From positions 1,536,001 to 1,600,000 of the forward strand of contig NZ_JAQNDL010000003.1 of NCBI RefSeq assembly GCF_028368995.1: a DNA stretch of 64,000 bases. Reading direction: 5' to 3'. Below the pieces are notes generated by a model, which saw only the letters and a list, made by a program, of their open reading frames with translations, was not told the origin of the DNA and did no database searches. Position 1 is the stretch's first letter; each line of letters begins with the position of its first letter. Made by a program: the position numbers and the translations under genes. Positions 1-64,000 of this stretch are shown one piece after another. The DNA is from Nannocystis bainbridge. GTDB lineage: Bacteria > Myxococcota_A > Polyangia > Nannocystales > Nannocystaceae.

Positions 1-72
1 ACGCCGGGCTCACGCGGCCTCCGCGGGCGTGGACGCTGCGAGATCTCTCCGCTATCGTCGCCGCGGTTCTTC

Positions 73-1398
73 ATGCTCGACCTCTCGCTCCGCCGTCGAC
101 TGCAGGCCCCTGGCAACATGCTGCAGTTCGCCTGGCGGCCGCAGCAGTTCATCGCGCGTCACACCACGGCCGCGCCGATCCACCAGGTAGCGATGCCGGG
201 CGCCTCGCCCTTCTTCGTCGCCGACCCCGAGCTCATCGACGAGGTCCTGGTCGGCCGCAGCAAGCTGTTCATCAAGGACCGCTTCACCCGCGAGCTGTCG
301 CTCGTCGTCGGCAACGGCCTGCTCGTCAGCGACGGCGACTTCTGGCGGCGCCAGCGGCGGCTGGCCCAGCCGGCCTTCCACCGCGAGCGCATCGCCGCTT
401 ACGGCGCGATCATGGTCGACCACGCCGAGCGCCTCGCGTCGACCTGGCGCGAAGGACAGGTGCTCGACATCCACGCGGCGATGATGCGCCTCACCCTCGA
501 CATCGTCGCCGACACCCTGTTCTCCACCGGCGTCGACCGGGCCATCGCCGAGACCATCGGCGACGCGCTCGACGTCATCATGGCCCGCTTCTCCGACCCG
601 ACCTTCGCCTTCTTGCCGTGGCTCGCCGACCTGCCGCTGGCCAAGAACCGCCGCTTCCGCGAGGCACGCACGCGCATCGACGGCGCCATCCGCGGCATCG
701 TCACCGCCCGCCGCGCGAGCGGCCGCGACGAGGGCGACCTGCTGTCGATGCTGCTGCGCGCGCGCGACGACGAGGGCGGGCAGATGAGCGACGAGCAGCT
801 GCGCGACGAGGCGTTCATCCTGTTCGTCGCCGGCCACGAGACCACCGCGCTGGCGCTGACCTGGACGTGGATGCTGCTGTCGCAGCACCCGGAGGCGTGG
901 GCCAAGCTGCGCGCCGAGCTCGATCACGTGCTCGGCGACCGGCCGCCGACGCTCGCCGACGTCCCGGCGCTGCGCTACACCGATTGGGTCGTGCACGAGA
1001 GCATGCGGCTGTACCCGCCGGCGTGGAGCATCGGCCGCGAGGCGCTCGAAGACCTCGAGCTCGGCGGCGTCGCCGTCCCGCGCGGCGCCCAGCTGTGGAT
1101 GTTCCAGTGGGCCGCCCACCGCGATCCGCGGCACTTCCCGCGGCCCGAGGCGTTCGAGCCCGAGCGGTGGGACGGCGACCTCGCGCGACGGATCCCCCGC
1201 TTCGCCTACTTCCCGTTCGGCGGCGGCCCGCGCCTGTGCATCGGCAACAACTTCGCCTCGCTCGAGCTCGTGCTGGTGCTCGCCAGCCTGGCCCGTCGCT
1301 GGCGCCCGGTCGTCCGCGCCGCCGATCGCCCGCGCCCGCAGTTCTCGATCACGCTGCGGCCTGTCGGCGGCATGCGGGCGACGTTGCAGCGGCGCTGA
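73..1398 (+). CDS. Cytochrome P450
   Basis: I-helix AGHETT, K-helix ESMR (ExxR), PERW and haem-thiolate motif FGGGPRLCIG. Confidence 0.97.
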   Translation: MLDLSLRRRLQAPGNMLQFAWRPQQFIARHTTAAPIHQVAMPGASPFFVADPELIDEVLVGRSKLFIKDRFTRELSLVVGNGLLVSDGDFWRRQRRLAQPAFHRERIAAYGAIMVDHAERLASTWREGQVLDIHAAMMRLTLDIVADTLFSTGVDRAIAETIGDALDVIMARFSDPTFAFLPWLADLPLAKNRRFREARTRIDGAIRGIVTARRASGRDEGDLLSMLLRARDDEGGQMSDEQLRDEAFILFVAGHETTALALTWTWMLLSQHPEAWAKLRAELDHVLGDRPPTLADVPALRYTDWVVHESMRLYPPAWSIGREALEDLELGGVAVPRGAQLWMFQWAAHRDPRHFPRPEAFEPERWDGDLARRIPRFAYFPFGGGPRLCIGNNFASLELVLVLASLARRWRPVVRAADRPRPQFSITLRPVGGMRATLQRR

Positions 1399-1634
1399 GG
1401 GCCGCGGGGCGCGGCGGCGGGCTCGCAACGCGGCGATCGTCGGGCGGAGGCCGCGCCCGCGATCGATCGCCGCAGCCTCGCGTCGCTACCCCTACATCCG
1501 CCGCGAAGATCCTCCGCGCTCGCACCAGGCGGCTTCTTCGCCTGGCTCGATGTGGTTGAACGCCCGGGGGCCTGCCCCATGGTTCTACCGTGCGTCACCA
1601 GTCCCCGGGGACAGGCGACCGGAGGGGAGGTGTC

Positions 1635-3059
1635 ATGGCCGCAGTCCGCGTATTTCACGTCCGTCGGCCGCGCTGGCGCCGACCCTTGACGATCGCCGCG
1701 ATCGCGCTCGCCGCCGTGATCGCCATCGTCGGCCTGGTCCCGTGGTCATGCGCCTCGCGCCCGGGCGATCGCGCCTCGCTCAATCGCGAGGTCACCGCCG
1801 CCGCCGCCGTCGACGCCGACGACCTCGCCCGCGGCCGCCGCGACTTCTACGCCGAGGACTTCGGCAACGAGGTGTTCTTCAGCGACGTCATGGGCGTGCT
1901 GCGCGGCCCGCTGCGGGCCTGGCCGGCCGCGCGGGCGCTGTTCAAGCTGCGCGGCGCCGGCACCACCGACCTCGAGATCGAGCTCGCCGAGGACCTCACG
2001 ATCGGCGGCCAGACCTTCGCGCGCGGCAGCAAGCTCGGCACCGGCCTCGACGTCGCCGCCGGCTCGTTCTTGCCGCTCGGCGTGGTCGTGCACATGTCGC
2101 GCTACGAGCTCCGCGTCGGCATCACCTGCGCCCTGTGTCACTCGACCGTCGACCCCGAGACGAAGCAGGTGATCCACGGCGCCGCCAACAGCGACCTGCA
2201 GGCCGGCCTGCTGGTCGCGCTCGCGCCCAACAGCGCGGCCTTCCGCGCCCACACCGACATCGCGCCGCTCCCCGATCTCGCAGCCGTCGAGGCCGCCGTC
2301 GATCGCACGCTCGCGGCGTGGCCTCCGGGCAGCTTCGACGCCACCCTCGACGGTGCCGCCAATCCGACGCGGATCCCCGATGTCTTCGTCCACGAAGAGG
2401 CCCCCTATGGTTGGACCGGCTCCTCGCGCGCCGGGCCGCTGTCGGGCCTCGCCCTCTACATCAACGGACCGACCGCGCTGCACGCCGTCAGCGCGCCCTA
2501 CGTCGAGCCGCCGGAGTGGCAGCGGATCGTCGCCATGGCCGCGTGGCAGGACGCGTTGCGTCCGCCCGAGGTCGTCGTCGACGCCGCGGCCGCGGCTCGC
2601 GGGCGCCAGGTGTTCACCCGCGCCGGCTGCGAGCGCTGCCACGCGGGTCCTGCCTACACCACCCAATCGGTGCTCCCGCACGCCCGCGTCGGCACCGACC
2701 CCGCCCGCGCCAATGGCCAGAGTGGCTACAAGATTCCCGGCCTCGTCGGCCTGTGGTGGAGCGCCCCGTACCTGCACGACGGCGGCGTCGCCGTCGCCCC
2801 CGGCGAGAGCGTCGTCGGCGTCGGCAACATCCGCGCCCGCGGCTTCCCGCTCGACCCGCGCGCCAGCCTGCGCGCGCTCCTCGACCGCGAGCTGCGGGCC
2901 CGCGTGATCGCGGCCAACCACGCCGACACCGCGCGCTGGGAGCTGCACGTGCGCGGCGTCGGCCACGAGTTTTGGGTCGACCCCGGCGCCGGCTTCACCC
3001 CGGCCGAACAGGGCGCCCTCGTCGAGCATTTGTTGTCGCTGCGGATCCCCGGCGGCTGA
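1635..3059 (+). CDS. Membrane-anchored or secreted di-haem c-type cytochrome (CCP/MauG/Rox superfamily-like)
   Basis: N-terminal hydrophobic helix, two CxxCH motifs (CALCH, CERCH), APYLHDG motif and C-terminal GHEF. ATG at 1635 follows GGAGG. Confidence 0.8.
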   Translation: MAAVRVFHVRRPRWRRPLTIAAIALAAVIAIVGLVPWSCASRPGDRASLNREVTAAAAVDADDLARGRRDFYAEDFGNEVFFSDVMGVLRGPLRAWPAARALFKLRGAGTTDLEIELAEDLTIGGQTFARGSKLGTGLDVAAGSFLPLGVVVHMSRYELRVGITCALCHSTVDPETKQVIHGAANSDLQAGLLVALAPNSAAFRAHTDIAPLPDLAAVEAAVDRTLAAWPPGSFDATLDGAANPTRIPDVFVHEEAPYGWTGSSRAGPLSGLALYINGPTALHAVSAPYVEPPEWQRIVAMAAWQDALRPPEVVVDAAAAARGRQVFTRAGCERCHAGPAYTTQSVLPHARVGTDPARANGQSGYKIPGLVGLWWSAPYLHDGGVAVAPGESVVGVGNIRARGFPLDPRASLRALLDRELRARVIAANHADTARWELHVRGVGHEFWVDPGAGFTPAEQGALVEHLLSLRIPGG

Positions 3060-3618
3060 GCGCCGACGAATTCCGGGTCCATCGTCCCACGAGGATCGTC
3101 CAGACTCCGCGAATTCGCGGCCCGCGAATCATCCGACCGCGATGACCTGCGCCTCCGCCTCGCTGCGCGCCCGCCAATCGACGGAGTCGCCATTCGCATC
3201 GGCGCTGCTCCGCCCGTGCGGTCCCCGCGCCCGCGGTCTTCGGGCGCCATGTCTCGAAGGACAGCTGAACGGCGGCGATCACGCTTGTCGGAGCGCCGAC
3301 CGAGTCGCCTCGCGATCGCGTGTGCGGAATGACCAATGTCTGGCGCCCGCAGGGCCTGCGTTCGCCCCGGTGATTGCCGCGCATGTATGCTCGTTCACAA
3401 GATTTGCTCGCCGACGCGATCGCCGACGCGGCCCCGCGAAAACGCGCAGCGGTGGGCCCAGGGCCCGTGATGCGGCTGCGGACTGAACATTCGCTCCTGG
3501 TCGTTGCATCGGCAAGTTCACCCCAGCGGCAGGCCCCATCTGGGGCTCTTGCGGCGTGTTCTGCCTCATGCGCGATTGCGCGCCCCACGCGGTTTTGCCG
3601 GCGTATCCTCGCGTCCGG

Positions 3619-5028
3619 ATGCTTCCCCGTGTGCGCCGCGACGACACCACTCTCGAGCGCCAGCTGTGGCTCGCGGCCAACAAGCTCCGGCATCACCTCG
3701 ATGCGGCGGCTTACAAGCACATCGTGCTCGGGCTCGTATTTTTGCGCTGGGCCTCGAGCAGCTGGCCGGCGATCACCGCCGCGAGCAGCAGCCCCGACCT
3801 GGGCAAGCGCCTCGACGACGCGCTGCTGGCCCTCGAGCGCAGCGACGTCGCGCTGCACGGCGTGCTCACCCCTCGCTACGAGCGCTCGGGCCTCGACCCC
3901 GCCTGTCTCAAGGAGCTGGTCGGTCTGGTCGGCAGCGTCGACATCGCCGGCGACCGCGACCTGCTCGGGCGGATCTACGAATATTTCCTCGCCGAGTTCG
4001 CCAGCGCCGAGGGCCGCAAGGGCGGGCAGTTTTACACCCCGCGCGGCGTCGTCCAGCTGCTCGTCGCCATGCTCGCCCCGCGGTCCGGGCGCGTCTACGA
4101 CCCCTGCTGCGGCAGCGGCGGCATGTTCGTGCACAGCGCTCACGCCGGCATCAATCTGTTCGGACAGGAGTCGAATCCGACCACCTGGCGGCTGGCGAAG
4201 ATGAACCTCGCGCTGCGCGGCTTGCAGGGCGACCTCGGCCCCGGGCCCGGCGACACCTTGCGCCGCGACCTCCACCCCGACTTGCGGGCCGAGTACATCC
4301 TCGCCAACCCGCCGTTCAACGCCAGCGCGTGGGGCGAGCCGGACTCTGGCGATACCCGCTGGCGCTACGGCCAGCCGCCGTCGCGCTGCGCCAACTTCGC
4401 GTGGGTCCAGCACGTCCTGCATCACCTCGCCCCGCGCGGCGTCGCCGGGGTCGTGCTCGCGTGCGGCAGCCTGAGCTCGCGCCGCTCGGGCGAGGGCGAC
4501 ATTCGCCGCGCCATCGTCGAGGCCGACAAGCTCGACTGCGTGGTCGCCCTGCCGTCGCAGCTGTTCTACGCCACCTCGATCCCCGCCTGCCTGTGGATCT
4601 TCGCCGACGACAGGCGCGGCGGCGACGGCCGCTCGCGCCAGGGCGAGGTCCTCTTCGTCGACGCGCGCCACCTCGGCACCATGGTCACTCGCACCATGCG
4701 CGAGCTGTCGCGCGCCGACATCGAAGCGATCGCCGGCACCTATCGCGCCTGGCGCGGCGACTCCGAGGTCGCCGCGACCGAAGGCGAGCCGCCGCGACCG
4801 GTCGAGGTCGCCGGCTTCTCGCGCGCCGTCGACCTCGCCGAGATCGCGCGTCAGGAGTTCGTGCTCACGCCCGGGCGTTACGTCGGCGCTGCCGCCGAAC
4901 CGGCGCCCTCCGAGCCCTACGCCGAGCGCATGCGACGGCTCGCCGGGACGCTCGACGCCCAGCTCGTCACCGCCGCCGAGCTCGATCGCAAGCTCCGCGA
5001 CCTCGTGCGGGAGCTCGACCATGAGTGA
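3619..5028 (+). CDS. hsdM: Type I restriction-modification methyltransferase subunit (m6A)
   Basis: LWxAANKLR N-terminus, GQFYTP, VYDPCCGSGG (SAM binding), catalytic NPPF, C-terminal LTPGRYVG. Start is approximate. Confidence 0.95.
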   Translation: MLPRVRRDDTTLERQLWLAANKLRHHLDAAAYKHIVLGLVFLRWASSSWPAITAASSSPDLGKRLDDALLALERSDVALHGVLTPRYERSGLDPACLKELVGLVGSVDIAGDRDLLGRIYEYFLAEFASAEGRKGGQFYTPRGVVQLLVAMLAPRSGRVYDPCCGSGGMFVHSAHAGINLFGQESNPTTWRLAKMNLALRGLQGDLGPGPGDTLRRDLHPDLRAEYILANPPFNASAWGEPDSGDTRWRYGQPPSRCANFAWVQHVLHHLAPRGVAGVVLACGSLSSRRSGEGDIRRAIVEADKLDCVVALPSQLFYATSIPACLWIFADDRRGGDGRSRQGEVLFVDARHLGTMVTRTMRELSRADIEAIAGTYRAWRGDSEVAATEGEPPRPVEVAGFSRAVDLAEIARQEFVLTPGRYVGAAAEPAPSEPYAERMRRLAGTLDAQLVTAAELDRKLRDLVRELDHE

Positions 5029-6280
5029 GCGGCGCCTGAGCACCCTCGGCGCGCTCGGGCGCATCGTCATCGGCGGCACCCCGCCGGCCGACGACCCGGC
5101 GCATTTCGGCGGCCCGATCCCCTTCATCACCCCGACCGACCTCGACGGCCGGCGCAACATCGACGGGGCCACGCGCACGCTCACCGAGCTCGGCGCGCGC
5201 ATGATCGGCGCCTCGCGGGTGCCCAAGGGCAGCGTCCTCTTGACCTGCATCGGCGCCGACCTCGGCAAGACCGCCTGCACCGGCGTCGACGCTGCCATCA
5301 ATCAGCAATTGGCCGCCCTCGTCGTCGATCCGCCCAATTGCCCGCGCTACGTCTATTACGACCTGCGCGCTCGCCAGCGCGAGCTGCGGGCCGCCGCCGG
5401 CGGCTCGGCCCAGCCGATCCTCACCAAATCGGGGCTCGTGCGGATCCCCATCGTCTTGCCGCCGCCGCGCCGTCAGCAGGCGATCGTCGAGGCGCTCGGG
5501 GCCCTCGACGACAAGGTCGAGCTCAACCACCGCCTGTGCGTCACTCTGGCCGAGATCGCGGGCGCCCGCTTCCGGGCCCAGTTCGTCGACCTCGAAGCCC
5601 CGCCCGACTGGAAGCACGTCCGCCTCGGCGAGCTGTTCGACCTCGACAAGGGCCTGTCGTACCGCGGCGAACTGCTCGGCGACACCGGCATGCGCTTGCT
5701 CGGCCTCGGGGACTTCGGCGCCCGCCCCGAGCTCGACGCCGAGGACGTCCCGCGGCGCTACGGCGGCCGGCATCAATCACGGCACATGGTCGTCCCCGGC
5801 GACATCCTGATCGCCAACACCGACCTCACCCAGCGCCGCGAGCTGCTCGGCGCCCCGCTGCGGGTCCCTCACCTCGGCGAGAGTCCGGTGCTTTTCTCGC
5901 ACCACGCCTTCGCCGTGCGGTTTTTGCCTGGCCGCGAGGGCTGGCGCGAGTTCGTCTACTTCGCCCTCCAGCAGCCCGAGTTCCGCGCCCGCGCGGCCGG
6001 TTTCGCCTCGGGCACCACCGTGCTCGCGTTGCCGCGCGACGCCGTCCTCGATCACACCATCGCCCTGCCGCCCGAGCGGCTGCGCCAGGCCTTCAGCGAC
6101 GTCACGCGGCCGTTGCTCGCGCGCATCGACCACGCCAAGCAGGAGTCGCGCGCGCTCGTCGAATTGCGCGAGCACCTGCTCCCCGCGCTGGTCTCCGGCG
6201 CCCTCGCCCCGCCGCAATTCGGCGACTCGCGGCCCGTCTCTGAGCTCGCCCTCGACGCGATCGCCGACAGCCGACAATGA
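5021..6280 (+). CDS. hsdS: Type I restriction-modification specificity subunit
   Basis: Overlaps the hsdM stop. Two TRD-like halves (GGTP...GSAQP; GDIL...SGTT) with conserved-region motifs LPP..Q..I...L..LDDK.ELN and LREHLLPALVSG. Confidence 0.92.
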   Translation: MSERRLSTLGALGRIVIGGTPPADDPAHFGGPIPFITPTDLDGRRNIDGATRTLTELGARMIGASRVPKGSVLLTCIGADLGKTACTGVDAAINQQLAALVVDPPNCPRYVYYDLRARQRELRAAAGGSAQPILTKSGLVRIPIVLPPPRRQQAIVEALGALDDKVELNHRLCVTLAEIAGARFRAQFVDLEAPPDWKHVRLGELFDLDKGLSYRGELLGDTGMRLLGLGDFGARPELDAEDVPRRYGGRHQSRHMVVPGDILIANTDLTQRRELLGAPLRVPHLGESPVLFSHHAFAVRFLPGREGWREFVYFALQQPEFRARAAGFASGTTVLALPRDAVLDHTIALPPERLRQAFSDVTRPLLARIDHAKQESRALVELREHLLPALVSGALAPPQFGDSRPVSELALDAIADSRQ

Positions 6281-6334
6281 CGGTGGCAGGCGACCTGCCC
6301 GCAGTGTCCATGGCACGACGCGCGCAGGACGTAA

Positions 6335-7459
6335 TCAGTACGTCACCCCGAGGTGCTTCTCGGCGCACCCCGAGCACACGTCGGGCTTGAATCGCCACTC
6401 CGGCGACGTGGTCTCGCGGCAGTAGGAGCACACGGTGAACTTCGCCCGCCGCGCCGCTGCCGCCGCTTCGATGGCGGGGCGCACGGCTTCCAGCCGCGCG
6501 ACCGGATCGGCGGGCAGCTCGTGCCAGCGCCAGCGCGCGCGCAACCCGTGGGCCCGCTCGGGCGTGTGAGGCCCGGGCCAGCGAATCGCGAAGTCCCGCA
6601 CTTCCAGGGCCTCCGCGTCGGCCCGCACCACCACCTCGACCGGCGCACCGGCCTCGAGCAACGAAGCGCCCTCGGCCAGCATCGCCGGTTCGCAAGGTTT
6701 GTCCTCGCCCCGTACCGCCGCCTGGCCGCCCGCAGCAGCGACGCGTTCGATCACCACGCGCGCCTCGTCGCCGTCGAGCGTCTCGAGCAGCACACACGGC
6801 AACGCTTCCAGCATGTCCCTCGCGCTCCGCAGGTTGCATCCGACGATATCGCGGATCAGGCGGATCGCGGCCGGTCGGCCGGGCGGAGGTACGCGCAATT
6901 CGACGACGCGTTCGCGGCACTCCGGATTGCGCTGATGATTCGTACACCAGTAGAAGGGCGACACCCACGCGTTGAGTTCGTCGTCGCCGTCGTGCACCGC
7001 GATCTCCAGCACCGGCCCGGGCAGCGCCCAGCGCAGCGACTGCAGCAGCGTCGCCGCGACGTTGTCGAGCTCCAGGCCCGCGGGCAGCGGCTGCAGGTCG
7101 GCCTCCCGGAGCCCGCCTGCGAGCAGCGTGGGCGGCTCACCCGGGCGCCTCGCCGGCCGCCACGGGTACAATCGCCGGTGGCTGAGGGCCCCCACGCGGG
7201 CCACCCAGGCCGGATCGAGGCCTCGCGCGAGCTCGTCCAGCGCCGCCTGCCGGTCGCGGAACTCCGCTTCGCGGCCCGGGACGACCGGGTGGCCGAGGCG
7301 CGAGCGCGGCGCGCGAATCCGGGTCTCGGCCAGCGCCGCGTCGAGGGCCAGGAATTTCCCGCGAGGATCTCCGTGATCGATCAGCGCGACCGAGCAGGCT
7401 GCTCGCACCCGCCGGTCGAGGGGCGCACCCGCCAGCGCGATCATCAGTGCCTCGTGCAT
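6335..7459 (-). CDS. Mosaic hypothetical protein: TIGR02996-like N-terminus, L7/L12-CTD-like middle, C-terminal Zn ribbon
   Basis: GDPRGKFLAL; AAIRLIRDIVGCNLRSARDMLE...AAGGQAAV; CSYC...CSGC. Domain calls are by recalled resemblance. Confidence 0.65.
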   Translation of the reverse strand: MHEALMIALAGAPLDRRVRAACSVALIDHGDPRGKFLALDAALAETRIRAPRSRLGHPVVPGREAEFRDRQAALDELARGLDPAWVARVGALSHRRLYPWRPARRPGEPPTLLAGGLREADLQPLPAGLELDNVAATLLQSLRWALPGPVLEIAVHDGDDELNAWVSPFYWCTNHQRNPECRERVVELRVPPPGRPAAIRLIRDIVGCNLRSARDMLEALPCVLLETLDGDEARVVIERVAAAGGQAAVRGEDKPCEPAMLAEGASLLEAGAPVEVVVRADAEALEVRDFAIRWPGPHTPERAHGLRARWRWHELPADPVARLEAVRPAIEAAAAARRAKFTVCSYCRETTSPEWRFKPDVCSGCAEKHLGVTY

Positions 7460-7757
7460 CTCGCGACCTTACTCGAGCGGCTCGAACCCGAGAAGTCGCG
7501 GCCGCCGTGAAGTGCCGCCCAGGACCCGCGATTCGTGCGTCGCCTCGCCCGTGCGATCCGCATCACCCGGATGGCGAGAGCGCCGATCTGCCGCCGACGC
7601 CACCCGCGCGCCCCCCGCAGGCGCGCGCTCGCGGCCGCGAGGATTTGGACGAATCGGTCGCCGGTGCCTCGTGGCGGCGAGCGCTCGCCGCCGACCTCGT
7701 CACCTCTCGGGCGCCGCCTGCGACTCGGCGTACCTTCAGCGATGGAGCCTGATTGTC

Positions 7758-9473
7758 ATGTCTCGAGCGACAACGATCGCCGTCATGGCCCTCTGCGCCT
7801 GCGGTCGGCGCGGCGGCGACGGCGTCACCGATCCGGAGGCCGGCGCGACGAGCAGCCATCTCGCCGCCATCGGCGACCCGGGCAGCGGCGAATCGTGGAG
7901 CTTGAAGTCGCTGGCGCGCGGGGCCGTGTTGTTCGACGACCTCGGCGACCACCGCCGGCCCGTCACCACCCAATCACCCCAGGCGCAGGCCTTCTTCGAT
8001 CAGGGCCTCAACCTCCTCTATGGATTCAACCACGACGAGGCCGCGCGCTCGTTCGCCCGCGCCGTCGAGCTCGACCCGGGCTGCGCCATGTGTCTGTGGG
8101 GAGTCGCCTACGCGCTCGGCCCCAATTACAACATCCCGATGCTGCCCGACCGCGCCCACGCCGCCTGGGACGCCGTCACGCGGGCGCAGCAGCACGCGCA
8201 ATACGGGCGGCCGGTGGAGCTCGCGCTGGTGGCCGCGCTGGCGCGCCGGTTCAAGGGCTCCGACTACGCCCCGCCGGCCGAGATGCAGGTCTACAACCGG
8301 ATCTACGCCGACGAGATGCGCGACGTCGCCAGGCGATTCCCCGACGACCTCGACGTCCAGGTGCTGTTCGCGGAAGCGTTGATGAACGTCGAACCGTGGC
8401 GGCTTTGGAGCAACGAGGGCGTCGCGGCGCCGGGCACGCCGGAGATCGTCGAGACCCTCGAATCGGTGCTCGCGCGCGACGAATCGCACCCTGGCGCCAA
8501 TCATTTCTACATCCACGCCCTCGAGGCCTCGGCCCGGCCCGAGCGGGCGATCGGCGCCGCCGACCGCTTGCCCGCCTTGATGCCCGGGGCCGGACACATG
8601 GTTCACATGCCGGCCCACATCTATCAACGGGTCGGCCGCTACGGCGACGCCGCCGAGGCCAACCGGCGCGCGGTCCAGGTCGATCAGCGCTACCTCGCCC
8701 GCGTCGAGCCGATCGGCTATTACACGTTCTACCTGGCCCACAATTACGGCTTCCTCGCCTACGCCGCCGCCATGCTGGGGCGCAGCGCCGAATCGCTCGA
8801 GGCCGCGCGCAAGTCGGCCGAGCACATGCCGCGCGACATCGTGTGCGGCATGCCTGGCATGGACTTCTTCCTGGCCGAGCCGTTCTTCGTGATGGTCCGC
8901 TTCGGCCGCTGGGACGAGGTCTTCGGGGCCTCCAAGCCCGACCCGAAGCACCGCACCCTGGTCGCCCTGTGGCACCACGCGCGGGGCATGGCGCTGGCGG
9001 CGAACGACGAGATCGAGGGCGCCTACGCCGAGGCCATGCAGATCCGCGACATCTTGCGCGAGCTGCCCGACGATCAGCTCGCCGGCCTCAATCAGGGCAG
9101 GCGGGTGCTGCAGCTCGCGGCCGACGTGGTCGAGGCGCGCGCCGCCGAGGCCGAGCGTTCGCCCGAGGCGATCGCCCGGTGGGAGCGGGCCGTCGCGCTG
9201 GCCGACACCCTCGCCTACAACGAGCCCCCCGATTGGTTCTATCCGTTGCGTCACTACCTCGGCGCCGCCCTCCTCGACGCCGGGCGCGCGCGCGAAGCCG
9301 AGGCCGTCTATCGGGCCGACCTGGCGCGCCACCCCAACAACGGGTGGGCCTACTTCGGCCTGTGGAAGTCGCTGGCGGCGCAAAAGAAGAGGGCCGCCGC
9401 CAGGCGGGCCGAGCGCGACTACCACGACGCGTGGGCGTCCGCCGACTTCGAGCTCGAGCGGACCGCCTTCTGA
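7758..9473 (+). CDS. TPR-containing lipoprotein
   Basis: Lipobox-like ALCAC; AQAFFDQGL...FNHDEAARSF, HPGANHFYIH, HMPAHIY and YNEPPDW motifs typical of a widespread TPR family. Confidence 0.85.
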   Translation: MSRATTIAVMALCACGRRGGDGVTDPEAGATSSHLAAIGDPGSGESWSLKSLARGAVLFDDLGDHRRPVTTQSPQAQAFFDQGLNLLYGFNHDEAARSFARAVELDPGCAMCLWGVAYALGPNYNIPMLPDRAHAAWDAVTRAQQHAQYGRPVELALVAALARRFKGSDYAPPAEMQVYNRIYADEMRDVARRFPDDLDVQVLFAEALMNVEPWRLWSNEGVAAPGTPEIVETLESVLARDESHPGANHFYIHALEASARPERAIGAADRLPALMPGAGHMVHMPAHIYQRVGRYGDAAEANRRAVQVDQRYLARVEPIGYYTFYLAHNYGFLAYAAAMLGRSAESLEAARKSAEHMPRDIVCGMPGMDFFLAEPFFVMVRFGRWDEVFGASKPDPKHRTLVALWHHARGMALAANDEIEGAYAEAMQIRDILRELPDDQLAGLNQGRRVLQLAADVVEARAAEAERSPEAIARWERAVALADTLAYNEPPDWFYPLRHYLGAALLDAGRAREAEAVYRADLARHPNNGWAYFGLWKSLAAQKKRAAARRAERDYHDAWASADFELERTAF

Positions 9474-9742
9474 TCGCAGGTCGGCAATCGTCATACCTCG
9501 CCCCGGGCGGAACCGCGCCGGCAATGCGGCGCGGCAATGGACGAATGGCTCGCTGACCACAATCGAGTCATGCGTGGACCTGGGGCCTCCGGGCGATTCG
9601 CTGCAGCGTGCGGACGGCCTCGCCGGGCCGATCGGGCGCCAGCGGACACATGCACGCAGCAACTGTCCGCGTGCCGGCATCGGCATCACTGTCTCGTGCG
9701 ATTGCGATGGATGTTTCTACATGGATCGTGTAACCTCGGAGT

Positions 9743-10555
9743 GTGACCACGTTCGAGCAGATTCAACGCCAGCTCTGGGACTCCCTGATGGATCACGAGC
9801 GTCGGGTGTTCCTGCAGCTCATTCAGGACGAACTACCGACGCTCACCCTGCGCGAGCTCGGCGAGATCCTCACCAGCCCCGCCGCGCGCAGCGTCGGCGC
9901 CCTGCCGGTGACATCTCTGCTCAGCAACCCCACGGCCCAGGAGGTCGCTCCGCCGTCGGTGTCGAAGGTTCCGCGGCGGCCCGCCGCGCGTGTCGTCGAC
10001 AAGTCCGTCGATTCATCGGCGGCACCCCGCCCGCGATTGCGGCCGGTGTCGGCTCCGCAATCGCCGGTGTCGGCTCGCGTCCTCGCTGACGCCGAGGCCG
10101 CCGCCGCCGACGCCGCCCGGGCCATCGAGGCCGAGCTGGGCGCCCGCCCCGAGGCTCCCGCCTCCAATCAGGCGCCCAGGGCCGTGCGCGTCGAGGCCTC
10201 GGCAGCGCCGCGACGTCCGCGTCCGGAGCCCGCCCAGCTCGAGATCGCGCCGATCGCCGATCGCAGCAATGTCGACGTCGTGCGCAGCGCCATGTCTCGC
10301 ACGCTCGCCCAGCACAATCGCTTCGATCCCGACACCCTGGTCATGAACGCCCTGCGCACCACGGTCGAGCCGATCCGGGCCAAGGACCTGCGGCCGCGCG
10401 TCGGATTGCAGCCTGACGACCTGCGGGCCGTGCTCAATCGCCTGGTCAAGACCGGCGCCATCCGCCGCGAGGGCGAGGGCCCCGACACCGTCTATCAGGT
10501 CTTCACCGTCGCCGCTGCCAGCGCCGCCGCCGAGGCCGCCGCGCCGCTGGCCTGA
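9743..10555 (+). CDS. Hypothetical DNA-binding protein (helical N-terminus, Pro/Ala/Arg linker, C-terminal winged helix)
   Basis: C-terminal PIRAKDL...LRAVLNRLVKTGAIRREGEGPDTVY fits a wHTH. GTG start. Confidence 0.65.
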   Translation: MTTFEQIQRQLWDSLMDHERRVFLQLIQDELPTLTLRELGEILTSPAARSVGALPVTSLLSNPTAQEVAPPSVSKVPRRPAARVVDKSVDSSAAPRPRLRPVSAPQSPVSARVLADAEAAAADAARAIEAELGARPEAPASNQAPRAVRVEASAAPRRPRPEPAQLEIAPIADRSNVDVVRSAMSRTLAQHNRFDPDTLVMNALRTTVEPIRAKDLRPRVGLQPDDLRAVLNRLVKTGAIRREGEGPDTVYQVFTVAAASAAAEAAAPLA

Positions 10556-10710
10556 GCGTCGCTCCCCGCACCCAGGCGCGGCCCTCGTGCCTCGCGTGAT
10601 TCGCCCTCGGTAGATTCCCAGCACCTGCCTCTCACCTGTCTCTCGGGTCATCTCCGCAGTCGCGGCCCCTGCGCGCTGTCCGGCCCTCGCGCCGCCTGTT
10701 ACGCTGAGAC

Positions 10711-12474
10711 ATGCGCCTGCGCCCCCAGGTCCTCCGCGGCGGTACCGTGTTCGATGGCCTCGGCGGCCCGGCCCGCGCGCTCGACGTATTGGTCGACGAC
10801 GGCGCGATCTCAGCCCTTCTGCCACCGGGCACGGCCGTGGGGGACGACGTGGAGCGAGTCGACGCGCACGGCTGCTGGGTCACGCCTGGCTTCATCGACA
10901 TCCACACCCATTACGACGCCGAGCTCGAGCTATGGCCAGCGCTCGGCGAATCCGTGCGTCACGGCGTCACCACCGTGTTCCTCGGCAGCTGCGGATTGAG
11001 CCTGGCGGTCGGCGAGCCGGATGAATTGGCCGACATGTTCTGCCGGGTCGAGGGCATCCCGCGCGCCTGCGTCGCGCCGATGCTGGCCCGCGTCAAGGAC
11101 TGGGACGGGCCGGCCAACTATTTACAGCACCTGGAGCGGCTCCCGCTCGGTCCGCACGTGGCGGCATTGCTGGGGCATTCGGCGATCCGCGCCGCCGCCA
11201 TGGGCCTCGGCCGCAGCCTCGACGCGCGCGCCGCCGCCCGCCCCGACGAGCTCGCGCGCATGAAGGCGCTGCTGCACGAGGCCCTCGACGCCGGCTTCCT
11301 CGGCCTGTCGATCAACACCCTGCCGTGGGACAAGATGGACGGCCAGCAATTCCGCAGTCGCCCGACCCCTTCGGTGTTCGCCTCGTGGTCGGAGTATCGC
11401 GCCCTCGCCGGGGTCCTGCGCGCCCGCGGCCGCGTGCTCCAGGGCGTGCCCGACGTCTCGACCAAGTTCAACGTCCTGCTGTTCGCCGCTCTCAGCACCG
11501 GCCTCGGCCGCGCCGCGCTCAAGACCACCCTGATCGCCATGATGGACGCCCCGCCGGCCCGCGGCGTCCACCGCGTCGCCGGCGTATTGACGCGACTCGT
11601 CAATCACCTCTGCGGCGGCGACCTGCGGTTTCAGGCCCTGCCCAATCCTTTCGACATGTGGGTCGACGGCATCGAGGTCCCGGTGTTCGAGGAGTTCGCC
11701 GCCGGCACCGAGGCGCTCCACCTCGAGCACCCGGGCGATCGCGCCGCGCTCCTGCGCGATCCCGCCTACCGCCGGCGGTTCCGCCGGCAATGGCGCGATC
11801 GCCTGCGCGGCCGCGCCTACCACCGCGACCTCGGCCGCACCCGGATCCTCGCCTGTCCCGAAGACCAGCTGGTCGGCAAGTCGTTCGCCGAGGTCGCCGA
11901 ATCGCGCGGCCGCGACCCGATCGACACCCTCCTCGACCTGGTCGCCGAGCACGGCACTGCCCTGCGCTGGCAGACGAGCGTCGCCAACGACCGCCCCGAC
12001 CGGCTCGAGTGGATCGTCCGCCACCCGTTCGCCCAGATCGGCTTCTCCGACGCCGGCGCGCACCTGCGCAACATGGCCTATTACAACTTCCCGCTGCGCC
12101 TGCTGCGAATGGTCCGTGCCGCCGCCGCGCGCGGGCGCCCGATCATGAGCGTCGAGCGGGCCGTGCACCGCGTCACCGGCGAGCTCGCGGCATGGTTCGG
12201 CGTCGACGCCGGCCGGCTCGCCCCGGGCGCCCGCGCCGACCTCGTCGTCGTCGACCCCGAGGCCCTGGACGACCGCCTCGACGCCCTCCACGAGCAGCCC
12301 GTCGCCCCGCCCGCCGCCGGCGGCCCGTTCAGCGAGCTGCGGCGCCTGGTCCGCCGCAACGACGCCGCCGTGCGCCGCGTCCTCGTCGCCGGCCGCACGG
12401 CCTGGCAGGACGGCGCGCTCGCGCCCGAGCTCGGCCGCGAGCGCTTCGGCGCCGTGCTCCGCGCCGGCGCATGA
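10711..12474 (+). CDS. N-acyl-D-amino-acid deacylase / amidohydrolase
   Basis: GGTVFDG, PGFIDIHTHYD, SDAGAH and GARADLVV motifs. Confidence 0.92.
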   Translation: MRLRPQVLRGGTVFDGLGGPARALDVLVDDGAISALLPPGTAVGDDVERVDAHGCWVTPGFIDIHTHYDAELELWPALGESVRHGVTTVFLGSCGLSLAVGEPDELADMFCRVEGIPRACVAPMLARVKDWDGPANYLQHLERLPLGPHVAALLGHSAIRAAAMGLGRSLDARAAARPDELARMKALLHEALDAGFLGLSINTLPWDKMDGQQFRSRPTPSVFASWSEYRALAGVLRARGRVLQGVPDVSTKFNVLLFAALSTGLGRAALKTTLIAMMDAPPARGVHRVAGVLTRLVNHLCGGDLRFQALPNPFDMWVDGIEVPVFEEFAAGTEALHLEHPGDRAALLRDPAYRRRFRRQWRDRLRGRAYHRDLGRTRILACPEDQLVGKSFAEVAESRGRDPIDTLLDLVAEHGTALRWQTSVANDRPDRLEWIVRHPFAQIGFSDAGAHLRNMAYYNFPLRLLRMVRAAAARGRPIMSVERAVHRVTGELAAWFGVDAGRLAPGARADLVVVDPEALDDRLDALHEQPVAPPAAGGPFSELRRLVRRNDAAVRRVLVAGRTAWQDGALAPELGRERFGAVLRAGA

Positions 12475-12482
12475 ATCATCGC

Positions 12483-12668
12483 TGTCCCCGAGGACATTTT
12501 TTACAAAGGACATTCCCGAATCGCCGGATTCGGCACCGCGCTGGCGAACCGTCGACACCCGACGATGACGCGCCGATCGGTGAACCCCTCGAGGCGCCGT
12601 CACCGGCGCACACGGACATGTCCCCGCGGACATGTCCGTGAATCACCACTGACATGTCCCTACGGACA
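12483..12668. repeat. Cluster of 14-bp-period GACATGTC units
   Basis: TGTC-N6-GACA at 12483. GACATGTC at 12615, 12629 and 12651, then GACA at 12665. Bases 12611-12640 form a near-perfect palindrome. Confidence 0.9.
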
Positions 12669-12670
12669 GC

Positions 12671-13651
12671 TCACTTCTTCTCGCACTCGCCCGGGGCGGC
12701 GAGCCCGACCCCCGCGCTCAGGCGGGCGCAATCGTTGCCGTAGGTCTTGCCGTCGCAGCCGCACACCGGGGTGTAATCGAACGTGCACGCCTCGGGCTTG
12801 GCCCGGCAGGTCCCGCCGATGTCCGCGCCGCCGCACTGGCTCGGGTCGCAGAACTGGCCCTCGCCGCACGAGAGCCCGCGGCTCCCCCCGCACTCCGGGT
12901 TATCCGCCGCCGGCGCCGCCGCGCCCGCGCGCGTGTAGATCTCGCTGGTCACCAGCGCCGGCTTGGTCCCGTTCGGGCCCGTCACCTCCGACGGCGAGGC
13001 CGCGACGAGGATCCCCTCGACCGTCTCGTACATCACCTGGCGGACGGCGTCCTGAATCGCCTGCGACGCCCCGCTGGCCGCAAAATCGACGCCCGAGACC
13101 AGCGAGTCCCAGCCGGTGTTGAGGCGGAACGCGTGCGCCATCGGGCACGGCATCGCCGAGCACTTGGCATGGATCCCGCGCAGCCGATAAAACAGCCCCG
13201 TCGGCTCCGAGCCCACGCGCCCGACCCAGCCTTCGCTGACCTGCAGCACCCCGACGTCGGCGAAGTTCGGATCGGCCTCGCGCCCGATCGTCCCGCGGAC
13301 CAGCGCGTGCTTGTCGGCGAACGCCCCGAGGAACGTGTTCTGGTTGTCCGCGTCGAGCTTCAGCGCCGCCAGGTCGACGGTGCCGACGTAGCACTCCTTG
13401 GCGACCTTGCCGTCGGCGCAGGTCGTCTCGTCCTGATTGACGCGCTGGACGAAGAACCCGCCGCAGGCCGGCGCCGCGCACTTGCGGACATCGCGGCGCG
13501 TCACCACGTAGAACGTCTCCTGCTCGGCCGCGGCGGGCCCACTCCCATCGTGGTCCTCGTCAGGAGCCTTCGTCGCGGCGGGGCTACCGCACGCGGAAGA
13601 GAGCGACAAAACAGAGGCAAAGGCCAACAAGACAGACGATGAATTGTGCAT
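12671..13651 (-). CDS. Lipoprotein with DUF6748-like domain and C-terminal Kazal-type domain
   Basis: Lipobox SSAC; RRDVRKCAAPACGGFFV; Kazal pattern CTFDYTPVCGCDGKTYGNDC. Confidence 0.8.
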   Translation of the reverse strand: MHNSSSVLLAFASVLSLSSACGSPAATKAPDEDHDGSGPAAAEQETFYVVTRRDVRKCAAPACGGFFVQRVNQDETTCADGKVAKECYVGTVDLAALKLDADNQNTFLGAFADKHALVRGTIGREADPNFADVGVLQVSEGWVGRVGSEPTGLFYRLRGIHAKCSAMPCPMAHAFRLNTGWDSLVSGVDFAASGASQAIQDAVRQVMYETVEGILVAASPSEVTGPNGTKPALVTSEIYTRAGAAAPAADNPECGGSRGLSCGEGQFCDPSQCGGADIGGTCRAKPEACTFDYTPVCGCDGKTYGNDCARLSAGVGLAAPGECEKK

Positions 13652-14607
13652 GGCGATGAATGACCCCGCTGAGAGGCGCGGGAGTTCTATGCCATGAGAC
13701 GCACGGTGCAACGGCCCCGGCCTCGCGCTCGCTCGTGACATAACGATGCATCGCCCCCGCGATCCGCCGCCCGACGTACGCCGCTGGCCGCACCGCCGCG
13801 TACATCGGCGCCCTCGCCCGCGCCGCGATGAAAGGATGTCCTCGCAACAATGTCACGCGGATGTGACCGACCCCGCGCCGGTGATGCCGGCAAAAGCCGG
13901 CACCATGCCCGTTTACCGGAAGAACCTGTCCTTCGGGACATCTCCGTTCGACGCCCTTACACCTGCCCGGCCAAGTTCGCCGTCGACATGACGTCGCAAT
14001 CCTCACGGGACGAGGCCGCTCCGGCGACGGGCGAATGAACCCCGGCCTGGGCAAGCGACATGTCCCAAAAGACATGCACGCGCCGCGCGCCGATCGAGTG
14101 TCTATTTGACATCCACCTCGCTGCGAGCTCCGAGGAGCGGGAGCCCCCCCGGCTCTTCACATTAATATTCCCCCATGTTCGACCGCTCGCCCGCGGCGGC
14201 CAGCGAGACACCGTACCCGCGAGGTCCATGTCCCGGCTGGCTTGGGCTCATACACGACGCGCTCGGCCCGGGTGCGCCCGAGCCGACTTTTCGCTGACGA
14301 TCCGCGCGCCCGGTCGCGCGAGCGTGCGCGGATCGGGGCCTTCCCGCCGCTGCTGTTCATCGCCACGATCGAGCGCGAGCGCCGACAGATCGGTCACGCC
14401 GACGGGGCACTCCCATGGCCGCGATCCATCACCACATACAGTGGTGTCATGGTCGACTCGCCCGGCCGAGCCGCCGCACGCAAGGCGCTCACGCTCGCCG
14501 CGTCGGCTCCGGTGCTCGAAGGACTCGGGGCTCGTCCGCGAGCCCGCCCTCGGAACACCCGCTCTCTCCTACCGAGCCGCGCGAAACCGTCCTGGCGCTC
14601 CCCCCGC

Positions 14608-14649
14608 TTGACAACTCGGATGACGGCCATCATATTACGGGCGTCATCC
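14608..14649 (+). promoter_or_regulatory. Sigma70-like promoter overlapped by a probable TetR operator
   Basis: TTGACA (14608-14613), 17 bp, CATATT. Inverted repeats GGATGACG...CGTCATCC (14618-14649) and ATGA-N6-TCAT lie directly upstream of the TetR gene. Confidence 0.65.
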
Positions 14650-14673
14650 CAACCCGCCCGCGTGGAGGCTGTC

Positions 14674-15255
14674 GTGACCGTCCGAACCGAACAGAAAGAG
14701 CGCACCCGGCAAGACATCCTCGCCTCGGCGACTCGCCTGCTGCGCGAGCGCGGCATCGCCGGCGCCAGCGTGGCCGAGGTGATGAAGGGCGCCGGCCTCA
14801 CCGTCGGCGGCTTCTACGCTCACTTCGAATCCAAGGAGGCGCTGGTCTCCGCCTCGTTGCGGCAATCGCTGCACGAGCTGTGGAGCGGCCTGGTCGCCGG
14901 CGCCGGCAAGCTGCGCGGCGTCGAGGCGGTCTCCTACGTGGTCCGCCGCTACCTCTCGCGCGCCCACCGGGACAACCCCGGCGAGGGCTGCCCGCTGCCG
15001 GCCGTGGTCGCCGACGTGGCGCAGGCCGGCGAGGCCGTGCGCGAGGGCCTGGCCCACGAGCTCGGCGATTACGCCGACGCGCTCGCCGCTTGCATCACCG
15101 ACGACACCGCCGCCAGTCGTCAGCGCGCGCTCGCCCTGTTGTCCCTCATGTACGGCGGCCTCAGCCTCGCGCGCGCCCTCAAGGGCACCCCCGTCTCCGA
15201 CGAGATCCTCAAGTCCTGCCGCGATTTCGCGCGACAGGCGTTCACCAACGAATAG
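14674..15255 (+). CDS. TetR/AcrR family regulator
   Basis: TRQDILASA...GIAGASVAEVMKGAGLTVGGFYAHFESKEAL and GCPL. GTG start after GGAGG. Confidence 0.95.
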   Translation: MTVRTEQKERTRQDILASATRLLRERGIAGASVAEVMKGAGLTVGGFYAHFESKEALVSASLRQSLHELWSGLVAGAGKLRGVEAVSYVVRRYLSRAHRDNPGEGCPLPAVVADVAQAGEAVREGLAHELGDYADALAACITDDTAASRQRALALLSLMYGGLSLARALKGTPVSDEILKSCRDFARQAFTNE

Positions 15256-15273
15256 TCCCGGAGGACATGTATC

Positions 15274-16509
<1,236 letters not shown>

Positions 16510-16529
16510 ACCCCGAGGAGCTCCACGTC

Positions 16530-17009
16530 ATGTCTGCCAGCGATCCACCCCCGAAGAGCGAGACCCCGGTCATTCACCCGCGCGACTGGTTCGCGCGGGT
16601 GATGGCCGGGGAGCTCCCGCATCCGCCCATCGCCCGCCTCCTCGGCATTCGCATGCTGCGCGCCGAGGACGGGGTCGCCGCCGCCGAATTGCAGGCCGAC
16701 CCCGAGCGCCACGCCAACCCCATGGGCACCCTCCACGGCGGCGTCCTCTGCGACCTCGCCGACCTCGCCATGGGCACCGCCGTCGGCTCGATCCTCGAGC
16801 GCGGCGAATCGTTCACCACCCTCGAGCTCAAGGCCAACTATTTCAAGCCGGTGTGGAACCAGCGGCTCACCGCCAACGCGCGGATCGTCAAGCGCACCCG
16901 CACGATCTGCTACGTCGAATGCGACGTCGTCGACGACAAGCAGAGCCTCGTCGCCCGCCTCGCCAGCACCTGCATGATCCTGCGCGGCGACATGGCCGCC
17001 GGCCGCTGA
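16530..17009 (+). CDS. PaaI-family hotdog thioesterase
   Basis: [11 protein letters not shown]...ADLAMG and [17 protein letters not shown]. Confidence 0.92.
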
Positions 17010-17019
17010 TCCGCCGCCT

Positions 17020-17715
17020 TCACGGGCAGCGCGGGTCGGCCATCTGGACCATCTCGATCTGCTCGGGCGTGAACGGCAGCGGGTCGCAGCCGTGGCCGGA
17101 CTCGCAGATCCGGTCCCACTGCGGCGCCGCCTTGGCGTGGCAGCCGAAGCAATTGCCGCCGAAGCCGTTGACGACGTCCTGGGTGCCGCGCGCCATGATC
17201 GTCGTGCCCTGCGCCGACACCTCGAGCGCGAAGAACTCCCAGTCCGAATTGTCCGGGGCCCAGCCCGTCGCCCGCTTGACCATCGCCTCGCCGGGGATCA
17301 GCTGAATCACGGTACCGACCGGATAGACCCCGCCGCTCGGGTCGTTGGCGACCTCGAGGGCCTCGTCCAAATGGCCGAGCATGTTCGTCAGGCGGAACTT
17401 GCGGACCTTCTCCCATTCGAGCAAGCACACGAAGTCCTCGGCCTGCATGTCGAGGTCCTCGCCGCTCGCCGTGGTGCTGCTCGACGCGTCATCGGTCGTG
17501 CTGCTGCTGCTCGACTCGCTGCCGGTCGTGCTGCCGGTCGTGCTCCCGGTCGTGCTCCCGCCCGTCGTCGGCGCCTCGCCGGGACCCGTCGTCGGCGCGC
17601 CGGTCGAGGTGCCCGCCGTCTCGGTTCCGGTCGCGGCCGCGGTCGTCGTGCCCCCGCTCTCCCCGCACGCGGACACGAAGAGGAGGACCAGAAGAGCAGA
17701 CAGGCGGCTGGGCAT
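17020..17715 (-). CDS. Lipoprotein with cytochrome P460-like c-type haem domain
   Basis: Lipobox VSAC, Thr/Ser-rich linker, YPVGTVI...MVKR...DWEFF...CFGCH. Confidence 0.7.
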
Positions 17716-17796
17716 GGCGCACCATCGCCAATCTCCCGCGCGCTTGGCAAGCGGGCCCGCGAGGCCCCCGGCGCGAAACCGCGAGCGCGGCGCGCC

Positions 17797-18729
17797 CTAT
17801 CTCCGGCGCATCACCGCGAACAGCTCCTGGCCGTGGCGGATCAGCGTCGACCCCTGCGCCACCGCCAGCTGCTCGATCGTGAAGCGCGGCGCGAACCGGC
17901 GCTCGACCTCGGCGCGGTCGGTCGTGAACGGCGGCCCGCCCGGGCGGCCGTGGGCGTAGAACAGCCCCACCAGCAAACCGCCGGGCTGCAGCGAATCCGC
18001 CACCGCCGTCACGTAGTCGTCGCGGCGGGCCGGATCGATCGCGCAGAAGCAGGTGTGCTCGACCACCAGGTCGAACGCCGGGGGCGAGCCCATGCGCGCG
18101 AACAGGTCCGCCACCGCGAACGCGATCGTCAGCTCCGGCGGCGTCATCGCCTGCGCCTGTGCGATCGCCGTCGGCGCCAGATCGATCGCCGTCACCGTCG
18201 CCCCGAGCCGCGCCAACAGCCGCGCCTCGTGCCCGCGGCCGCACCCGGGCACCAATGCTCGCATGCCCTCGGGGACATGTCCCGAGAACCATGTCACAAG
18301 CGGCGGCGCGGCCCGCCCGAGCTCCCAGCCGCCGGCGTTCGCCACGAACAGCGGGTCCCAGAACCTGGCCTCGCCCGGCCCGGCGCCAGCGACATCGGGC
18401 GCGCGCACCAGCAGCTCGCCGCGGATCGCCCGGGCCACCGGCGCGACCAGGTCGACCAGCGCCTCGAACTCCGCCGACGTCAGCCGCAGCCCCGGGTTCG
18501 CCGCGTCGGCCCGTGACAGCGTCGCCTGGCGGGCGAACGCATCGACCGCCAGCGCGCGCACCGGCGCCCCCGCCTGCCGCTCGAGCGCCGCCCACAGCGG
18601 CTCCGCGACCGCGTCGACCCGCGCGTAGGCCTCGCCCTCGAGGTCGCGGCCCTGCTCGCCGCGGGCGCCGACGACGACCGCGCGCACGTGATGGTCGGGT
18701 CGATGGAGCTTGAACGAACGGAGGTCCAC
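17797..18729 (-). CDS. TPMT/halide-methyltransferase-like SAM-dependent methyltransferase with N-terminal extension
   Basis: FWD....GGWELG, LVPGCGRGHE, EHTCFCAIDP and GGPPF. Start codon uncertain. Confidence 0.85.
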   Translation of the reverse strand: MDLRSFKLHRPDHHVRAVVVGARGEQGRDLEGEAYARVDAVAEPLWAALERQAGAPVRALAVDAFARQATLSRADAANPGLRLTSAEFEALVDLVAPVARAIRGELLVRAPDVAGAGPGEARFWDPLFVANAGGWELGRAAPPLVTWFSGHVPEGMRALVPGCGRGHEARLLARLGATVTAIDLAPTAIAQAQAMTPPELTIAFAVADLFARMGSPPAFDLVVEHTCFCAIDPARRDDYVTAVADSLQPGGLLVGLFYAHGRPGGPPFTTDRAEVERRFAPRFTIEQLAVAQGSTLIRHGQELFAVMRRR

Positions 18730-18783
18730 GCGCGCGAACTTTGGCCGGTCCACCCCGTCGTCGCAAGCGTTATCCTCGCGGCC

Positions 18784-19587
18784 ATGGAGCTCCACGACCT
18801 CCTCGCTCGCCTGTGGCGCGACTACGCCGCCTTGAACCCGCAGGTCGAGCGGGTCGGCGCCCTCCTTGCCGGGGCCGGCGAGCGCGTCGTCCACGACCAC
18901 ATCGCCCTGCGCACCTGGGGCGACCCGCGCTGCGACATCGAAGCGCTGGCGCGCCCGTTCGTGCGCGCCGGCTACCGCGCCGCCGGGGCCTACCGCTTCG
19001 CCGAGAAGCGCCTGGTCGCCCGCCACTTCGCCCACGACGACCCCGCGCTCCCGCTCGTCTTCATCAGCGAGCTGATCCTCGCCGAGTTCTCGCCTGACCT
19101 TCAGGACAGGGTGAGATGTCTCCTCGAACAGGTCCCCGAGGACATGTTCCAGGCGCCAGACCTGTGCGCGCGCGGCCGCCCGTGGAGGGTCGCCCACGCC
19201 GAGGTCGAGGCCCTGCGGCGCGAGAGCGAGTACGCCGCCTGGCTGGCCGCGTTCGGCTGGCGGGCCAACCACTTCACCGTCGCCGTCCACGAGCTCGCAA
19301 ACCTGTCCGAATTGCCCGCTCTCGACGCCTTCCTCGTCGCCCACGGCCTGCGCCTCAACACGGCAGGCGGCGAGATCAAGGGCTCGCCGGCGCAGGGCCT
19401 CGAGCAGTCGTCGACCCTGGCCGACGTCGTCGAAGTCGAATTCAGCGACGGCACCTTCGCCGTGCCCGCCTGCTACTACGAGTTCGCGCGCCGCTGGCCC
19501 GGCCCCGACGGCCGCCAGTTCCGCGGCTTCATCGAGGGCTCGGCCGACAAGATCTTCGAGAGCACCGACCGGGACTCCGCGTCGTGA
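18784..19587 (+). CDS. DUF1338 family protein (2-oxoadipate dioxygenase/decarboxylase-like)
   Basis: HDHIALRT, ESEYAAW, NHFT, LEQSST and YYEFARR. Confidence 0.88.
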   Translation: MELHDLLARLWRDYAALNPQVERVGALLAGAGERVVHDHIALRTWGDPRCDIEALARPFVRAGYRAAGAYRFAEKRLVARHFAHDDPALPLVFISELILAEFSPDLQDRVRCLLEQVPEDMFQAPDLCARGRPWRVAHAEVEALRRESEYAAWLAAFGWRANHFTVAVHELANLSELPALDAFLVAHGLRLNTAGGEIKGSPAQGLEQSSTLADVVEVEFSDGTFAVPACYYEFARRWPGPDGRQFRGFIEGSADKIFESTDRDSAS

Positions 19588-19922
19588 GCCCGTGAGGGCG
19601 AAGCGACCGCCGCGCCCCGGGCCCGACGCGCCCCGCGAACCGCGAGTCCGCGGGGCACCCGATCGCCGGGCTCCGCCGTGGCAATGCCACGGCGTCGGCC
19701 TCGCGTGGACCCGCGACGCCGTCGTCGCCGTGGATCTCCCCGACCTCGAGCGACCGCCCTGCAAGGCCGACAGGTCCACGCACAGGCCCAAACTCGTCGA
19801 TGCGCCGCGCCAGGCGCCCGTGGGCGCGACTCGCGAGCCTGGTGAGCCGCCGCAGCGATGAGCCATCGCACGCCCGGCGGGCTTCTGCGCCGGCGCCGAG
19901 CGATGCCACCCTTTGCTCCGAC

Positions 19923-21082
<1,160 letters not shown>

Positions 21083-21083
<1 letters not shown>

Positions 21084-21146
21084 GGCTGTCCTGCGGGGCA
21101 TGTCCCCGAGGACCTGCGCCATCGGGCATGTCCTCACGGACATGCC
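21083..21146. repeat. Five-unit 14-bp-period GACATGTC-like array
   Basis: Units start at 21083, 21097, 21111, 21125 and 21139. Confidence 0.88.
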
Positions 21147-21153
21147 CCTTCGT

Positions 21154-21915
21154 TCACGTCAGCACCCGCGACCCGTCGGCCGTCACGCAGAGGGTGTGCT
21201 CGAACTGGGCGCTCCACTTGCGGTCGGCGGTGACCACCGTCCAGCCGTCCTTCAGCACCTCGACCTCCGGGGTCCCGACGGTCAGCATCGGCTCGATCGT
21301 GAACACCATCCCCTCGCGCAGGCGCAGTCCCGTGCCGGCGCGGCCGACGTGGGCGATGTGCGGCGCCTCGTGCATGTGGCGGCCGATCCCGTGGCCGCCG
21401 AAGTCGCTGACCACCCCGTAGCCGCCGCGCCGCGCGACCTCGACGATCGCCGCGCCGATGTCGCCGAGCCGCGCCCCTGGCCGCACCGCCGCGATCCCGG
21501 CGTCGCGGGCCGCTCGCGTGGTCGTGACCAGCCGCTCCGCCTCCGCCGAGACCGCGCCGATGCAGAACGTCGCCGAGGTGTCGCCGTGGAACCCGTCGAG
21601 CTCGGTCGTCACGTCGACGTTGACGATGTCGCCGTCCTGCAGCACCACGTCGGCCCGCGGCACCCCGTGACACACCACCTCGTTGCGGCTCGTGCACACG
21701 CTCGCCGGAAACGGCCCCGGCCCCGCCCCGCGGTAGCCCAGCTGACTCGGCCGCCCGCCCCGCCGCGCGGTGTCCTCGCGCACCCACCCGTCGATCTGCC
21801 CCGTCGTCACCCCCGCGCGCAGCCGCTCCGCCACGTACGCCAGCGTACCTGCCGCCGCCGCCCCCGCGCGCTCGATCGCCGCGATCTCCCGCGGCCCGTA
21901 AATCGTCACCGACAT
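21154..21915 (-). CDS. map: Methionine aminopeptidase type I
   Basis: CTSRNEVVCHG, DIVNVDVT, GFHGDTS, GHGIG, FTIEPM and SAQFEHT. Confidence 0.96.
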   Translation of the reverse strand: MSVTIYGPREIAAIERAGAAAAGTLAYVAERLRAGVTTGQIDGWVREDTARRGGRPSQLGYRGAGPGPFPASVCTSRNEVVCHGVPRADVVLQDGDIVNVDVTTELDGFHGDTSATFCIGAVSAEAERLVTTTRAARDAGIAAVRPGARLGDIGAAIVEVARRGGYGVVSDFGGHGIGRHMHEAPHIAHVGRAGTGLRLREGMVFTIEPMLTVGTPEVEVLKDGWTVVTADRKWSAQFEHTLCVTADGSRVLT

Positions 21916-21952
21916 GCCCGCGAGCCTGCGCCGGACCGCCCGCGGCGGTCCA

Positions 21953-21967
21953 ATACCGTTTCGGTAT
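21953..21967. promoter_or_regulatory. LysR-type T-N11-A palindromic box
   Basis: ATACCG-TTT-CGGTAT about 40 bp upstream of map, between map and the divergent LysR-HTH gene. Confidence 0.6.
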
Positions 21968-22225
21968 GACGCGCCGCGAAAGCCCGGCAACGGCGACCCT
22001 TTCGCCTCGCCGGCCCCGGCGGTGTTCGTGATCGGATCGCCGACGCGCTCGCGGCCACGCGCGCCAGCATCTCGGCCGCGCCTGACACCCTCGCTCGTCC
22101 TCCGCCGACGCCATGCCCCGAGTCCGGGCGACCCGAATGGCAACCCCTGCCTCTGCCACCGGCGCGCAGTCTCCGGCGCTGACCCGGGCTTGCCTGGCGC
22201 CGGCGCTCGCGCGTAGCCTGGGCCC

Positions 22226-22549
22226 GTGAGCCTGACCCAGATCAGCTACTTCGTCGCCGTCGCCGAGGAGCAGCACGTCGGTCGCGCGGCGCAGCGGCTG
22301 CACGTCTCGCAGCCGCCCGTGACCCGGCAGATCCACCAGCTCGAGGACGAACTCGGCACTCGCCTGTTCGACCGCACCCCTCGCGGCGTCCGCCTCCTGC
22401 CCGCCGGCGAGCGCTTCCTCGCCCACGCCCGGGCGATCCTCGCCCAGGTCGACGCTGCCCGCCGGGCCGTCTCCGGACCTGCCTCGAACGACATGGACGA
22501 TGGGACATGTGCTTCGAGCCATGTCCCGAACGCTCTCGGCCGTGACTGA
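22226..22549 (+). CDS. LysR-family HTH-only protein (no effector domain)
   Basis: YFVAVAEE..VGRAAQRLHVSQPPVTRQIHQLEDELG..LFDR; the ORF stops after the linker helix (107 aa). Confidence 0.8.
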   Translation: MSLTQISYFVAVAEEQHVGRAAQRLHVSQPPVTRQIHQLEDELGTRLFDRTPRGVRLLPAGERFLAHARAILAQVDAARRAVSGPASNDMDDGTCASSHVPNALGRD

Positions 22550-22566
22550 GAGCCGACGACGCGAAC

Positions 22567-22596
22567 AGCGCCGCCGCCCGTGAGGGCAGCGGCGCT
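22567..22596. terminator. Hairpin between convergent genes
   Basis: AGCGCCGCCGCCC-GTGA-GGGCAGCGGCGCT: 13-bp stem with one mismatch and a GNRA loop. Confidence 0.55.
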
Positions 22597-22625
22597 CCGC
22601 GTTCCCGGCCTGCTTGAAGCTCGGC

Positions 22626-23396
22626 TCACTCGCCGCGCGGGCCCTTGTCGCCGTAGTCACCGCGCGGGCCGTGGCCCCGGTCGCCGTGGTCGCCGCGCGG
22701 GCCGTGGCCCCGGTCGCCGTGGTGGGCTTGCTTGAACGCCACCAGCTCCTCGCGGGACAGCTTGCCGTCGCTGTTGCTGTCGGCCTCGGCGAACTTCTCG
22801 GCCAGCTTCGGGTGCTGGGCCACCTCGTCGGCGGACAGCGCGTTGTCGCTGTTCGCGTCGAGCTTCGCCATCATCATCGCCGCGCGCTCGGCCGGGTCCT
22901 TGTGCGACCCGTCGCCGTGCTTGCCGCGGCCCTTGAGCGCCTTCAGCTCCTCGCGGGTCAGCTTGCCGTCGCTGTCCGCGTCGGCCTCGGCGAACTTGTG
23001 CGCCAGCGGCCCCTCGGTCACCTCCTCGCGGGACAGCGCGCCGTCGCTGTTGGCGTCGAACTTGGCCAGCAGCTTGATCGCCCGCTCCTCCGGGTCCTTC
23101 GGCCCGCCGTGACCACCGCGGCGGCCCTTCATCGCCTTCAGCTCCTCGCCGCTCAGCTTGCCGTCGCCGTCGACGTCGAGCTCGGCGAACTTGGCCTCGA
23201 AGCGGTGACCCTTGGCCTCTTCGCGGGAGATCGAGCCATCGCCGTCGGCGTCGAACTTGGCCATGAACCCGCCCTTGTGGTGCCCGCCCTCGACCTCCGC
23301 GAGCTCCTGCTCGGTCGGCTCCGCGGTCTCCTCCTTGTCGCAGGCGACGAACATGAGGGAAAGGGACAGGAAGGCGGCCTTGGTGATGCGTGTCAT
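22626..23396 (-). CDS. Multi-EF-hand lipoprotein
   Basis: Lipobox FVAC; six DxDxDGxxSxxE-type loops; C-terminal GDRGHGPRGD repeats. Confidence 0.9.
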   Translation of the reverse strand: MTRITKAAFLSLSLMFVACDKEETAEPTEQELAEVEGGHHKGGFMAKFDADGDGSISREEAKGHRFEAKFAELDVDGDGKLSGEELKAMKGRRGGHGGPKDPEERAIKLLAKFDANSDGALSREEVTEGPLAHKFAEADADSDGKLTREELKALKGRGKHGDGSHKDPAERAAMMMAKLDANSDNALSADEVAQHPKLAEKFAEADSNSDGKLSREELVAFKQAHHGDRGHGPRGDHGDRGHGPRGDYGDKGPRGE

Positions 23397-23798
23397 GGTG
23401 TGTCTCCTCGAAACCGGTGGCGGCCATCGCCGCGCAGGTCATGTCCCCGGCTCGCATCCTGATATTGGTCGCCCCCGGGCTCCTTGCACGCCGGATTACC
23501 GTCGCTTTACAGAGGCCCCCGCCCGCCCCGGTCGCACGAGCCGCCAGACCCCCCTGCGCGGGCTTCGGAGGCCGTTGCGCGGCTTCGCTCCGAGCCCCCG
23601 GTTACGTCCCGCCAACAATCTTTCGGGGCACCTCCGCGCAGACACGACCTCGACTTCGTAACACGCACGCCGCCAGCAGCTCGCGCGCACGATCCCCACG
23701 TCCCACCGCGCGAAGTGGCCTCGAGCCTCGCGCATCTCGCTACCCCTGCCGGCGCGGCGGCCGGGACTCGCAGCGAGTCCCAGCAAAAGCCTCGAGGT

Positions 23799-24341
23799 TC
23801 AGGGACCGCAGCCGGTGTCCGCAAAGATGTCGCACTCGACGACGATGATGCCGTCCTCCGCCAGGTGGAAGCCATTCGTTCCGCCGTCGAAGCACACGTT
23901 CGCCGCGCACTTCTCGACCGTCGTCGTCGGGCACTGCGCCGGCGCGGCGAAGCATACCATGCACGTCGGGTCGTCCGTCTCGACGCACTCGGTCGACCCG
24001 CACGCCGGGATGTCCGAGTCGAACCAGCGGCAGAACTGCCCCGCCCGGCACGTCCCGCACGGGTTCACGCCGCCGGGCTCGGGCGGCTCGGTATCCGAGA
24101 CGGTCCCGGGCTCGCTCGTGCTGCCCGAGCTCGTGTCGGTCGTCGAGGTCGAAGTCGTGCTCGTGCTCGTCGTCGCGGTGGACGTCGAGGTCGGCTGGTC
24201 GGTCTCCGACGACCCGGACGACTCGGTCGCTCCCGTCGGGTCCGTCGCCGTCGCATCCGAATCCGTCTCCTTCGATTTGTCGTGACAGCCGAGCAGTAAG
24301 AGCCCGAACAACAAGCAAGGCAAGCGGTGCAAATAAAGCAT
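23799..24341 (-). CDS. Cys-rich hypothetical lipoprotein
   Basis: Lipobox LLGC, Thr/Ser linker and a Cys-rich C-terminal domain. Confidence 0.7.
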   Translation of the reverse strand: MLYLHRLPCLLFGLLLLGCHDKSKETDSDATATDPTGATESSGSSETDQPTSTSTATTSTSTTSTSTTDTSSGSTSEPGTVSDTEPPEPGGVNPCGTCRAGQFCRWFDSDIPACGSTECVETDDPTCMVCFAAPAQCPTTTVEKCAANVCFDGGTNGFHLAEDGIIVVECDIFADTGCGP

Positions 24342-25106
24342 GCACCCAGCTTACCACCGCCGCGGCGGCTCGAAAAGCTCCTGCGTGCCCCGGCCCGGTG
24401 CCCGCCGAGCCGGCCGCGCGTGCTCCCGCTCGGCTCGTCTCTCCTCCCGGGCGACCATGGGAACCCCGCCGATGCGCCCTCGGTCTCGCGCTCACGCCGA
24501 TGCTCCTGTACTCCCCCGCGCACCGACGCCGGCCATCTCACGCGATTGTCCATTCCCTACACAACTCATAGACATGTCTCAAAGGACATATCATCATTGC
24601 TTCAATCACGCGAGCAACCCAGCCGCGCCACGAAGCCCGCCCTCCGGCCAGCTCTCGGCTCGACCTCACGGCCCCGCGGCTCGACGAAGACGGCAGCGTG
24701 CACGGACCGGAAGCCCGTCGTCCGTAGCCCGATCTCCCAGGCCGCCGAGCATCCCGTCGTCATGGTTTCTGAGTCGCTCGTCGTCCGCCAGCTGCACCCC
24801 GGGGCGCGTCTTCATCCGGCCGAGCCAAAACACACGCCGAGCAGGCGAGCGTGGCGCTCGTGCCGACGCCGTTCGCGCGCACGCGGTCGTCCGCCGTTTC
24901 GACGCCATCTTCGCGCTGCGGCGGGCGCGTCGCCGTCACGTCACCTGCCTCAACCTCGCGTTTGCCGCTCTCCTCGCTCACGACCTCGCACCACCCCTTC
25001 ATCGGTCGACCGCGTTCGCAAGGGCTTCCTCTGGTAAAAGCACGCACCGAGCCCGGGCTCCGCATGCTCGTCCGTCCGGGCCTCGCCTTGCTCTCGACAG
25101 GTGCCC

Positions 25107-25865
25107 ATGTCCTTCCCAGCGCGGGTCATCCGCTACATCACCTCGATCCTCGTCTGGACTCTCGGGTTTGCATGGATGACCGTGACCATCCTCTTCCTCG
25201 TGGTCTTCGGGCTGGTCCGCGGCGGAGGTCCCGAGCTCAACCGCAGGGCAGCGCAGTGGATGTCGCACGTCACCCGCCTCGCGTACCCGCGCTTTCGCGT
25301 GATCTACGACCCTGATTTCGACCCGACGCGGCCGAGCGTGTTCTGTCAGAACCACGTCAACTTCATGGACGCCCACGTCGCCTGTCGCGTGATCCCGGGG
25401 CCGTTCTGCGGGTTGATGCTCGCCTCGCACTTCAAGATCCCCGCGTACGGCTGGATCATGCGGATCACCAGCGGGATCCCCGTGCCCTCCGCCAAGGGCG
25501 GACGCACGACCGCGCTCATGCTCGCCGCTCGCGATCGCATCGCTCGCGGGATCTCCATCCTCGTGTTTCCGGAGGCCCACCGGACCCTCGATGGCCACCT
25601 CCAGCCGTTCAAGCAAGGCGTCTTCTTCATGGCCCGCGACGCCGGCGCCCCGGTGGTCCCGATCGCCGTCCATGGCGCCTACGAGGTCAATCACAAGGGC
25701 ACCTGGCTGTTCAGGCGCGGGCCCGTGACCGTGTGGGTCGGGCCCCAGGTCGAGACCGAGGGCCTCGACGACGAAGCCCTCGCCGTCGTGATCGAGGAGA
25801 TGCGGGCGGACATCCACGAGTTCGTCGAGACCGGCTTCGTCCGCGAGCGACCCGCGGCGGCGTGA
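25107..25865 (+). CDS. Lysophospholipid acyltransferase (PlsC family)
   Basis: NHxxxxD (NHVNFMD), FPEAHRT and PVVPIAV. Confidence 0.9.
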   Translation: MSFPARVIRYITSILVWTLGFAWMTVTILFLVVFGLVRGGGPELNRRAAQWMSHVTRLAYPRFRVIYDPDFDPTRPSVFCQNHVNFMDAHVACRVIPGPFCGLMLASHFKIPAYGWIMRITSGIPVPSAKGGRTTALMLAARDRIARGISILVFPEAHRTLDGHLQPFKQGVFFMARDAGAPVVPIAVHGAYEVNHKGTWLFRRGPVTVWVGPQVETEGLDDEALAVVIEEMRADIHEFVETGFVRERPAAA

Positions 25866-25905
25866 CGGCGGCCCTGCCGCTCGCGGAGCTCCCGCGCAAT
25901 CCACC

Positions 25906-25927
25906 GACATGTCCTCGCGGACATGTC
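25906..25927. repeat. GACATGTC-N6-GACATGTC doublet
   Basis: Two exact octamers at 25906 and 25920, between convergent genes. Confidence 0.9.
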
Positions 25928-25928
25928 C

Positions 25929-26816
25929 TCATGCATGCGGCGTCGCGGGCAGCACCAGCCCGCGCTCGCGCGCCAGCCGATCGGACAGCTCCCAGGTGCG
26001 CCGCGCCAGCTCGGCCTCGAGACATAGCGGCGTCGGCTCGAAGCGCCCGGGGTCGAAGCAGATCGCCCCGTTCGCCGGTCGGGCATCCGCCATCGTCAGC
26101 AGCCGCACCACGTTGGCCGCCGAGCGCTCCGTCGAGGCCCCGAACAGGCGATACAGCGCGCGGATGAACCACGGCCACTCGCGCGCCGTGTCGGTGCGGG
26201 TCATGCCGACGCAGGCGATGCTCGCGGTGACCGGCAGGTCGCGCCAGCGCTGCGCTGCCGCTTGCACGTGCAGGTAGCCCAGCACCTGCGACGACATCAG
26301 CGCCGCCAGCAGCCGCCAGCGGCGGCGCTCGAACTGCAGATCGTCGAGGTCGGGCACCAGCCCTGCCGGCGCCTTCGCCCCCACGTGCACGACGCGCCCG
26401 TCGCCCGAGCGGGCCAGCTGCGCCAGCGCTCCGCGGTTGAGCGCGTAGCGGGCCAGGTACTGCAAGGCGAACGCGCGCTCGAACCCGTCGGCCGTGTCGA
26501 CCCGCCGCATCGACGCCGTCATCGCCGTGTGCACCAGCCCGTGCAGCGCCGGTCGCCACCCCGCGATCGTCTCGATCGCCCGGCCCACTCCCGCCATCGT
26601 CGTGAGGTCGGCCGCGCGGTACTCCGCCACCGCAGCCCCCGCCGCGCGTACCGTCGCCGCCGCTCGCTCCCCGCGCTCGCCGTCGCGCCCGAGCAGCAAG
26701 ATCGCCGCGCCCCGGCGGGCCATCGCCGTGGCCGCCGTCAGCCCGATCCCCGCCGTCCCGCCGCTGAACACGAAGTTGAGGCCACGGACCCGTCGCTCGT
26801 CTTTCATCACGTCCAT
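25929..26816 (-). CDS. Short-chain dehydrogenase/reductase (atypical)
   Basis: SGGTAGIG Rossmann motif and TADGFERAFA; the canonical YxxxK is not evident. Confidence 0.8.
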   Translation of the reverse strand: MDVMKDERRVRGLNFVFSGGTAGIGLTAATAMARRGAAILLLGRDGERGERAAATVRAAGAAVAEYRAADLTTMAGVGRAIETIAGWRPALHGLVHTAMTASMRRVDTADGFERAFALQYLARYALNRGALAQLARSGDGRVVHVGAKAPAGLVPDLDDLQFERRRWRLLAALMSSQVLGYLHVQAAAQRWRDLPVTASIACVGMTRTDTAREWPWFIRALYRLFGASTERSAANVVRLLTMADARPANGAICFDPGRFEPTPLCLEAELARRTWELSDRLARERGLVLPATPHA

Positions 26817-26833
26817 CACATTTTCAAAAATAT

Positions 26834-26845
26834 AAGCAATTGCTT
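26834..26845. promoter_or_regulatory. Palindromic operator between the divergent SDR and TetR genes
   Basis: Perfect palindrome AAGCAATTGCTT in an AT-rich ~60-bp gap. Confidence 0.6.
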
Positions 26846-26878
26846 GCCTCGTCAGCTTGCGTTCGCTAGCCCTCTCCG

Positions 26879-27520
26879 GTGGCCGTCAAGCGTCGCATCG
26901 AGCCCCGTCGCCGCCCCGTTCAGGACCGTTCGCAGGCCACCGTCGCCGCCGTCCTCCAAGCTGCAGCTTATATTTTGGTGCGCGAAGGCTACGCCCGCCT
27001 CACGACCAACCGGATCGCCGAGCGCGCCGGGGTCAACATCGCCTCGCTCTACCAGTTCTTCCCCAACAAGGAGGCCATCGTCGTCGAGCTCGAGCGGCGC
27101 CACGGCGAGCGCACCGACGCGGCGATGAAGGCCGCGCTCGCTCGCCCGCGCGGCGGCGATCTCGAGTCGACCCTGCGCGCGCTGGTCGAGGCCTACGTCG
27201 CCGCGCAGACGATCGAGCCGGCCCTGCAGCGGGCCTTCACCGAGGAGGTGCCGCGGCTCCGCGGCCGCCGCTCGGCCACCGGCGGCGAGCGCTGCGGCGC
27301 CGACGTCACCCAGCTCCTGGCCGCGTTCGGCGTCCGCTCGCAGCGGCTCGAGCTGGCCGGCTGGATGCTGGCGACGATCTGCCGCGAGGTCGTCTACCAC
27401 GGCGTGCTCGAGCGCGGCGCCGACACCCGCTCCGGCGCCCTCGTCGACGAGTTGGTCGGCATGCTCGCCGGGTGGCTGCGCGACGGCCGGGACGAAGCCC
27501 CGGGACGACCCAAAGCGTGA
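26879..27520 (+). CDS. TetR/AcrR family regulator
   Basis: PVQDRSQATV...LTTNRIAERAGVNIASLYQFFPNKEAI. Confidence 0.95.
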   Translation: MAVKRRIEPRRRPVQDRSQATVAAVLQAAAYILVREGYARLTTNRIAERAGVNIASLYQFFPNKEAIVVELERRHGERTDAAMKAALARPRGGDLESTLRALVEAYVAAQTIEPALQRAFTEEVPRLRGRRSATGGERCGADVTQLLAAFGVRSQRLELAGWMLATICREVVYHGVLERGADTRSGALVDELVGMLAGWLRDGRDEAPGRPKA

Positions 27521-27553
27521 CCTCGGGCGGACTGTCCCGCGACGCGCCTCGCT

Positions 27554-32342
<4,789 letters not shown>

Positions 32343-32346
<4 letters not shown>

Positions 32347-32696
32347 GGCTTCGCCTCGCCGGCGGGCGGCGGTCGGACGATCTTCAGCTCGGGGTTGCAG
32401 AGCCGGCACTGCGACTCGGGGAGGTCGTGCTCGACGCACCAGTCGTTGCTGGCCTTGAACGCGGCGATCAGGGCGGGATTGCAGCGAGTGCACAACGACT
32501 CGGGGACCTCGTGCTCGCCGCACCAGTCCTCGTGAGAACCAGGCTTCACGCCGGCAGCCGCGTGCTCGGGGCCTGACGCCGGAGCCGGGGCGGCAGGTCG
32601 GGCCTTCTGCTCCGCGTCCTGCTTCGGCGAATCACAACCAGACGCGAACAGGACGATGAGGGACAGGAAGACGGAGCGAGCCAATGTGTGGACCAT
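32343..32696 (-). CDS. Small lipoprotein with two Cys/His metal-binding repeats
   Basis: Lipobox ASGC; DWCGEHEVPESLCTRCNP and DWCVEHDLPESQCRLCNP. Confidence 0.85.
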
Positions 32697-32820
32697 GAAC
32701 GAACCCTCAGGGGCGCTGTGTGCGAGTTGCTGGGAGGTGGATGCGGCCGATCGCCTGCGAGCGACGACGCCACGACGAGGGACTCCAAGGGACGAGGCGC
32801 GGCATGGGGTACGTGGGTGG

Positions 32821-33438
32821 TCAGCCGCTCGCGCGCGACTGTCGCTGCTCGCGGCGCGCCTGGGCGAGGACCTGGACGGCGCTGACGAGCGCGAGCCCGG
32901 AGATCAGGACGGCGACCAGCAGGTCGGGCCAGCGCGAGCCGAAGGCGAGCACGCCACCGGCCGCCAGCAACACCGCGAGGTTGCCGAGCGCATCGTTGCG
33001 CGTGCACAGCCACACCGAGCGCATGTTGCTGTCGCCGTCGCGATAACGGTACAAAAGCACCGCGACGGCGAGGTTGGCGATCAGCGCGACGACGCCGGTC
33101 GCGCCCATCACCTCGGCGTGCGGCAGCTCGCCGCCGGCGAGGCTGAGCACCGCGCGCCCGAGCACCCACAGGCCGAACAGGCCCATCGTCACGCCCTTCA
33201 CGGTGGCGACGCGGGCTCGCACGCCCAGCGCCCGCGAGGCGGCCCACAGGCTCAGGGCGTAGTTGCCGGCGTCGCCGAGGAAATCGAGCGCGTCCGCCTG
33301 CAGCGACAGCGAGCCCGCGAACAGCCCCGCGACCACCTCGACCACGAACATGCCACCGTTGACGGCCAGCGCGATCCACAGCGCCCGGCTGTAGCCAGGC
33401 GCGACCTGAATCGGCGTTCCGCAGCACTTTGCGCTCAT
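32821..33438 (-). CDS. Short CDF-family cation transporter
   Basis: N-terminal CC, SLQADALDFLGD, NMRSVWLCTRND and WPDL. Confidence 0.92.
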   Translation of the reverse strand: MSAKCCGTPIQVAPGYSRALWIALAVNGGMFVVEVVAGLFAGSLSLQADALDFLGDAGNYALSLWAASRALGVRARVATVKGVTMGLFGLWVLGRAVLSLAGGELPHAEVMGATGVVALIANLAVAVLLYRYRDGDSNMRSVWLCTRNDALGNLAVLLAAGGVLAFGSRWPDLLVAVLISGLALVSAVQVLAQARREQRQSRASG

Positions 33439-33461
33439 ACCGGTCCTCCGGGGTGACGGTC

Positions 33462-33492
33462 AACGTAGACCCTGTAGCGACTACAGGGTCAA
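33462..33492 (-). promoter_or_regulatory. MerR-family (CadR/PbrR-type) metal-responsive promoter/operator
   Basis: On the minus strand TTGACC, 19 bp, TACGTT. The dyad GACCCTGTAG-CGA-CTACAGGGTC (33468-33490) spans the spacer. Confidence 0.88.
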
Positions 33493-33756
33493 GCGAGGCC
33501 CGTCGGCGGACACGTGCGAGTCCCCGCACGTGTGGGTCTCGGGGAGCGCGAAGGTGCCGTCAGAGCGCCCCCAGCACGGTTCAGCCCCGGCGCCTCGAGC
33601 GCCCACACGAGGCCGCGCGCCGACGTGATCGGCCTCATCGCTCGCCGTGGTCCTCGCGCACTCCGGCTGCTCCGACCCGAACCATCGCGGCCGCCCGCGA
33701 GGCGTGACTCTCACTCGTGGCGCTCGCGCTGCGAGGCCTCGCAGACGCGACGCTCG

Positions 33757-34218
33757 CTACAGCCGCTCGATCTCGTGGGCGCGGGCGTCGACCTCGAGCG
33801 GCGCATCGCGGTACCCGACGGTGGCGATCTGCTGCAAGTAGCTCCCGAGGAACGCCGCGATCGAGCCCGCCTGCTCATATTGATGGACGTGCCGGCATTC
33901 GTGCGACAGCAGCCGGGTGGAGACGGGGCGCTTGCGGACATAGATGCCATGGCCCAGGGTCAGGCCGATCGTCTCGGGACCCAGCATGCCGAGGCTCACT
34001 GCTGCCTGGCGGAGCTCGGGATCCTCCGGGAGCGGGATGCGGGCGACCACGGCGATCCGCACCCGCTCCGGCTCTCGGACCCCGACCGAGCGGGCGACCG
34101 CTTGCATCTTCGCGTCGAGCGCCAGCCCGTTGCGCAAGATCTCCGCCTCGCGGGCCTCGGCCCAGCGCACTACCGCGGGCCCGAGCGAGGCGAGGCGAGA
34201 CAGCAGATCGCTGCGCAT
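33757..34218 (-). CDS. HExxH zincin-like protein (DUF4157-like)
   Basis: GLTLGHGIY, LLSHECRHVHQYE and PLEVDAR. Confidence 0.75.
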   Translation of the reverse strand: MRSDLLSRLASLGPAVVRWAEAREAEILRNGLALDAKMQAVARSVGVREPERVRIAVVARIPLPEDPELRQAAVSLGMLGPETIGLTLGHGIYVRKRPVSTRLLSHECRHVHQYEQAGSIAAFLGSYLQQIATVGYRDAPLEVDARAHEIERL

Positions 34219-34405
34219 GCCTGCGAGCATACGACGCCATCCAGGCGAGCACCAGCCGCTCCCTCCGCGAGAGCGACGCCATCGCCGGCGATTCTTCCTG
34301 CTCGCCGCGCCCGACCAGCTCGCGCCTGCGGCAGCCCGACCTCGCGGACAGATCGTGCAAACCCCGACCGCCTCGCCTCGGTGGTCGTCGCCGCGAACTC
34401 GACGA

Positions 34406-35665
34406 TCACCTCTTGCGCTTCGCGGCCCCGAGTCGCTTCGCCTTCAGCCCTCGCTGCTTGAACCATCCGCCGGCCTCGAGCGCGCTCACGGCCGCGGGCG
34501 GCGCGATCAGCAGCGTCACCGTCTGATCGCCGGTGCCGAGCACATACAGCGGCGCGACCCCGGCGACGAGGGCGACCGCGCGGAACAGCAGCGCGACGTC
34601 GACCCAATCGTCGACCTCCGCGAGCGGCGACTCGAGCGTGTGCTGCTCCCCTGCCGTGAATACCAGCCGCCAGCCGCGGCCCTCGACGAAACAATCCTCG
34701 TCGATCGAGATCGTCCGCCCCAACCTGCCTGCGATCGCCGTCAGCAGGGCACCGTGCTCGCGGTGCGGCGCGAACCCGGTCTCGGCGTCGAACTGCAGCA
34801 GCCAGCCGCGACGCTCGAACGGAAACCATGCCGGCCGCCCGTCCAGCGCCGCCTCGTCGATCGCCGTCGGGGTCGCGAACCCGGCCTCCACCAGCGTCGC
34901 CTCGAGCGCTGCCGCGGTCGGGTCGCGCTCGCGCAGCTCGATCCGCTCCTGGCGGCGCCGCGCCTGCTCGGCCGCCGCGACCTCGGGCAAACCATTGCGC
35001 GCCCTCGCCAGCGCCTCCGAGGCCCCGTCGATCTGCGCCAGCTCGTCGACGATCGCACGCACCCACGCGACCGTCTGCGGCTCTCCGGGCCGCATGTCGC
35101 TGACCAGCGTGGCCAGGTCTGCTGCCAGCGCCGCGTAGACGACCCGCCGCCCCCGATCGGCCCCGGCGAACGCTCGCACGCGGGCGAGCTCTTCGCCCAG
35201 CGCATCGAACTCTCGATACGCCGTGATCGCCATCGACTCGCCGTAATTGCGAATCACCGCGCCCGCGAACTCCGGCCCGAACCGCTCGGCGAGCCGCTCC
35301 GAGCGCGCCAGCAATTCCATCCGACCCGCGCGCGACAGCTTGGCCAGCACCATGCGCACCGCCATCGTCCACGCCACCCCGATCCGCGGCTCCGGGTGAC
35401 GCACCGCGACCTCCTCGAGGTCGTTCACGACGCTCTCCAGATCGGCGAACTGCGCCTCCGCGGCGAGCGCCACCAGCAAATGCTTGCCGGCGCGCAGCGC
35501 CTCGAACGCGAGGTTCGGCGCCGACCGGCCGCCGAGCTCGCCGCGGATCTCCGCATAGTTGCGCAGCGCCGCCGCGATGCGCGAGGAGGAGAGACTGGCT
35601 TCGCCGAGCGCGAGCATCGGCGCGACTCTACGCGAGGTCGCGGGCAGGTCGTGGGGGGCGAGCAT
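34406..35665 (-). CDS. Hypothetical protein
   Basis: Long ORF with protein-like composition, in contrast to the Arg/Pro-rich alternative frames. No family recognised; start uncertain. Confidence 0.65.
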   Translation of the reverse strand: MLAPHDLPATSRRVAPMLALGEASLSSSRIAAALRNYAEIRGELGGRSAPNLAFEALRAGKHLLVALAAEAQFADLESVVNDLEEVAVRHPEPRIGVAWTMAVRMVLAKLSRAGRMELLARSERLAERFGPEFAGAVIRNYGESMAITAYREFDALGEELARVRAFAGADRGRRVVYAALAADLATLVSDMRPGEPQTVAWVRAIVDELAQIDGASEALARARNGLPEVAAAEQARRRQERIELRERDPTAAALEATLVEAGFATPTAIDEAALDGRPAWFPFERRGWLLQFDAETGFAPHREHGALLTAIAGRLGRTISIDEDCFVEGRGWRLVFTAGEQHTLESPLAEVDDWVDVALLFRAVALVAGVAPLYVLGTGDQTVTLLIAPPAAVSALEAGGWFKQRGLKAKRLGAAKRKR

Positions 35666-35850
35666 GAGGACGTCGTACCTCCGAAGTTGCCGGCGTGGCC
35701 CCGGACCTTCACCTCGCCCGCAGACGCCTGCGCACCCGGGCGCCGCCTCGCGACCCCGACGGACCGGCCGCCTCGGCGCGTGAGCCTGCCGCTACCGCGC
35801 TCGGCTTCGCCATCTCCCGGGTCTGGCCCGCCCGCGATATCCTGGCCGCC

Positions 35851-37284
35851 ATGTCTCGCGCGCGCTCGCTCGTGGTCTCGCTCGTCGCCCTCACCGCCTG
35901 CAACGAATCGGCGAGCCCGCCGACGACCGGCACCGACAGCACCACGGCCGCGACCGACCCTGGCACCGCGGCCACCGACGCCAGCACCGACGGCCCCGCG
36001 ACCGCGACCTCGACCGGCGATGAGCCGACCACCACCTCGCCGACCGGCACCACCGGCGAGCCCGCGGGCCCGACCTACTACCGCGACATCAAGGCGATCC
36101 TCGACGCCAAGTGTGCCACTTGCCATCGCCCCGGCGACATCGCCCCGTTCTCGCTGACGAACTACGACGAGGCCGGCATGTTCGCCAAGATCCTCGGCCC
36201 CGCGATCGAGGACCGCACCATGCCCCCGTGGCCGCCCGGCGCCGACTGCAATCAGTTCGCCCACGACCGCGGCCTCTCGGACGGAGAGCGCGAGCTGGTG
36301 CTCGCGTGGATCGCCGCCGACGCGCCCGCGGGCGACCCGGACGACGCCCCGCCGCCGGTCGACGACGACGCGCCGCCGATCGCCTACGACGTGCAGATCG
36401 GGATCTCCGAGCCGTTCACGCCGGCGGAGGGGCTGGCCGACGATTATCGCTGCTTCCTGCTCGACTGGCCCAAAGACCAGGAGACCTACGCGACGGCCTT
36501 CACGATCGAGCCGGGGGCGCGGGAGATCGTGCATCACGTGATCGCCTTCATCATCCCGCCGGACGAGCTCGCGGAGTTCGAGGCGCTCGACGCCGCCGAC
36601 CCCGGGCCCGGTTATCCGTGCTACGGCGGCCCCGGCGGCGAGGCCAGCCCGCGCGCGCAGTGGCTCGGCGCGTGGGTCCCGGGCGCCAGCTCGGGCGCGC
36701 TGCCCGAGGGCACCGGCATCCGCGTCAAGCCCGGCTCGAAGATCGCCATGCAGATGCACTACCACCCGAACGGGGTCCCGACCGCCGACCAGTCGACGAT
36801 CATGGTCCGCACCGCCGACACCGTCGCGCGCCCCGCCCTGCTGCTGCCGGTCGCCCACCCCGGCTGGATGGTCGACGCCCCGCCCATGACGATCCCCGCC
36901 GGCGAGGCCGACGTCATGCACTCGTTCACCATCGACCTCGGCTCCATCATTCAGTACCTCTACAAGGACGAGGCGATCGGCGTCGGCAAGCCGATGCTGG
37001 CCCACATGGCCGGCGTGCACATGCACACCCGCGGCGCCCGGGCCAGCCTGGCCGTCGAGAGCGGCGGCGCCCCCGAGGCCTGCCTCGTCGACGTACCCCG
37101 CTGGGACTTCAACTGGCAGGGCATCTACGAGTTCGCCGCGCCGATCACCGTCGAGCCGTCCGACGTCGTCCGCCTCGAGTGCCACTTCGATAATTCCGCG
37201 GGCGACTCCGCGATCAAGTGGGGCGAGGGCACCGGCGACGAGATGTGCCTCGGCATGATCTACGTCAGCACCGACGCCCCGTGA
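35851..37284 (+). CDS. Lipoprotein: c-type haem plus copper type II (PHM/DBH-like) monooxygenase
   Basis: Lipobox LTAC, CATCH, MPPW, and candidate Cu ligands IVHH, QMHY, HMH and DEMC. Confidence 0.85.
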   Translation: MSRARSLVVSLVALTACNESASPPTTGTDSTTAATDPGTAATDASTDGPATATSTGDEPTTTSPTGTTGEPAGPTYYRDIKAILDAKCATCHRPGDIAPFSLTNYDEAGMFAKILGPAIEDRTMPPWPPGADCNQFAHDRGLSDGERELVLAWIAADAPAGDPDDAPPPVDDDAPPIAYDVQIGISEPFTPAEGLADDYRCFLLDWPKDQETYATAFTIEPGAREIVHHVIAFIIPPDELAEFEALDAADPGPGYPCYGGPGGEASPRAQWLGAWVPGASSGALPEGTGIRVKPGSKIAMQMHYHPNGVPTADQSTIMVRTADTVARPALLLPVAHPGWMVDAPPMTIPAGEADVMHSFTIDLGSIIQYLYKDEAIGVGKPMLAHMAGVHMHTRGARASLAVESGGAPEACLVDVPRWDFNWQGIYEFAAPITVEPSDVVRLECHFDNSAGDSAIKWGEGTGDEMCLGMIYVSTDAP

Positions 37285-37318
37285 CATGTCCCTTTCGACA
37301 TGCTCCTCGGGGCATGTC
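37283..37318. repeat. Three-unit 14-bp-period GACATGTC-like array
   Basis: GACATGTC at 37283, GACATGCT at 37297 and GGCATGTC at 37311; begins in a stop codon. Confidence 0.88.
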
Positions 37319-37408
37319 GTGAGGGCCAGCCGACCGCCGCGCCCGCGCGCGGACGCACGAGCCCGGCGGCTGCGGCGGCGGGCGCGAGCGGTTATACTCG
37401 CCGGCGGC

Positions 37409-38017
37409 ATGGCGAGCGAAGACACCAAGTCGGCCCGGACGCGCGAGCGGATCCTCGACGCGGCCGCGCGCGTGCTCAGCCGCAAGGGCTACGCCGGCAC
37501 CCGCCTGGCCGACGTGGCCGAGGCCGCCGAGGTCCAGGCGCCGGCGATCTACTACTACTTCGAGTCGCGCGACGCGCTGATCGAGGAGGTCATGTGGGTC
37601 GGGGCCCACCGCGTGCGCATGCACGTCGAGGAGGTGCTGGCCGCCCTGCCCGCCGACACCAGCCCGTTCGACAAGCTGCTCGAGGCGGTCGCCGCCCACC
37701 TCCGCTACGAGCTCCACATCTCCGATTACACCACCGCGTCGATCCGCAACGCCAACCAGGTCCCCGAGCAGCTGCGCGTGCGCCCGGCCGCCGAGGAGGC
37801 CACCTACAGCCGCCTGTGGCGCGACCTGTTCGCCCAGGCCCAGGCCGCCGGCCAGCTGCGCCCGGGCCTCGACATCAACGTCTCGCGCCTGCTCCTGCTC
37901 GGCTCGATGAATTGGGCCGCCGAGTGGTGGAACCCGCGCATGCGCTCGCTCGCCGACCTCGTCAAGGCGACGCAAGAATTCGTCCGCTTCGGCATGGGCA
38001 ACCCGGCGCAGTTCTGA
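37409..38017 (+). CDS. TetR/AcrR family regulator
   Basis: TRERILDAAA...GTRLADVAEAAEVQAPAIYYYFESRDALI; C-terminal NWAAEWW. Confidence 0.95.
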   Translation: MASEDTKSARTRERILDAAARVLSRKGYAGTRLADVAEAAEVQAPAIYYYFESRDALIEEVMWVGAHRVRMHVEEVLAALPADTSPFDKLLEAVAAHLRYELHISDYTTASIRNANQVPEQLRVRPAAEEATYSRLWRDLFAQAQAAGQLRPGLDINVSRLLLLGSMNWAAEWWNPRMRSLADLVKATQEFVRFGMGNPAQF

Positions 38018-38196
38018 CGGGTCACCCCGTCGAGGCCCGGCCCGCTCGCGCGACACACACCGCGACGACAGCGGGAGCGATGCTGCTCCGAACATCGAGC
38101 CATCATGCTCCAGGCACCACGGTCCGGACGGCATCTCCTCGCCGCACGCTCGGCCATGGTCGTCGCTGACGGCCGCGGCGATGGTAGAGTGCACGC

Positions 38197-38667
38197 ATGC
38201 GCCTCGCCTGCGTGCTCGTCACCGTGCTGGCCGCTTGCCAGGGCATCGAGCCTCCACCGGCCGAGTGCCCGCGCGACAGCCTGCTCGACGACCGCCTTCC
38301 GCTCTACCCCGACATGGAGGTGCGGTCGACCGGCGCGACGACCCGCGGCCGGCAGGACCACAACGGCTACGCCGCGACCGTGGCCGCGCCGTTCGCCCGC
38401 GTGCGCGAGTTCTACGCCCGCTGCCTGCGCGCCGAGCCGCTCGGCAACGACGACCACGCGCTGTTCCGCCGGACCGTCGTCGGCGCGTGGAGCGACCCGG
38501 GCGTCGACATCAAGGGGCCCGTCTTTCGTCCCGAAGACATGACCGACGTCATCCGCCTCCACCGCGCCGACGACGGAACCACTCGCATGACCCTGTCGGT
38601 GTCGTTGCCGTGGGGCCGCGGCGACCCGCGCAACGACGCCTACCGCCGCTCGTGGCCCGACTATTGA
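38197..38667 (+). CDS. Hypothetical lipoprotein
   Basis: Lipobox LAAC, 156 aa. Confidence 0.65.
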   Translation: MRLACVLVTVLAACQGIEPPPAECPRDSLLDDRLPLYPDMEVRSTGATTRGRQDHNGYAATVAAPFARVREFYARCLRAEPLGNDDHALFRRTVVGAWSDPGVDIKGPVFRPEDMTDVIRLHRADDGTTRMTLSVSLPWGRGDPRNDAYRRSWPDY

Positions 38668-38676
38668 GGCGGCGAA

Positions 38677-38705
38677 CCGACCGGGAGCGCTCCGCTCCCG
38701 GTCGG
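38677..38705. terminator. Perfect hairpin between convergent genes
   Basis: CCGACCGGGAGCG-CTC-CGCTCCCGGTCGG, 13-bp perfect stem. Confidence 0.7.
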
Positions 38706-38713
38706 GCCGCGAA

Positions 38714-40900
38714 TCACTCGTAGCGTTCGCCGCGCTCGGCCTTCGCCACCAGCGACGCCGGCGGCTCGAAGTGCGGCCCGTACGCCGCAGCCAGCGCGCG
38801 CGCCCGCTGCACGAACCCGCGCAGCCCGCCCTCGTATTGATTGATGTACTGCAACACCCCGCCGGTCCACGCCGGGAAGCCGATGCCGTAGATCGAGCCG
38901 ATGTTGGCGTCGGCCGCCGAGGTCAGCACATTGTCGTCGACGCAGCGCACCGTGTCGATCGCCTCGGCGAACAGCATCCGCTCCTGCAAGTCGATGAACG
39001 GCAGCTCCTTGCTGCCCGAGGCGAACGCCTCGCGCACCCCCGGCCAGATGCCGACGCGCTTGCCCGCCGCGTCGTACTCGTAGAACCCGCCGCCGGTCGA
39101 GCGGCCCTTGCGACCGAGCTCGTCGATCATGCGGTCGACCACCGCCTCGGCCCCGTGCGCGACCCACGTCTTGCCCTGCGCCTCCTCGGCCTTGCGCGTC
39201 TCCTGGCGGATCTTCTGCGTCAGCGTGATCGTCAGCTCGTCGAGCAGCTGCAGCGCCCCCGCCGGATAGCCGGCTTGCAGCGCCGCCTGCTCGATCGTCG
39301 CCGGCTCCACGCCCTCGCCGACGGCCGCCACCGCCTCGTTGATGAACTTGCCGATCACCCGCGACGTGAAGAACCCGCGCGCGTCGTTGACCACGATCGG
39401 CGTCTTGCGGATCTGCAGCACGAAGTCGAACACCTTGGCCAGCACCGCGTCCGACGTGTTCTTGCCGCGCACGATCTCGACCAGCTGCATCTTGTCGACC
39501 GGCGAGAAGAAGTGGATCCCGATGAAATCGGCCGGCCGCTGCACCCCCTCGGCCAGCAGCGCGATCGGCAGCGTCGAAGTGTTCGAGCCCAGCACCGCGG
39601 TCGGCTCCACGTACGGCTCGATCTCTTTGAAGACTTTGTGCTTGAGCTCGACGCTCTCGAACACCGCCTCGATCACGAAATCGACCCCCGTGAAGTCCTG
39701 CGGGTCCTCGGTCGCGTGGATGCGGGCCAGCAGCGCGTCGGCCTTGTCCTGGGTGGTCTTGCCGCGCTCGACCGCCTTCTGCTCGAGCTTGACCGCGTAG
39801 CTCTTGCCCTTCTGGGCCCCTGCCAGCGTCACGTCCTTGAGCACCACCTCGATCCCCGCCTTGGCCGCGACGTAGGCGATCGCCGCGCCCATCATGCCGG
39901 CGCCGATCACCCCGACCTTCTTGGCCTGGAACTTGGGGAACCCCGCCGGTCGGCTGGCGCCAGCGTTGATCTTCTGCAGGTCGAAGAAGAACGCCCCGAT
40001 CATGTTCTTCGCCACCTGGCCGGTCGTGAGGCTGACCAGATAGCGGGTCTCGATCAGCGACGCCGTGTCGAAATCGACCAGCGAGCCCTCGACCGCCGCC
40101 GCGAGGGCGGCCCGCGGCGCCGGCATCGGCGCGCCCTTGACCTGCTTGCGCAGGTTGGCCGCCATCGCCGGCAGGATGCTCGCCAGCGCCGGGCTGGCCG
40201 CGCTGCCGCCGGGGATCTCGAAGCCCTTCCTGTCCCACGGCTTTGCAGCCTCCGGGTTCGCGGCGATCCACGCCTTGGCTTGCGGGATCAGCCGATCGAC
40301 CGACGGCACCACCGCGTCGACCAGCCCGAGCTCGAGCGCCTCGCGCGGCTTGAACTTGGTGCCCGGCAGGATCACCTGCGTCAGCGCCTTTTGCAGCCCG
40401 AGCATGCGGACGATGCGGGTGATGCCGCCGCCGCCGGGCAATAGGCCCAGCGTGACCTCGGGCTGGCCGATCTGGCAGCCCGGCACGTCGGCGGCGATCC
40501 GGTGATGCGCGGCCAGGGCGACCTCGAGGCCGCCGCCGAGCGCGGTGCCGTTGATGGCGGCGACCACCGGCCGGCCGAGCTTCTCGAGCCGGCGCAGGTG
40601 ATCCTTGACGCGCTCGATGTGGGCCGTCTGTTCGGCCGCGCGCGAACCATCGTAGTTGCGCAGGCGGTTGAGGTCGCCGCCGGCGAAGAAGCTCTTCTTG
40701 GCGCTGGTCACGATCACCCCGGTGATCGTCGCTCGCTCCGCCTCGAGCCGCTCGACGCTGGCCGCCATCGACTCGGTGTAGGCGTCGTTCATCGTGTTGA
40801 CGCTCGCGCCCGGGTCGTCGATCGTCAGGATCACGATCCCGTCGTCGTCGCGCTTCCAGTGGATCGCAGGGGCCTTGTGGGTGTTCGAATCGCTCGTCAT
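38714..40900 (-). CDS. fadB: Fatty-acid oxidation multifunctional enzyme alpha subunit (enoyl-CoA hydratase / 3-hydroxyacyl-CoA dehydrogenase)
   Basis: FFAGGDL, GGGLEVAL, PEVTLGLLPGGGG, GAGMMG, SNTSTLPI and HFFSPV. Confidence 0.95.
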   Translation of the reverse strand: MTSDSNTHKAPAIHWKRDDDGIVILTIDDPGASVNTMNDAYTESMAASVERLEAERATITGVIVTSAKKSFFAGGDLNRLRNYDGSRAAEQTAHIERVKDHLRRLEKLGRPVVAAINGTALGGGLEVALAAHHRIAADVPGCQIGQPEVTLGLLPGGGGITRIVRMLGLQKALTQVILPGTKFKPREALELGLVDAVVPSVDRLIPQAKAWIAANPEAAKPWDRKGFEIPGGSAASPALASILPAMAANLRKQVKGAPMPAPRAALAAAVEGSLVDFDTASLIETRYLVSLTTGQVAKNMIGAFFFDLQKINAGASRPAGFPKFQAKKVGVIGAGMMGAAIAYVAAKAGIEVVLKDVTLAGAQKGKSYAVKLEQKAVERGKTTQDKADALLARIHATEDPQDFTGVDFVIEAVFESVELKHKVFKEIEPYVEPTAVLGSNTSTLPIALLAEGVQRPADFIGIHFFSPVDKMQLVEIVRGKNTSDAVLAKVFDFVLQIRKTPIVVNDARGFFTSRVIGKFINEAVAAVGEGVEPATIEQAALQAGYPAGALQLLDELTITLTQKIRQETRKAEEAQGKTWVAHGAEAVVDRMIDELGRKGRSTGGGFYEYDAAGKRVGIWPGVREAFASGSKELPFIDLQERMLFAEAIDTVRCVDDNVLTSAADANIGSIYGIGFPAWTGGVLQYINQYEGGLRGFVQRARALAAAYGPHFEPPASLVAKAERGERYE

Positions 40901-40922
40901 CTCGGTGCCCTCGGTGAAGCGC

Positions 40923-42134
40923 TCACACGCGCTCGATGATGGTGGCGATGCCCATGCCCGCGCCGACGCACAGCGTCGCCAGGCCGTAGCGCAGGTTGCG
41001 GCGCTCGAGCTCGTCGAGCAGCGTCCCGAGGATGATGCAGCCGGTCGCGCCGAGCGGGTGGCCCATGGCGATCGCCCCGCCGTTGACGTTGACCTTGTCG
41101 GCCGGGACCTCGAGGTCGCGCTGCCACTTGAGCACCACCGACGCGAACGCCTCGTTGAGCTCGAACAGGTCGATGTCGCCGATCGTCAGGCCCGCGCGCG
41201 CGAGCACCTTTTTGGTCGCCGGCGTCGGCCCCGTCAGCATGATCGTCGGCTCGCTGCCGGTCGCCGCCATCGCCACGATCCGCCCGCGCGGCTTCAGCCC
41301 GAGCTGCTTGCCGGCCTCCTCGCTGCCGAGCAGCATCAGCGCCGCGCCGTCGACGATGCCCGACGAGTTGGCCGCCGTGTGCACGTGGTGGATCTTCTCG
41401 ACCCGGTGGTACTTCTGCAGCGCCACCGCGTCGAAGCCCCCGAGCTCGCCCATCTTGACGAACGACGCCGGCAACGCGCCCAGCGACTGCACCGTCGACT
41501 CGGGCCGCCGGTGCTCGTCGTGGTCGAGCACGAGCACCCCGTTCATGTCCTTGACCGGCACCACCGAGCGCGCGAAGTGGCCGCTCTTCCACGCGTGCTC
41601 GGCCTTGCGCTGCGAGCCGACCGCGAACGCGTCGACGTCTTCGCGGCTGAAGCCCTCGAGCGTGGCGATGAGGTCGGCGCCGATGCCCTGCGGCACGAAG
41701 TAAGCGTCGTACGCGGTGGTCGGGTCCTGATGATAGGCCCCGCCGTCGGCCCCGATCGGCACGCGCGACATCGACTCGACGCCGCCCGCGAGCACGAGGT
41801 CGTCCGACCCCCCCGCGATCTTGGCCGCGGCCGTGTTGACGGCCTCGAGCCCCGAGGCGCAGAAGCGGTTGAGCTGCACGCCGGCGACCGTCTCCGGCAG
41901 CCCGGCGACCAGCGCCGCGGTGCGGGCGATGCACCCGCCCTGCTCGCCCACCGGCGACACCACCCCGAGGACGATGTCGTCGATGCGACCCAGCTGCAGC
42001 CCCGGGTTGCGCGGCACCAGCTCGTGGATCAGGCCGACGACGAGGTCGACCGGCTTGATGCTGTGCAGCGCTCCGCCCTTCAGCTTGCCCCGCGGGGTCC
42101 GCATCGCGTCGTAGATGAACGCGCTCTTGGCCAT
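40923..42134 (-). CDS. fadA: 3-ketoacyl-CoA thiolase
   Basis: [20 protein letters not shown] and CVGAGMG; directly upstream of fadB. Confidence 0.93.
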
Positions 42135-42160
42135 GGCAGCAATCTAGACACGGCCCCAAA

Positions 42161-42180
42161 TTTTTACAACGAATTAAAAA
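42161..42180. promoter_or_regulatory. AT-rich inverted repeat in the fadA/ACAD divergent promoter
   Basis: TTTTTA-CAACGAAT-TAAAAA. Confidence 0.45.
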
Positions 42181-42246
42181 AGAACGCCCGCAGACTTGAC
42201 TCACGGCCGGTGTACGCGCCATCCTCGATGCGAAGGTAGGCGACCC

Positions 42247-43452
42247 ATGGCCATCCGCTTCGACCTCGATCCGGAGCTCGCCGCGCTGGTCCAGCGCACC
42301 CGCGAGTTCGTCCGCGATGTCGTCATCCCCGTCGAGCTCGCGTGCGGCGGCTCGCTCCACGACGCGCGCGACGCCGAGGACATCCGGCGCACGCTGCAGT
42401 CGCAGGCGCGCGCCGCCGGCCTGCTCGCGCCGCACGTCGGCGCGCAGTTCGGCGGCCGCGGCCTCGACGTGCGCGGGCAGGCGAGCGTGTTCGAGGAGGC
42501 CGGTTACTCCTTGCTCGGCCCGCTCGCGCTCAACATCTCGGCGCCCGACGAGGGCAACATGCACCTGCTCGAGCGCGTGGCCACGCCGGCGCAGCAGGCC
42601 AAGTATCTGGCGCCGCTCGCGGCCGGTGAGGTCCGCAGCTGCTTCGCCATGACCGAACCGCCGCCCGGCGCCGGCTCCGACCCACGCGCCCTGAGCACCC
42701 GCGCCACCCGCGTCGCCGAGGGCTGGCGCATCGAGGGCCGCAAGTGGTTCATCACCGGCGCGCGCGGGGCCGCGTTCGCCATCGTCATGGCCCGCACCTC
42801 CGGCGCGCCCGGCGACCGCGGCGGCGCGACCATGTTCCTGGTCGCCGGCGACAACCCGGGCCTGCAGATCGTCCGCGACCTCGACACCCTCGACCACGCG
42901 CTGTTCGCCGGCCACAGCGAGGTCGTGTTCGCCGATTGCATCGTCGGCGACGACGCGATCCTCGGCGAGGTCGACCGCGGCTTCGAATACGCGCAGGTCC
43001 GCCTGGCCCCGGCGCGCCTCACCCATTGCATGCGCTGGCTCGGCCTCGCGCGCCGCGCCCACGACCTCGCGCTCGCCCACGTGACCACGCGCGAGGCCTT
43101 CGGCGGCCGCCTCGCCGAGCTCGGGATGATCCAGCAGCAGCTCGCCGACAACGAGATCGAGCTCGCGGCCAGCCGCTCGTTGATCCTTCACACCGCGTGG
43201 GTCCTCGACACCGGCGGCGACGCCGGCACGGCGTCGTCGATCGCCAAGACCTTCGTGTCGGAGGCGGTCGGGCGGATCGTCGATCGGGCGATGCAGATGA
43301 CCGGCGCCGTCGGCACGTCCGGCGATCTGCTGCTGTCCCGCTACTGGCGTGAGGTCCGACCGTTCCGCATCTACGACGGCCCGAGCGAGACGCACCGGTG
43401 GTCGATCGCCAAGCGCAGCGTGTCGGCCTTCAAGAAGCGAGGCCACGGATGA
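42247..43452 (+). CDS. Acyl-CoA dehydrogenase (ACAD10/11 / LvaC-like)
   Basis: APDEGNMHLL, SCFAMTEP, RLTHCMR and RIYDGPSETH; coupled to the downstream kinase. Confidence 0.9.
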   Translation: MAIRFDLDPELAALVQRTREFVRDVVIPVELACGGSLHDARDAEDIRRTLQSQARAAGLLAPHVGAQFGGRGLDVRGQASVFEEAGYSLLGPLALNISAPDEGNMHLLERVATPAQQAKYLAPLAAGEVRSCFAMTEPPPGAGSDPRALSTRATRVAEGWRIEGRKWFITGARGAAFAIVMARTSGAPGDRGGATMFLVAGDNPGLQIVRDLDTLDHALFAGHSEVVFADCIVGDDAILGEVDRGFEYAQVRLAPARLTHCMRWLGLARRAHDLALAHVTTREAFGGRLAELGMIQQQLADNEIELAASRSLILHTAWVLDTGGDAGTASSIAKTFVSEAVGRIVDRAMQMTGAVGTSGDLLLSRYWREVRPFRIYDGPSETHRWSIAKRSVSAFKKRGHG

Positions 43453-44465
43453 ACCCGCCCGGCCTCGACCTGGCGGCGCTGCACCGCTACTTCGAGCAGC
43501 ATGTGCCCGACTACGGCGGCCGGCTCGACGCGCAGCTGCTCGCCGGCGGCAAGTCGAACCTCACCTATCGCCTGCGCGACGGCGTGCACGACTGGGTGCT
43601 GCGCCGGCCGCCGCTCGGCACGCTCACGCCCAGCGCCCACGACATGGCCCGCGAGTATCGAGTCGTCGCCGCGCTCGGCCCGACGCCCGTGCCCGTCGCC
43701 CCGGCCGTGCTGCTGTGCGAGGACACCGCGGTGCTCGGCGTGCCGTTCGCAGTCACCGCCTTCGTCGCGGGCCGCGTGATCCAGAGCGCCGCGGACGCGA
43801 CTTTATTAAATCCCGACGAGCAGCGACTGTGTGGATTCGAGCTGATCGATCGGCTTTGTCAATTGCACGCGATCGATCCGTCGAACGTCGGTCTCGACAA
43901 CTTCGGCCGCGCCGCGGGTTACCTCGAGCGGCAGATCCGTCGCTGGACCGACCAGTGGGAGCGCGTGCACACCCGCGACCTCGCCGAGCCCGTCGAGCTG
44001 GCCGGCCGCCTGCGCCTGGCCCTGCCCGCGCGCAGCGATCGCAGCATCGTGCACGGTGATTTTCGCCTCGACAACGTCATCCTCGCGCCCGACCGCATCG
44101 AGGTGGCCGCGATCGTCGACTGGGAGATGTGCACGCTCGGCGACCCGCTGGCCGACCTCGGCCTGGCGCTGGTCTACTGGGACCCGCTCACCGAGCCCGT
44201 GCTCGGCGTGCCGCACATCCGCCGGGATACCGCGAATCATTTTCCAAACGCCGAGGCGCTGGTCGAGCGCTATTCACGGCAGTCCGGCCGCGAGCTCGGC
44301 GAGCTCGACTTCTACGTGGCCCTCGGATTTTTTAAACTGGCGGTGATCGCCGAGGGCATCCATCAGCGCTACCGCGCCGGCCTGACCGTCGGGGACGGCT
44401 TCGCCACCACCGGCGACGCCGTCCTGCCGCTGCTGCGCGCGGGCATCGAACGCCTCGCGCCGTGA
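43449..44465 (+). CDS. APH-family phosphotransferase (ACAD10/11 kinase domain / LvaA-like)
   Basis: GGKSNLTY, LRRPP, HDMARE, HGDFRLDN and DWEMCTLGDPLADLG. Confidence 0.92.
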   Translation: MNPPGLDLAALHRYFEQHVPDYGGRLDAQLLAGGKSNLTYRLRDGVHDWVLRRPPLGTLTPSAHDMAREYRVVAALGPTPVPVAPAVLLCEDTAVLGVPFAVTAFVAGRVIQSAADATLLNPDEQRLCGFELIDRLCQLHAIDPSNVGLDNFGRAAGYLERQIRRWTDQWERVHTRDLAEPVELAGRLRLALPARSDRSIVHGDFRLDNVILAPDRIEVAAIVDWEMCTLGDPLADLGLALVYWDPLTEPVLGVPHIRRDTANHFPNAEALVERYSRQSGRELGELDFYVALGFFKLAVIAEGIHQRYRAGLTVGDGFATTGDAVLPLLRAGIERLAP

Positions 44466-44468
44466 GCA

Positions 44469-45649
44469 TCACTTAGTTCCCCCGCGCCCTCTCTTGCGAG
44501 GTGGCGGGGGCGGTGTCTCCGATAAATTGTTACTTGTGGCTCGGTCTACAATGGTATTCGCAGGCCCTAGTGCTGAGAAAATTTGCTGCTGAGCCCGCAT
44601 CGCGGCCGCTTCCAGTACTTTACTCAATGTTCGCTGTCGATCGCCTTTTGCCCGCTGATAACTCTTCTTAAATTCACCATCCGTACCGCGCTCCCAAAAT
44701 CTCTTCACAGAATAATAGAAATGCTGAGCAGACTCATCAGCGGCAAACCCAGCCTCAAATTCCACCTTAATCCCGTTCTTGCGCTCATCGATGGCAATCC
44801 ACGTCATTTCGCTCACAAAAAAACGAGACTCCGTAAAGCGCTTGTACTCCGGGGAGTGGTCAACTTTTCTTCCCGTTAGGATGATCTTCTTTACAGCAGC
44901 GGAAAAGTCTTCCTTAATGAGGTCTTCATCGCCCAGTTCATCTTCATTTGTTACGGACATACGGCTCCCTCGCACACTGAGGGTTTCGTGCATGTTGAAC
45001 CCTTCCATGTTGTGTCCGAGGTTGATGAAGAAGTTGGTACGAGATTCTGGATCCAGGATCGTCGAGAGATCAATAATAGTAGCGTTGACAGGCTCGCCCT
45101 TAGATTTCTGCAGACTTGCGACCATACTCTGAAGAATCTCTGTCCCACGATCTTGAGCACTGTGACGCACCTGAAGCCCAGAGCTGCTTTTCTCGATCTC
45201 GACCGAGACCTCACGCAAAGTCCTCTGAGCTAGGCGTGTCTTCCCAGGATCCACTTCCATATAGGTTGCGACAACGTGAAAGTGATTTTTGCCGGATTGC
45301 GCTACAGACCATTGCTCCCCCGCCGTTTCGGTTCTCTCTTCCTTCAAGAGATCCAGAACCGAACTTACCTCATCGATGGTGAAATCTCCAGCAATTGCCG
45401 CCATCGCACGCTTTCGCTACGTTCTAAAGTGCTAGTCTGGTCAAGAATTTCAGACAGCTGAATCCAGCTGTGCGACATGCGAGCAATCGCTGCAATGATC
45501 TGTTCGCGGCTATCCTCTTTGGGCAAAATAATTCCACGACCTTGGGCAAGTTGTAGCAGCCGTTGCTTGCCAAGCTTGGAAGAAAGCAAAAGATCCTTGA
45601 CGTCCTTATCGTCAGCAAAAATCATTCCTTCCGCAACTCGCTTACCCAT
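44469..45649 (-). pseudogene. Frameshifted low-GC gene, probable partner of the upstream nuclease (GapS4b-like)
   Basis: Two overlapping ORFs (45649-45365 and 45404-44469) join into one ~390-aa frame if one base is added at the T-run 45412-45414. The start overlaps the upstream gene's stop. Confidence 0.65.
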
Positions 45650-46610
45650 CGCGCCACCCCAGTTCCGTCTCATCAAACCTGCGCATAACGTCTGGCACAG
45701 ATCCGTAAGTGACCCGCTCCAGTCGCTCGCGCGGAAAATTATAAAAACGTGACGCGTACTGTACTTTCGCTCGCTCAAAGCGAGAGCGAGCATCCGACAT
45801 CGGCGACACAACGCGGACATTTATGGATGTCGACTTGTCTACCAAAAGCTGATGACGAAAAAAACTATCGAACAGGTAACCAAACTCTTCAGAAGTCCCT
45901 CCGTCTTGGCGGTACCAAAATGTATAGTGCACAGATTCGCCATTTCGAGACCTCATTGCAATCCAAGGCCCTGTCAGCATTTCGATACTTGCCGCTCGTG
46001 GTTCTGCGTCTTGAAGGCGAACCGAGACAAGTTCTGGATACCAGAAGCGGCAAAATTCCATACTTGGAAGGCCGCCATCTTGTCGCAACGTCTGCATGTC
46101 GCGCGCGATGCCATACAATGCCACGATTGACTGAGGTCCCAGCACCATGACCTTAGTGCGGGGAGGAAGCATAAAATCTGAAGGGTCCACTTCTGAAAAC
46201 AGACTGGTAAAAAGATCCTTCTCGTAGCTTAGCGAGTGATCATAAACGAACAGCATACCCGCGATGTTATTCTCGGCGATTTCCGCCACGTACTTCTCTT
46301 TCCAACCTGAGCCCCGACTCGCACATTTAATCGTATCGCACAGGTTATTCAACGCGCCCTTGATCTTTGCCTTCTGGATCGTTGACGCGGCATAGCTTTT
46401 TAGATCCGTAATGACATACACTTCGCGATCTCGATTATAGGGATCATCATATTTGAATACGACATCAGTCGGGTGCTCGTCGCGGTTATGGCTCTCGGTG
46501 ACACAAGCCCAGTGGCTATCAACGGGTCCAATCCTCTCCCATCCGAATCGCGAAAAAATCTCGGCCGAGATTTTTTCGGCCATGAGAGCGATATTGCTGG
46601 TTTCTCCCAC
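45642..46610 (-). CDS. Low-GC PD-(D/E)xK-like nuclease (GAPS4a-like)
   Basis: MGE.....AE......F..FGW, HPTDVVFKYDDPY, DLKSY and GMLFVY. GC is clearly lower than the flanks. Family call is from memory. Confidence 0.65.
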   Translation of the reverse strand: MGETSNIALMAEKISAEIFSRFGWERIGPVDSHWACVTESHNRDEHPTDVVFKYDDPYNRDREVYVITDLKSYAASTIQKAKIKGALNNLCDTIKCASRGSGWKEKYVAEIAENNIAGMLFVYDHSLSYEKDLFTSLFSEVDPSDFMLPPRTKVMVLGPQSIVALYGIARDMQTLRQDGGLPSMEFCRFWYPELVSVRLQDAEPRAASIEMLTGPWIAMRSRNGESVHYTFWYRQDGGTSEEFGYLFDSFFRHQLLVDKSTSINVRVVSPMSDARSRFERAKVQYASRFYNFPRERLERVTYGSVPDVMRRFDETELGWRDG

Positions 46611-46699
46611 CCTGGGGGCGAGATTACCCAGGTTCAGGTCAGCAGGTCAAGACGGTAGGGAGTGGGCCTGATTTCGCACCGCCTCCCCCGTCGAGCTCG

Positions 46700-48148
46700 C
46701 TACCCGCCGATCTCGCGCTTGAGCGTCTTCCGCGTCTTCTCGCCGTACGGCGGCTTCAGCCCTGCCAGCCCCGCGATGTCCAGCTTCGGCTGGCGGTAGA
46801 TCCCCTTCGCGTGGCTGAATGTTTTAAAGCCGTCGAAGCCGTGGTAGCTGCCCATGCCTGACGGGCCGATGCCGCCGAACGGCAGGTCTTCGGGGACCCC
46901 GTGGAAGATGACGTCGTTGAGCGTCACCCCGCCCGAGACCGTGCGCTCGACCACCCGGCGCTCCTCGTCGGCGTCGTCGCCGAAGTAGTAGAGGGCCAGC
47001 GGCCGCTCGCCCGCGTTCACGTACGCGATCGCCTCCTCCACGCGGTCGTACGGCACGATCGGCAGGATCGGCCCGAAGATCTCCTCGCGGGTCAGCCGCA
47101 TCTCCGGCTTCGTGTTGCGGACCAGGTGCAGCGGCATCTTGTTGCTGCCCGCGCTGGCGAAGTCCTCGTTGGCCGGGTTGATGGCGATCACCTCGGCGCC
47201 CTGGGCCCTCGCGTCCTCGAGCAGGCCCTGCAGGCGCTCGCGGTGGCGGCCGTCGACGATCGACGTGTAATCGTCGTTGCTGAGCATCGTCGGGTACAGG
47301 CGCGCGACCGCCTGCTGCAGCGCGGCGACGATCGCCGGCTCCTTGCTGCGCGGCACCAGCATGTAGTCGGGCGCGAGGCAGACCTGGCCGGCGTTGAGCA
47401 GCTTGCCCGTGACCACGCGCTCGCTCGCGCGGGCGACGTCGGCGGTCTCGCCGACGATCACGGGCGACTTGCCGCCCAGCTCGAGCGTCGTCGGCACCAG
47501 GTTGTCGGCAGCGGCGTGGAGGATGTGGCGGGCGATGCCGGTGCCGCCGGTGAAGATCAGGTGGTCGAACGGCAGGCCGGCGAACGCCTTGCCGATGTCG
47601 GTGCCGCCGAGGATGAACGCGAGCTCGTGCTCGGGGAAGAACTTGGTCGCCAGCTCGCGCATCAGCTCGGCGGTGCGCGGCGTGTGCTCCGACGGCTTGA
47701 CCATCGCTCGGTTGCCGGCGGCGAAGATCTGCGCCAGCGGATCGAAGGTCAGGTAGACCGGGAAATTCCACGGCGAGATGACGCCGACCACGCCCTTCGG
47801 CTGGTGCTCGACGTGGGCCCGCGCGCCCAGCAGGCCGAGCGGGAAGTCGAGCTTGCGCTTCTCCGGCTTCATCCACCGGTCGACGTGGGCCAGCGCGTGC
47901 CGCAGCGCCTTCACCGACGCCATGATGTCGGTGATCGTCGACTGCGTGGCCGAGCGGTGGCCGAAGTCGGCCGACAGCGCCTGCGTCAGCCGGTCCTGAT
48001 TGCCGACCACGAGGTCGATCGCGCGCCGCAGCCGGTCCTTGCGGATCGCCGCGCTCACCGGCAGCTCGGCGGTGAACGCCTCGCGCTGGCGTCGCAGGAC
48101 GTCGCGCATGTGCGCCAGGATCGTTTCGTCGCTCGAGTGATTCTCCAT
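46700..48148 (-). CDS. Aldehyde dehydrogenase (coniferyl/fatty aldehyde type)
   Basis: ISPWNFP, KPSE, FTGG, LELGGKSP, GQVCLAPDY and EEIFGP. Confidence 0.96.
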   Translation of the reverse strand: MENHSSDETILAHMRDVLRRQREAFTAELPVSAAIRKDRLRRAIDLVVGNQDRLTQALSADFGHRSATQSTITDIMASVKALRHALAHVDRWMKPEKRKLDFPLGLLGARAHVEHQPKGVVGVISPWNFPVYLTFDPLAQIFAAGNRAMVKPSEHTPRTAELMRELATKFFPEHELAFILGGTDIGKAFAGLPFDHLIFTGGTGIARHILHAAADNLVPTTLELGGKSPVIVGETADVARASERVVTGKLLNAGQVCLAPDYMLVPRSKEPAIVAALQQAVARLYPTMLSNDDYTSIVDGRHRERLQGLLEDARAQGAEVIAINPANEDFASAGSNKMPLHLVRNTKPEMRLTREEIFGPILPIVPYDRVEEAIAYVNAGERPLALYYFGDDADEERRVVERTVSGGVTLNDVIFHGVPEDLPFGGIGPSGMGSYHGFDGFKTFSHAKGIYRQPKLDIAGLAGLKPPYGEKTRKTLKREIGG

Positions 48149-48272
48149 GGTGCTCTCCTCGCTGCTTCAGGTCCGACGCCCGCGTCGCGCGGTCGGGGTC
48201 CCCAGGGTCTCGCGCCGCCGCGACGACTTCAACCACTGTTCACCGCGCCGCGGCGCGTTCGCCTCCGCCACC

Positions 48273-49829
48273 TCAGCTGACCGCCCGCTCGCGCCCGTGC
48301 CAGAACGGCGCCCGCAGCTCGCGCTTGAGCAGCTTGCCGGTCGGCGTGCGCGGCAGCGCGGCGACCACCGACACGCCGACGGGGACCTTGAACTTGGCCA
48401 GGTGCTGGCGCGCGAACGCCTGCAGCTCCTGCGGGTCGACCGTCGCGCCGGGCCTGGCGACGACCACCGCGAACGGCGACTCGCCCCACACGTCCGACGG
48501 GACGCCGATCACCGCCGCGTCGGCGACGGCCGGGTGCTTCATCAGGATGTTCTCGACCTCGGCCGGATAGATGTTTTCGCCGCCCGAGATGATCATGTCC
48601 TTGACGCGGTCGTGGATGTAGACATAACCGTCGTCGTCGAAGTAGCCGATGTCGCCGGTCCGCAGCCAGCCGTCGACGTTGATCGCCGCCGCGGTGCCCT
48701 CGGCGTTGCGCCAATAGCCGACCATGTTCTGCTGCGATCGGGTCCAGATCTCCCCCGGCACCCCGACCGGCATCTCGGCCCCGCTGTCGGGCGCGACGAT
48801 CTTCAGCTCGACCCCGTCGTGCGGCTTGCCGGCCGCGCGCAGGCGGTGGCGATGCGGCCCCTGCGGATCGTGGTCCTCCGGCGGCAGCGTCACGATCGCC
48901 CCGGTCGTCTCGGTCAGCCCGTACGCCTGGGCGAACTTGCAGCCCATCCGCCGCACCGCCCCGGCCAGCACCGACTCGCTGATCGGCGACGCGCCGTAGA
49001 CGATCAGCTCGAGGCTCGAGAAGTCGCCGGTGGCCGCCGCCGGCACCTGCTGCATGAAGTGCAGCAGCACCGGCACGAGGAACGCGTGGCTGATCCTGTG
49101 CTCGCCGATCACGCGAATCAGGCCCGTCGGATCGACGTCGCGCACCACCACCGACTTGCAGCCGTGGAACATGCCGACCATCGCCCAGCCGCCGCCGCCG
49201 ACGTGGAACAGCGGCAGCGCGATCAGGTTGACCGAGCCGGCGTCGACGCCCCACTTCTGCGACGAAGTCGGCAGCAGGCCGAACACGTTGTCGTGGCTGA
49301 GCAGCACGCCCTTCGGGTCGCCGGTCGTGCCCGAGGAGTAGAACTGGAACGCGACGTCGCTGCCGCGGATCGTCACATCCGGGTCGACGTCGGCGCCGCC
49401 GTCGCGCCAGGCCGCGTACGACGGCTGCGCCGCGTCGCCGCCGATCACCAGCAGCGTGTGCACCGTCTCGAGCGCGCCGGCCAGCTCCGCCGCCAGCGGC
49501 AGGAACTCGGCGCCGACCACGAACACCCGCGCCTCGGCGTCGTTGACGATGAAGCCGACCTCGCGCGCGGTCAGGCGAAAGTTGACCGCGACCAGCACCG
49601 CCCCGAGCTTGGCGGTGGCGAACAGCAGCTCGAAGTACTCGAGCCCGTTCTTGTCGAGGAAGGCGACGCGGTCGCCGAAGCCGACCCCGACCCGGCGCAA
49701 GGCGTCGGCGACCCGGTTCGAGCGCGCGTGCAGCTCGGCCCAGGTCAGGCTCTGCGCGCCGCACACGAGCGCGACCGCGTCGGGGCGCTCGGCGGCGTGG
49801 GTACGGATCACGGACGAGATCGTGGTCAT
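48273..49829 (-). CDS. Long-chain acyl-CoA synthetase
   Basis: YSSGTTGDPKG, YGLTE, TGDIG, DRVKDMIISGGENIYP and TGKLLK. Confidence 0.95.
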   Translation of the reverse strand: MTTISSVIRTHAAERPDAVALVCGAQSLTWAELHARSNRVADALRRVGVGFGDRVAFLDKNGLEYFELLFATAKLGAVLVAVNFRLTAREVGFIVNDAEARVFVVGAEFLPLAAELAGALETVHTLLVIGGDAAQPSYAAWRDGGADVDPDVTIRGSDVAFQFYSSGTTGDPKGVLLSHDNVFGLLPTSSQKWGVDAGSVNLIALPLFHVGGGGWAMVGMFHGCKSVVVRDVDPTGLIRVIGEHRISHAFLVPVLLHFMQQVPAAATGDFSSLELIVYGASPISESVLAGAVRRMGCKFAQAYGLTETTGAIVTLPPEDHDPQGPHRHRLRAAGKPHDGVELKIVAPDSGAEMPVGVPGEIWTRSQQNMVGYWRNAEGTAAAINVDGWLRTGDIGYFDDDGYVYIHDRVKDMIISGGENIYPAEVENILMKHPAVADAAVIGVPSDVWGESPFAVVVARPGATVDPQELQAFARQHLAKFKVPVGVSVVAALPRTPTGKLLKRELRAPFWHGRERAVS

Positions 49830-49842
49830 GTCGAACCTCCAT

Positions 49843-50316
49843 TCACGGCGACGGCAGCCGGCGCAGGAAGAAGAACAGCGGCGCCGCGTCGCCCTTGCGG
49901 TCCATGACGCCGAGCACCCGGCCTTCGTCGATCTTTCGGAAGTGATCGAAGATCGGGTGCCGGTCGTAGATCATGGTAGCGGTCACGACCCCGCGGTAGA
50001 CCACGCGCCGCAGCGAGGCCTTGCCGAGGACCGCATTGGCCACACGCCGCCCGCCCTCGTCGCGGCTGACGATCGGGTCGACGTCGTTATCATGGTGGAA
50101 CGTCTTGCCGACCCAGCCGACCGCCGTCAGTTGCTGCTCACCCGGGTGGCCGGTGTGCAGCACCCCGCCCTCCCAGTCGCCGCGCAGGAACGCGGTGTCG
50201 TCGATCGGCGGCAGGGCGTCGAACAGCGCGTGCAGGGCGTCGGCGGTGCTATCACCGCCGCCGGCGATCAGCTCGTCGAGCGCGCTCGTGGCATTCATGG
50301 CAGTCTCCCTCGTCAT
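49843..50316 (-). CDS. GXWXG / DUF4334 domain protein
   Basis: GDWEG, WVGKTF and TATMIYDRHPIFDHFRK. Confidence 0.85.
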   Translation of the reverse strand: MTRETAMNATSALDELIAGGGDSTADALHALFDALPPIDDTAFLRGDWEGGVLHTGHPGEQQLTAVGWVGKTFHHDNDVDPIVSRDEGGRRVANAVLGKASLRRVVYRGVVTATMIYDRHPIFDHFRKIDEGRVLGVMDRKGDAAPLFFFLRRLPSP

Positions 50317-51404
50317 GTCATTCGCAGGACCGGCTTGATGACCCGCCCGGCCAGCATGTCGGCCGCGGCCTCGTTGATCTGTTCAAAAGGATAGGTGGTG
50401 ACGAGCTGCTCGAGCGGCAGCTCGCCGCGCCGGTACCAGTCGTAGAGCCGCGGGATGAAGGTGCGCGGGTCGGCGTCGCCCTCGATGGTGCCGCGCAGGC
50501 TGCGGCCGCTGGCCATCAGGCGATTGAGGTCGAGCGTCAGGCTGGCCCCCCGCGCGCTCAACCCGGCCAGCACGATCCGCCCGCGCGGACGCAGCGCCCC
50601 GTAAGCGGCCTCGATCACCTCCGGCCGCCCGGTGTTGTCGAACGCCAGCGTCAACCCGCCGAGCCGCTTGAGCGCCGCCACGAGGTCGCCCTGCGCGCTG
50701 TCGACGACCTCGGTGGCCCCGAGCGCGCGCGCCGTGTCGAGCCGCCCGGCGCGCACGTCGACGGCGACGATGCGCTCGCAGCCGACGATCCTGGCCGCCA
50801 TGATCGCCGCCAGGCCGACGGTGCCGCAGCCGAACACGCCGATCGTATCGTCCGGCTCGGCCCTCAGCACGTTGACCACCGCCCCGGCGCCCGTCTGCAC
50901 GCCGCACCCGAGCGAGGTCATGAGCGGGCCCGGGAGGTCGTCGCCGAGGCTCACGAGGTTGTGCGCGGCCGCGATCGCGTGGCTGGCGAACGCCGACTGG
51001 CCGAAAAAATGCCCGGTGAGCGGAAGGCCCGCCTGCGAGGCCGGCGAGGAGCCGTCGAGGCGGCGGCCGAACAGGTTGAAGTCGCGCGAATGTCGACAGT
51101 ACGCCGGCGCCTCGCTCGCGCAACTGGTGCAGCGACCGCACGCGCCGAAGCTCATCACCACCCGCTCGCCGACGGCGAAGCGGGTGACGCCGTCGCCGAG
51201 CGCGACGATCCGGCCGACGCCCTCGTGCCCGAGCACGGCCGGCAGCGGGGTGCCGTAGTCGTGATCCTTGGCAGAGAGGTCGGTGTGGCAGATCCCACAA
51301 GCCTCGACCTCGACCAAAACTTCATCGGCGCGCGGCCCGTCGAGCTCGACCTCTTCGATGCGGAACGGCTCGCGCGCACGCGCGACGGCGGCGCGGATCT
51401 TCAT
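50313..51404 (-). CDS. Zn-dependent alcohol dehydrogenase (aryl/geraniol dehydrogenase-like)
   Basis: GICHTD, GHEG, CGRCTSC...C, GCGVQTGAG and GCGTVG. Start overlaps the upstream stop. Confidence 0.94.
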   Translation of the reverse strand: MKIRAAVARAREPFRIEEVELDGPRADEVLVEVEACGICHTDLSAKDHDYGTPLPAVLGHEGVGRIVALGDGVTRFAVGERVVMSFGACGRCTSCASEAPAYCRHSRDFNLFGRRLDGSSPASQAGLPLTGHFFGQSAFASHAIAAAHNLVSLGDDLPGPLMTSLGCGVQTGAGAVVNVLRAEPDDTIGVFGCGTVGLAAIMAARIVGCERIVAVDVRAGRLDTARALGATEVVDSAQGDLVAALKRLGGLTLAFDNTGRPEVIEAAYGALRPRGRIVLAGLSARGASLTLDLNRLMASGRSLRGTIEGDADPRTFIPRLYDWYRRGELPLEQLVTTYPFEQINEAAADMLAGRVIKPVLRMT

Positions 51405-52564
51405 GCGGTAGCACCGATCCTGCCGAGCAGCCGATCGGCCAGCACGGCCCGCTGATGGGCCGCGTCGCCGTAAAGCACCTCGTTGTGCCGCTGCCGCTTG
51501 AACCACAGCTGAACGAAACACTCCCAGGTGAAGCCGATCCCGCCGTGCAGCTGCACCGACCGGTCCGAGCAATACGCCGCCGCGTCGCTCGCCGCCGCCT
51601 TGGCCATGCGCGCGCACACCTCCGCGCTCTCGGGCTCGTGGTCGAACGCGCAGGCCGCGTCGTAGACCAGCGAGCGGGCCGCGTCGAGCTGGACCATCAT
51701 GTCGACGAGCGGGTGCTTGACCGCCTGAAAGAACCCGATCGGCCGCTCGAACTGGACCCGCGTGCGCGCATACTCGGCCGTGGTCTGCAGCTGCCACTCG
51801 CCCGCGCCGACCATGTCGGCGGCGATGATCGTCAAGATCGCCGGCTCGGCCGCGACCAGCGCGCGCGCACCATCGCCGGGGCTCGCCAGCACCTGGGCGG
51901 GCACGACCTCGCGCAGCACGACGTGGGCCTGATCGCGCGTGAGGTCGAGGATCGCGTCCTGCACGATCGTCACGCCGGTGGCGTCGACCTCGACGAGGTA
52001 GAGCCCGAGCCCCTGCGCCGACCTGGCCTTGACGATCAGCGCCCCGACCTTGCCGGCGTCCTGCACGAACCACGCGGTGCCGCTCAATCGACCGTTCGCG
52101 TCGACGGTGACCTCGGTGTGCTCCGCCTCCCACGAGCCGCGCCGGTCGGTCCCGGCCAGGCTGACCGAAAGGCCAGCCGCGATCCGCCGCAACAATTCGT
52201 CGGCCGCCGGCCCGCAGGCGAGCGCGACGTAGGTGGCGCACAGGGTCACGATCAGGGGCGACGGCGCCGCCGCGCGCCCGAGCTCTTCGACCAGCCCGGC
52301 GATCGCCACCAGGCCCATGCCGAACCCGCCGAGGCGCTCGGGCACCGCCACGGCCGTCCAGCCGAGGTCGAGCATGCGGCGCCACAGCGCCTCGTCCCAC
52401 ACGCACTCCGAGGCGCGCGCCGGCCCGGCGTCGAGGGCCACCAGCCGGTGCAGGGCCTCGGGCGCGCAATGGTCTTGCAGCAATCGCCGCGCCGTGCCCT
52501 TGAGGATCTGCGCCGTCTCGTCGAAGCCGAAGTCGTGCGGTCGGGTCATCGTGGCTCTTTTCAC
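51401..52564 (-). CDS. Acyl-CoA dehydrogenase (probable second subunit of a heteromeric pair)
   Basis: RVQFERPIGFFQAVKH and QLHGGIGFTWE; lacks the canonical SEPxAGSD. Confidence 0.9.
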   Translation of the reverse strand: MKRATMTRPHDFGFDETAQILKGTARRLLQDHCAPEALHRLVALDAGPARASECVWDEALWRRMLDLGWTAVAVPERLGGFGMGLVAIAGLVEELGRAAAPSPLIVTLCATYVALACGPAADELLRRIAAGLSVSLAGTDRRGSWEAEHTEVTVDANGRLSGTAWFVQDAGKVGALIVKARSAQGLGLYLVEVDATGVTIVQDAILDLTRDQAHVVLREVVPAQVLASPGDGARALVAAEPAILTIIAADMVGAGEWQLQTTAEYARTRVQFERPIGFFQAVKHPLVDMMVQLDAARSLVYDAACAFDHEPESAEVCARMAKAAASDAAAYCSDRSVQLHGGIGFTWECFVQLWFKRQRHNEVLYGDAAHQRAVLADRLLGRIGATA

Positions 52565-53793
52565 TTCGACTTGGCCAGGCGGAGCACGCGCTCGCCGAGG
52601 ATGTTGCGCTGGACCTCGTTCGAGCCGGCGGCGATCGTGAAGCCGAACGAGTTCATGTAGGCGTGCGGCCAGCGACCGCCGGCCGGCGCGTTCGGATCGG
52701 TCTGGTGCAGCGTCGCCGCCATGCCCTCGATCTCGCAGGCCAGCCGCGCGGTGTCTTGCAACAATTCGGAGAGCGTCAACTTGTGCTGCAGCGGCAGCCG
52801 CAGCGGGTGATCGACCAGCGCCGGCACGGCCGCGCGCCGCTCGTTCTGCGCGAACGCCCGCTCGCGGATCAGCATCTTCACGATCGCGTCGCGCAGCCGC
52901 GGATCGTCGCTCGCCGGCTTGCCGTGGCGATACGATCGCTTCGCCAATTCGACCAGCCCCGCCGCGCCGAGCGTCGTCTCACTGTCGTCACCGAGCCCGC
53001 CGCCGGCCGACGGCGTCACCAGCGAGCCGGCCCCGCGCTCGTGCAGCAGCGTCGTCATCGCCACCGCCCAGCCGCGCCCGACCTCGTCGAGCCGCAGGTC
53101 GTCGGCGATCGGGTAGTCCTCGAAGAAGACCTCGTTGAAGCCGAGCTCGCCGGTCATCTTGACCAGCGGGCGGATCGTGACCCCGCGGCCGACGCCGTCG
53201 CGGATCGGCGCAACGAAGTAGGTCATGCCGTCGTGCTTGCGCGCGCGGTCGGTGCGGCACAGCAAGATCATCCACGTGGCAAAGTGCGCCAGCGTCGTCC
53301 ACACCTTGTGGCCGTTGACGCGCCAGCCCTCGCCGTCGCGTTCGGCCAGCGCCTGCACGTTGGCGAGGTCGGAGCCGGCCCCCGGCTCGCTGAAGCCCTG
53401 ACACCAGATCTCGTCGGCCGCGAACAGCGGCGGCAACAGGCGCCGCTTCTGCGCCTCGGTGCCGTGGTGGAAGATCGTCGGCGCCGCCATGCCGAGGCCG
53501 ACGATGTTGGGGAAGAACGGCGCGCCGGCGGCCTTGAGCTCGTGATTGGCGATCCACTGGCAATCGCGCAGGCCACCGCCGCCGTACTCGCGCGGATAGT
53601 CGCAGCCGACCAGCCCGGCCGCGTGGGCCGCCTTTTGCCAGGCGCACAGGTACTCGAGCTGCTCGCGCGTGGCGATCTCGAGCGGCCCGAGCGGCAGGCG
53701 AAAGCCCGGCCGCGGCGGCAGGCCGCTGGCCAGCCACGCCTTGCAGTGGGCGCGGAAGGCCGCCTGTTCGGAGCTCTCGCTGGATTGGTTCAT
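52561..53793 (-). CDS. Acyl-CoA dehydrogenase (probable catalytic subunit of a heteromeric pair)
   Basis: WCQGFSEPGAGSDLA, FNEVFF and TIAAGSNEVQRNILGERVL. Confidence 0.93.
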   Translation of the reverse strand: MNQSSESSEQAAFRAHCKAWLASGLPPRPGFRLPLGPLEIATREQLEYLCAWQKAAHAAGLVGCDYPREYGGGGLRDCQWIANHELKAAGAPFFPNIVGLGMAAPTIFHHGTEAQKRRLLPPLFAADEIWCQGFSEPGAGSDLANVQALAERDGEGWRVNGHKVWTTLAHFATWMILLCRTDRARKHDGMTYFVAPIRDGVGRGVTIRPLVKMTGELGFNEVFFEDYPIADDLRLDEVGRGWAVAMTTLLHERGAGSLVTPSAGGGLGDDSETTLGAAGLVELAKRSYRHGKPASDDPRLRDAIVKMLIRERAFAQNERRAAVPALVDHPLRLPLQHKLTLSELLQDTARLACEIEGMAATLHQTDPNAPAGGRWPHAYMNSFGFTIAAGSNEVQRNILGERVLRLAKSK

Positions 53794-54953
53794 CGGCTCA
53801 GCCTGCGGTCGTCGAGTCCCAGTCGTCGGCCGATGATCTCGGCCATGATCTCGCTGGTGCCGCCGAAGATGCGGGTCACCCGCGCGTCGCGGTACATGCG
53901 ACTGATGCGGTACTCCTCCATGTAACCGGCGCCGCCGTGCAGCTGCAGGCAGTCGTCGATCACCCGGCCTTCGAGCTCGGTCGCCAGCATCTTCGCCCCG
54001 CTGGCGACCTCGGCCGACAGCGCCCCCGCGTTGGCCAGCATCACGCAGTGGTCGACGTGGCTCTGCATCGCGTCGAGCTCGGCGCGCATGCGGGCCATGC
54101 GAAACCGCGGGTCCTGGAACGTGCCGATCGGTCGACCGAACGCGGTGCGCTGCTTGACGAACTCGAGCGTCACGTCGAAGGCGACCTGGGCGTGGGCGAT
54201 CGCGCCGATGGCGATCTGCAGCCGCTCGACCGCCAGCGCCTGCATCAAATAGCGAAAGCCCTGGCCCGGGTCGCCGAGCACGTTGTGCTTCGGCACGACC
54301 ACGCCTTCAAAGAACATCTCCGCGGTGTCCTGGGCGTCGAGGCCCAGCTTGTCGAGCTTGCGTCCGCGCCCGAACCCCGCCATTCCCTCTTCTACCACGA
54401 ACAGCCCGATCGCGCGGTCCGAGCCGCGGCCGGTCCTGGCGGCGACGATCACCACGTCCGCCAGCAGCCCGTTCGAGATGTACGTCTTCGAGCCGCTCAG
54501 GACCCAGTGGCCTGCGTGCTCCTCGGCGCGGGCCTGCATGCCCGCGAGGTCGGAGCCGGCGGCCGGCTCCGACATCGCCACCGCCAGGATCGTCTCGCCG
54601 CGGACCGCCGGCGGCAGCCACCGCGCCTTTTGCTCGGCGGTCCCGTGCTGACCGATGTACGGCGCCACCACCCGCGAGTGCAGCGTCAGACACAGCCCCG
54701 GGTCGCCGTGCAGGAAGTTCTCCTCCTGCACGATCTGCTCGTAGCGCATGTCCTCGAGCCCGAGCCCGCCGTACTGCTCGGGCGCCCACATCAGCAAGTA
54801 ACCCTGTTCACCGGCCTTGTGGAAGATCGCGCGGTCGACCATGCCTTGCCGGCGCCAGCGTTCGACGTGGGGGGTCGCCTCCGCGCGGAAGAACTTGCGG
54901 ACCGCCGCGCGGAAGATCTCGTGTTCGGGCTCGAAGATCGTTCTTGGGGTCAT
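53790..54953 (-). CDS. Long-chain acyl-CoA dehydrogenase
   Basis: AMSEPAAGSDL, QDTAEMFF, QLHGGAGYMEEY and RIFGGTSE. Confidence 0.95.
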   Translation of the reverse strand: MTPRTIFEPEHEIFRAAVRKFFRAEATPHVERWRRQGMVDRAIFHKAGEQGYLLMWAPEQYGGLGLEDMRYEQIVQEENFLHGDPGLCLTLHSRVVAPYIGQHGTAEQKARWLPPAVRGETILAVAMSEPAAGSDLAGMQARAEEHAGHWVLSGSKTYISNGLLADVVIVAARTGRGSDRAIGLFVVEEGMAGFGRGRKLDKLGLDAQDTAEMFFEGVVVPKHNVLGDPGQGFRYLMQALAVERLQIAIGAIAHAQVAFDVTLEFVKQRTAFGRPIGTFQDPRFRMARMRAELDAMQSHVDHCVMLANAGALSAEVASGAKMLATELEGRVIDDCLQLHGGAGYMEEYRISRMYRDARVTRIFGGTSEIMAEIIGRRLGLDDRRLSR

Positions 54954-54963
54954 CGCACCGCAC

Positions 54964-56988
<2,025 letters not shown>

Positions 56989-57130
56989 GCTGCCTCCTGT
57001 CTGGCGTCGAATCACCCCTCGCCTCGAAGTCGCTCTACTTCGCGCCCAGGCCCATCCGACGATCTGTGGTTCGTATGTTTCCCAGCAACCTCGGGCTCAA
57101 AAGCGCTCCGGCCTGCGCGTCCATGGCTTT

Positions 57131-57186
57131 GAAATCACTCGAGATTTCGTCGCCGGATCCACTTACTTGCTGGCGACTAGCAAGTA
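57131..57186. promoter_or_regulatory. Two inverted repeats in the roxA/DUF3556 divergent promoter
   Basis: GAAATC-N6-GATTTC (57131-57148) and TACTTGCT-N7-AGCAAGTA (57164-57186). Confidence 0.55.
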
Positions 57187-57358
57187 TACAGATGGCGCCA
57201 TGGAGCGTCAAGCGGGCTCCATGGCGCGGTTTCGCCCGCCGAGAGTTCGCCGAGAGGTGCCCCGGTCGAGGCGTCGTGCGACCCCGCCTGAGGCCGCGAA
57301 TGCGGTGAATCGCCGGCTTCCACCCGGCCCGCGCGCGCGGCTATGATCGCGTGAATCG

Positions 57359-59041
57359 ATGGGCTTGCTCGACCCGATCCCGCCGCCGTACGACCCCCTC
57401 GAGTGGGCCACTCGCCCCCTGCCGGACAAGAGCCGCATGGTGTGTCGCTCGTGGGCCCTCCAGGGCTACGGGACCCCGGTCGCGGTCTACTTCGTCTACC
57501 TGCTCAAGGTCGGCCTCTACGTCGGCGGCTGGATCTTCTTCTGCGGCTTTTCGCCCGGGCTCGGCGACCCCGCGGCGATCGGGCAATGGTGGCTCGATCC
57601 GCTCGCGTTCCAGAAGGCGATCGTGTGGAGCCTGCTGTTCGAGGTGCTCGGCCTCGGCTGCGGCAGCGGGCCGCTGACGGGCCGTTACTTCCCCCCGATC
57701 GGCGGCTTCCTCCACTTCTTGATGCCCGGCACCACCAAGCTGCCGCTGCTGCGCGGCCTGCCGCTGGTCGGCGGTCCGAAGCGCGGCGCGATCGACGTCG
57801 CCCTCTACGCGGTGCTGCTGATCAGCCTGGTGCGCGCGCTGGTGGCCCCGCAGCTCGACGCATCCCTGTTGCTGCCCTTGGTGGTGCTGGTGCCGCTGTG
57901 CGGCCTGCTCGACAAGACCGTGTTCCTGGCCGCGCGCGCCGAGCACTACTGGGTGATGATCGTCGTGTTCGCGTTCGCCAGCCCGTGGCTCGCCGGGGCC
58001 AAGGCGGTGCAGGCGGCGCTGTGGTTCTGGGCCGGGGTGTCCAAGCTCAATCATCACTTCCCGGCCGTGGTGTGCGTGATGACCAGCAACTCGCCGGTGA
58101 CCCGCTTCGCCTGGCTGCGCCGCCTGGTCTATCGCAGCTACCCCGACGACCTGCGGCCGTCGACGCTGGCGACGGTGATGGCCCACCTCGGCACCCTGCT
58201 CGAGCTCGCGGTGCCGATCGTGCTGCTGCTCGGCGACGGCGGCACGGTCACCACGGTGGGCCTGGTGCTGATGGTGATGCTGCACGGCTTCATCCTCAGC
58301 ACGGTGCCGATGGGCGTGCCGATCGAGTGGAACGTGGTCGTGCTGTACGGCGGGTTCTTCCTGTTCGGCGCCCACGCCGAGGTCAGCCTCGCGGGCCTCG
58401 CCAGCACGCCGCTGCTGGCCGCGTTCGTGGCCCTGTTCGCGGTGGTGCTGCCGCTGGTGGGCAACCTGGCCCCGCACCGGCTGTCGTTCCTGCTGTCGAT
58501 GCGCTACTACGCCGGCAACTGGCCCTATTCGGTGTGGCTGTTCCGCGGCGACAGCTACAAAAAGCTGGAGCGCCTGCGCAAGTCGTCGAAGTGGCTGTAC
58601 GACCAGCTCGACGTGTTCTACGAGCGCAAGGTCTCGGTCGGCCTGGTCGGCAAGGTGATCGCGTTTCGTCTGATGCACCTGGCCGGGCGGGCGCTGTGTC
58701 GCTTGGTGCCGCGCGCGGTCGACGACCCGAACAAGTACGAATGGGTCGACGGCGAGCTGGTCGCCGGCCTCGCGCTCGGCTGGAACTTCGGCGACGGCCA
58801 CCTGCACGACGAGCAGCTGATCGGCGCCCTGCAGGCCCAGTGCGGCTTCGAGCCGGGCGAGCTGCGCTGCATCCTGGTCGAGTCGCAGCCGCTGCACCGC
58901 CAGACCATGATGTGGCGAATCCACGACGCCGCCACCGGCGAGCTCGACCGCGGCGAGATCGGCGTCGCCGAGCTGCGGCAGCTGCAGCCGTGGTCGTTCG
59001 ACGACGCTGCCGACAATCGCGGCAACGCGACGATCGGGTGA
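57359..59041 (+). CDS. DUF3556-family polytopic membrane protein
   Basis: WA.QGYGTP, LGLGCGSGPLTGRY, SKLNHHFP, MGVPIEWN, SMRYYAGNW and GWNFGDGHLHDE. Confidence 0.85.
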   Translation: MGLLDPIPPPYDPLEWATRPLPDKSRMVCRSWALQGYGTPVAVYFVYLLKVGLYVGGWIFFCGFSPGLGDPAAIGQWWLDPLAFQKAIVWSLLFEVLGLGCGSGPLTGRYFPPIGGFLHFLMPGTTKLPLLRGLPLVGGPKRGAIDVALYAVLLISLVRALVAPQLDASLLLPLVVLVPLCGLLDKTVFLAARAEHYWVMIVVFAFASPWLAGAKAVQAALWFWAGVSKLNHHFPAVVCVMTSNSPVTRFAWLRRLVYRSYPDDLRPSTLATVMAHLGTLLELAVPIVLLLGDGGTVTTVGLVLMVMLHGFILSTVPMGVPIEWNVVVLYGGFFLFGAHAEVSLAGLASTPLLAAFVALFAVVLPLVGNLAPHRLSFLLSMRYYAGNWPYSVWLFRGDSYKKLERLRKSSKWLYDQLDVFYERKVSVGLVGKVIAFRLMHLAGRALCRLVPRAVDDPNKYEWVDGELVAGLALGWNFGDGHLHDEQLIGALQAQCGFEPGELRCILVESQPLHRQTMMWRIHDAATGELDRGEIGVAELRQLQPWSFDDAADNRGNATIG

Positions 59042-59256
59042 TTCACGCCACCTCTGGTCCGGAGGCACCTCGGGGGATCGGGCGCAGACGGGCCTGGGCA
59101 CGGCCCTGAGCGGGCATTGCGCGCGAACCGGCCCGCGGGCCGCATCGTGACTCACGTTCGGTCCGCTGAGCCGATCGCGCCGCCGCAGGCGGGCCGCGCA
59201 TCGATCGCCCGTCGCGCCGGGTCGAACCGCGCGGGCTCCAGTAGTACGCTCGCCGC

Positions 59257-60549
59257 GTGCCCGGGCACGAGGCAGGCAACATCATCGCGTCCCGCTACCG
59301 CCTCGAGCGCGTATTGGCGCAGGGCGGCATGGGCAGCATTTGGGTCGCCCGCCACCTCCAGCTCGATGTCGAGGTCGCGCTCAAATTCATGGCCCCCGAG
59401 TACGCCGATTCGCCGGAGCTGCGGGCCCGCTTCGAGCGCGAGGCCAAGGCCGCGGCGATGCTGAAGAGCCCGCACGCGGTCCAGGTCCACGACTACGGCA
59501 TCGAGGCTGGCGCGCCGTACATCGTGATGGAGCTGCTCGAGGGCGAGGACCTGGCGGCCCGGCTCGCGCGCGAGCGGCGGCTGCCCCTGGCGGCGACCCG
59601 GCGGATCGTCGAGGACGTGGGCAAGGCGCTGCGGCGCGCGCACGAGATCGGCCTCATCCACCGCGACATGAAGCCGGCCAACATCTTCCTCGCCCGTCAG
59701 GCCGGCGACGAGGTGATCAAGATCGTCGATTTCGGGATCGCCAAGTCGACCCGCGCCCTCGACGGCGAACAGACCCAGACCAACGCCGTGCTCGGCTCAC
59801 CGCGCTACATGAGCCCGGAGCAGGTCCGCAGCAGCGCCCATGTCGATCACCGCACCGATCTGTGGTCGCTCGGCGTGATCGCGTTTCGCTGCCTCACCGG
59901 TCGCCTGCCGTTCCCCGACGGCGAGGTCGGCGAGGTGTTCGTGGCGATCTGCACTGCCCCCATTCCCCGCGCCTCGGACGTCGCGCCGGACCTCGGCCCC
60001 GAGATCGATCGCTTCTTCGAGCGCGCCCTCAGCCGCGCCGTCGATCAGCGGTTCCAGAGCGCGACCGAGCTGGTCGAGGCGTTCGCGGCCCTGCCGGGCG
60101 CCCGCGATGCGGCGCTGCAGCCGGCCGCCGCCAGCCGCTCCGACGTCGCGGAGCGCGAGGGCGCCAGCGAATTCCTGCCGACCCTGCCCGCGCGCGGGAC
60201 CCTGGCGCACGAGCACGAGCGTGCTCCCGGCCGGCGCCGCGCGGCGCTGGTCGTGGCCGGCGGCGTGACGGCGGTGGGGCTGGCGATCGCGCTGTACTGG
60301 GGGCTGTCGCCGGCGCGGCCCGAGCCGCAGGCCGCCACGAGCCCCATATCTGACGACATTCCCGCTGCGCCTCCGGCGCCCGAGCCGACGCCGACGCCCG
60401 TCGAATCGACGCAGCCGCCCGCCCCGCCGGTCTCGCAGCCGCCCGCGCCCGAGCCCGCGGCCAAGCCGGGGCAGTCGCCCCATAAACCGCGGCGCAACGG
60501 CTCTCACCCGCGACCGAATCGAAGCGATGATCTCCTCAAACACATGTGA
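59257..60549 (+). CDS. Ser/Thr protein kinase with transmembrane helix
   Basis: GGMG, VALK, HRDMKPAN, DFG, SPEQ and DLWSLG; TM helix and Pro-rich tail. Confidence 0.96.
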   Translation: MPGHEAGNIIASRYRLERVLAQGGMGSIWVARHLQLDVEVALKFMAPEYADSPELRARFEREAKAAAMLKSPHAVQVHDYGIEAGAPYIVMELLEGEDLAARLARERRLPLAATRRIVEDVGKALRRAHEIGLIHRDMKPANIFLARQAGDEVIKIVDFGIAKSTRALDGEQTQTNAVLGSPRYMSPEQVRSSAHVDHRTDLWSLGVIAFRCLTGRLPFPDGEVGEVFVAICTAPIPRASDVAPDLGPEIDRFFERALSRAVDQRFQSATELVEAFAALPGARDAALQPAAASRSDVAEREGASEFLPTLPARGTLAHEHERAPGRRRAALVVAGGVTAVGLAIALYWGLSPARPEPQAATSPISDDIPAAPPAPEPTPTPVESTQPPAPPVSQPPAPEPAAKPGQSPHKPRRNGSHPRPNRSDDLLKHM

Positions 60550-61537
60550 TCGCGCGCGAGCGTGCCGGACGCGCGCCGGGCTGCGCGGGACGCTCGCGCT
60601 CGCGCTCTTGCTCGCACCTGGCGTCGCAACGGCCGCGCCCGCGGCGGGCGATCGCGCGGCCGCCGAGGCGCTGTTCAACGAGGGCCGCAAATTGGTCGAG
60701 GCCGGCGACGACGCCGGCGGCTGCCCAAAATTCGAGAGCAGCATGGCGCTGTTTCCATCGACGGGCACCGCCCTCAATCTCGCCCAATGCCACGAGCGCG
60801 CCGGCAAGCTGGCCTCGGCGTACGCGGCGTACCAGGCGGCGCTCGACTACGTCGACGAGACCCGCGACGCCCGCCGCCGCAAGGGCCTTGAGAAGCTCGC
60901 GCGCGACGGCCAGGCCGCGTTAGAGCCCCGGCTGCCGCGGCTGCAGGTCGACGTGAAGAATGCACCGGCAGGGCTCGCGGTCATCCGCGACGGTCAGCCG
61001 CTCGCCGCCGACGCGCTCGGCAAGCCGGTGCCGACCGATCCGGGCCCGCACCAGCTCGATGCCACCGCGCCGGGTCATCAGCCGCTGCGACGCGAGATCG
61101 AGCTGACCGAAGGCAAGACCGAGACCGTCGAGCTGCAGCTCGAGCCGCTGCACGCCGAAGCGCCCGTCGAAAAAAAGCGCCGCGTGCCCGCGTGGGCGTG
61201 GGCCACCGGCGGCGTCGGCCTCGGACTGATGGGCGCCTCGATCTACTTCCTCGTCGACAACCGGGCCGCGGTCGCTGACCTGAAGGCGAATTGCCAGGAT
61301 GTGCCCGGCGGCACGTTCTGCGATCCCAACTACGACTTCGCCGCCGACAACGCCCGCAAGAACCGCGACCTCGGGCTCTTCATCGGCCTGGGCAGCGTGG
61401 GCCTGGTGGCGGTGACGGTGGCGATCGTCGAGATCGCGCGCACGTCGGCGGGCAACCGCAGGGCGGCGCGCAAGGCGATGGCGACCCCGTGGCTGACGCC
61501 CGGCGCCGGCGGCCTCTCGATCGTCGGAAGGTTTTAA
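60527..61537 (+). CDS. TPR + PEGA-like domain protein
   Basis: AEALFNEG...LNLAQCHE (TPR), DPGPHQL...APG (PEGA-like) and C-terminal hydrophobic segments ending GRF. Confidence 0.8.
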   Translation: MISSNTCDRARACRTRAGLRGTLALALLLAPGVATAAPAAGDRAAAEALFNEGRKLVEAGDDAGGCPKFESSMALFPSTGTALNLAQCHERAGKLASAYAAYQAALDYVDETRDARRRKGLEKLARDGQAALEPRLPRLQVDVKNAPAGLAVIRDGQPLAADALGKPVPTDPGPHQLDATAPGHQPLRREIELTEGKTETVELQLEPLHAEAPVEKKRRVPAWAWATGGVGLGLMGASIYFLVDNRAAVADLKANCQDVPGGTFCDPNYDFAADNARKNRDLGLFIGLGSVGLVAVTVAIVEIARTSAGNRRAARKAMATPWLTPGAGGLSIVGRF

Positions 61538-61546
61538 TAAAATAAC

Positions 61547-62467
61547 ATGAGAGCCTTCGATCGATCTTCGTGCCTCTCGATGCTCGCGGCCTTACTCGTG
61601 GGCGCGGCTTGTTTCCCCGATGTCGAGCCGAACGTAAAATCCTTGCCGCGCTGCCACGCGGTCGCGCCGGTGTGCGGGGACGCGGGCGACGACGATTGCT
61701 GCGCCAGCGCGGCGGTCGCCGGCGGCGGGTTCGATCGCATCAACGACCCCGGCTTGCCGGCCACGGTCGCGGACTTCGAGCTCGACCGCTACGAAGTGAC
61801 GGTGGGCCGCTTCCGCCAGTTCGTGGCCGACTATCCGCGCAATCGCCCGGCGCCCGATGCCGGCGCGCACCCGCGGATCGAGGGCAGCGGCTGGCAGCCC
61901 GAGTGGGATGCGCTGCTGCCAGCGGACGCGGCGGCGCTGCAGGTGTCGCTGCAATGCGACGCCAACTTCCGCACCTGGACCGACGCGCCGGGCGAGGCCG
62001 AGGAGCTGCCGATCAACTGCGTGTCGTGGTACCTGGCGTTCGCGTTCTGCGCCTGGGACGAGGGCCGCCTGCCGACCGAGACCGAGTGGAACTACGCGGC
62101 CGCCGGCGGCAACGAGCAACGCTTGTTCCCGTGGGGCGCGGGCGCAGCGACGGCGGCGCGCGCGAACTTCGGCTGCGACACGGCCACGGAAGCATGCCCG
62201 CTGCCCGCGGTCGGCTCGACGCCGCAGGGCGACGGCAAATGGGGGCACGCCGACCTGGCCGGCAACGTGGCCGAATGGGTGCTGGATTTCCACGGGACGC
62301 TGACGCCCGAGTGCCGCGACTGCGCGATCTTGCAAGACGAGACGTTCGGCCGCGAGGCCCGCGGCGGCGACTTCGCCCACACCGAGATGGAGATGACGAC
62401 GACCTTCCGCATCGGCTACGCGGCCGACAGCGGGCAGACGTTCGTCGGCTTCCGCTGCGCCCGGTGA
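61547..62467 (+). CDS. FGE/SUMF1-domain lipoprotein
   Basis: Lipobox-like GAAC; LDRYEVTV, PINCVSW, RLPTETEW, DLAGNVAEW and GFRCAR. Confidence 0.9.
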   Translation: MRAFDRSSCLSMLAALLVGAACFPDVEPNVKSLPRCHAVAPVCGDAGDDDCCASAAVAGGGFDRINDPGLPATVADFELDRYEVTVGRFRQFVADYPRNRPAPDAGAHPRIEGSGWQPEWDALLPADAAALQVSLQCDANFRTWTDAPGEAEELPINCVSWYLAFAFCAWDEGRLPTETEWNYAAAGGNEQRLFPWGAGAATAARANFGCDTATEACPLPAVGSTPQGDGKWGHADLAGNVAEWVLDFHGTLTPECRDCAILQDETFGREARGGDFAHTEMEMTTTFRIGYAADSGQTFVGFRCAR

Positions 62468-62484
62468 TGGTGGATTTTAAGAAG

Positions 62485-62506
62485 GACATGTCCGAATGGA
62501 CATGTC
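62485..62506. repeat. GACATGTC-N6-GACATGTC doublet
   Basis: Two exact octamers at 62485 and 62499, between convergent genes. Confidence 0.9.
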
Positions 62507-62510
62507 TCGG

Positions 62511-63950
62511 TCAGTCCCAGGCGAACGACCACAGGGCGACGATCGCCAGGCCGAGCGAGAGCAGGCACAGGAGCACGGGCACGATCAGGCCGGAGCGCCG
62601 CGCCGGACTCGTGGGCGCCTGAAGCTCCGCCGCAGGCGCGACGACGGGTCTCGCGGTCGCGCTGCGCACCGCCGCCGGAGGGCGAGCGTCTCGCACCATC
62701 AACACCGTGCGGTCGTCGTCCTCGCTGCGCACCACGGGGCGCTCGACCTTCGCGCTGCCCCTATTGAGCTCCGCGCGCTCGATGTTCGCTCTGCCACCAT
62801 TTTCGCCTCCTCCGATCGGCGCTGGCGACAGGACCAGCGTCCCCTCCGCGGCTTGCGGCCGGTCCGGCAGGACCTCGGTGCGATCGACGATCGTCTCGTC
62901 GACGATCGCCTCGTTCACCGGCGCCTTTTCAAAGATCTCGGTGCCCTCGCCGACGGTCGCATCGACCGACTCACTCGCCAGCGTCGTCACTCGCGGCGTC
63001 ACCGGCCTGGCTTCACCCGTCGAGGGCAGGCTGACGATCGTGGTGCGATCCTCGAGGCTCGCCGGCGCCTCGCCCCGCTGCGTCGGCTCGTCCTCGGGCG
63101 CCTGCGCGACGGCAGGCGCGGCGTGAGTCCGCGGCGTCAGCCCCGGCGAGCGGCGAATCAGCGCCAGGTGGCGCGTCAGCTCGGCCACGTCCGCGAAGCG
63201 ATGCGACGGCTGCTGCGCCATCGCGCGGGCGATGAGCGCCTCGACCTGCGCCGGCAGCGGGATCGCCGGTGCCAGCTCGACCGCGCGCGGGGCCAGGGCC
63301 GCGCGCGCGGCCTGGAACGTCGTCGGGCCAGTGAATGGGTGCACGCCGGTCGTCAGCTCGAACAGCAGCAGCGCGAGCGTGTACACGTCGGAGCGCGCAT
63401 CGCCGGGCCCGCCCGTGAGCTGCTCCGGCGCGCGGTACTCGGCGACCATGCCTCCTTCGTCGGCGGGCGCCGGCTGCACGCCGAGCTCCGCGATCGCGCA
63501 GTCGAGCACGCGGACCTGCTCGTCGGGCGTGACCCGCACGTTGCCCGGCTTGAGCGCGCGATGCGGCGAGCCGAGCGCGATCAAGCCCTCGGCGCACGCG
63601 TGCACGATCGCCAGCGCGCGCTGCCACGGCAGCGCACCGGCGCGACGGAGCAGCGCCCCGAGGTCCTCCCCCGCCACCAGCTCGCCGGCCAGGAATGGCG
63701 GGCTCGCGGTCGTGGCGACGGCGATTCGTGGCACCACGATCGCGGGGTGCTCGGTCGCCGCCTGGGTCCGTAGCGCGCTCGCCAGCCGCGTCAATCGATC
63801 GACCGCGATCGGCGCGACATCGAGGACCTTGAGCGCGACCTCGCGGCGGGTCTGCAGGTCCCAGGCGACGAACACCTCGCCGAGCCCGCCGCTCCCCAGC
63901 CGCGCGCGCAGCTCGAACCGCTCCGCCAGCGTGTCACCGGTCGCGCTCAT
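62511..63950 (-). CDS. Ser/Thr pseudokinase with C-terminal TM helix
   Basis: GSGGLG, VALK, APE and SDVY are present, but HRD is HRA and DFG is DCA. Confidence 0.85.
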   Translation of the reverse strand: MSATGDTLAERFELRARLGSGGLGEVFVAWDLQTRREVALKVLDVAPIAVDRLTRLASALRTQAATEHPAIVVPRIAVATTASPPFLAGELVAGEDLGALLRRAGALPWQRALAIVHACAEGLIALGSPHRALKPGNVRVTPDEQVRVLDCAIAELGVQPAPADEGGMVAEYRAPEQLTGGPGDARSDVYTLALLLFELTTGVHPFTGPTTFQAARAALAPRAVELAPAIPLPAQVEALIARAMAQQPSHRFADVAELTRHLALIRRSPGLTPRTHAAPAVAQAPEDEPTQRGEAPASLEDRTTIVSLPSTGEARPVTPRVTTLASESVDATVGEGTEIFEKAPVNEAIVDETIVDRTEVLPDRPQAAEGTLVLSPAPIGGGENGGRANIERAELNRGSAKVERPVVRSEDDDRTVLMVRDARPPAAVRSATARPVVAPAAELQAPTSPARRSGLIVPVLLCLLSLGLAIVALWSFAWD

Positions 63951-64000
63951 GCTCCACCTGCCGCCACGTCGTCGAGGTTGTCGCGCATGACTTCGAGGAA
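63947..64000 (-). CDS. 3' end of a gene entering from beyond the window
   Basis: Open frame FLEVMRDNLDDVAAGGA* whose TGA overlaps the pseudokinase ATG (ATGA). Confidence 0.5.
   Translation of the reverse strand, partial: FLEVMRDNLDDVAAGGA

Follow-up and report, generated by a model that had tools for sequence, protein, structure and literature searches.

A genome-wide 14-bp interrupted palindrome in Nannocystis bainbridge, mostly in phased chains just past stop codons

Palindromic Sites in the Analyzed Window

The window analyzed is a 64,000-bp stretch (C2:1536001-1600000) of the genome of Nannocystis bainbridge (G000; 11,048,555 bp in 5 contigs, 71-72% GC), in which isolated dyads, short arrays and degenerate chains of a palindromic motif are found (Table 1), with gene positions here and genome-wide taken from our own crude GC3-based gene caller and not from a standard gene finder. 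All twelve exact TGTC-N6-GACA junctions listed in a first-pass annotation of this DNA (starting at 3250, 7759, 12483, 12619, 12655, 13927, 14061, 21129, 24575, 25910, 37287, and 62489) were recovered, compared with a mean of 0.64 in dinucleotide shuffles (maximum 3; 0/100 reaching 12). The sequence GACATGTC is present 11 times, versus 0.75 expected. Among the sites previously described as degenerate, those at 1600, 15254, 18264, and 19095/19131 match TGTCC-N4-GGACA at 9/10 positions, and the in-phase chains are readable at 13833-13862, 19095-19150, and 22476-22531. All five multi-unit arrays folded from the window are more stable than shuffled sequence (z between -3.6 and -5.2), and the single dyad at 12483 reaches a z of -2.2.

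Table 1. Motif units and arrays in the window, with positions counted from its first nucleotide.
Feature	Position	Strand	Remark
Single degenerate dyad	1600..1613	.	9/10 to TGTCC-N4-GGACA
Single dyad ATGTCT-CGAA-GGACAG	3246..3265	.	Tandem intergenic region
Single dyad	7755..7772	.	Exact TGTC-N6-GACA, 8/10 to 5+5 core
Exact dyad	12483..12496	.	9 nt past stop of + gene ending 12474; T run follows
Four-unit array, two full units, third without first G: GGACATGTCC-CCGC-GGACATGTCC ... GACATGTCC-CTAC-GGACAG	12613..12670	.	Adjoins stop of convergent - gene at 12671; RNA fold -30.4 kcal/mol, z -5.2
Degenerate in-phase chain, three units	13833..13862	.	
Exact dyad CTGTCC-TTCG-GGACAT	13927..13940	.	
Two-unit array CGACATGTCC-CAAA-AGACATGCAC	14055..14080	.	
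Degenerate dyad, 9/10	15254..15271	.	At stop of + gene ending 15255
Three in-phase units GCATGCCC-TCGG-GGACATGTCC-CGAG-AACCATGTCA	18260..18300	.	
Degenerate chain, three dyads at 8-9/10	19095..19150	.	
Five-unit array	21085..21148	.	Fills convergent intergenic region, stops 21083 (+) and 21154 (-); nested hairpin, -42.2 kcal/mol, z -4.7
Four in-phase degenerate units	22476..22531	.	
Two-unit array AGACATGTCT-CAAA-GGACATAT	24569..24592	.	
Two to three units CGACATGTCC-TCGC-GGACATGTCC-TCAT-GCATGC	25904..25929	.	Between convergent stops 25865 and 25929
Four-unit array	37281..37330	.	Begins within stop codon of + gene ending 37284
Two-unit array GGACATGTCC-GAAT-GGACATGTCT	62483..62508	.	Between convergent stops 62467 and 62511

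Spacing, Copy Number and Phase of the Dyad

The motif had been proposed to be genome-wide and strictly spaced, and this is the case. When counting TGTC-Nk-GACA in the whole genome, 3663 matches are obtained at k = 6 and 984 at the in-phase k = 20, compared to 29-175 for every remaining spacer length up to 30; the inverse order, GACA-Nk-TGTC, gives 2237, 1305, and 645 matches at k = 0, 14, and 28, respectively. With the longer arms of TGTCC-Nk-GGACA, 1987 matches are found at k = 4 and only 0-16 at the other values between 0 and 11, so that N4 alone is used; the reversed pattern of TGTCC-N4-GGACA occurs three times. The excess over the reversed-pattern control amounts to about 10,460 sites in the genome, corresponding to approximately one per kb. 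Hence, the basic element is a 14-bp interrupted palindrome, TGTCC-N4-GGACA (5+4+5), and abutting dyads (GGACA/TGTCC) give rise to GACATGTC and to the unit GGRCATGYCC with a period of 14 bp.

Genome-wide, the units form 4942 arrays, the longest with 11 units, and in-phase neighboring units are detectable out to +/-84 bp. The fixed 14-bp register is kept over this length despite unrelated spacers, as had been noticed in the window, with identical adjacent spacers in just 75 of 1670 in-phase triples (22 expected). Some arrays with identical spacers are clearly recent tandem duplications, and others consist of eight units of the direct repeat GGACAGGYCC, which is not palindromic and thus unable to pair as a hairpin. 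The first-pass annotation had suggested a dimeric protein binding cooperatively every 14 bp; strict spacing, symmetry and phase indeed support a reading as duplex DNA, but as the period is already given by abutting 14-bp dyads it does not by itself show cooperativity. The exclusion of CRISPR arrays (repeats of about 23-50 bp with spacers of similar length) is upheld, considering the 10-bp unit, the 4-bp spacer and the thousands of dispersed short arrays. A LexA (SOS) box was likewise considered, the extended dyad reading CTGT-N8-ACAG, and rejected; upstream of lexA a GTTCAG-type box is found, which we take to be the Myxococcus LexA box, and no dyad.

Placement Relative to Genes

Concentration at gene 3' ends, previously described for the window, holds for the genome. 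Downstream of 5635 gene stops, 303-419 junctions are counted per 20-bp bin, versus 6-10 per bin within the 3' part of the genes; dyad density is far higher within roughly 100 bp past stop codons than anywhere else, and in about 1000 of 2246 genes the first unit begins between -2 and +22 nt relative to the stop codon. Where a tandem intergenic region spans at least 300 bp, the bins (30 nt) beside the upstream stop bear 108, 104, and 72 units, versus 29, 14, and 15 in those beside the following start. The share of intergenic regions with one or more units is 56% for convergent (714/1283), 27% for tandem (758/2787) and 18% for divergent ones (207/1139).

Coding sequence is enriched as well. Confident coding cores (5.18 Mb) contain 372 dyads (311 in a strict test) versus 2.2 +/- 1.0 in codon-order shuffles, an excess of about 150-fold. 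These dyads occur in all three frames and depend on rare codons ending in T or A; the peptides they specify are unrelated. Their enrichment indicates recognition of duplex DNA rather than an ordinary regulon, against which the annotation had already argued, or a plain terminator.

Symmetry, Hairpins and Terminators

Read in the sense direction of the upstream gene, the genome-wide base profile of the arrays is its own mirror complement, the motif being dyad-symmetric with respect to transcription. No T tract follows the arrays, the profile after the last unit mirroring that before the first, and the loop tetramers are free of sense bias (TTCG 25 versus CGAA 24). Variant bases, on the other hand, show a sense-strand bias of about 1.2-1.4-fold in addition to a stronger replication-strand bias, leaving room for an effect at the RNA level. 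In adjacent units, positions that would pair in a hairpin covary (odds ratios of 1.77-1.98, p between 1e-9 and 1e-13), compared to ratios of 1.0-1.2 for direct-repeat partners. Units 3 and 4 show no such covariation with unit 1, and departures from the consensus mostly lack a compensating change.

Canonical terminators with GC hairpin and T tract are present in the genome, many of the listed tRNA genes having one downstream, and a unit lies within 120 nt downstream of just 6 of 102 tRNA calls. Array and canonical terminator occur together in 399 of 4030 genes, which is near chance (about 330 expected), so the arrays do not visibly replace terminators. Where both are present, the unit mostly comes first (218 versus 86 cases with the terminator first), and these arrays would therefore be transcribed. 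Certain copies lie between A and T runs, resembling bidirectional terminators.

Taxonomic Range, Turnover and Partner Proteins

Enrichment of the dyad is found in three genera of one family, the Nannocystaceae, with 333-2090 dyads per genome in g1, the genus of G000, 87-169 in g2 and 67-295 in g4 (5/5 genomes enriched in each of the latter two). Background levels are seen in 13 of the remaining 14 genera of the family, g128 being marginal (6-20, control 2-7), and in 120 other Myxococcota genomes. Intergenic copies turn over fast: in the convergent intergenic region of array 21085..21148 and its orthologs the motif is present in 6/6 species, arranged differently in the five others, the region itself being unalignable between flanking genes of 90-98% identity. 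A coding dyad in an ABC-transporter gene of G013 is absent from the orthologs in a congener and two Nannocystis genomes, suggesting recent gain in this one case.

RAYT/Y1 transposase genes (PF01797) were found in 0/11 Nannocystis genomes, with 6 of 14 control genomes positive. Vsr (PF03852) was detected neither in G000 nor in 14 other genomes of g1, g2, and g4, while m5C methylase (PF00145) is lacking in G000 and present in 1/4 other g1, 0/5 g2, and 3/5 g4 genomes.

Discussion

A genome-wide dyad lying mostly in 14-bp-phased chains just past stop codons matches no described repeat system, and a so far undescribed factor reading it therefore probably exists. In our preferred reading, to which we give a probability of roughly 40%, a putative two-fold symmetric factor, conserved across the three-genus clade, would recognize TGTCC-N4-GGACA in duplex DNA, and the arrays would represent 3'-end barrier elements. 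Copies would build up over the whole chromosome, ORFs included, and most densely just past stops, where head-to-tail abutting dyads would result in chains with fixed register. There, the arrays may act as barrier or insulator either through the bound protein array or through transcript hairpins (10-bp stem, 4-nt loop), the latter being possible because neighboring units are complementary. The covariation of hairpin partners is not predicted by a pure duplex-binding model and is attributed either to genuine hairpin selection or to quasi-palindromes being corrected by template switching, and the more than 300 sites inside ORFs sit uneasily with a protein roadblock.

A reading absent from the first-pass annotation, which fits as well, is that of a DNA uptake signal. 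Here, a competence receptor would prefer the dyad, biased uptake and recombination would spread it, and pairs would be best tolerated, or co-opted as hairpins, just past genes. The DUS of Neisseriaceae and the USS of Pasteurellaceae show a comparable, about hundred-fold enrichment at approximately one site per kb in related genera, the same division between coding sequence and terminators, and hairpin-forming inverted pairs often just downstream of genes. In favor of this reading are the density of the dyad, its coding excess in all frames, the sharing of one word by three related genera whose copy numbers differ widely, the hairpin-forming pairs directly past genes and the recent gain in G013. 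Nevertheless, we regard this reading as rather unlikely, as known uptake signals are asymmetric 9-12-mers and not interrupted palindromes, uptake bias is not expected to yield phased arrays of as many as 11 units whose spacers are unrelated, and the gap between post-stop and coding density is far larger than for DUS and USS. Moreover, DUS and USS act via a competence receptor, and natural transformation is, as far as we know, not documented for Nannocystis.

A REP- or BIME-like palindrome without RAYT would have as its unit the stem-loop of two neighbors, in RNA or single-stranded DNA, spread by an undescribed enzyme or by recombination and stabilizing or ending transcripts. Like the REP/BIME and REPIN elements of Enterobacteria and Pseudomonas, the motif is short, conserved and palindromic, with thousands of post-gene, arrayed copies, a variable loop, fast intergenic turnover and partial hairpin-type arm covariation. 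In addition, strong folding, the recent tandem duplications, the copies between A and T runs and the position directly past stops, mostly ahead of a predicted terminator, are in favor of this reading. Strict REP, already excluded in the annotation, is out, given that RAYT is lacking in 11/11 genomes. The variable spacers and flanks cited there are a weak reason, however, since E. coli REP loops also vary, and the covariation keeps a REP-like component alive. Altogether, we consider this explanation improbable, because isolated dyads are enriched in ORFs, where a 3' hairpin would serve no purpose, and are thus not confined to extragenic space; because most variants are uncompensated and covariation is restricted to adjacent units; and because loops are fixed at a length of 4 without RNA-strand preference and the GGACAGGYCC arrays cannot pair. 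Furthermore, each arm is itself palindromic, direct and inverted repeats thus coinciding in a strict 14-bp register, and a single word is kept over three genera, whereas REP families generally differ between close species.

Very unlikely is a mere by-product of mutation, that is, 14-bp slippage and template-switch correction of quasi-palindromes with neither reader nor function. The identical-spacer duplications and the adjacent-arm covariation are expected from such processes, but these leave unexplained the occurrence of one particular word some 10,000 times, the strict N4, the excess of isolated dyads in ORFs against codon bias, the conservation over three genera and the pull toward stops within long intergenic regions. 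Ordinary intrinsic (Rho-independent) terminators sharing a stem sequence by chance would account for stable hairpins just past stops and between convergent genes, but this is hardly credible in view of the lacking U-tract with mirrored flanks, the canonical terminators past many tRNA genes rarely accompanied by units, the enrichment in coding sequence and the fact that a hairpin requires no conserved sequence.

Two further systems share traits with the dyad. HIP1 of cyanobacteria (GCGATCGC) is also a lineage-specific palindrome, hyper-abundant in coding and non-coding sequence and written against codon preference. In contrast to the dyad, it is contiguous and not known to be array-phased or tied to gene ends, and its proposed methyltransferase and repair connection has no counterpart here, with no Vsr in the motif-bearing genera and no m5C methylase in G000; to our knowledge, the function of HIP1 is not established. 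Head-to-tail palindromic boxes with fixed short period and no conserved linker, which the arrays resemble in appearance, are bound cooperatively by small dimers such as MetJ (metboxes) and omega repressor (heptads), albeit at a few promoter sites in a regulon and not at thousands of sites past stops and inside genes.

Going beyond our preferred reading of a two-fold symmetric factor with 3'-end barrier arrays, it is conceivable, though somewhat doubtful, that this clade of Nannocystaceae has a new sequence-reading system marking the whole chromosome. In one form, a small dimeric protein would polymerize in 14-bp register on gene-end arrays and insulate transcription units, serving as a protein-made terminator or roadblock and as a domain boundary. 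In the other, DNA uptake signals would have evolved independently a third time, here for the first time as a palindrome. If true in either form, the motif would offer a direct handle for fishing out the factor.

Results

The window contains 12 exact TGTC-N6-GACA junctions against 0.64 expected (maximum 3) in dinucleotide shuffles, and 11 copies of GACATGTC against 0.75 expected. The junctions are, position for position (12/12), those read by the first-pass annotation, and the degenerate chains that it had listed are readable as well (see table). The spacing scan that it had proposed, run on the whole N. bainbridge assembly (11.05 Mb, five contigs, 71–72% GC), peaks at k = 6, with 3663 TGTC-Nk-GACA sites there, 984 in phase at k = 20 and 29–175 at other values of k. 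The same register is seen for GACA-Nk-TGTC (2237, 1305, and 645 sites at k = 0, 14, and 28, all in phase) and for CATG-Nk-CATG (3736 at k = 10, otherwise 66–401 for k = 4–19), and it is sharpest for TGTCC-Nk-GGACA with 1987 sites at k = 4 and 0–16 at other k. When grouped by matches to the ten fixed bases of this 14-bp dyad TGTCC-N4-GGACA, 1987, 4258, and 7530 sites show 10, 9, and 8 matches, respectively, compared with 3, 161, and 3152 for the reversed pattern used as control, resulting in an excess of about 10,460 sites summed over 8–10 matches.

The position profile reads (GG)RCA-TGYCC-N4-GGRCA-TG(YCC) with four unconstrained spacer bases and can equivalently be described as a 14-bp dyad adjoining its neighbors or as a 10-bp palindromic unit, GGRCATGYCC, placed every 14 bp. 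Of these two, the dyad is primary, because it is commoner on its own, with 2477 of the 3663 junctions lacking an exact half-site next to them, is the form that occurs singly in a sister genus and is most enriched in coding sequence. In-phase neighbors are detectable to ±84 bp, and the 9235 units obtained by in-phase chaining form 4942 arrays, namely 2847 single units and 1100, 333, 297, 239, 88, and 31 arrays of two to seven units, besides seven arrays of at least eight. The longest, with 11 units, takes up the whole of a convergent intergenic region of 176 bp. As had been claimed at first reading, the spacers of an array mostly show no relation to one another; of 1670 triples, 75 have identical adjacent spacers (22 expected). 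Of 869 quads, 44 have a third spacer identical to the first, and 33 one identical to the reverse complement of the first (about 10 expected in each case), and a minority of arrays are evident recent tandem duplications. Two variant arrays on contig C3 consist of eight non-palindromic GGACAGGYCC units in one case and, in the other, of eight GGTCATGYCC units with seven CTGA spacers and one CCGA; hence, growth by local tandem duplication is possible and the 14-bp register outlasts loss of the central palindrome.

Gene positions were taken from a GC3-based ORF caller of our own (8708 calls covering 72–79% of each contig), a caveat for all placement numbers. For 5635 genes encoding 200 aa or more, 20-bp bins within the gene 3' end contain 6–10 junctions each, while the five bins past the stop hold 303, 419, 317, 268, and 204. 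Of the 2246 genes with an array within 300 nt, about 1000 have its first unit beginning at −2 to +22 nt relative to the stop. Tandem intergenic regions of at least 300 bp show units adjoining the upstream stop (108, 104, 72, and 48 per 30-nt bin) and only few near the following start (29, 14, 15, and 20). At least one unit (≥9/10 match) is present in 714/1283 convergent, 758/2787 tandem and 207/1139 divergent intergenic regions, which fits a chance of about 0.3 per gene 3' end. Post-stop bins and convergent excess thus bear out the location at gene 3' ends stated in the first-pass annotation, and independent strand inference from codon-phase GC gives 487 3'-only versus 214 5'-only sites, compared with 674 versus 621 for random positions. 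Localization relative to ori/ter, for which mapping had been proposed, is ruled out by a roughly even unit density along the contigs (32 ± 13 per 50 kb; rho = 0.54 versus GC). The window also holds a GC-poor island free of dyads within the 71% GC genome, encoding a two-gene candidate defense system without Pfam matches, the second gene of which is apparently split in two ORFs (see table).

The element is more than a plain terminator. When oriented by the upstream gene (sense strand), the array profile is its own mirror complement, and a T tract was not found downstream. Downstream space of 50 nt or more is available for 4030 genes. Of these, 1528 carry a unit, 869 a predicted hairpin plus T-tract terminator and 399 both, where about 330 would be expected under independence; units precede the terminator in 218 of these 399. 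Textbook GC hairpin plus T-tract terminators follow many of the listed tRNA genes (not tallied), and a unit lies in the 120 nt downstream of only 6 among 102 called tRNAs. The tRNA terminators often end in a recurring TTTGG(G)TC, which is not strongly over-represented across the genome (263 and 110 copies) and has its maximum 30–90 nt beyond the stop after protein-coding genes. Two dense tRNA arrays on contig C2, the spacers of which appear AT-richer than the genome, could represent a mobile-element or prophage tRNA island.

Confident coding cores (5.18 Mb from 4572 genes encoding 250 aa or more, trimmed by 150 nt per end) contain 372 dyads, compared with 2.2 ± 1.0 in codon-order shuffles and a single reversed pattern. 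A strict subset of 311 with in-frame GC3 of at least 0.85 on both flanks is distributed over frames 2, 1, and 0 with 173, 108, and 30 dyads, imposing rare T- or A-ending codons and encoding unrelated peptides; an abutting half-site accompanies only 46 of them. Enrichment of the 10-bp unit in the cores is about fivefold (165 versus 31). Accordingly, a 3'-UTR hairpin is insufficient as explanation, and the force acts on the DNA word itself.

For a hairpin component speaks that R3/Y8 and G2/C9 covary across adjacent units in the inverted sense only (odds ratios of 1.84, 1.77, 1.98, and 1.95; p between 1e-9 and 1e-13), compared with 0.98–1.23 for direct-repeat pairings and 0.55 inside a single unit, as well as folding much more stable than that of shuffles, with z from −3.6 to −5.2 for five multi-unit arrays and −2.2 for the lone dyad of 12483. 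Arguments against an element of structure alone are the mostly uncompensated deviations from the consensus, the lack of covariation of unit 1 with units 3 or 4, which also argues against nested long hairpins, the invariant loop length of 4, the lack of any sense preference found among loop tetramers and the occurrence of arrays of the non-palindromic variant. RNA-level selection via G-U wobble is disfavored, as the initial 2:1 sense-strand excess mainly tracks the replication strand and is also seen for non-wobble variants such as C>G, leaving a residual sense effect of about 1.2–1.4-fold. Variant bases in the motif show a two- to threefold replication-strand asymmetry favoring G and T on the G-rich strand, while that of adjacent non-motif intergenic bases is far smaller (K = 1.27 and 0.85).

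Dyad counts per genome are 333–2090 in Nannocystis, except for 114 in a 64%-complete MAG, and reach 87–169 and 67–295 in genera g2 and g4 (5/5 genomes each). Genus g128 is marginal (6–20; control 2–7), and both the other 13 genera in this family (0–10) and 120 other Myxococcota genomes are at control level. Multi-unit arrays are largely Nannocystis-specific, the g4 element being a single CTGTCC-N4-GGACAG. In sister-genus genome G011, de novo scanning of 400 kb revealed no other dominant dyad, and the whole-genome count gives a modest enrichment of TGTCC-N4-GGACA. Dyad placement in g2 and g4 gives no consistent picture: of the 23 sites in comparison genome G013, a crude method places 7 near a stop and 15 within stop-to-stop ORFs, while a second method assigns 8 to coding sequence and 5 to 3' ends. 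Such placement breaks down at the 61% GC of G011. In G013, an ABC-transporter gene contains a coding dyad that the orthologs of a congener and of two Nannocystis genomes lack, a single case with 2/6 rows misaligned. The convergent intergenic region of the window included in the table carries the motif in 6/6 species, with number, order and spacers varying, and is unalignable between species although the flanking genes are 90–98% identical. In a sister species (genome G007), the orthologous region additionally contains another repeat, about 60 bp long (core CACGGaCCCGCTTGCTCGCAGCG) and present in three copies, so that a second intergenic repeat family is present in the genus.

Features in the window and in related sequences (C1–C5, contigs of N. 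bainbridge; other coordinates refer to the window unless stated)
Feature	Location	Strand	Remarks
Degenerate chains	1600; 13833–13862; 15254; 18260–18300; 19095–19150; 22476–22531
Convergent intergenic region	21083–21153
Ortholog of 21083–21153 in G007	L009: ~2880–3050		CACGGaCCCGCTTGCTCGCAGCG repeats
GC-poor island	44469–46610	minus	~50% GC; 2.2 kb
Hp1 (PADLOC)	45642–46610	minus	E 1e-54
Hp2 (PADLOC), ORF	45365–45820	minus	E 1.8e-5
Hp2 (PADLOC), ORF	44469–45404	minus	E 1.8e-23
Variant arrays (one of each type)	C3:1054303–1054411; C3:1085839–1085947		Outside window
tRNA array	C2:2556665–2559233		~28 tRNAs; 2.6 kb; outside window
tRNA array	C2:2356727–2357509		7 tRNAs; 0.8 kb; outside window
TTTGG(G)TC, examples	C1:20972–21050; C1:1004619–1004692; C1:2344487–2344561; C3:1171397–1171470		Outside window
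recA	C2:671568–672356		E 1e-139; full length; outside window
recA	C5:151182–151967		E 2e-124; full length; outside window

Discussion

The most economical explanation is a candidate conserved factor of two-fold symmetry reading duplex DNA, because the geometry is strict and dyad-symmetric, the phase is kept although spacers are unrelated, ORFs are enriched in the element and three genera share one word. The arrays would serve as 3'-end barriers, as is suggested by the pull toward stop codons together with the hairpin covariation; this reading is tentative, with a probability of about 0.4. These data would also fit an uptake signal, the pairs of which settle after genes, and this we consider unlikely. 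Equally improbable is a REP-like element, likewise compatible with the data but operating without the REP-associated Y1 transposase (PF01797), which was found in none of 11 Nannocystis genomes. Vsr-driven short-patch repair is disfavored, as no Vsr was found in the motif-bearing genera, and LexA as reader is rejected because lexA itself carries a different box.

An m5C methylase was not found in N. bainbridge, the genome of which has two full-length recA genes (see table). The unit GGRCATGYCC is identical to a p53 half-site; a P53 domain search gave no match, but neither did its positive control. Within the window, no Rfam family reaches the gathering score. In viral contigs, the two-dyad pattern does not occur, and CATGTCC-N4-GGACATG is present in 102 of them, with one site each among the 80 listed, by rough estimate about chance level. 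The motif is absent from the searchable literature as far as its listings and the openings of abstracts go.

Hence, the feature is real and strong, and apparently undescribed so far. It joins the hyper-iterated short words known from genomes, such as REP, DUS/USS, HIP1, Chi, and KOPS, each of which has been a lead to chromosome biology; for HIP1, we know of no explanation to date. With about 10,000 copies and a sharp post-stop placement, it represents a very clean new case, in a group of little-studied predatory bacteria with large genomes rich in natural products. For myxobacterial engineering, the arrays are candidates for native insulator or 3'-end parts, as well as a hazard in assembly and PCR. 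The strict geometry makes spacer-length controls easy, and the three-genus distribution suits phylogenetic profiling for the reader protein. As the word is written into ORFs against codon bias, its putative reader puts measurable pressure on the whole genome.

Follow-up and report, generated by a model that had tools for sequence, protein, structure and literature searches.

A RoxA-class gene heads a probable operon for polyisoprenoid utilization in a Nannocystis-like myxobacterium

The locus analysed here raises the question whether the cleavage of rubber by a RoxA oxygenase and the breakdown of the resulting fragments are encoded side by side. It lies in a 64-kb stretch of DNA (the window), in which 48 ORFs that passed a GC3 filter were scanned for protein families. 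For comparison, 68 RoxA loci from other genomes were used, which are not independent since many are congeneric; the neighbourhood was set at 10 kb. Every gene described in an earlier note on this DNA was recovered with Pfam and NCBIfam. On the minus strand, roxA is followed by genes for three acyl-CoA dehydrogenases (ACAD1, ACAD2 and ACAD3), a Zn-dependent alcohol dehydrogenase (Zn-ADH), a GXWXG/DUF4334 protein, an acyl-CoA ligase and an aldehyde dehydrogenase (ALDH). The successive spacings are 10, -4, -4, -4, -4, 13 and 124 bp, start and stop codons overlapping by 4 bp at four junctions. These spacings agree with the note, which had described a co-oriented string with overlaps or gaps of at most 13 bp and the ALDH gene after about 125 bp. 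The note had further listed an ACAD, a kinase, fadA-fadB and a TetR gene beyond the string. These genes are indeed present, but the co-oriented string runs from roxA to the ALDH gene only, the fourth ACAD gene (ACAD4) and the kinase gene are on the opposite strand, and two intervening ORFs had been overlooked.

The roxA gene (54964-57015, minus strand) was identified as that of a dihaem rubber dioxygenase from the NCBIfam RoxA model, PDB 4B2N, the haem motifs and a tree. Its product has 683 residues when read from GTG 57015, the likelier start being ATG 56988 (674 aa), just preceded by AGGAGG. The N-terminus, MRQGTSRRVGASALAVATMLCTADLAMA, is signal-peptide-like by the appearance of its sequence. 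The protein scores 1291.6 bits against the RoxA model NF050033 (cut-off 1000) and aligns end to end with the solved RoxA structure 4B2N (976 bits, E 1e-292). RoxC and RoxB identities were rejected, as the scores against these models (599.2 and 499.8 bits, respectively) are below their cut-off of 900, and RoxC also stands apart in the tree. The haem c motifs CSGCH (residue 204) and CASCH (residue 402) of the 674-aa protein align with C191-H195 and C390-H394 of 4B2N; a first haem motif of the form CSxCH is the rule for RoxA-type enzymes in the available text of PMC10837239. Equivalents of F317, of W302 with F301, of the MauG-motif H517 and of the distal ligand H641 are kept, as counted by hand on an HMMER alignment to 4B2N, and these active-site columns (F338, W323, F322, H538 and H662, numbered for the 683-aa form) show no variation among 14 RoxAs. 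The phylogeny suggested as a check in the earlier note places the protein in a Nannocystis clade within the 67-row RoxA clade (support 99), with 4 RoxA-like and 6 RoxC rows outside it. Because this tree had no RoxB row, the separation from RoxB rests on the NCBIfam scores. It shares 77% identity with the Haliangium ochraceum protein. Judged from its sequence, the protein is of the RoxA class, neither RoxB nor RoxC, and the original RoxA call is borne out by family score, active-site residues and position in the tree.

Upstream of roxA (57165-57211, minus strand) lie a promoter-like sequence, TTGACG-17-TATACT, and then a palindrome that may serve as operator, ACTTGCT-N7-AGCAAGT. The former is the best of four promoter-like sites between 44000 and 59500, and the block is kept in the window and in 5/5 Nannocystis loci, with variable flanks. 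This conserved sigma-70-like promoter would start transcription ahead of roxA, the palindrome overlapping it. The same palindrome also precedes a TetR gene in related loci (L002, L049, L061 and L066), so that the likely repressor of roxA is that TetR, encoded outside this window. Divergent from roxA lies the gene of a DUF3556 membrane protein (57359-59041, plus strand; Pfam E 5.6e-191). An Atlas lead relates it to lipase-maturation-factor-like proteins with a score of only 0.76. It adjoins roxA only in the five Nannocystis loci of the 68 and is a lineage-specific neighbour.

ACAD1 (53790-54953, minus strand) carries three ACAD domains in Pfam and is LCAD-like, matching PDB 2PG0 at 354 bits and, at 335 bits, human LCAD 8W0T. 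Its orthologue group, found in 46/68 RoxA loci spanning 19 genus labels assigned from record titles, makes it the most conserved neighbour of roxA. ACAD2 (52561-53793, minus strand) and ACAD3 (51401-52564, minus strand) are the putative large and small subunits of a heteromeric (alpha2beta2) ACAD: their genes overlap by 4 bp and each product matches a different subunit of solved heteromers. ACAD2 is closest to 4X28 chain A and 6WY8 chain B, with pimC_large as its top NCBIfam match, under the cut-off. ACAD3 is closest to 6WY8 chain A and also matches 4X28 chain D; its NCBIfam matches, IpdE2 and pimD_small, are both under cut-off, and no Pfam match to the middle domain was obtained. We take 4X28 and 6WY8 to be ChsE4-ChsE5 of M. 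tuberculosis and Tcur3481-Tcur3483. The pair is thus a putative two-subunit ACAD of the type acting on bulky methyl-branched steroid acyl-CoAs. The Zn-ADH (50313-51404, minus strand; Pfam ADH_N and ADH_zinc_N) is of the benzyl-alcohol-dehydrogenase type (PDB 5TNX, 322 bits; 1F8F, 310 bits). Cys39, His60 and Cys167, and Cys89/92/95/103, are invariant in 19 orthologues and are presumably the catalytic and structural zinc ligands, by horse-liver ADH numbering. The acyl-CoA ligase (48273-49829, minus strand; Pfam AMP-binding) falls in the NCBIfam long-chain-fatty-acid--CoA ligase subfamily (556.6 bits, cut-off 476). The ALDH (46700-48148, minus strand; Pfam Aldedh) is class-3-like, with 9NXL, a 'steroid aldehyde dehydrogenase', as best PDB match (440 bits) and class-3/fatty aldehyde dehydrogenases next (252-297 bits).

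The remaining product of the string, the GXWXG/DUF4334 protein (49843-50316, minus strand), matches PF14231 (73.7) and PF14232 (92.9) above the cut-offs of 25, and no signal peptide is evident in its sequence. Its structure model (pLDDT 92.2) is a small helix-capped beta-barrel that superposes on 4MVE with a TM of 0.88, FABP and lipocalin folds matching only weakly (TM 0.31-0.45). In 18/68 loci, drawn from three bacterial classes, the ADH-DUF4334 pair accompanies roxA, and in the database protein P0241 the two are naturally fused. No such pair was found within 10 kb of roxA in loci of Myxococcus, Corallococcus, Archangium, Steroidobacteraceae, Aquabacterium and Sphingomonas; among betaproteobacterial loci it occurs in Roseateles only. 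The earlier note had offered candidate roles for both DUF proteins. Pairing and fusion support a role of DUF4334 in the catabolism of RoxA products; for DUF3556 the linkage to roxA is limited to Nannocystis.

On the far side of the ALDH gene, ACAD4 (42196-43452, plus strand) and a kinase of the APH family (Pfam APH; 43398/43449-44465, plus strand) form a pair, the likely kinase start at ATG 43449 giving a 4-bp overlap with the ACAD4 stop. The kinase resembles the LvaA/ACAD10-11 kinase domain (PDB 9O56, 206.6 bits; ACAD11 residues 17-351, 188.6 bits, E 1.8e-54) and has the catalytic motifs HGD at 219 and DWE at 241. ACAD4 has the ACAD fold of the LvaC/ACAD10-11, or 4-phosphoacyl-CoA eliminase, type: it matches PDB 4HR3 (190.6 bits) and ACAD11 (164.9-170 bits) better than ordinary ACADs (at most 146 bits). 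R269, H277 and R280 align with R626, H634 and R637 of ACAD11, and D394, a catalytic Asp in place of Glu, with ACAD11 D753, which is Asn in the D753N mutant chain 8V3V. By these signatures, the further ACAD and the kinase of the note are a split LvaC/LvaA (ACAD10/11-type) module, presumably for 4-hydroxyacyl-CoA. Related kinases occur within 10 kb of roxA in 13/68 loci from three separate lineages, with an adjacent LvaC-signature ACAD in 4/13; for the six Steroidobacteraceae kinases no such ACAD was in range.

Beyond ACAD4 lie fadA (40923-42134, minus strand; Pfam, and 673.5 bits against an NCBIfam cut-off of 514), coding for a 3-ketoacyl-CoA thiolase, and fadB (38714-40900, minus strand; Pfam ECH_1 and 3HCDH), coding for an enoyl-CoA hydratase/3-hydroxyacyl-CoA dehydrogenase. 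Their orthologue groups accompany roxA in 25/68 and 21/68 loci, respectively. An ORF without family (38197-38667, plus strand; 156 aa) separates fadB from a TetR-family gene (37286-38017, plus strand; Pfam TetR_N and TetR_C_24) that probably regulates the fadBA block.

Between the ALDH and kinase genes sits a low-GC island of about 2.2 kb (44456-46697, minus strand; 51% G+C against about 70%), which breaks the cluster and had been overlooked in the earlier note. Its two minus-strand ORFs (45642-46610 and 44469-45404) match an adjacent PADLOC pair, Hp1 (PDLC03004, E 1e-54) and Hp2 (PDLC03005, E 1.8e-23); the NCBIfam match to GapS4a reaches only 34.7 bits against a cut-off of 270. Since a spacer of 442-508 bp occupies this place in L002 and L003, the island appears to be a foreign insertion carrying a candidate anti-phage defence pair and standing outside the pathway.

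The synteny around other roxA genes, another check named in the note, speaks for the linkage of cleavage and downstream steps. At least one recurrent beta-oxidation family lies within 10 kb of roxA in 55/68 RoxA loci compared with 0/7 RoxC or RoxA-like loci, a contrast in which families defined by recurrence favour the larger set and the smaller set is only seven loci; by plain tblastn, 4/7 of the latter give one or more matches of the ACAD, ligase or kinase-like kind. The 13 RoxA loci without any such family within 10 kb include 6 on short contigs. The orthologue groups recur across Myxococcota and Alpha-, Beta- and Gammaproteobacteria in differing orders and orientations: downstream of roxA on the same strand in Nannocystis, Minicystis and Chondromyces, as a convergent ALDH-fadB-fadA-ACAD-ACAD-ligase series in Myxococcus and Corallococcus, upstream in Microbulbifer and divergent in Aquabacterium. 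In L064, a Myxococcales MAG, roxA-ACAD2-ACAD3-ADH-DUF4334 runs directly into orthologues of TetR (77%) and fadB (83%), so that the two blocks are adjacent. The claim of the note that the locus joins cleavage to later catabolism is upheld because roxA adjoins beta-oxidation genes in so many loci and in such varied orders, which supports a functional link of RoxA with these genes. The pairing, found in many bacteria, points to candidate genes for digesting the fragments that RoxA releases.

[quoted passage not shown] Secreted RoxA would cleave the polymer and release the C15 keto-aldehyde ODTD, whose C1 would be oxidized to the acid by the ALDH and activated to the CoA ester by the ligase. Beta-oxidation would proceed through ACAD1, ACAD2/3 and FadB/FadA; by calculation, the carbon count for ODTD-acid gives 2 acetyl-CoA, 2 propionyl-CoA and 4-oxopentanoyl-CoA (levulinyl-CoA), which we infer to be the end product. 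The split LvaC/LvaA module agrees with this calculated ending. The candidate ADH, with DUF4334, may reduce the keto group to the alcohol, with ODTD itself or the C5 remnant as substrate. The APH-type kinase would then phosphorylate the 4-hydroxyl and ACAD4 eliminate the phosphate, as do LvaA/LvaC and ACAD10/11, and FadB/FadA would complete the pathway from the 2-enoyl-CoA. As in the earlier note, neither an Oxidored_FMN-type dienoyl-CoA reductase nor a family-III CoA-transferase/racemase was found among the 48 GC3-selected ORFs scanned, and at the 4-methyl-4-ene positions this absence counts against the pathway.

Conceivably, though we consider it doubtful, the roxA-ALDH string alone is dedicated to RoxA products, and the kinase-ACAD4 and fadBA-TetR genes are neighbours by position only, serving 4-hydroxy acids and fatty acids in general. 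The block is partly on the other strand, is cut off from the operon by the island, at a spot that varies among Nannocystis species, and the roxA palindrome was not found near it, all of which runs against a single pathway. A kinase-ACAD pair also occurs at one RoxC locus (L073) and is therefore not specific to RoxA; 4-hydroxy acids also arise in other ways, lipid peroxidation among them, according to the accessible part of PMC12440821. However, fadA/fadB orthologues with 47-69% identity (83% for fadB in L064) adjoin roxA in Myxococcus, Corallococcus, Microbulbifer and L064, kinase relatives adjoin it in three lineages, and the gamma-keto terminus of ODTD is exactly what kinase/ACAD4 chemistry resolves. 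That the whole neighbourhood reflects chance or inherited synteny, roxA having landed among the many beta-oxidation genes of a myxobacterium, is very improbable. Members of the ACAD, ligase and thiolase families abound, the window itself having another thiolase gene and a fifth ACAD gene at 15-21 kb, and common descent predicts a shared order within Nannocystis. Nevertheless, the same orthologue groups stand beside roxA in four classes in differing arrangements, four junctions overlap by 4 bp and a single conserved promoter precedes roxA; on this genomic evidence the linkage is beyond chance.

The natural substrate is a separate matter. RoxA products might be catabolized as proposed, with unchanged downstream chemistry, yet derive from other cis-polyisoprenoids or unsaturated isoprenoid lipids (polyprenols, prey or plant-litter lipids) met by a predatory soil myxobacterium. 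RoxA is widespread, also among genera that are not known to degrade rubber, and the available text of PMC6311187 gives myxobacterial RoxAs a specific activity on rubber clearly below that of the Steroidobacter enzyme. The same text has these RoxAs producing ODTD and, with the accessible part of PMC10837239, all RoxA-class enzymes tested so far yielding it from polyisoprene; the active-site residues are fully kept here. No RoxB partner gene was found within the window, which at 64 kb would miss one encoded elsewhere. In favour of rubber, a table in the accessible part of PMC10731047 that lists strains having rubber-oxygenase homologues enters Nannocystis exedens under both of its columns. We regard a non-rubber substrate as unlikely and retain polyisoprene or similar polyisoprenoids.

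The protein shares its motifs and the F301/W302, F317, H517 and H641 equivalents with RoxA of Steroidobacter cummioxidans 35Y (4B2N) and with myxobacterial RoxAs. It differs from the characterized enzymes in heading a predicted seven-gene catabolic string; no description of such a string behind any RoxA was found in the accessible literature. A parallel is latA2 of the proven degrader Rhizobacter gummiphilus NS21, a RoxA orthologue that is rubber-induced and required for rubber use; by the Table 3 coordinates in the available text of PMC6460296, the sole alpha-methylacyl-CoA racemase gene annotated there lies, like an ALDH gene and an ACAD gene, no more than about 5 kb from latA2. Both loci combine RoxA with ALDH and ACAD genes, but the latA2 ALDH is of another family (29% identity), its arrangement is divergent where the window has one probable operon, and it includes ccm genes and a gene of the racemase type. 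In the betaproteobacterial loci L041, L043, L045, L047 and L072, roxA is surrounded by genes for a ligase, an ACAD1-group member and an ALDH.

Actinomycete clusters join lcp, which encodes a b-type cytochrome, with oxiAB, encoding a molybdenum hydroxylase, and the TetR-type regulator gene lcpR. Like the window, they bring together the gene of an extracellular rubber oxygenase with genes for oxidizing aldehydes and for a regulator of the TetR type; however, the oxygenases are unrelated, the lcp aldehyde step uses OxiAB or other ALDHs, and the lcp products are longer. The acyclic terpene utilization (atu/liu) systems of Pseudomonas beta-oxidize methyl-branched isoprenoid acids with dedicated ACADs and ligases, geranyl-CoA carboxylase removing the 3-methyl block. 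Methyl-branched isoprenoids would be beta-oxidized in both cases, but the methyls of ODTD-acid are at even carbons and would leave as propionyl-CoA, and no carboxylase was detected by the Pfam scan of the window ORFs. ACAD2 and ACAD3 match the two differing chains of the heteromeric steroid ACADs (4X28, 6WY8) and their genes overlap, but the matches are of low identity (E 1e-35 to 1e-38), and steroid catabolism is not their context in the window. According to the accessible part of PMC12440821, LvaA/LvaC and ACAD10/11 turn 4-hydroxyacyl-CoA into 2-enoyl-CoA by way of the 4-phospho ester. No LvaB, LvaD or LvaE is recognizable beside the window pair. With the lva operon of Pseudomonas putida and mammalian ACAD10/ACAD11, the window shares a kinase and an ACAD-fold enzyme with the catalytic Asp and Arg-His-Arg helix, here encoded separately, with the ACAD gene ahead of the kinase gene; a rubber fragment as the source of substrate for this chemistry is a new proposal.

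Genes in the window, whose overall G+C content is about 71%, were chosen by third-position GC and then scanned against Pfam and NCBIfam. On the minus strand, roxA (54964-57015) is followed by three acyl-CoA dehydrogenase genes, ACAD1 (53790-54953), ACAD2 (52561-53793) and ACAD3 (51401-52564), and by genes for a zinc-dependent alcohol dehydrogenase (Zn-ADH, 50313-51404), a GXWXG/DUF4334 protein (49843-50316), an acyl-CoA ligase (48273-49829) and an aldehyde dehydrogenase (ALDH, 46700-48148). A DUF3556 gene (57359-59041) diverges from roxA. The successive junctions from roxA to ALDH measure 10, -4, -4, -4, -4, 13 and 124 bp, in agreement with the tight packing described in the earlier note. Past ALDH lie a kinase gene (43398-44465, plus strand), ACAD4 (42196-43452, plus), fadA (40923-42134, minus), fadB (38714-40900, minus), a 156-aa ORF and a TetR gene (37286-38017, plus).

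The genes that the earlier note had assigned to a RoxA-headed catabolic cluster are present as named, but it left unmentioned a 2.2-kb island of two ORFs (44456-46697) that interrupts the cluster between ALDH and the kinase gene. The G+C content of this segment is 51%, compared to about 70% around it. Its ORFs hit two PADLOC models that form a candidate defence pair, Hp1 (E 1e-54) and Hp2 (E 1.8e-23), and it also has a weak, sub-threshold GapS4a match. At the DNA level, the window resembles Nannocystis exedens and N. radixulma up to the ALDH stop codon and again from the kinase gene onwards, the interval being 2,242 bp in the window and 442-508 bp in these species; other genes occupy the same spot in three further Nannocystis loci. 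Because similarity breaks at the island edges and the site varies among Nannocystis, the island is a strain-specific insertion at a variable site, outside the pathway. A terminator scan returned 7 sites, compared to 7.9 expected from shuffles, and operon ends were therefore not settable from terminators.

Several other genes were observed in the window. The TetR gene at 37286 adjoins a gene (35695-37284) whose 529-aa product weakly matches both domains of the copper type II ascorbate-dependent monooxygenases (PHM/DBH family), which is unusual in a bacterium. A second lipid-type cluster (14242-21083) encodes a TetR protein, a thiolase (51% identity to FadA), a fifth ACAD and a 2-oxoadipate dioxygenase/decarboxylase-like protein. 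Positions 27554-32523 carry the genes for a 1189-aa RND efflux pump of the AcrB family and for its membrane-fusion protein, adjoining another TetR gene (26879-27520), and positions 1-6280 a cytochrome P450 gene truncated at the window edge and the type I restriction-modification genes hsdM and hsdS.

The window RoxA scored 1291.6 bits with the NCBIfam RoxA model (cut-off 1000), and 599.2 and 499.8 bits with the RoxC and RoxB models (cut-offs 900). The solved RoxA structure 4B2N aligns with residues 39-683 (976 bits); counted along this alignment, C191/C194/H195, C390/C393/H394, F301/W302, F317, H517 and H641 are all kept, and the haem-motif and active-site columns are invariant in 14 of 14 aligned RoxAs. 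The first haem motif is CSGCH, and CSxCH at this position is described as the RoxA type (available text of PMC10837239). All eight proteins tested from other genomes at 60% identity or more to the window RoxA scored 1234-1292 with the RoxA model; four at 47-48% identity scored 771-842, under every cut-off, and three at 39% identity were RoxC-like. The database copy of the protein is 674 aa long. The ATG at 56988 is the more likely start of roxA, since AGGAGG precedes it and it agrees with the roxA starts in Nannocystis relatives.

A RoxA alignment was scanned against 185,579 species genomes and yielded 75 loci, each with at most 10 kb of flank on either side. A RoxA of at least 60% identity is encoded in 68 of them (L001-L067 and L072), and a RoxC or RoxA-like protein in the other seven. 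A tree was built from 77 rows, namely the window protein and 76 Rox ORFs, 600 aa or longer, taken from these loci; L049, L064 and L066, where the gene is split or partial, were omitted. The window RoxA falls in a Nannocystis clade (support 100) nested in a Myxococcota clade (99), itself within a RoxA clade of 67 rows (99). None of the loci holds a RoxB sequence, and the separation of RoxA from RoxB therefore comes from the NCBIfam scores. No second Rox gene (RoxB or RoxC) was found in the 64-kb window. Purified myxobacterial RoxAs yield ODTD, the C15 keto-aldehyde released when poly(cis-1,4-isoprene) is cleaved, with a lower specific activity than the Steroidobacter enzyme, according to the available text of PMC6311187. 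The enzyme itself is not new, because N. exedens is already listed among strains carrying rubber-oxygenase homologues in a published table (PMC10731047, as available).

Some of the loci are unusual in themselves. A Pseudomonadota MAG carries a tandem duplication of roxA (L048, 7730-12000), and a Salinisphaerales MAG four RoxC-like genes in tandem (L075, 730-13621). The roxA match of Nannocystis pusilla (L049, 10066-12030) is split, with a short called ORF of 654 aa, which may reflect a frameshift or an assembly error. The RoxA of L017, titled Comamonas sp. KCTC 72670, lies within the Myxococcus clade in a Myxococcus-like gene order, and this assembly is probably mislabelled or contaminated.

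Window proteins were placed on the loci by tblastn and, separately, all called ORFs were clustered at 38% identity and 70% coverage or more. By clustering, at least one recurrent β-oxidation family accompanies roxA in 55 of the 68 RoxA loci, a positive outcome for the synteny check proposed earlier; the loci are non-independent and the genus labels were assigned by us. The ACAD1 group is the most frequent (46/68 loci, 19 genus labels), followed by fadA (25/68, 10 labels), fadB and a class-3-like ALDH (each 21/68, 5 labels) and the ligase (13/68, 6 labels). ACAD2 (8/68) and ACAD3 (7/68) each bear 5 genus labels, all Myxococcota. Six of the 13 RoxA loci devoid of such families are short contigs. 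The same families were found by clustering in 0 of 7 RoxC or RoxA-like loci, a small comparison set put at a disadvantage by this method; plain tblastn gave one or two ACAD, ligase or kinase-like matches in four of the seven.

The arrangement of these genes differs between lineages. Nannocystis has the full operon. Minicystis and Chondromyces have ACAD1 upstream and the order roxA-ACAD2-ACAD3-ADH(-DUF4334)-ligase, and in Myxococcus, Corallococcus and Hyalangium roxA is followed by a convergent ALDH-fadB-fadA-ACAD-ACAD-ligase set. The Microbulbifer order is ACAD-ligase-ADH-DUF4334-roxA, then fadA-fadB-ACAD. Aquabacterium has a divergent ligase-ACAD pair with ALDH downstream; in Steroidobacteraceae kinase, fadB-like, ACAD and ligase genes follow roxA, and Sphingomonas has ACADs and a fadB-like gene upstream of roxA with the ligase downstream. 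This variety is not attributable to shared descent. Moreover, one Myxococcales MAG (L064) has the order roxA-ACAD2-ACAD3-ADH-DUF4334-TetR followed by a convergent fadB, its TetR and FadB being 77% and 83% identical to those of the window, and so directly unites the two blocks of the window, the roxA operon and TetR-fadB.

Further genes recur near roxA: an SDR (19/68 loci), LuxR/MalT regulators (12/68), an NMO-type reductase (9/68), a family-III CoA-transferase/racemase-type gene (8/68) and an enoyl-CoA hydratase (5/68). The racemase-type gene, found in L058 (16009-17187) and seven further loci of Microbulbifer and Aquabacterium, is of the α-methylacyl-CoA racemase type that the earlier note had reported as lacking in the window. 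Haem-maturation ccm genes occur near roxA in Aquabacterium and Burkholderia, which fits the haem-c requirement of RoxA; downstream of roxA in L036, L041, L043, L045 and L047 are ccmA, B, C, E, F and H and a thioredoxin-like gene. A role for the DUF3556 protein had also been proposed from its linkage to roxA. It is indeed the divergent neighbour in the window, but the link is at genus level, with no cross-genus linkage among the 75 loci; an Atlas lead to lipase-maturation-factor proteins scored only 0.76.

Among the accessory enzymes, ACAD1 is closest to the Geobacillus ACAD 2PG0 and human LCAD, and has Gly at the position of the MCAD catalytic Glu, the LCAD/IVD arrangement. In the PDB, ACAD2 and ACAD3 each best match a different one of the two chains that make up the heteromeric ACADs 4X28 and 6WY8, steroid side-chain and ring enzymes with bulky methyl-branched acyl-CoA substrates. 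ALDH most resembles the 'steroid aldehyde dehydrogenase' 9NXL (440 bits), with class-3 and fatty aldehyde dehydrogenases next. For the ADH, the nearest matches are 5TNX and benzyl alcohol dehydrogenase 1F8F, and its zinc-ligand cysteines are kept.

The ADH is also coupled to the DUF4334 protein. In 18 of the 68 RoxA loci both are found no further than 10 kb from roxA, and they are adjacent in 17 of these 18 (the exception being L011), in reversed order in Parahaliea. With L029, a contig edge where DUF4334 has no detectable ADH, DUF4334 occurs in 19 loci: nine in Myxococcota, seven in Gammaproteobacteria (Microbulbifer, Parahaliea) and three in Betaproteobacteria (Roseateles, Burkholderia). A sequence search for longer DUF4334 relatives found two proteins. 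One, P0241 (530 aa), is a single-chain ADH-DUF4334 fusion, with 73% identity to the window ADH over residues 1-361 and 62% to the window DUF4334 protein over residues 376-524; it comes from a single contig of 2,276 bp, and may for this reason be an assembly artefact. The candidate role for DUF4334 suggested earlier gains from this pairing and fusion. The predicted DUF4334 structure (pLDDT 92.2) matches the unannotated 4MVE (TM 0.88). Assignment to the FABP/lipocalin fold was rejected, the likeness being weak (TM 0.31-0.45, E 5e-3 or worse); a 0.91 match to an Atlas 'lipocalin-like' cluster is a lead only. Another Atlas lead, a 63-member actinobacterial cluster with DUF4334 fused to a terpene-synthase domain, was not recovered by the search for longer forms. 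The sole mention of DUF4334 in the literature searched concerns an unrelated topic. We infer that DUF4334 may be an accessory barrel of the ADH for a hydrophobic isoprenoid substrate.

The kinase matches mammalian ACAD11 over the kinase domain of the latter (residues 17-351, E 1.8e-54), and ACAD4 scores 164.9-170 bits against the ACAD11 ACAD domain, compared to at most 146 bits for ordinary ACADs. ACAD10/11 and bacterial LvaA/LvaC, the kinase and ACAD-fold eliminase of the Pseudomonas putida lva operon, phosphorylate 4-hydroxyacyl-CoA and then form 2-enoyl-CoA by eliminating the phosphate; a catalytic Asp (D753) and R626/H634/R637 are the hallmarks of the class (available text of PMC12440821). 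D394, R269, H277 and R280 of ACAD4 fall exactly in these columns, and a D753N mutant chain confirms the column of the catalytic Asp. Of the 68 RoxA loci, 13 have a related kinase no more than 10 kb from roxA: three in Nannocystis, four in Archangium and Vitiosangium, in all four of which an ACAD with the LvaC signature adjoins the kinase, and six in Steroidobacteraceae, with no such ACAD in range. The kinase-ACAD pair is also present at one of the seven comparison loci (L073, RoxC).

Such a module would suit the predicted fate of ODTD-acid, the C1-oxidised form of ODTD. By carbon count, C1-2 would give acetyl-CoA, C3-4 with its methyl propionyl-CoA, C5-6 acetyl-CoA and C7-8 with its methyl propionyl-CoA, leaving C9-13 as 4-oxopentanoyl-CoA (levulinyl-CoA; 2+3+2+3+5 = 15). 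Once reduced to the 4-alcohol, levulinyl-CoA would be the entry compound of the lva pathway. None of the literature matches listed connects microbial rubber catabolism with levulinate chemistry.

Within 44000-59500, the roxA-DUF3556 spacer contains the best sigma-70-like match, with 10 of 12 positions. When this spacer was aligned with those of five Nannocystis loci, TTGACG-17-TATACT followed by ACTTGCT-N7-AGCAAGT was nearly invariant, with variable flanks. The exact palindrome occurs in six of the 75 loci, at roxA in five of the six, and in L002, L049, L061 and L066 it also stands immediately upstream of a TetR gene. Its position at roxA and before TetR suggests, from sequence, an autoregulated TetR repressor that would also control roxA through a candidate palindromic operator. 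A search of the window for this TetR turned up nothing closer than a different TetR, which matches at 36%; the one at 37286 belongs to another group. An operator common to both blocks was considered. Beyond the roxA site, the only match in the window has three mismatches and lies within the kinase gene, and two or more matches were obtained in 11 of 100 shuffles. This second match is at chance level, and therefore no shared operator ties the two blocks. In L002 (4814-7432), L049 (3936-6545) and L061 (3889-6503), all Nannocystis, the palindrome and TetR gene are followed by a gene for a dihaem cytochrome c peroxidase-like protein of about 550 aa, 27% identical to RoxA (CytoC_perox 121.7 bits, below cut-off). 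The window has neither gene, and Ser/Thr kinase genes come after DUF3556 instead.

The overall observation of the earlier note is confirmed and its interpretation supported. The picture is made sharper by synteny across phyla, by the coupling of ADH and DUF4334, by the LvaAC-type module and by the candidate operator, and it is corrected by the inserted island and by the genus-level link of DUF3556. We propose tentatively, and with more doubt than confidence, that the roxA neighbourhood encodes a full route from rubber to central metabolism, including two undescribed steps. In one, the ADH would work with, and sometimes be fused to, a lipocalin-like DUF4334 barrel presenting an isoprenoid keto or aldehyde substrate to it. 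In the other, an LvaAC/ACAD10-11-type kinase-eliminase would be obligatory, because β-oxidation of every RoxA or Lcp product would have to finish at levulinyl-CoA. If true, DUF4334 would receive its first function, and 4-hydroxyacyl-CoA phospho-elimination would be a general, overlooked need of bacterial rubber degradation.

In Gram-negative rubber degraders, what follows RoxA has so far been represented only by genome-wide lists of candidate genes, and the ODTD-oxidising enzyme was unknown according to the 2018 Steroidobacter genome paper (PMC5979037, as available). The conserved roxA-linked set leaves, out of dozens of paralogues, only a few genes to test: an LCAD-like ACAD, a two-subunit ACAD, a single ALDH, a single ligase, the ADH-DUF4334 pair, the kinase-eliminase pair and the candidate operator with its repressor. 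It gives DUF4334 an initial functional context and yields a prediction of how rubber fragments would be metabolized at their methyl-ketone end, which is relevant to engineering the bioconversion of rubber and tyre waste. The available portions of PMC5979037, PMC6460296, PMC6311187, PMC10837239, PMC10731047 and PMC6163206 contain no description of the roxA gene neighbourhood; an earlier account is possible. A parallel is Rhizobacter gummiphilus, a proven degrader whose latA2 is the RoxA orthologue, needed for growth on rubber and induced 7-fold (PMC6460296). The available text of that paper makes no comment on gene proximity, but the coordinates in its Table 3 place an ALDH, an ACAD and the sole annotated α-methylacyl-CoA racemase within about 5 kb of latA2.
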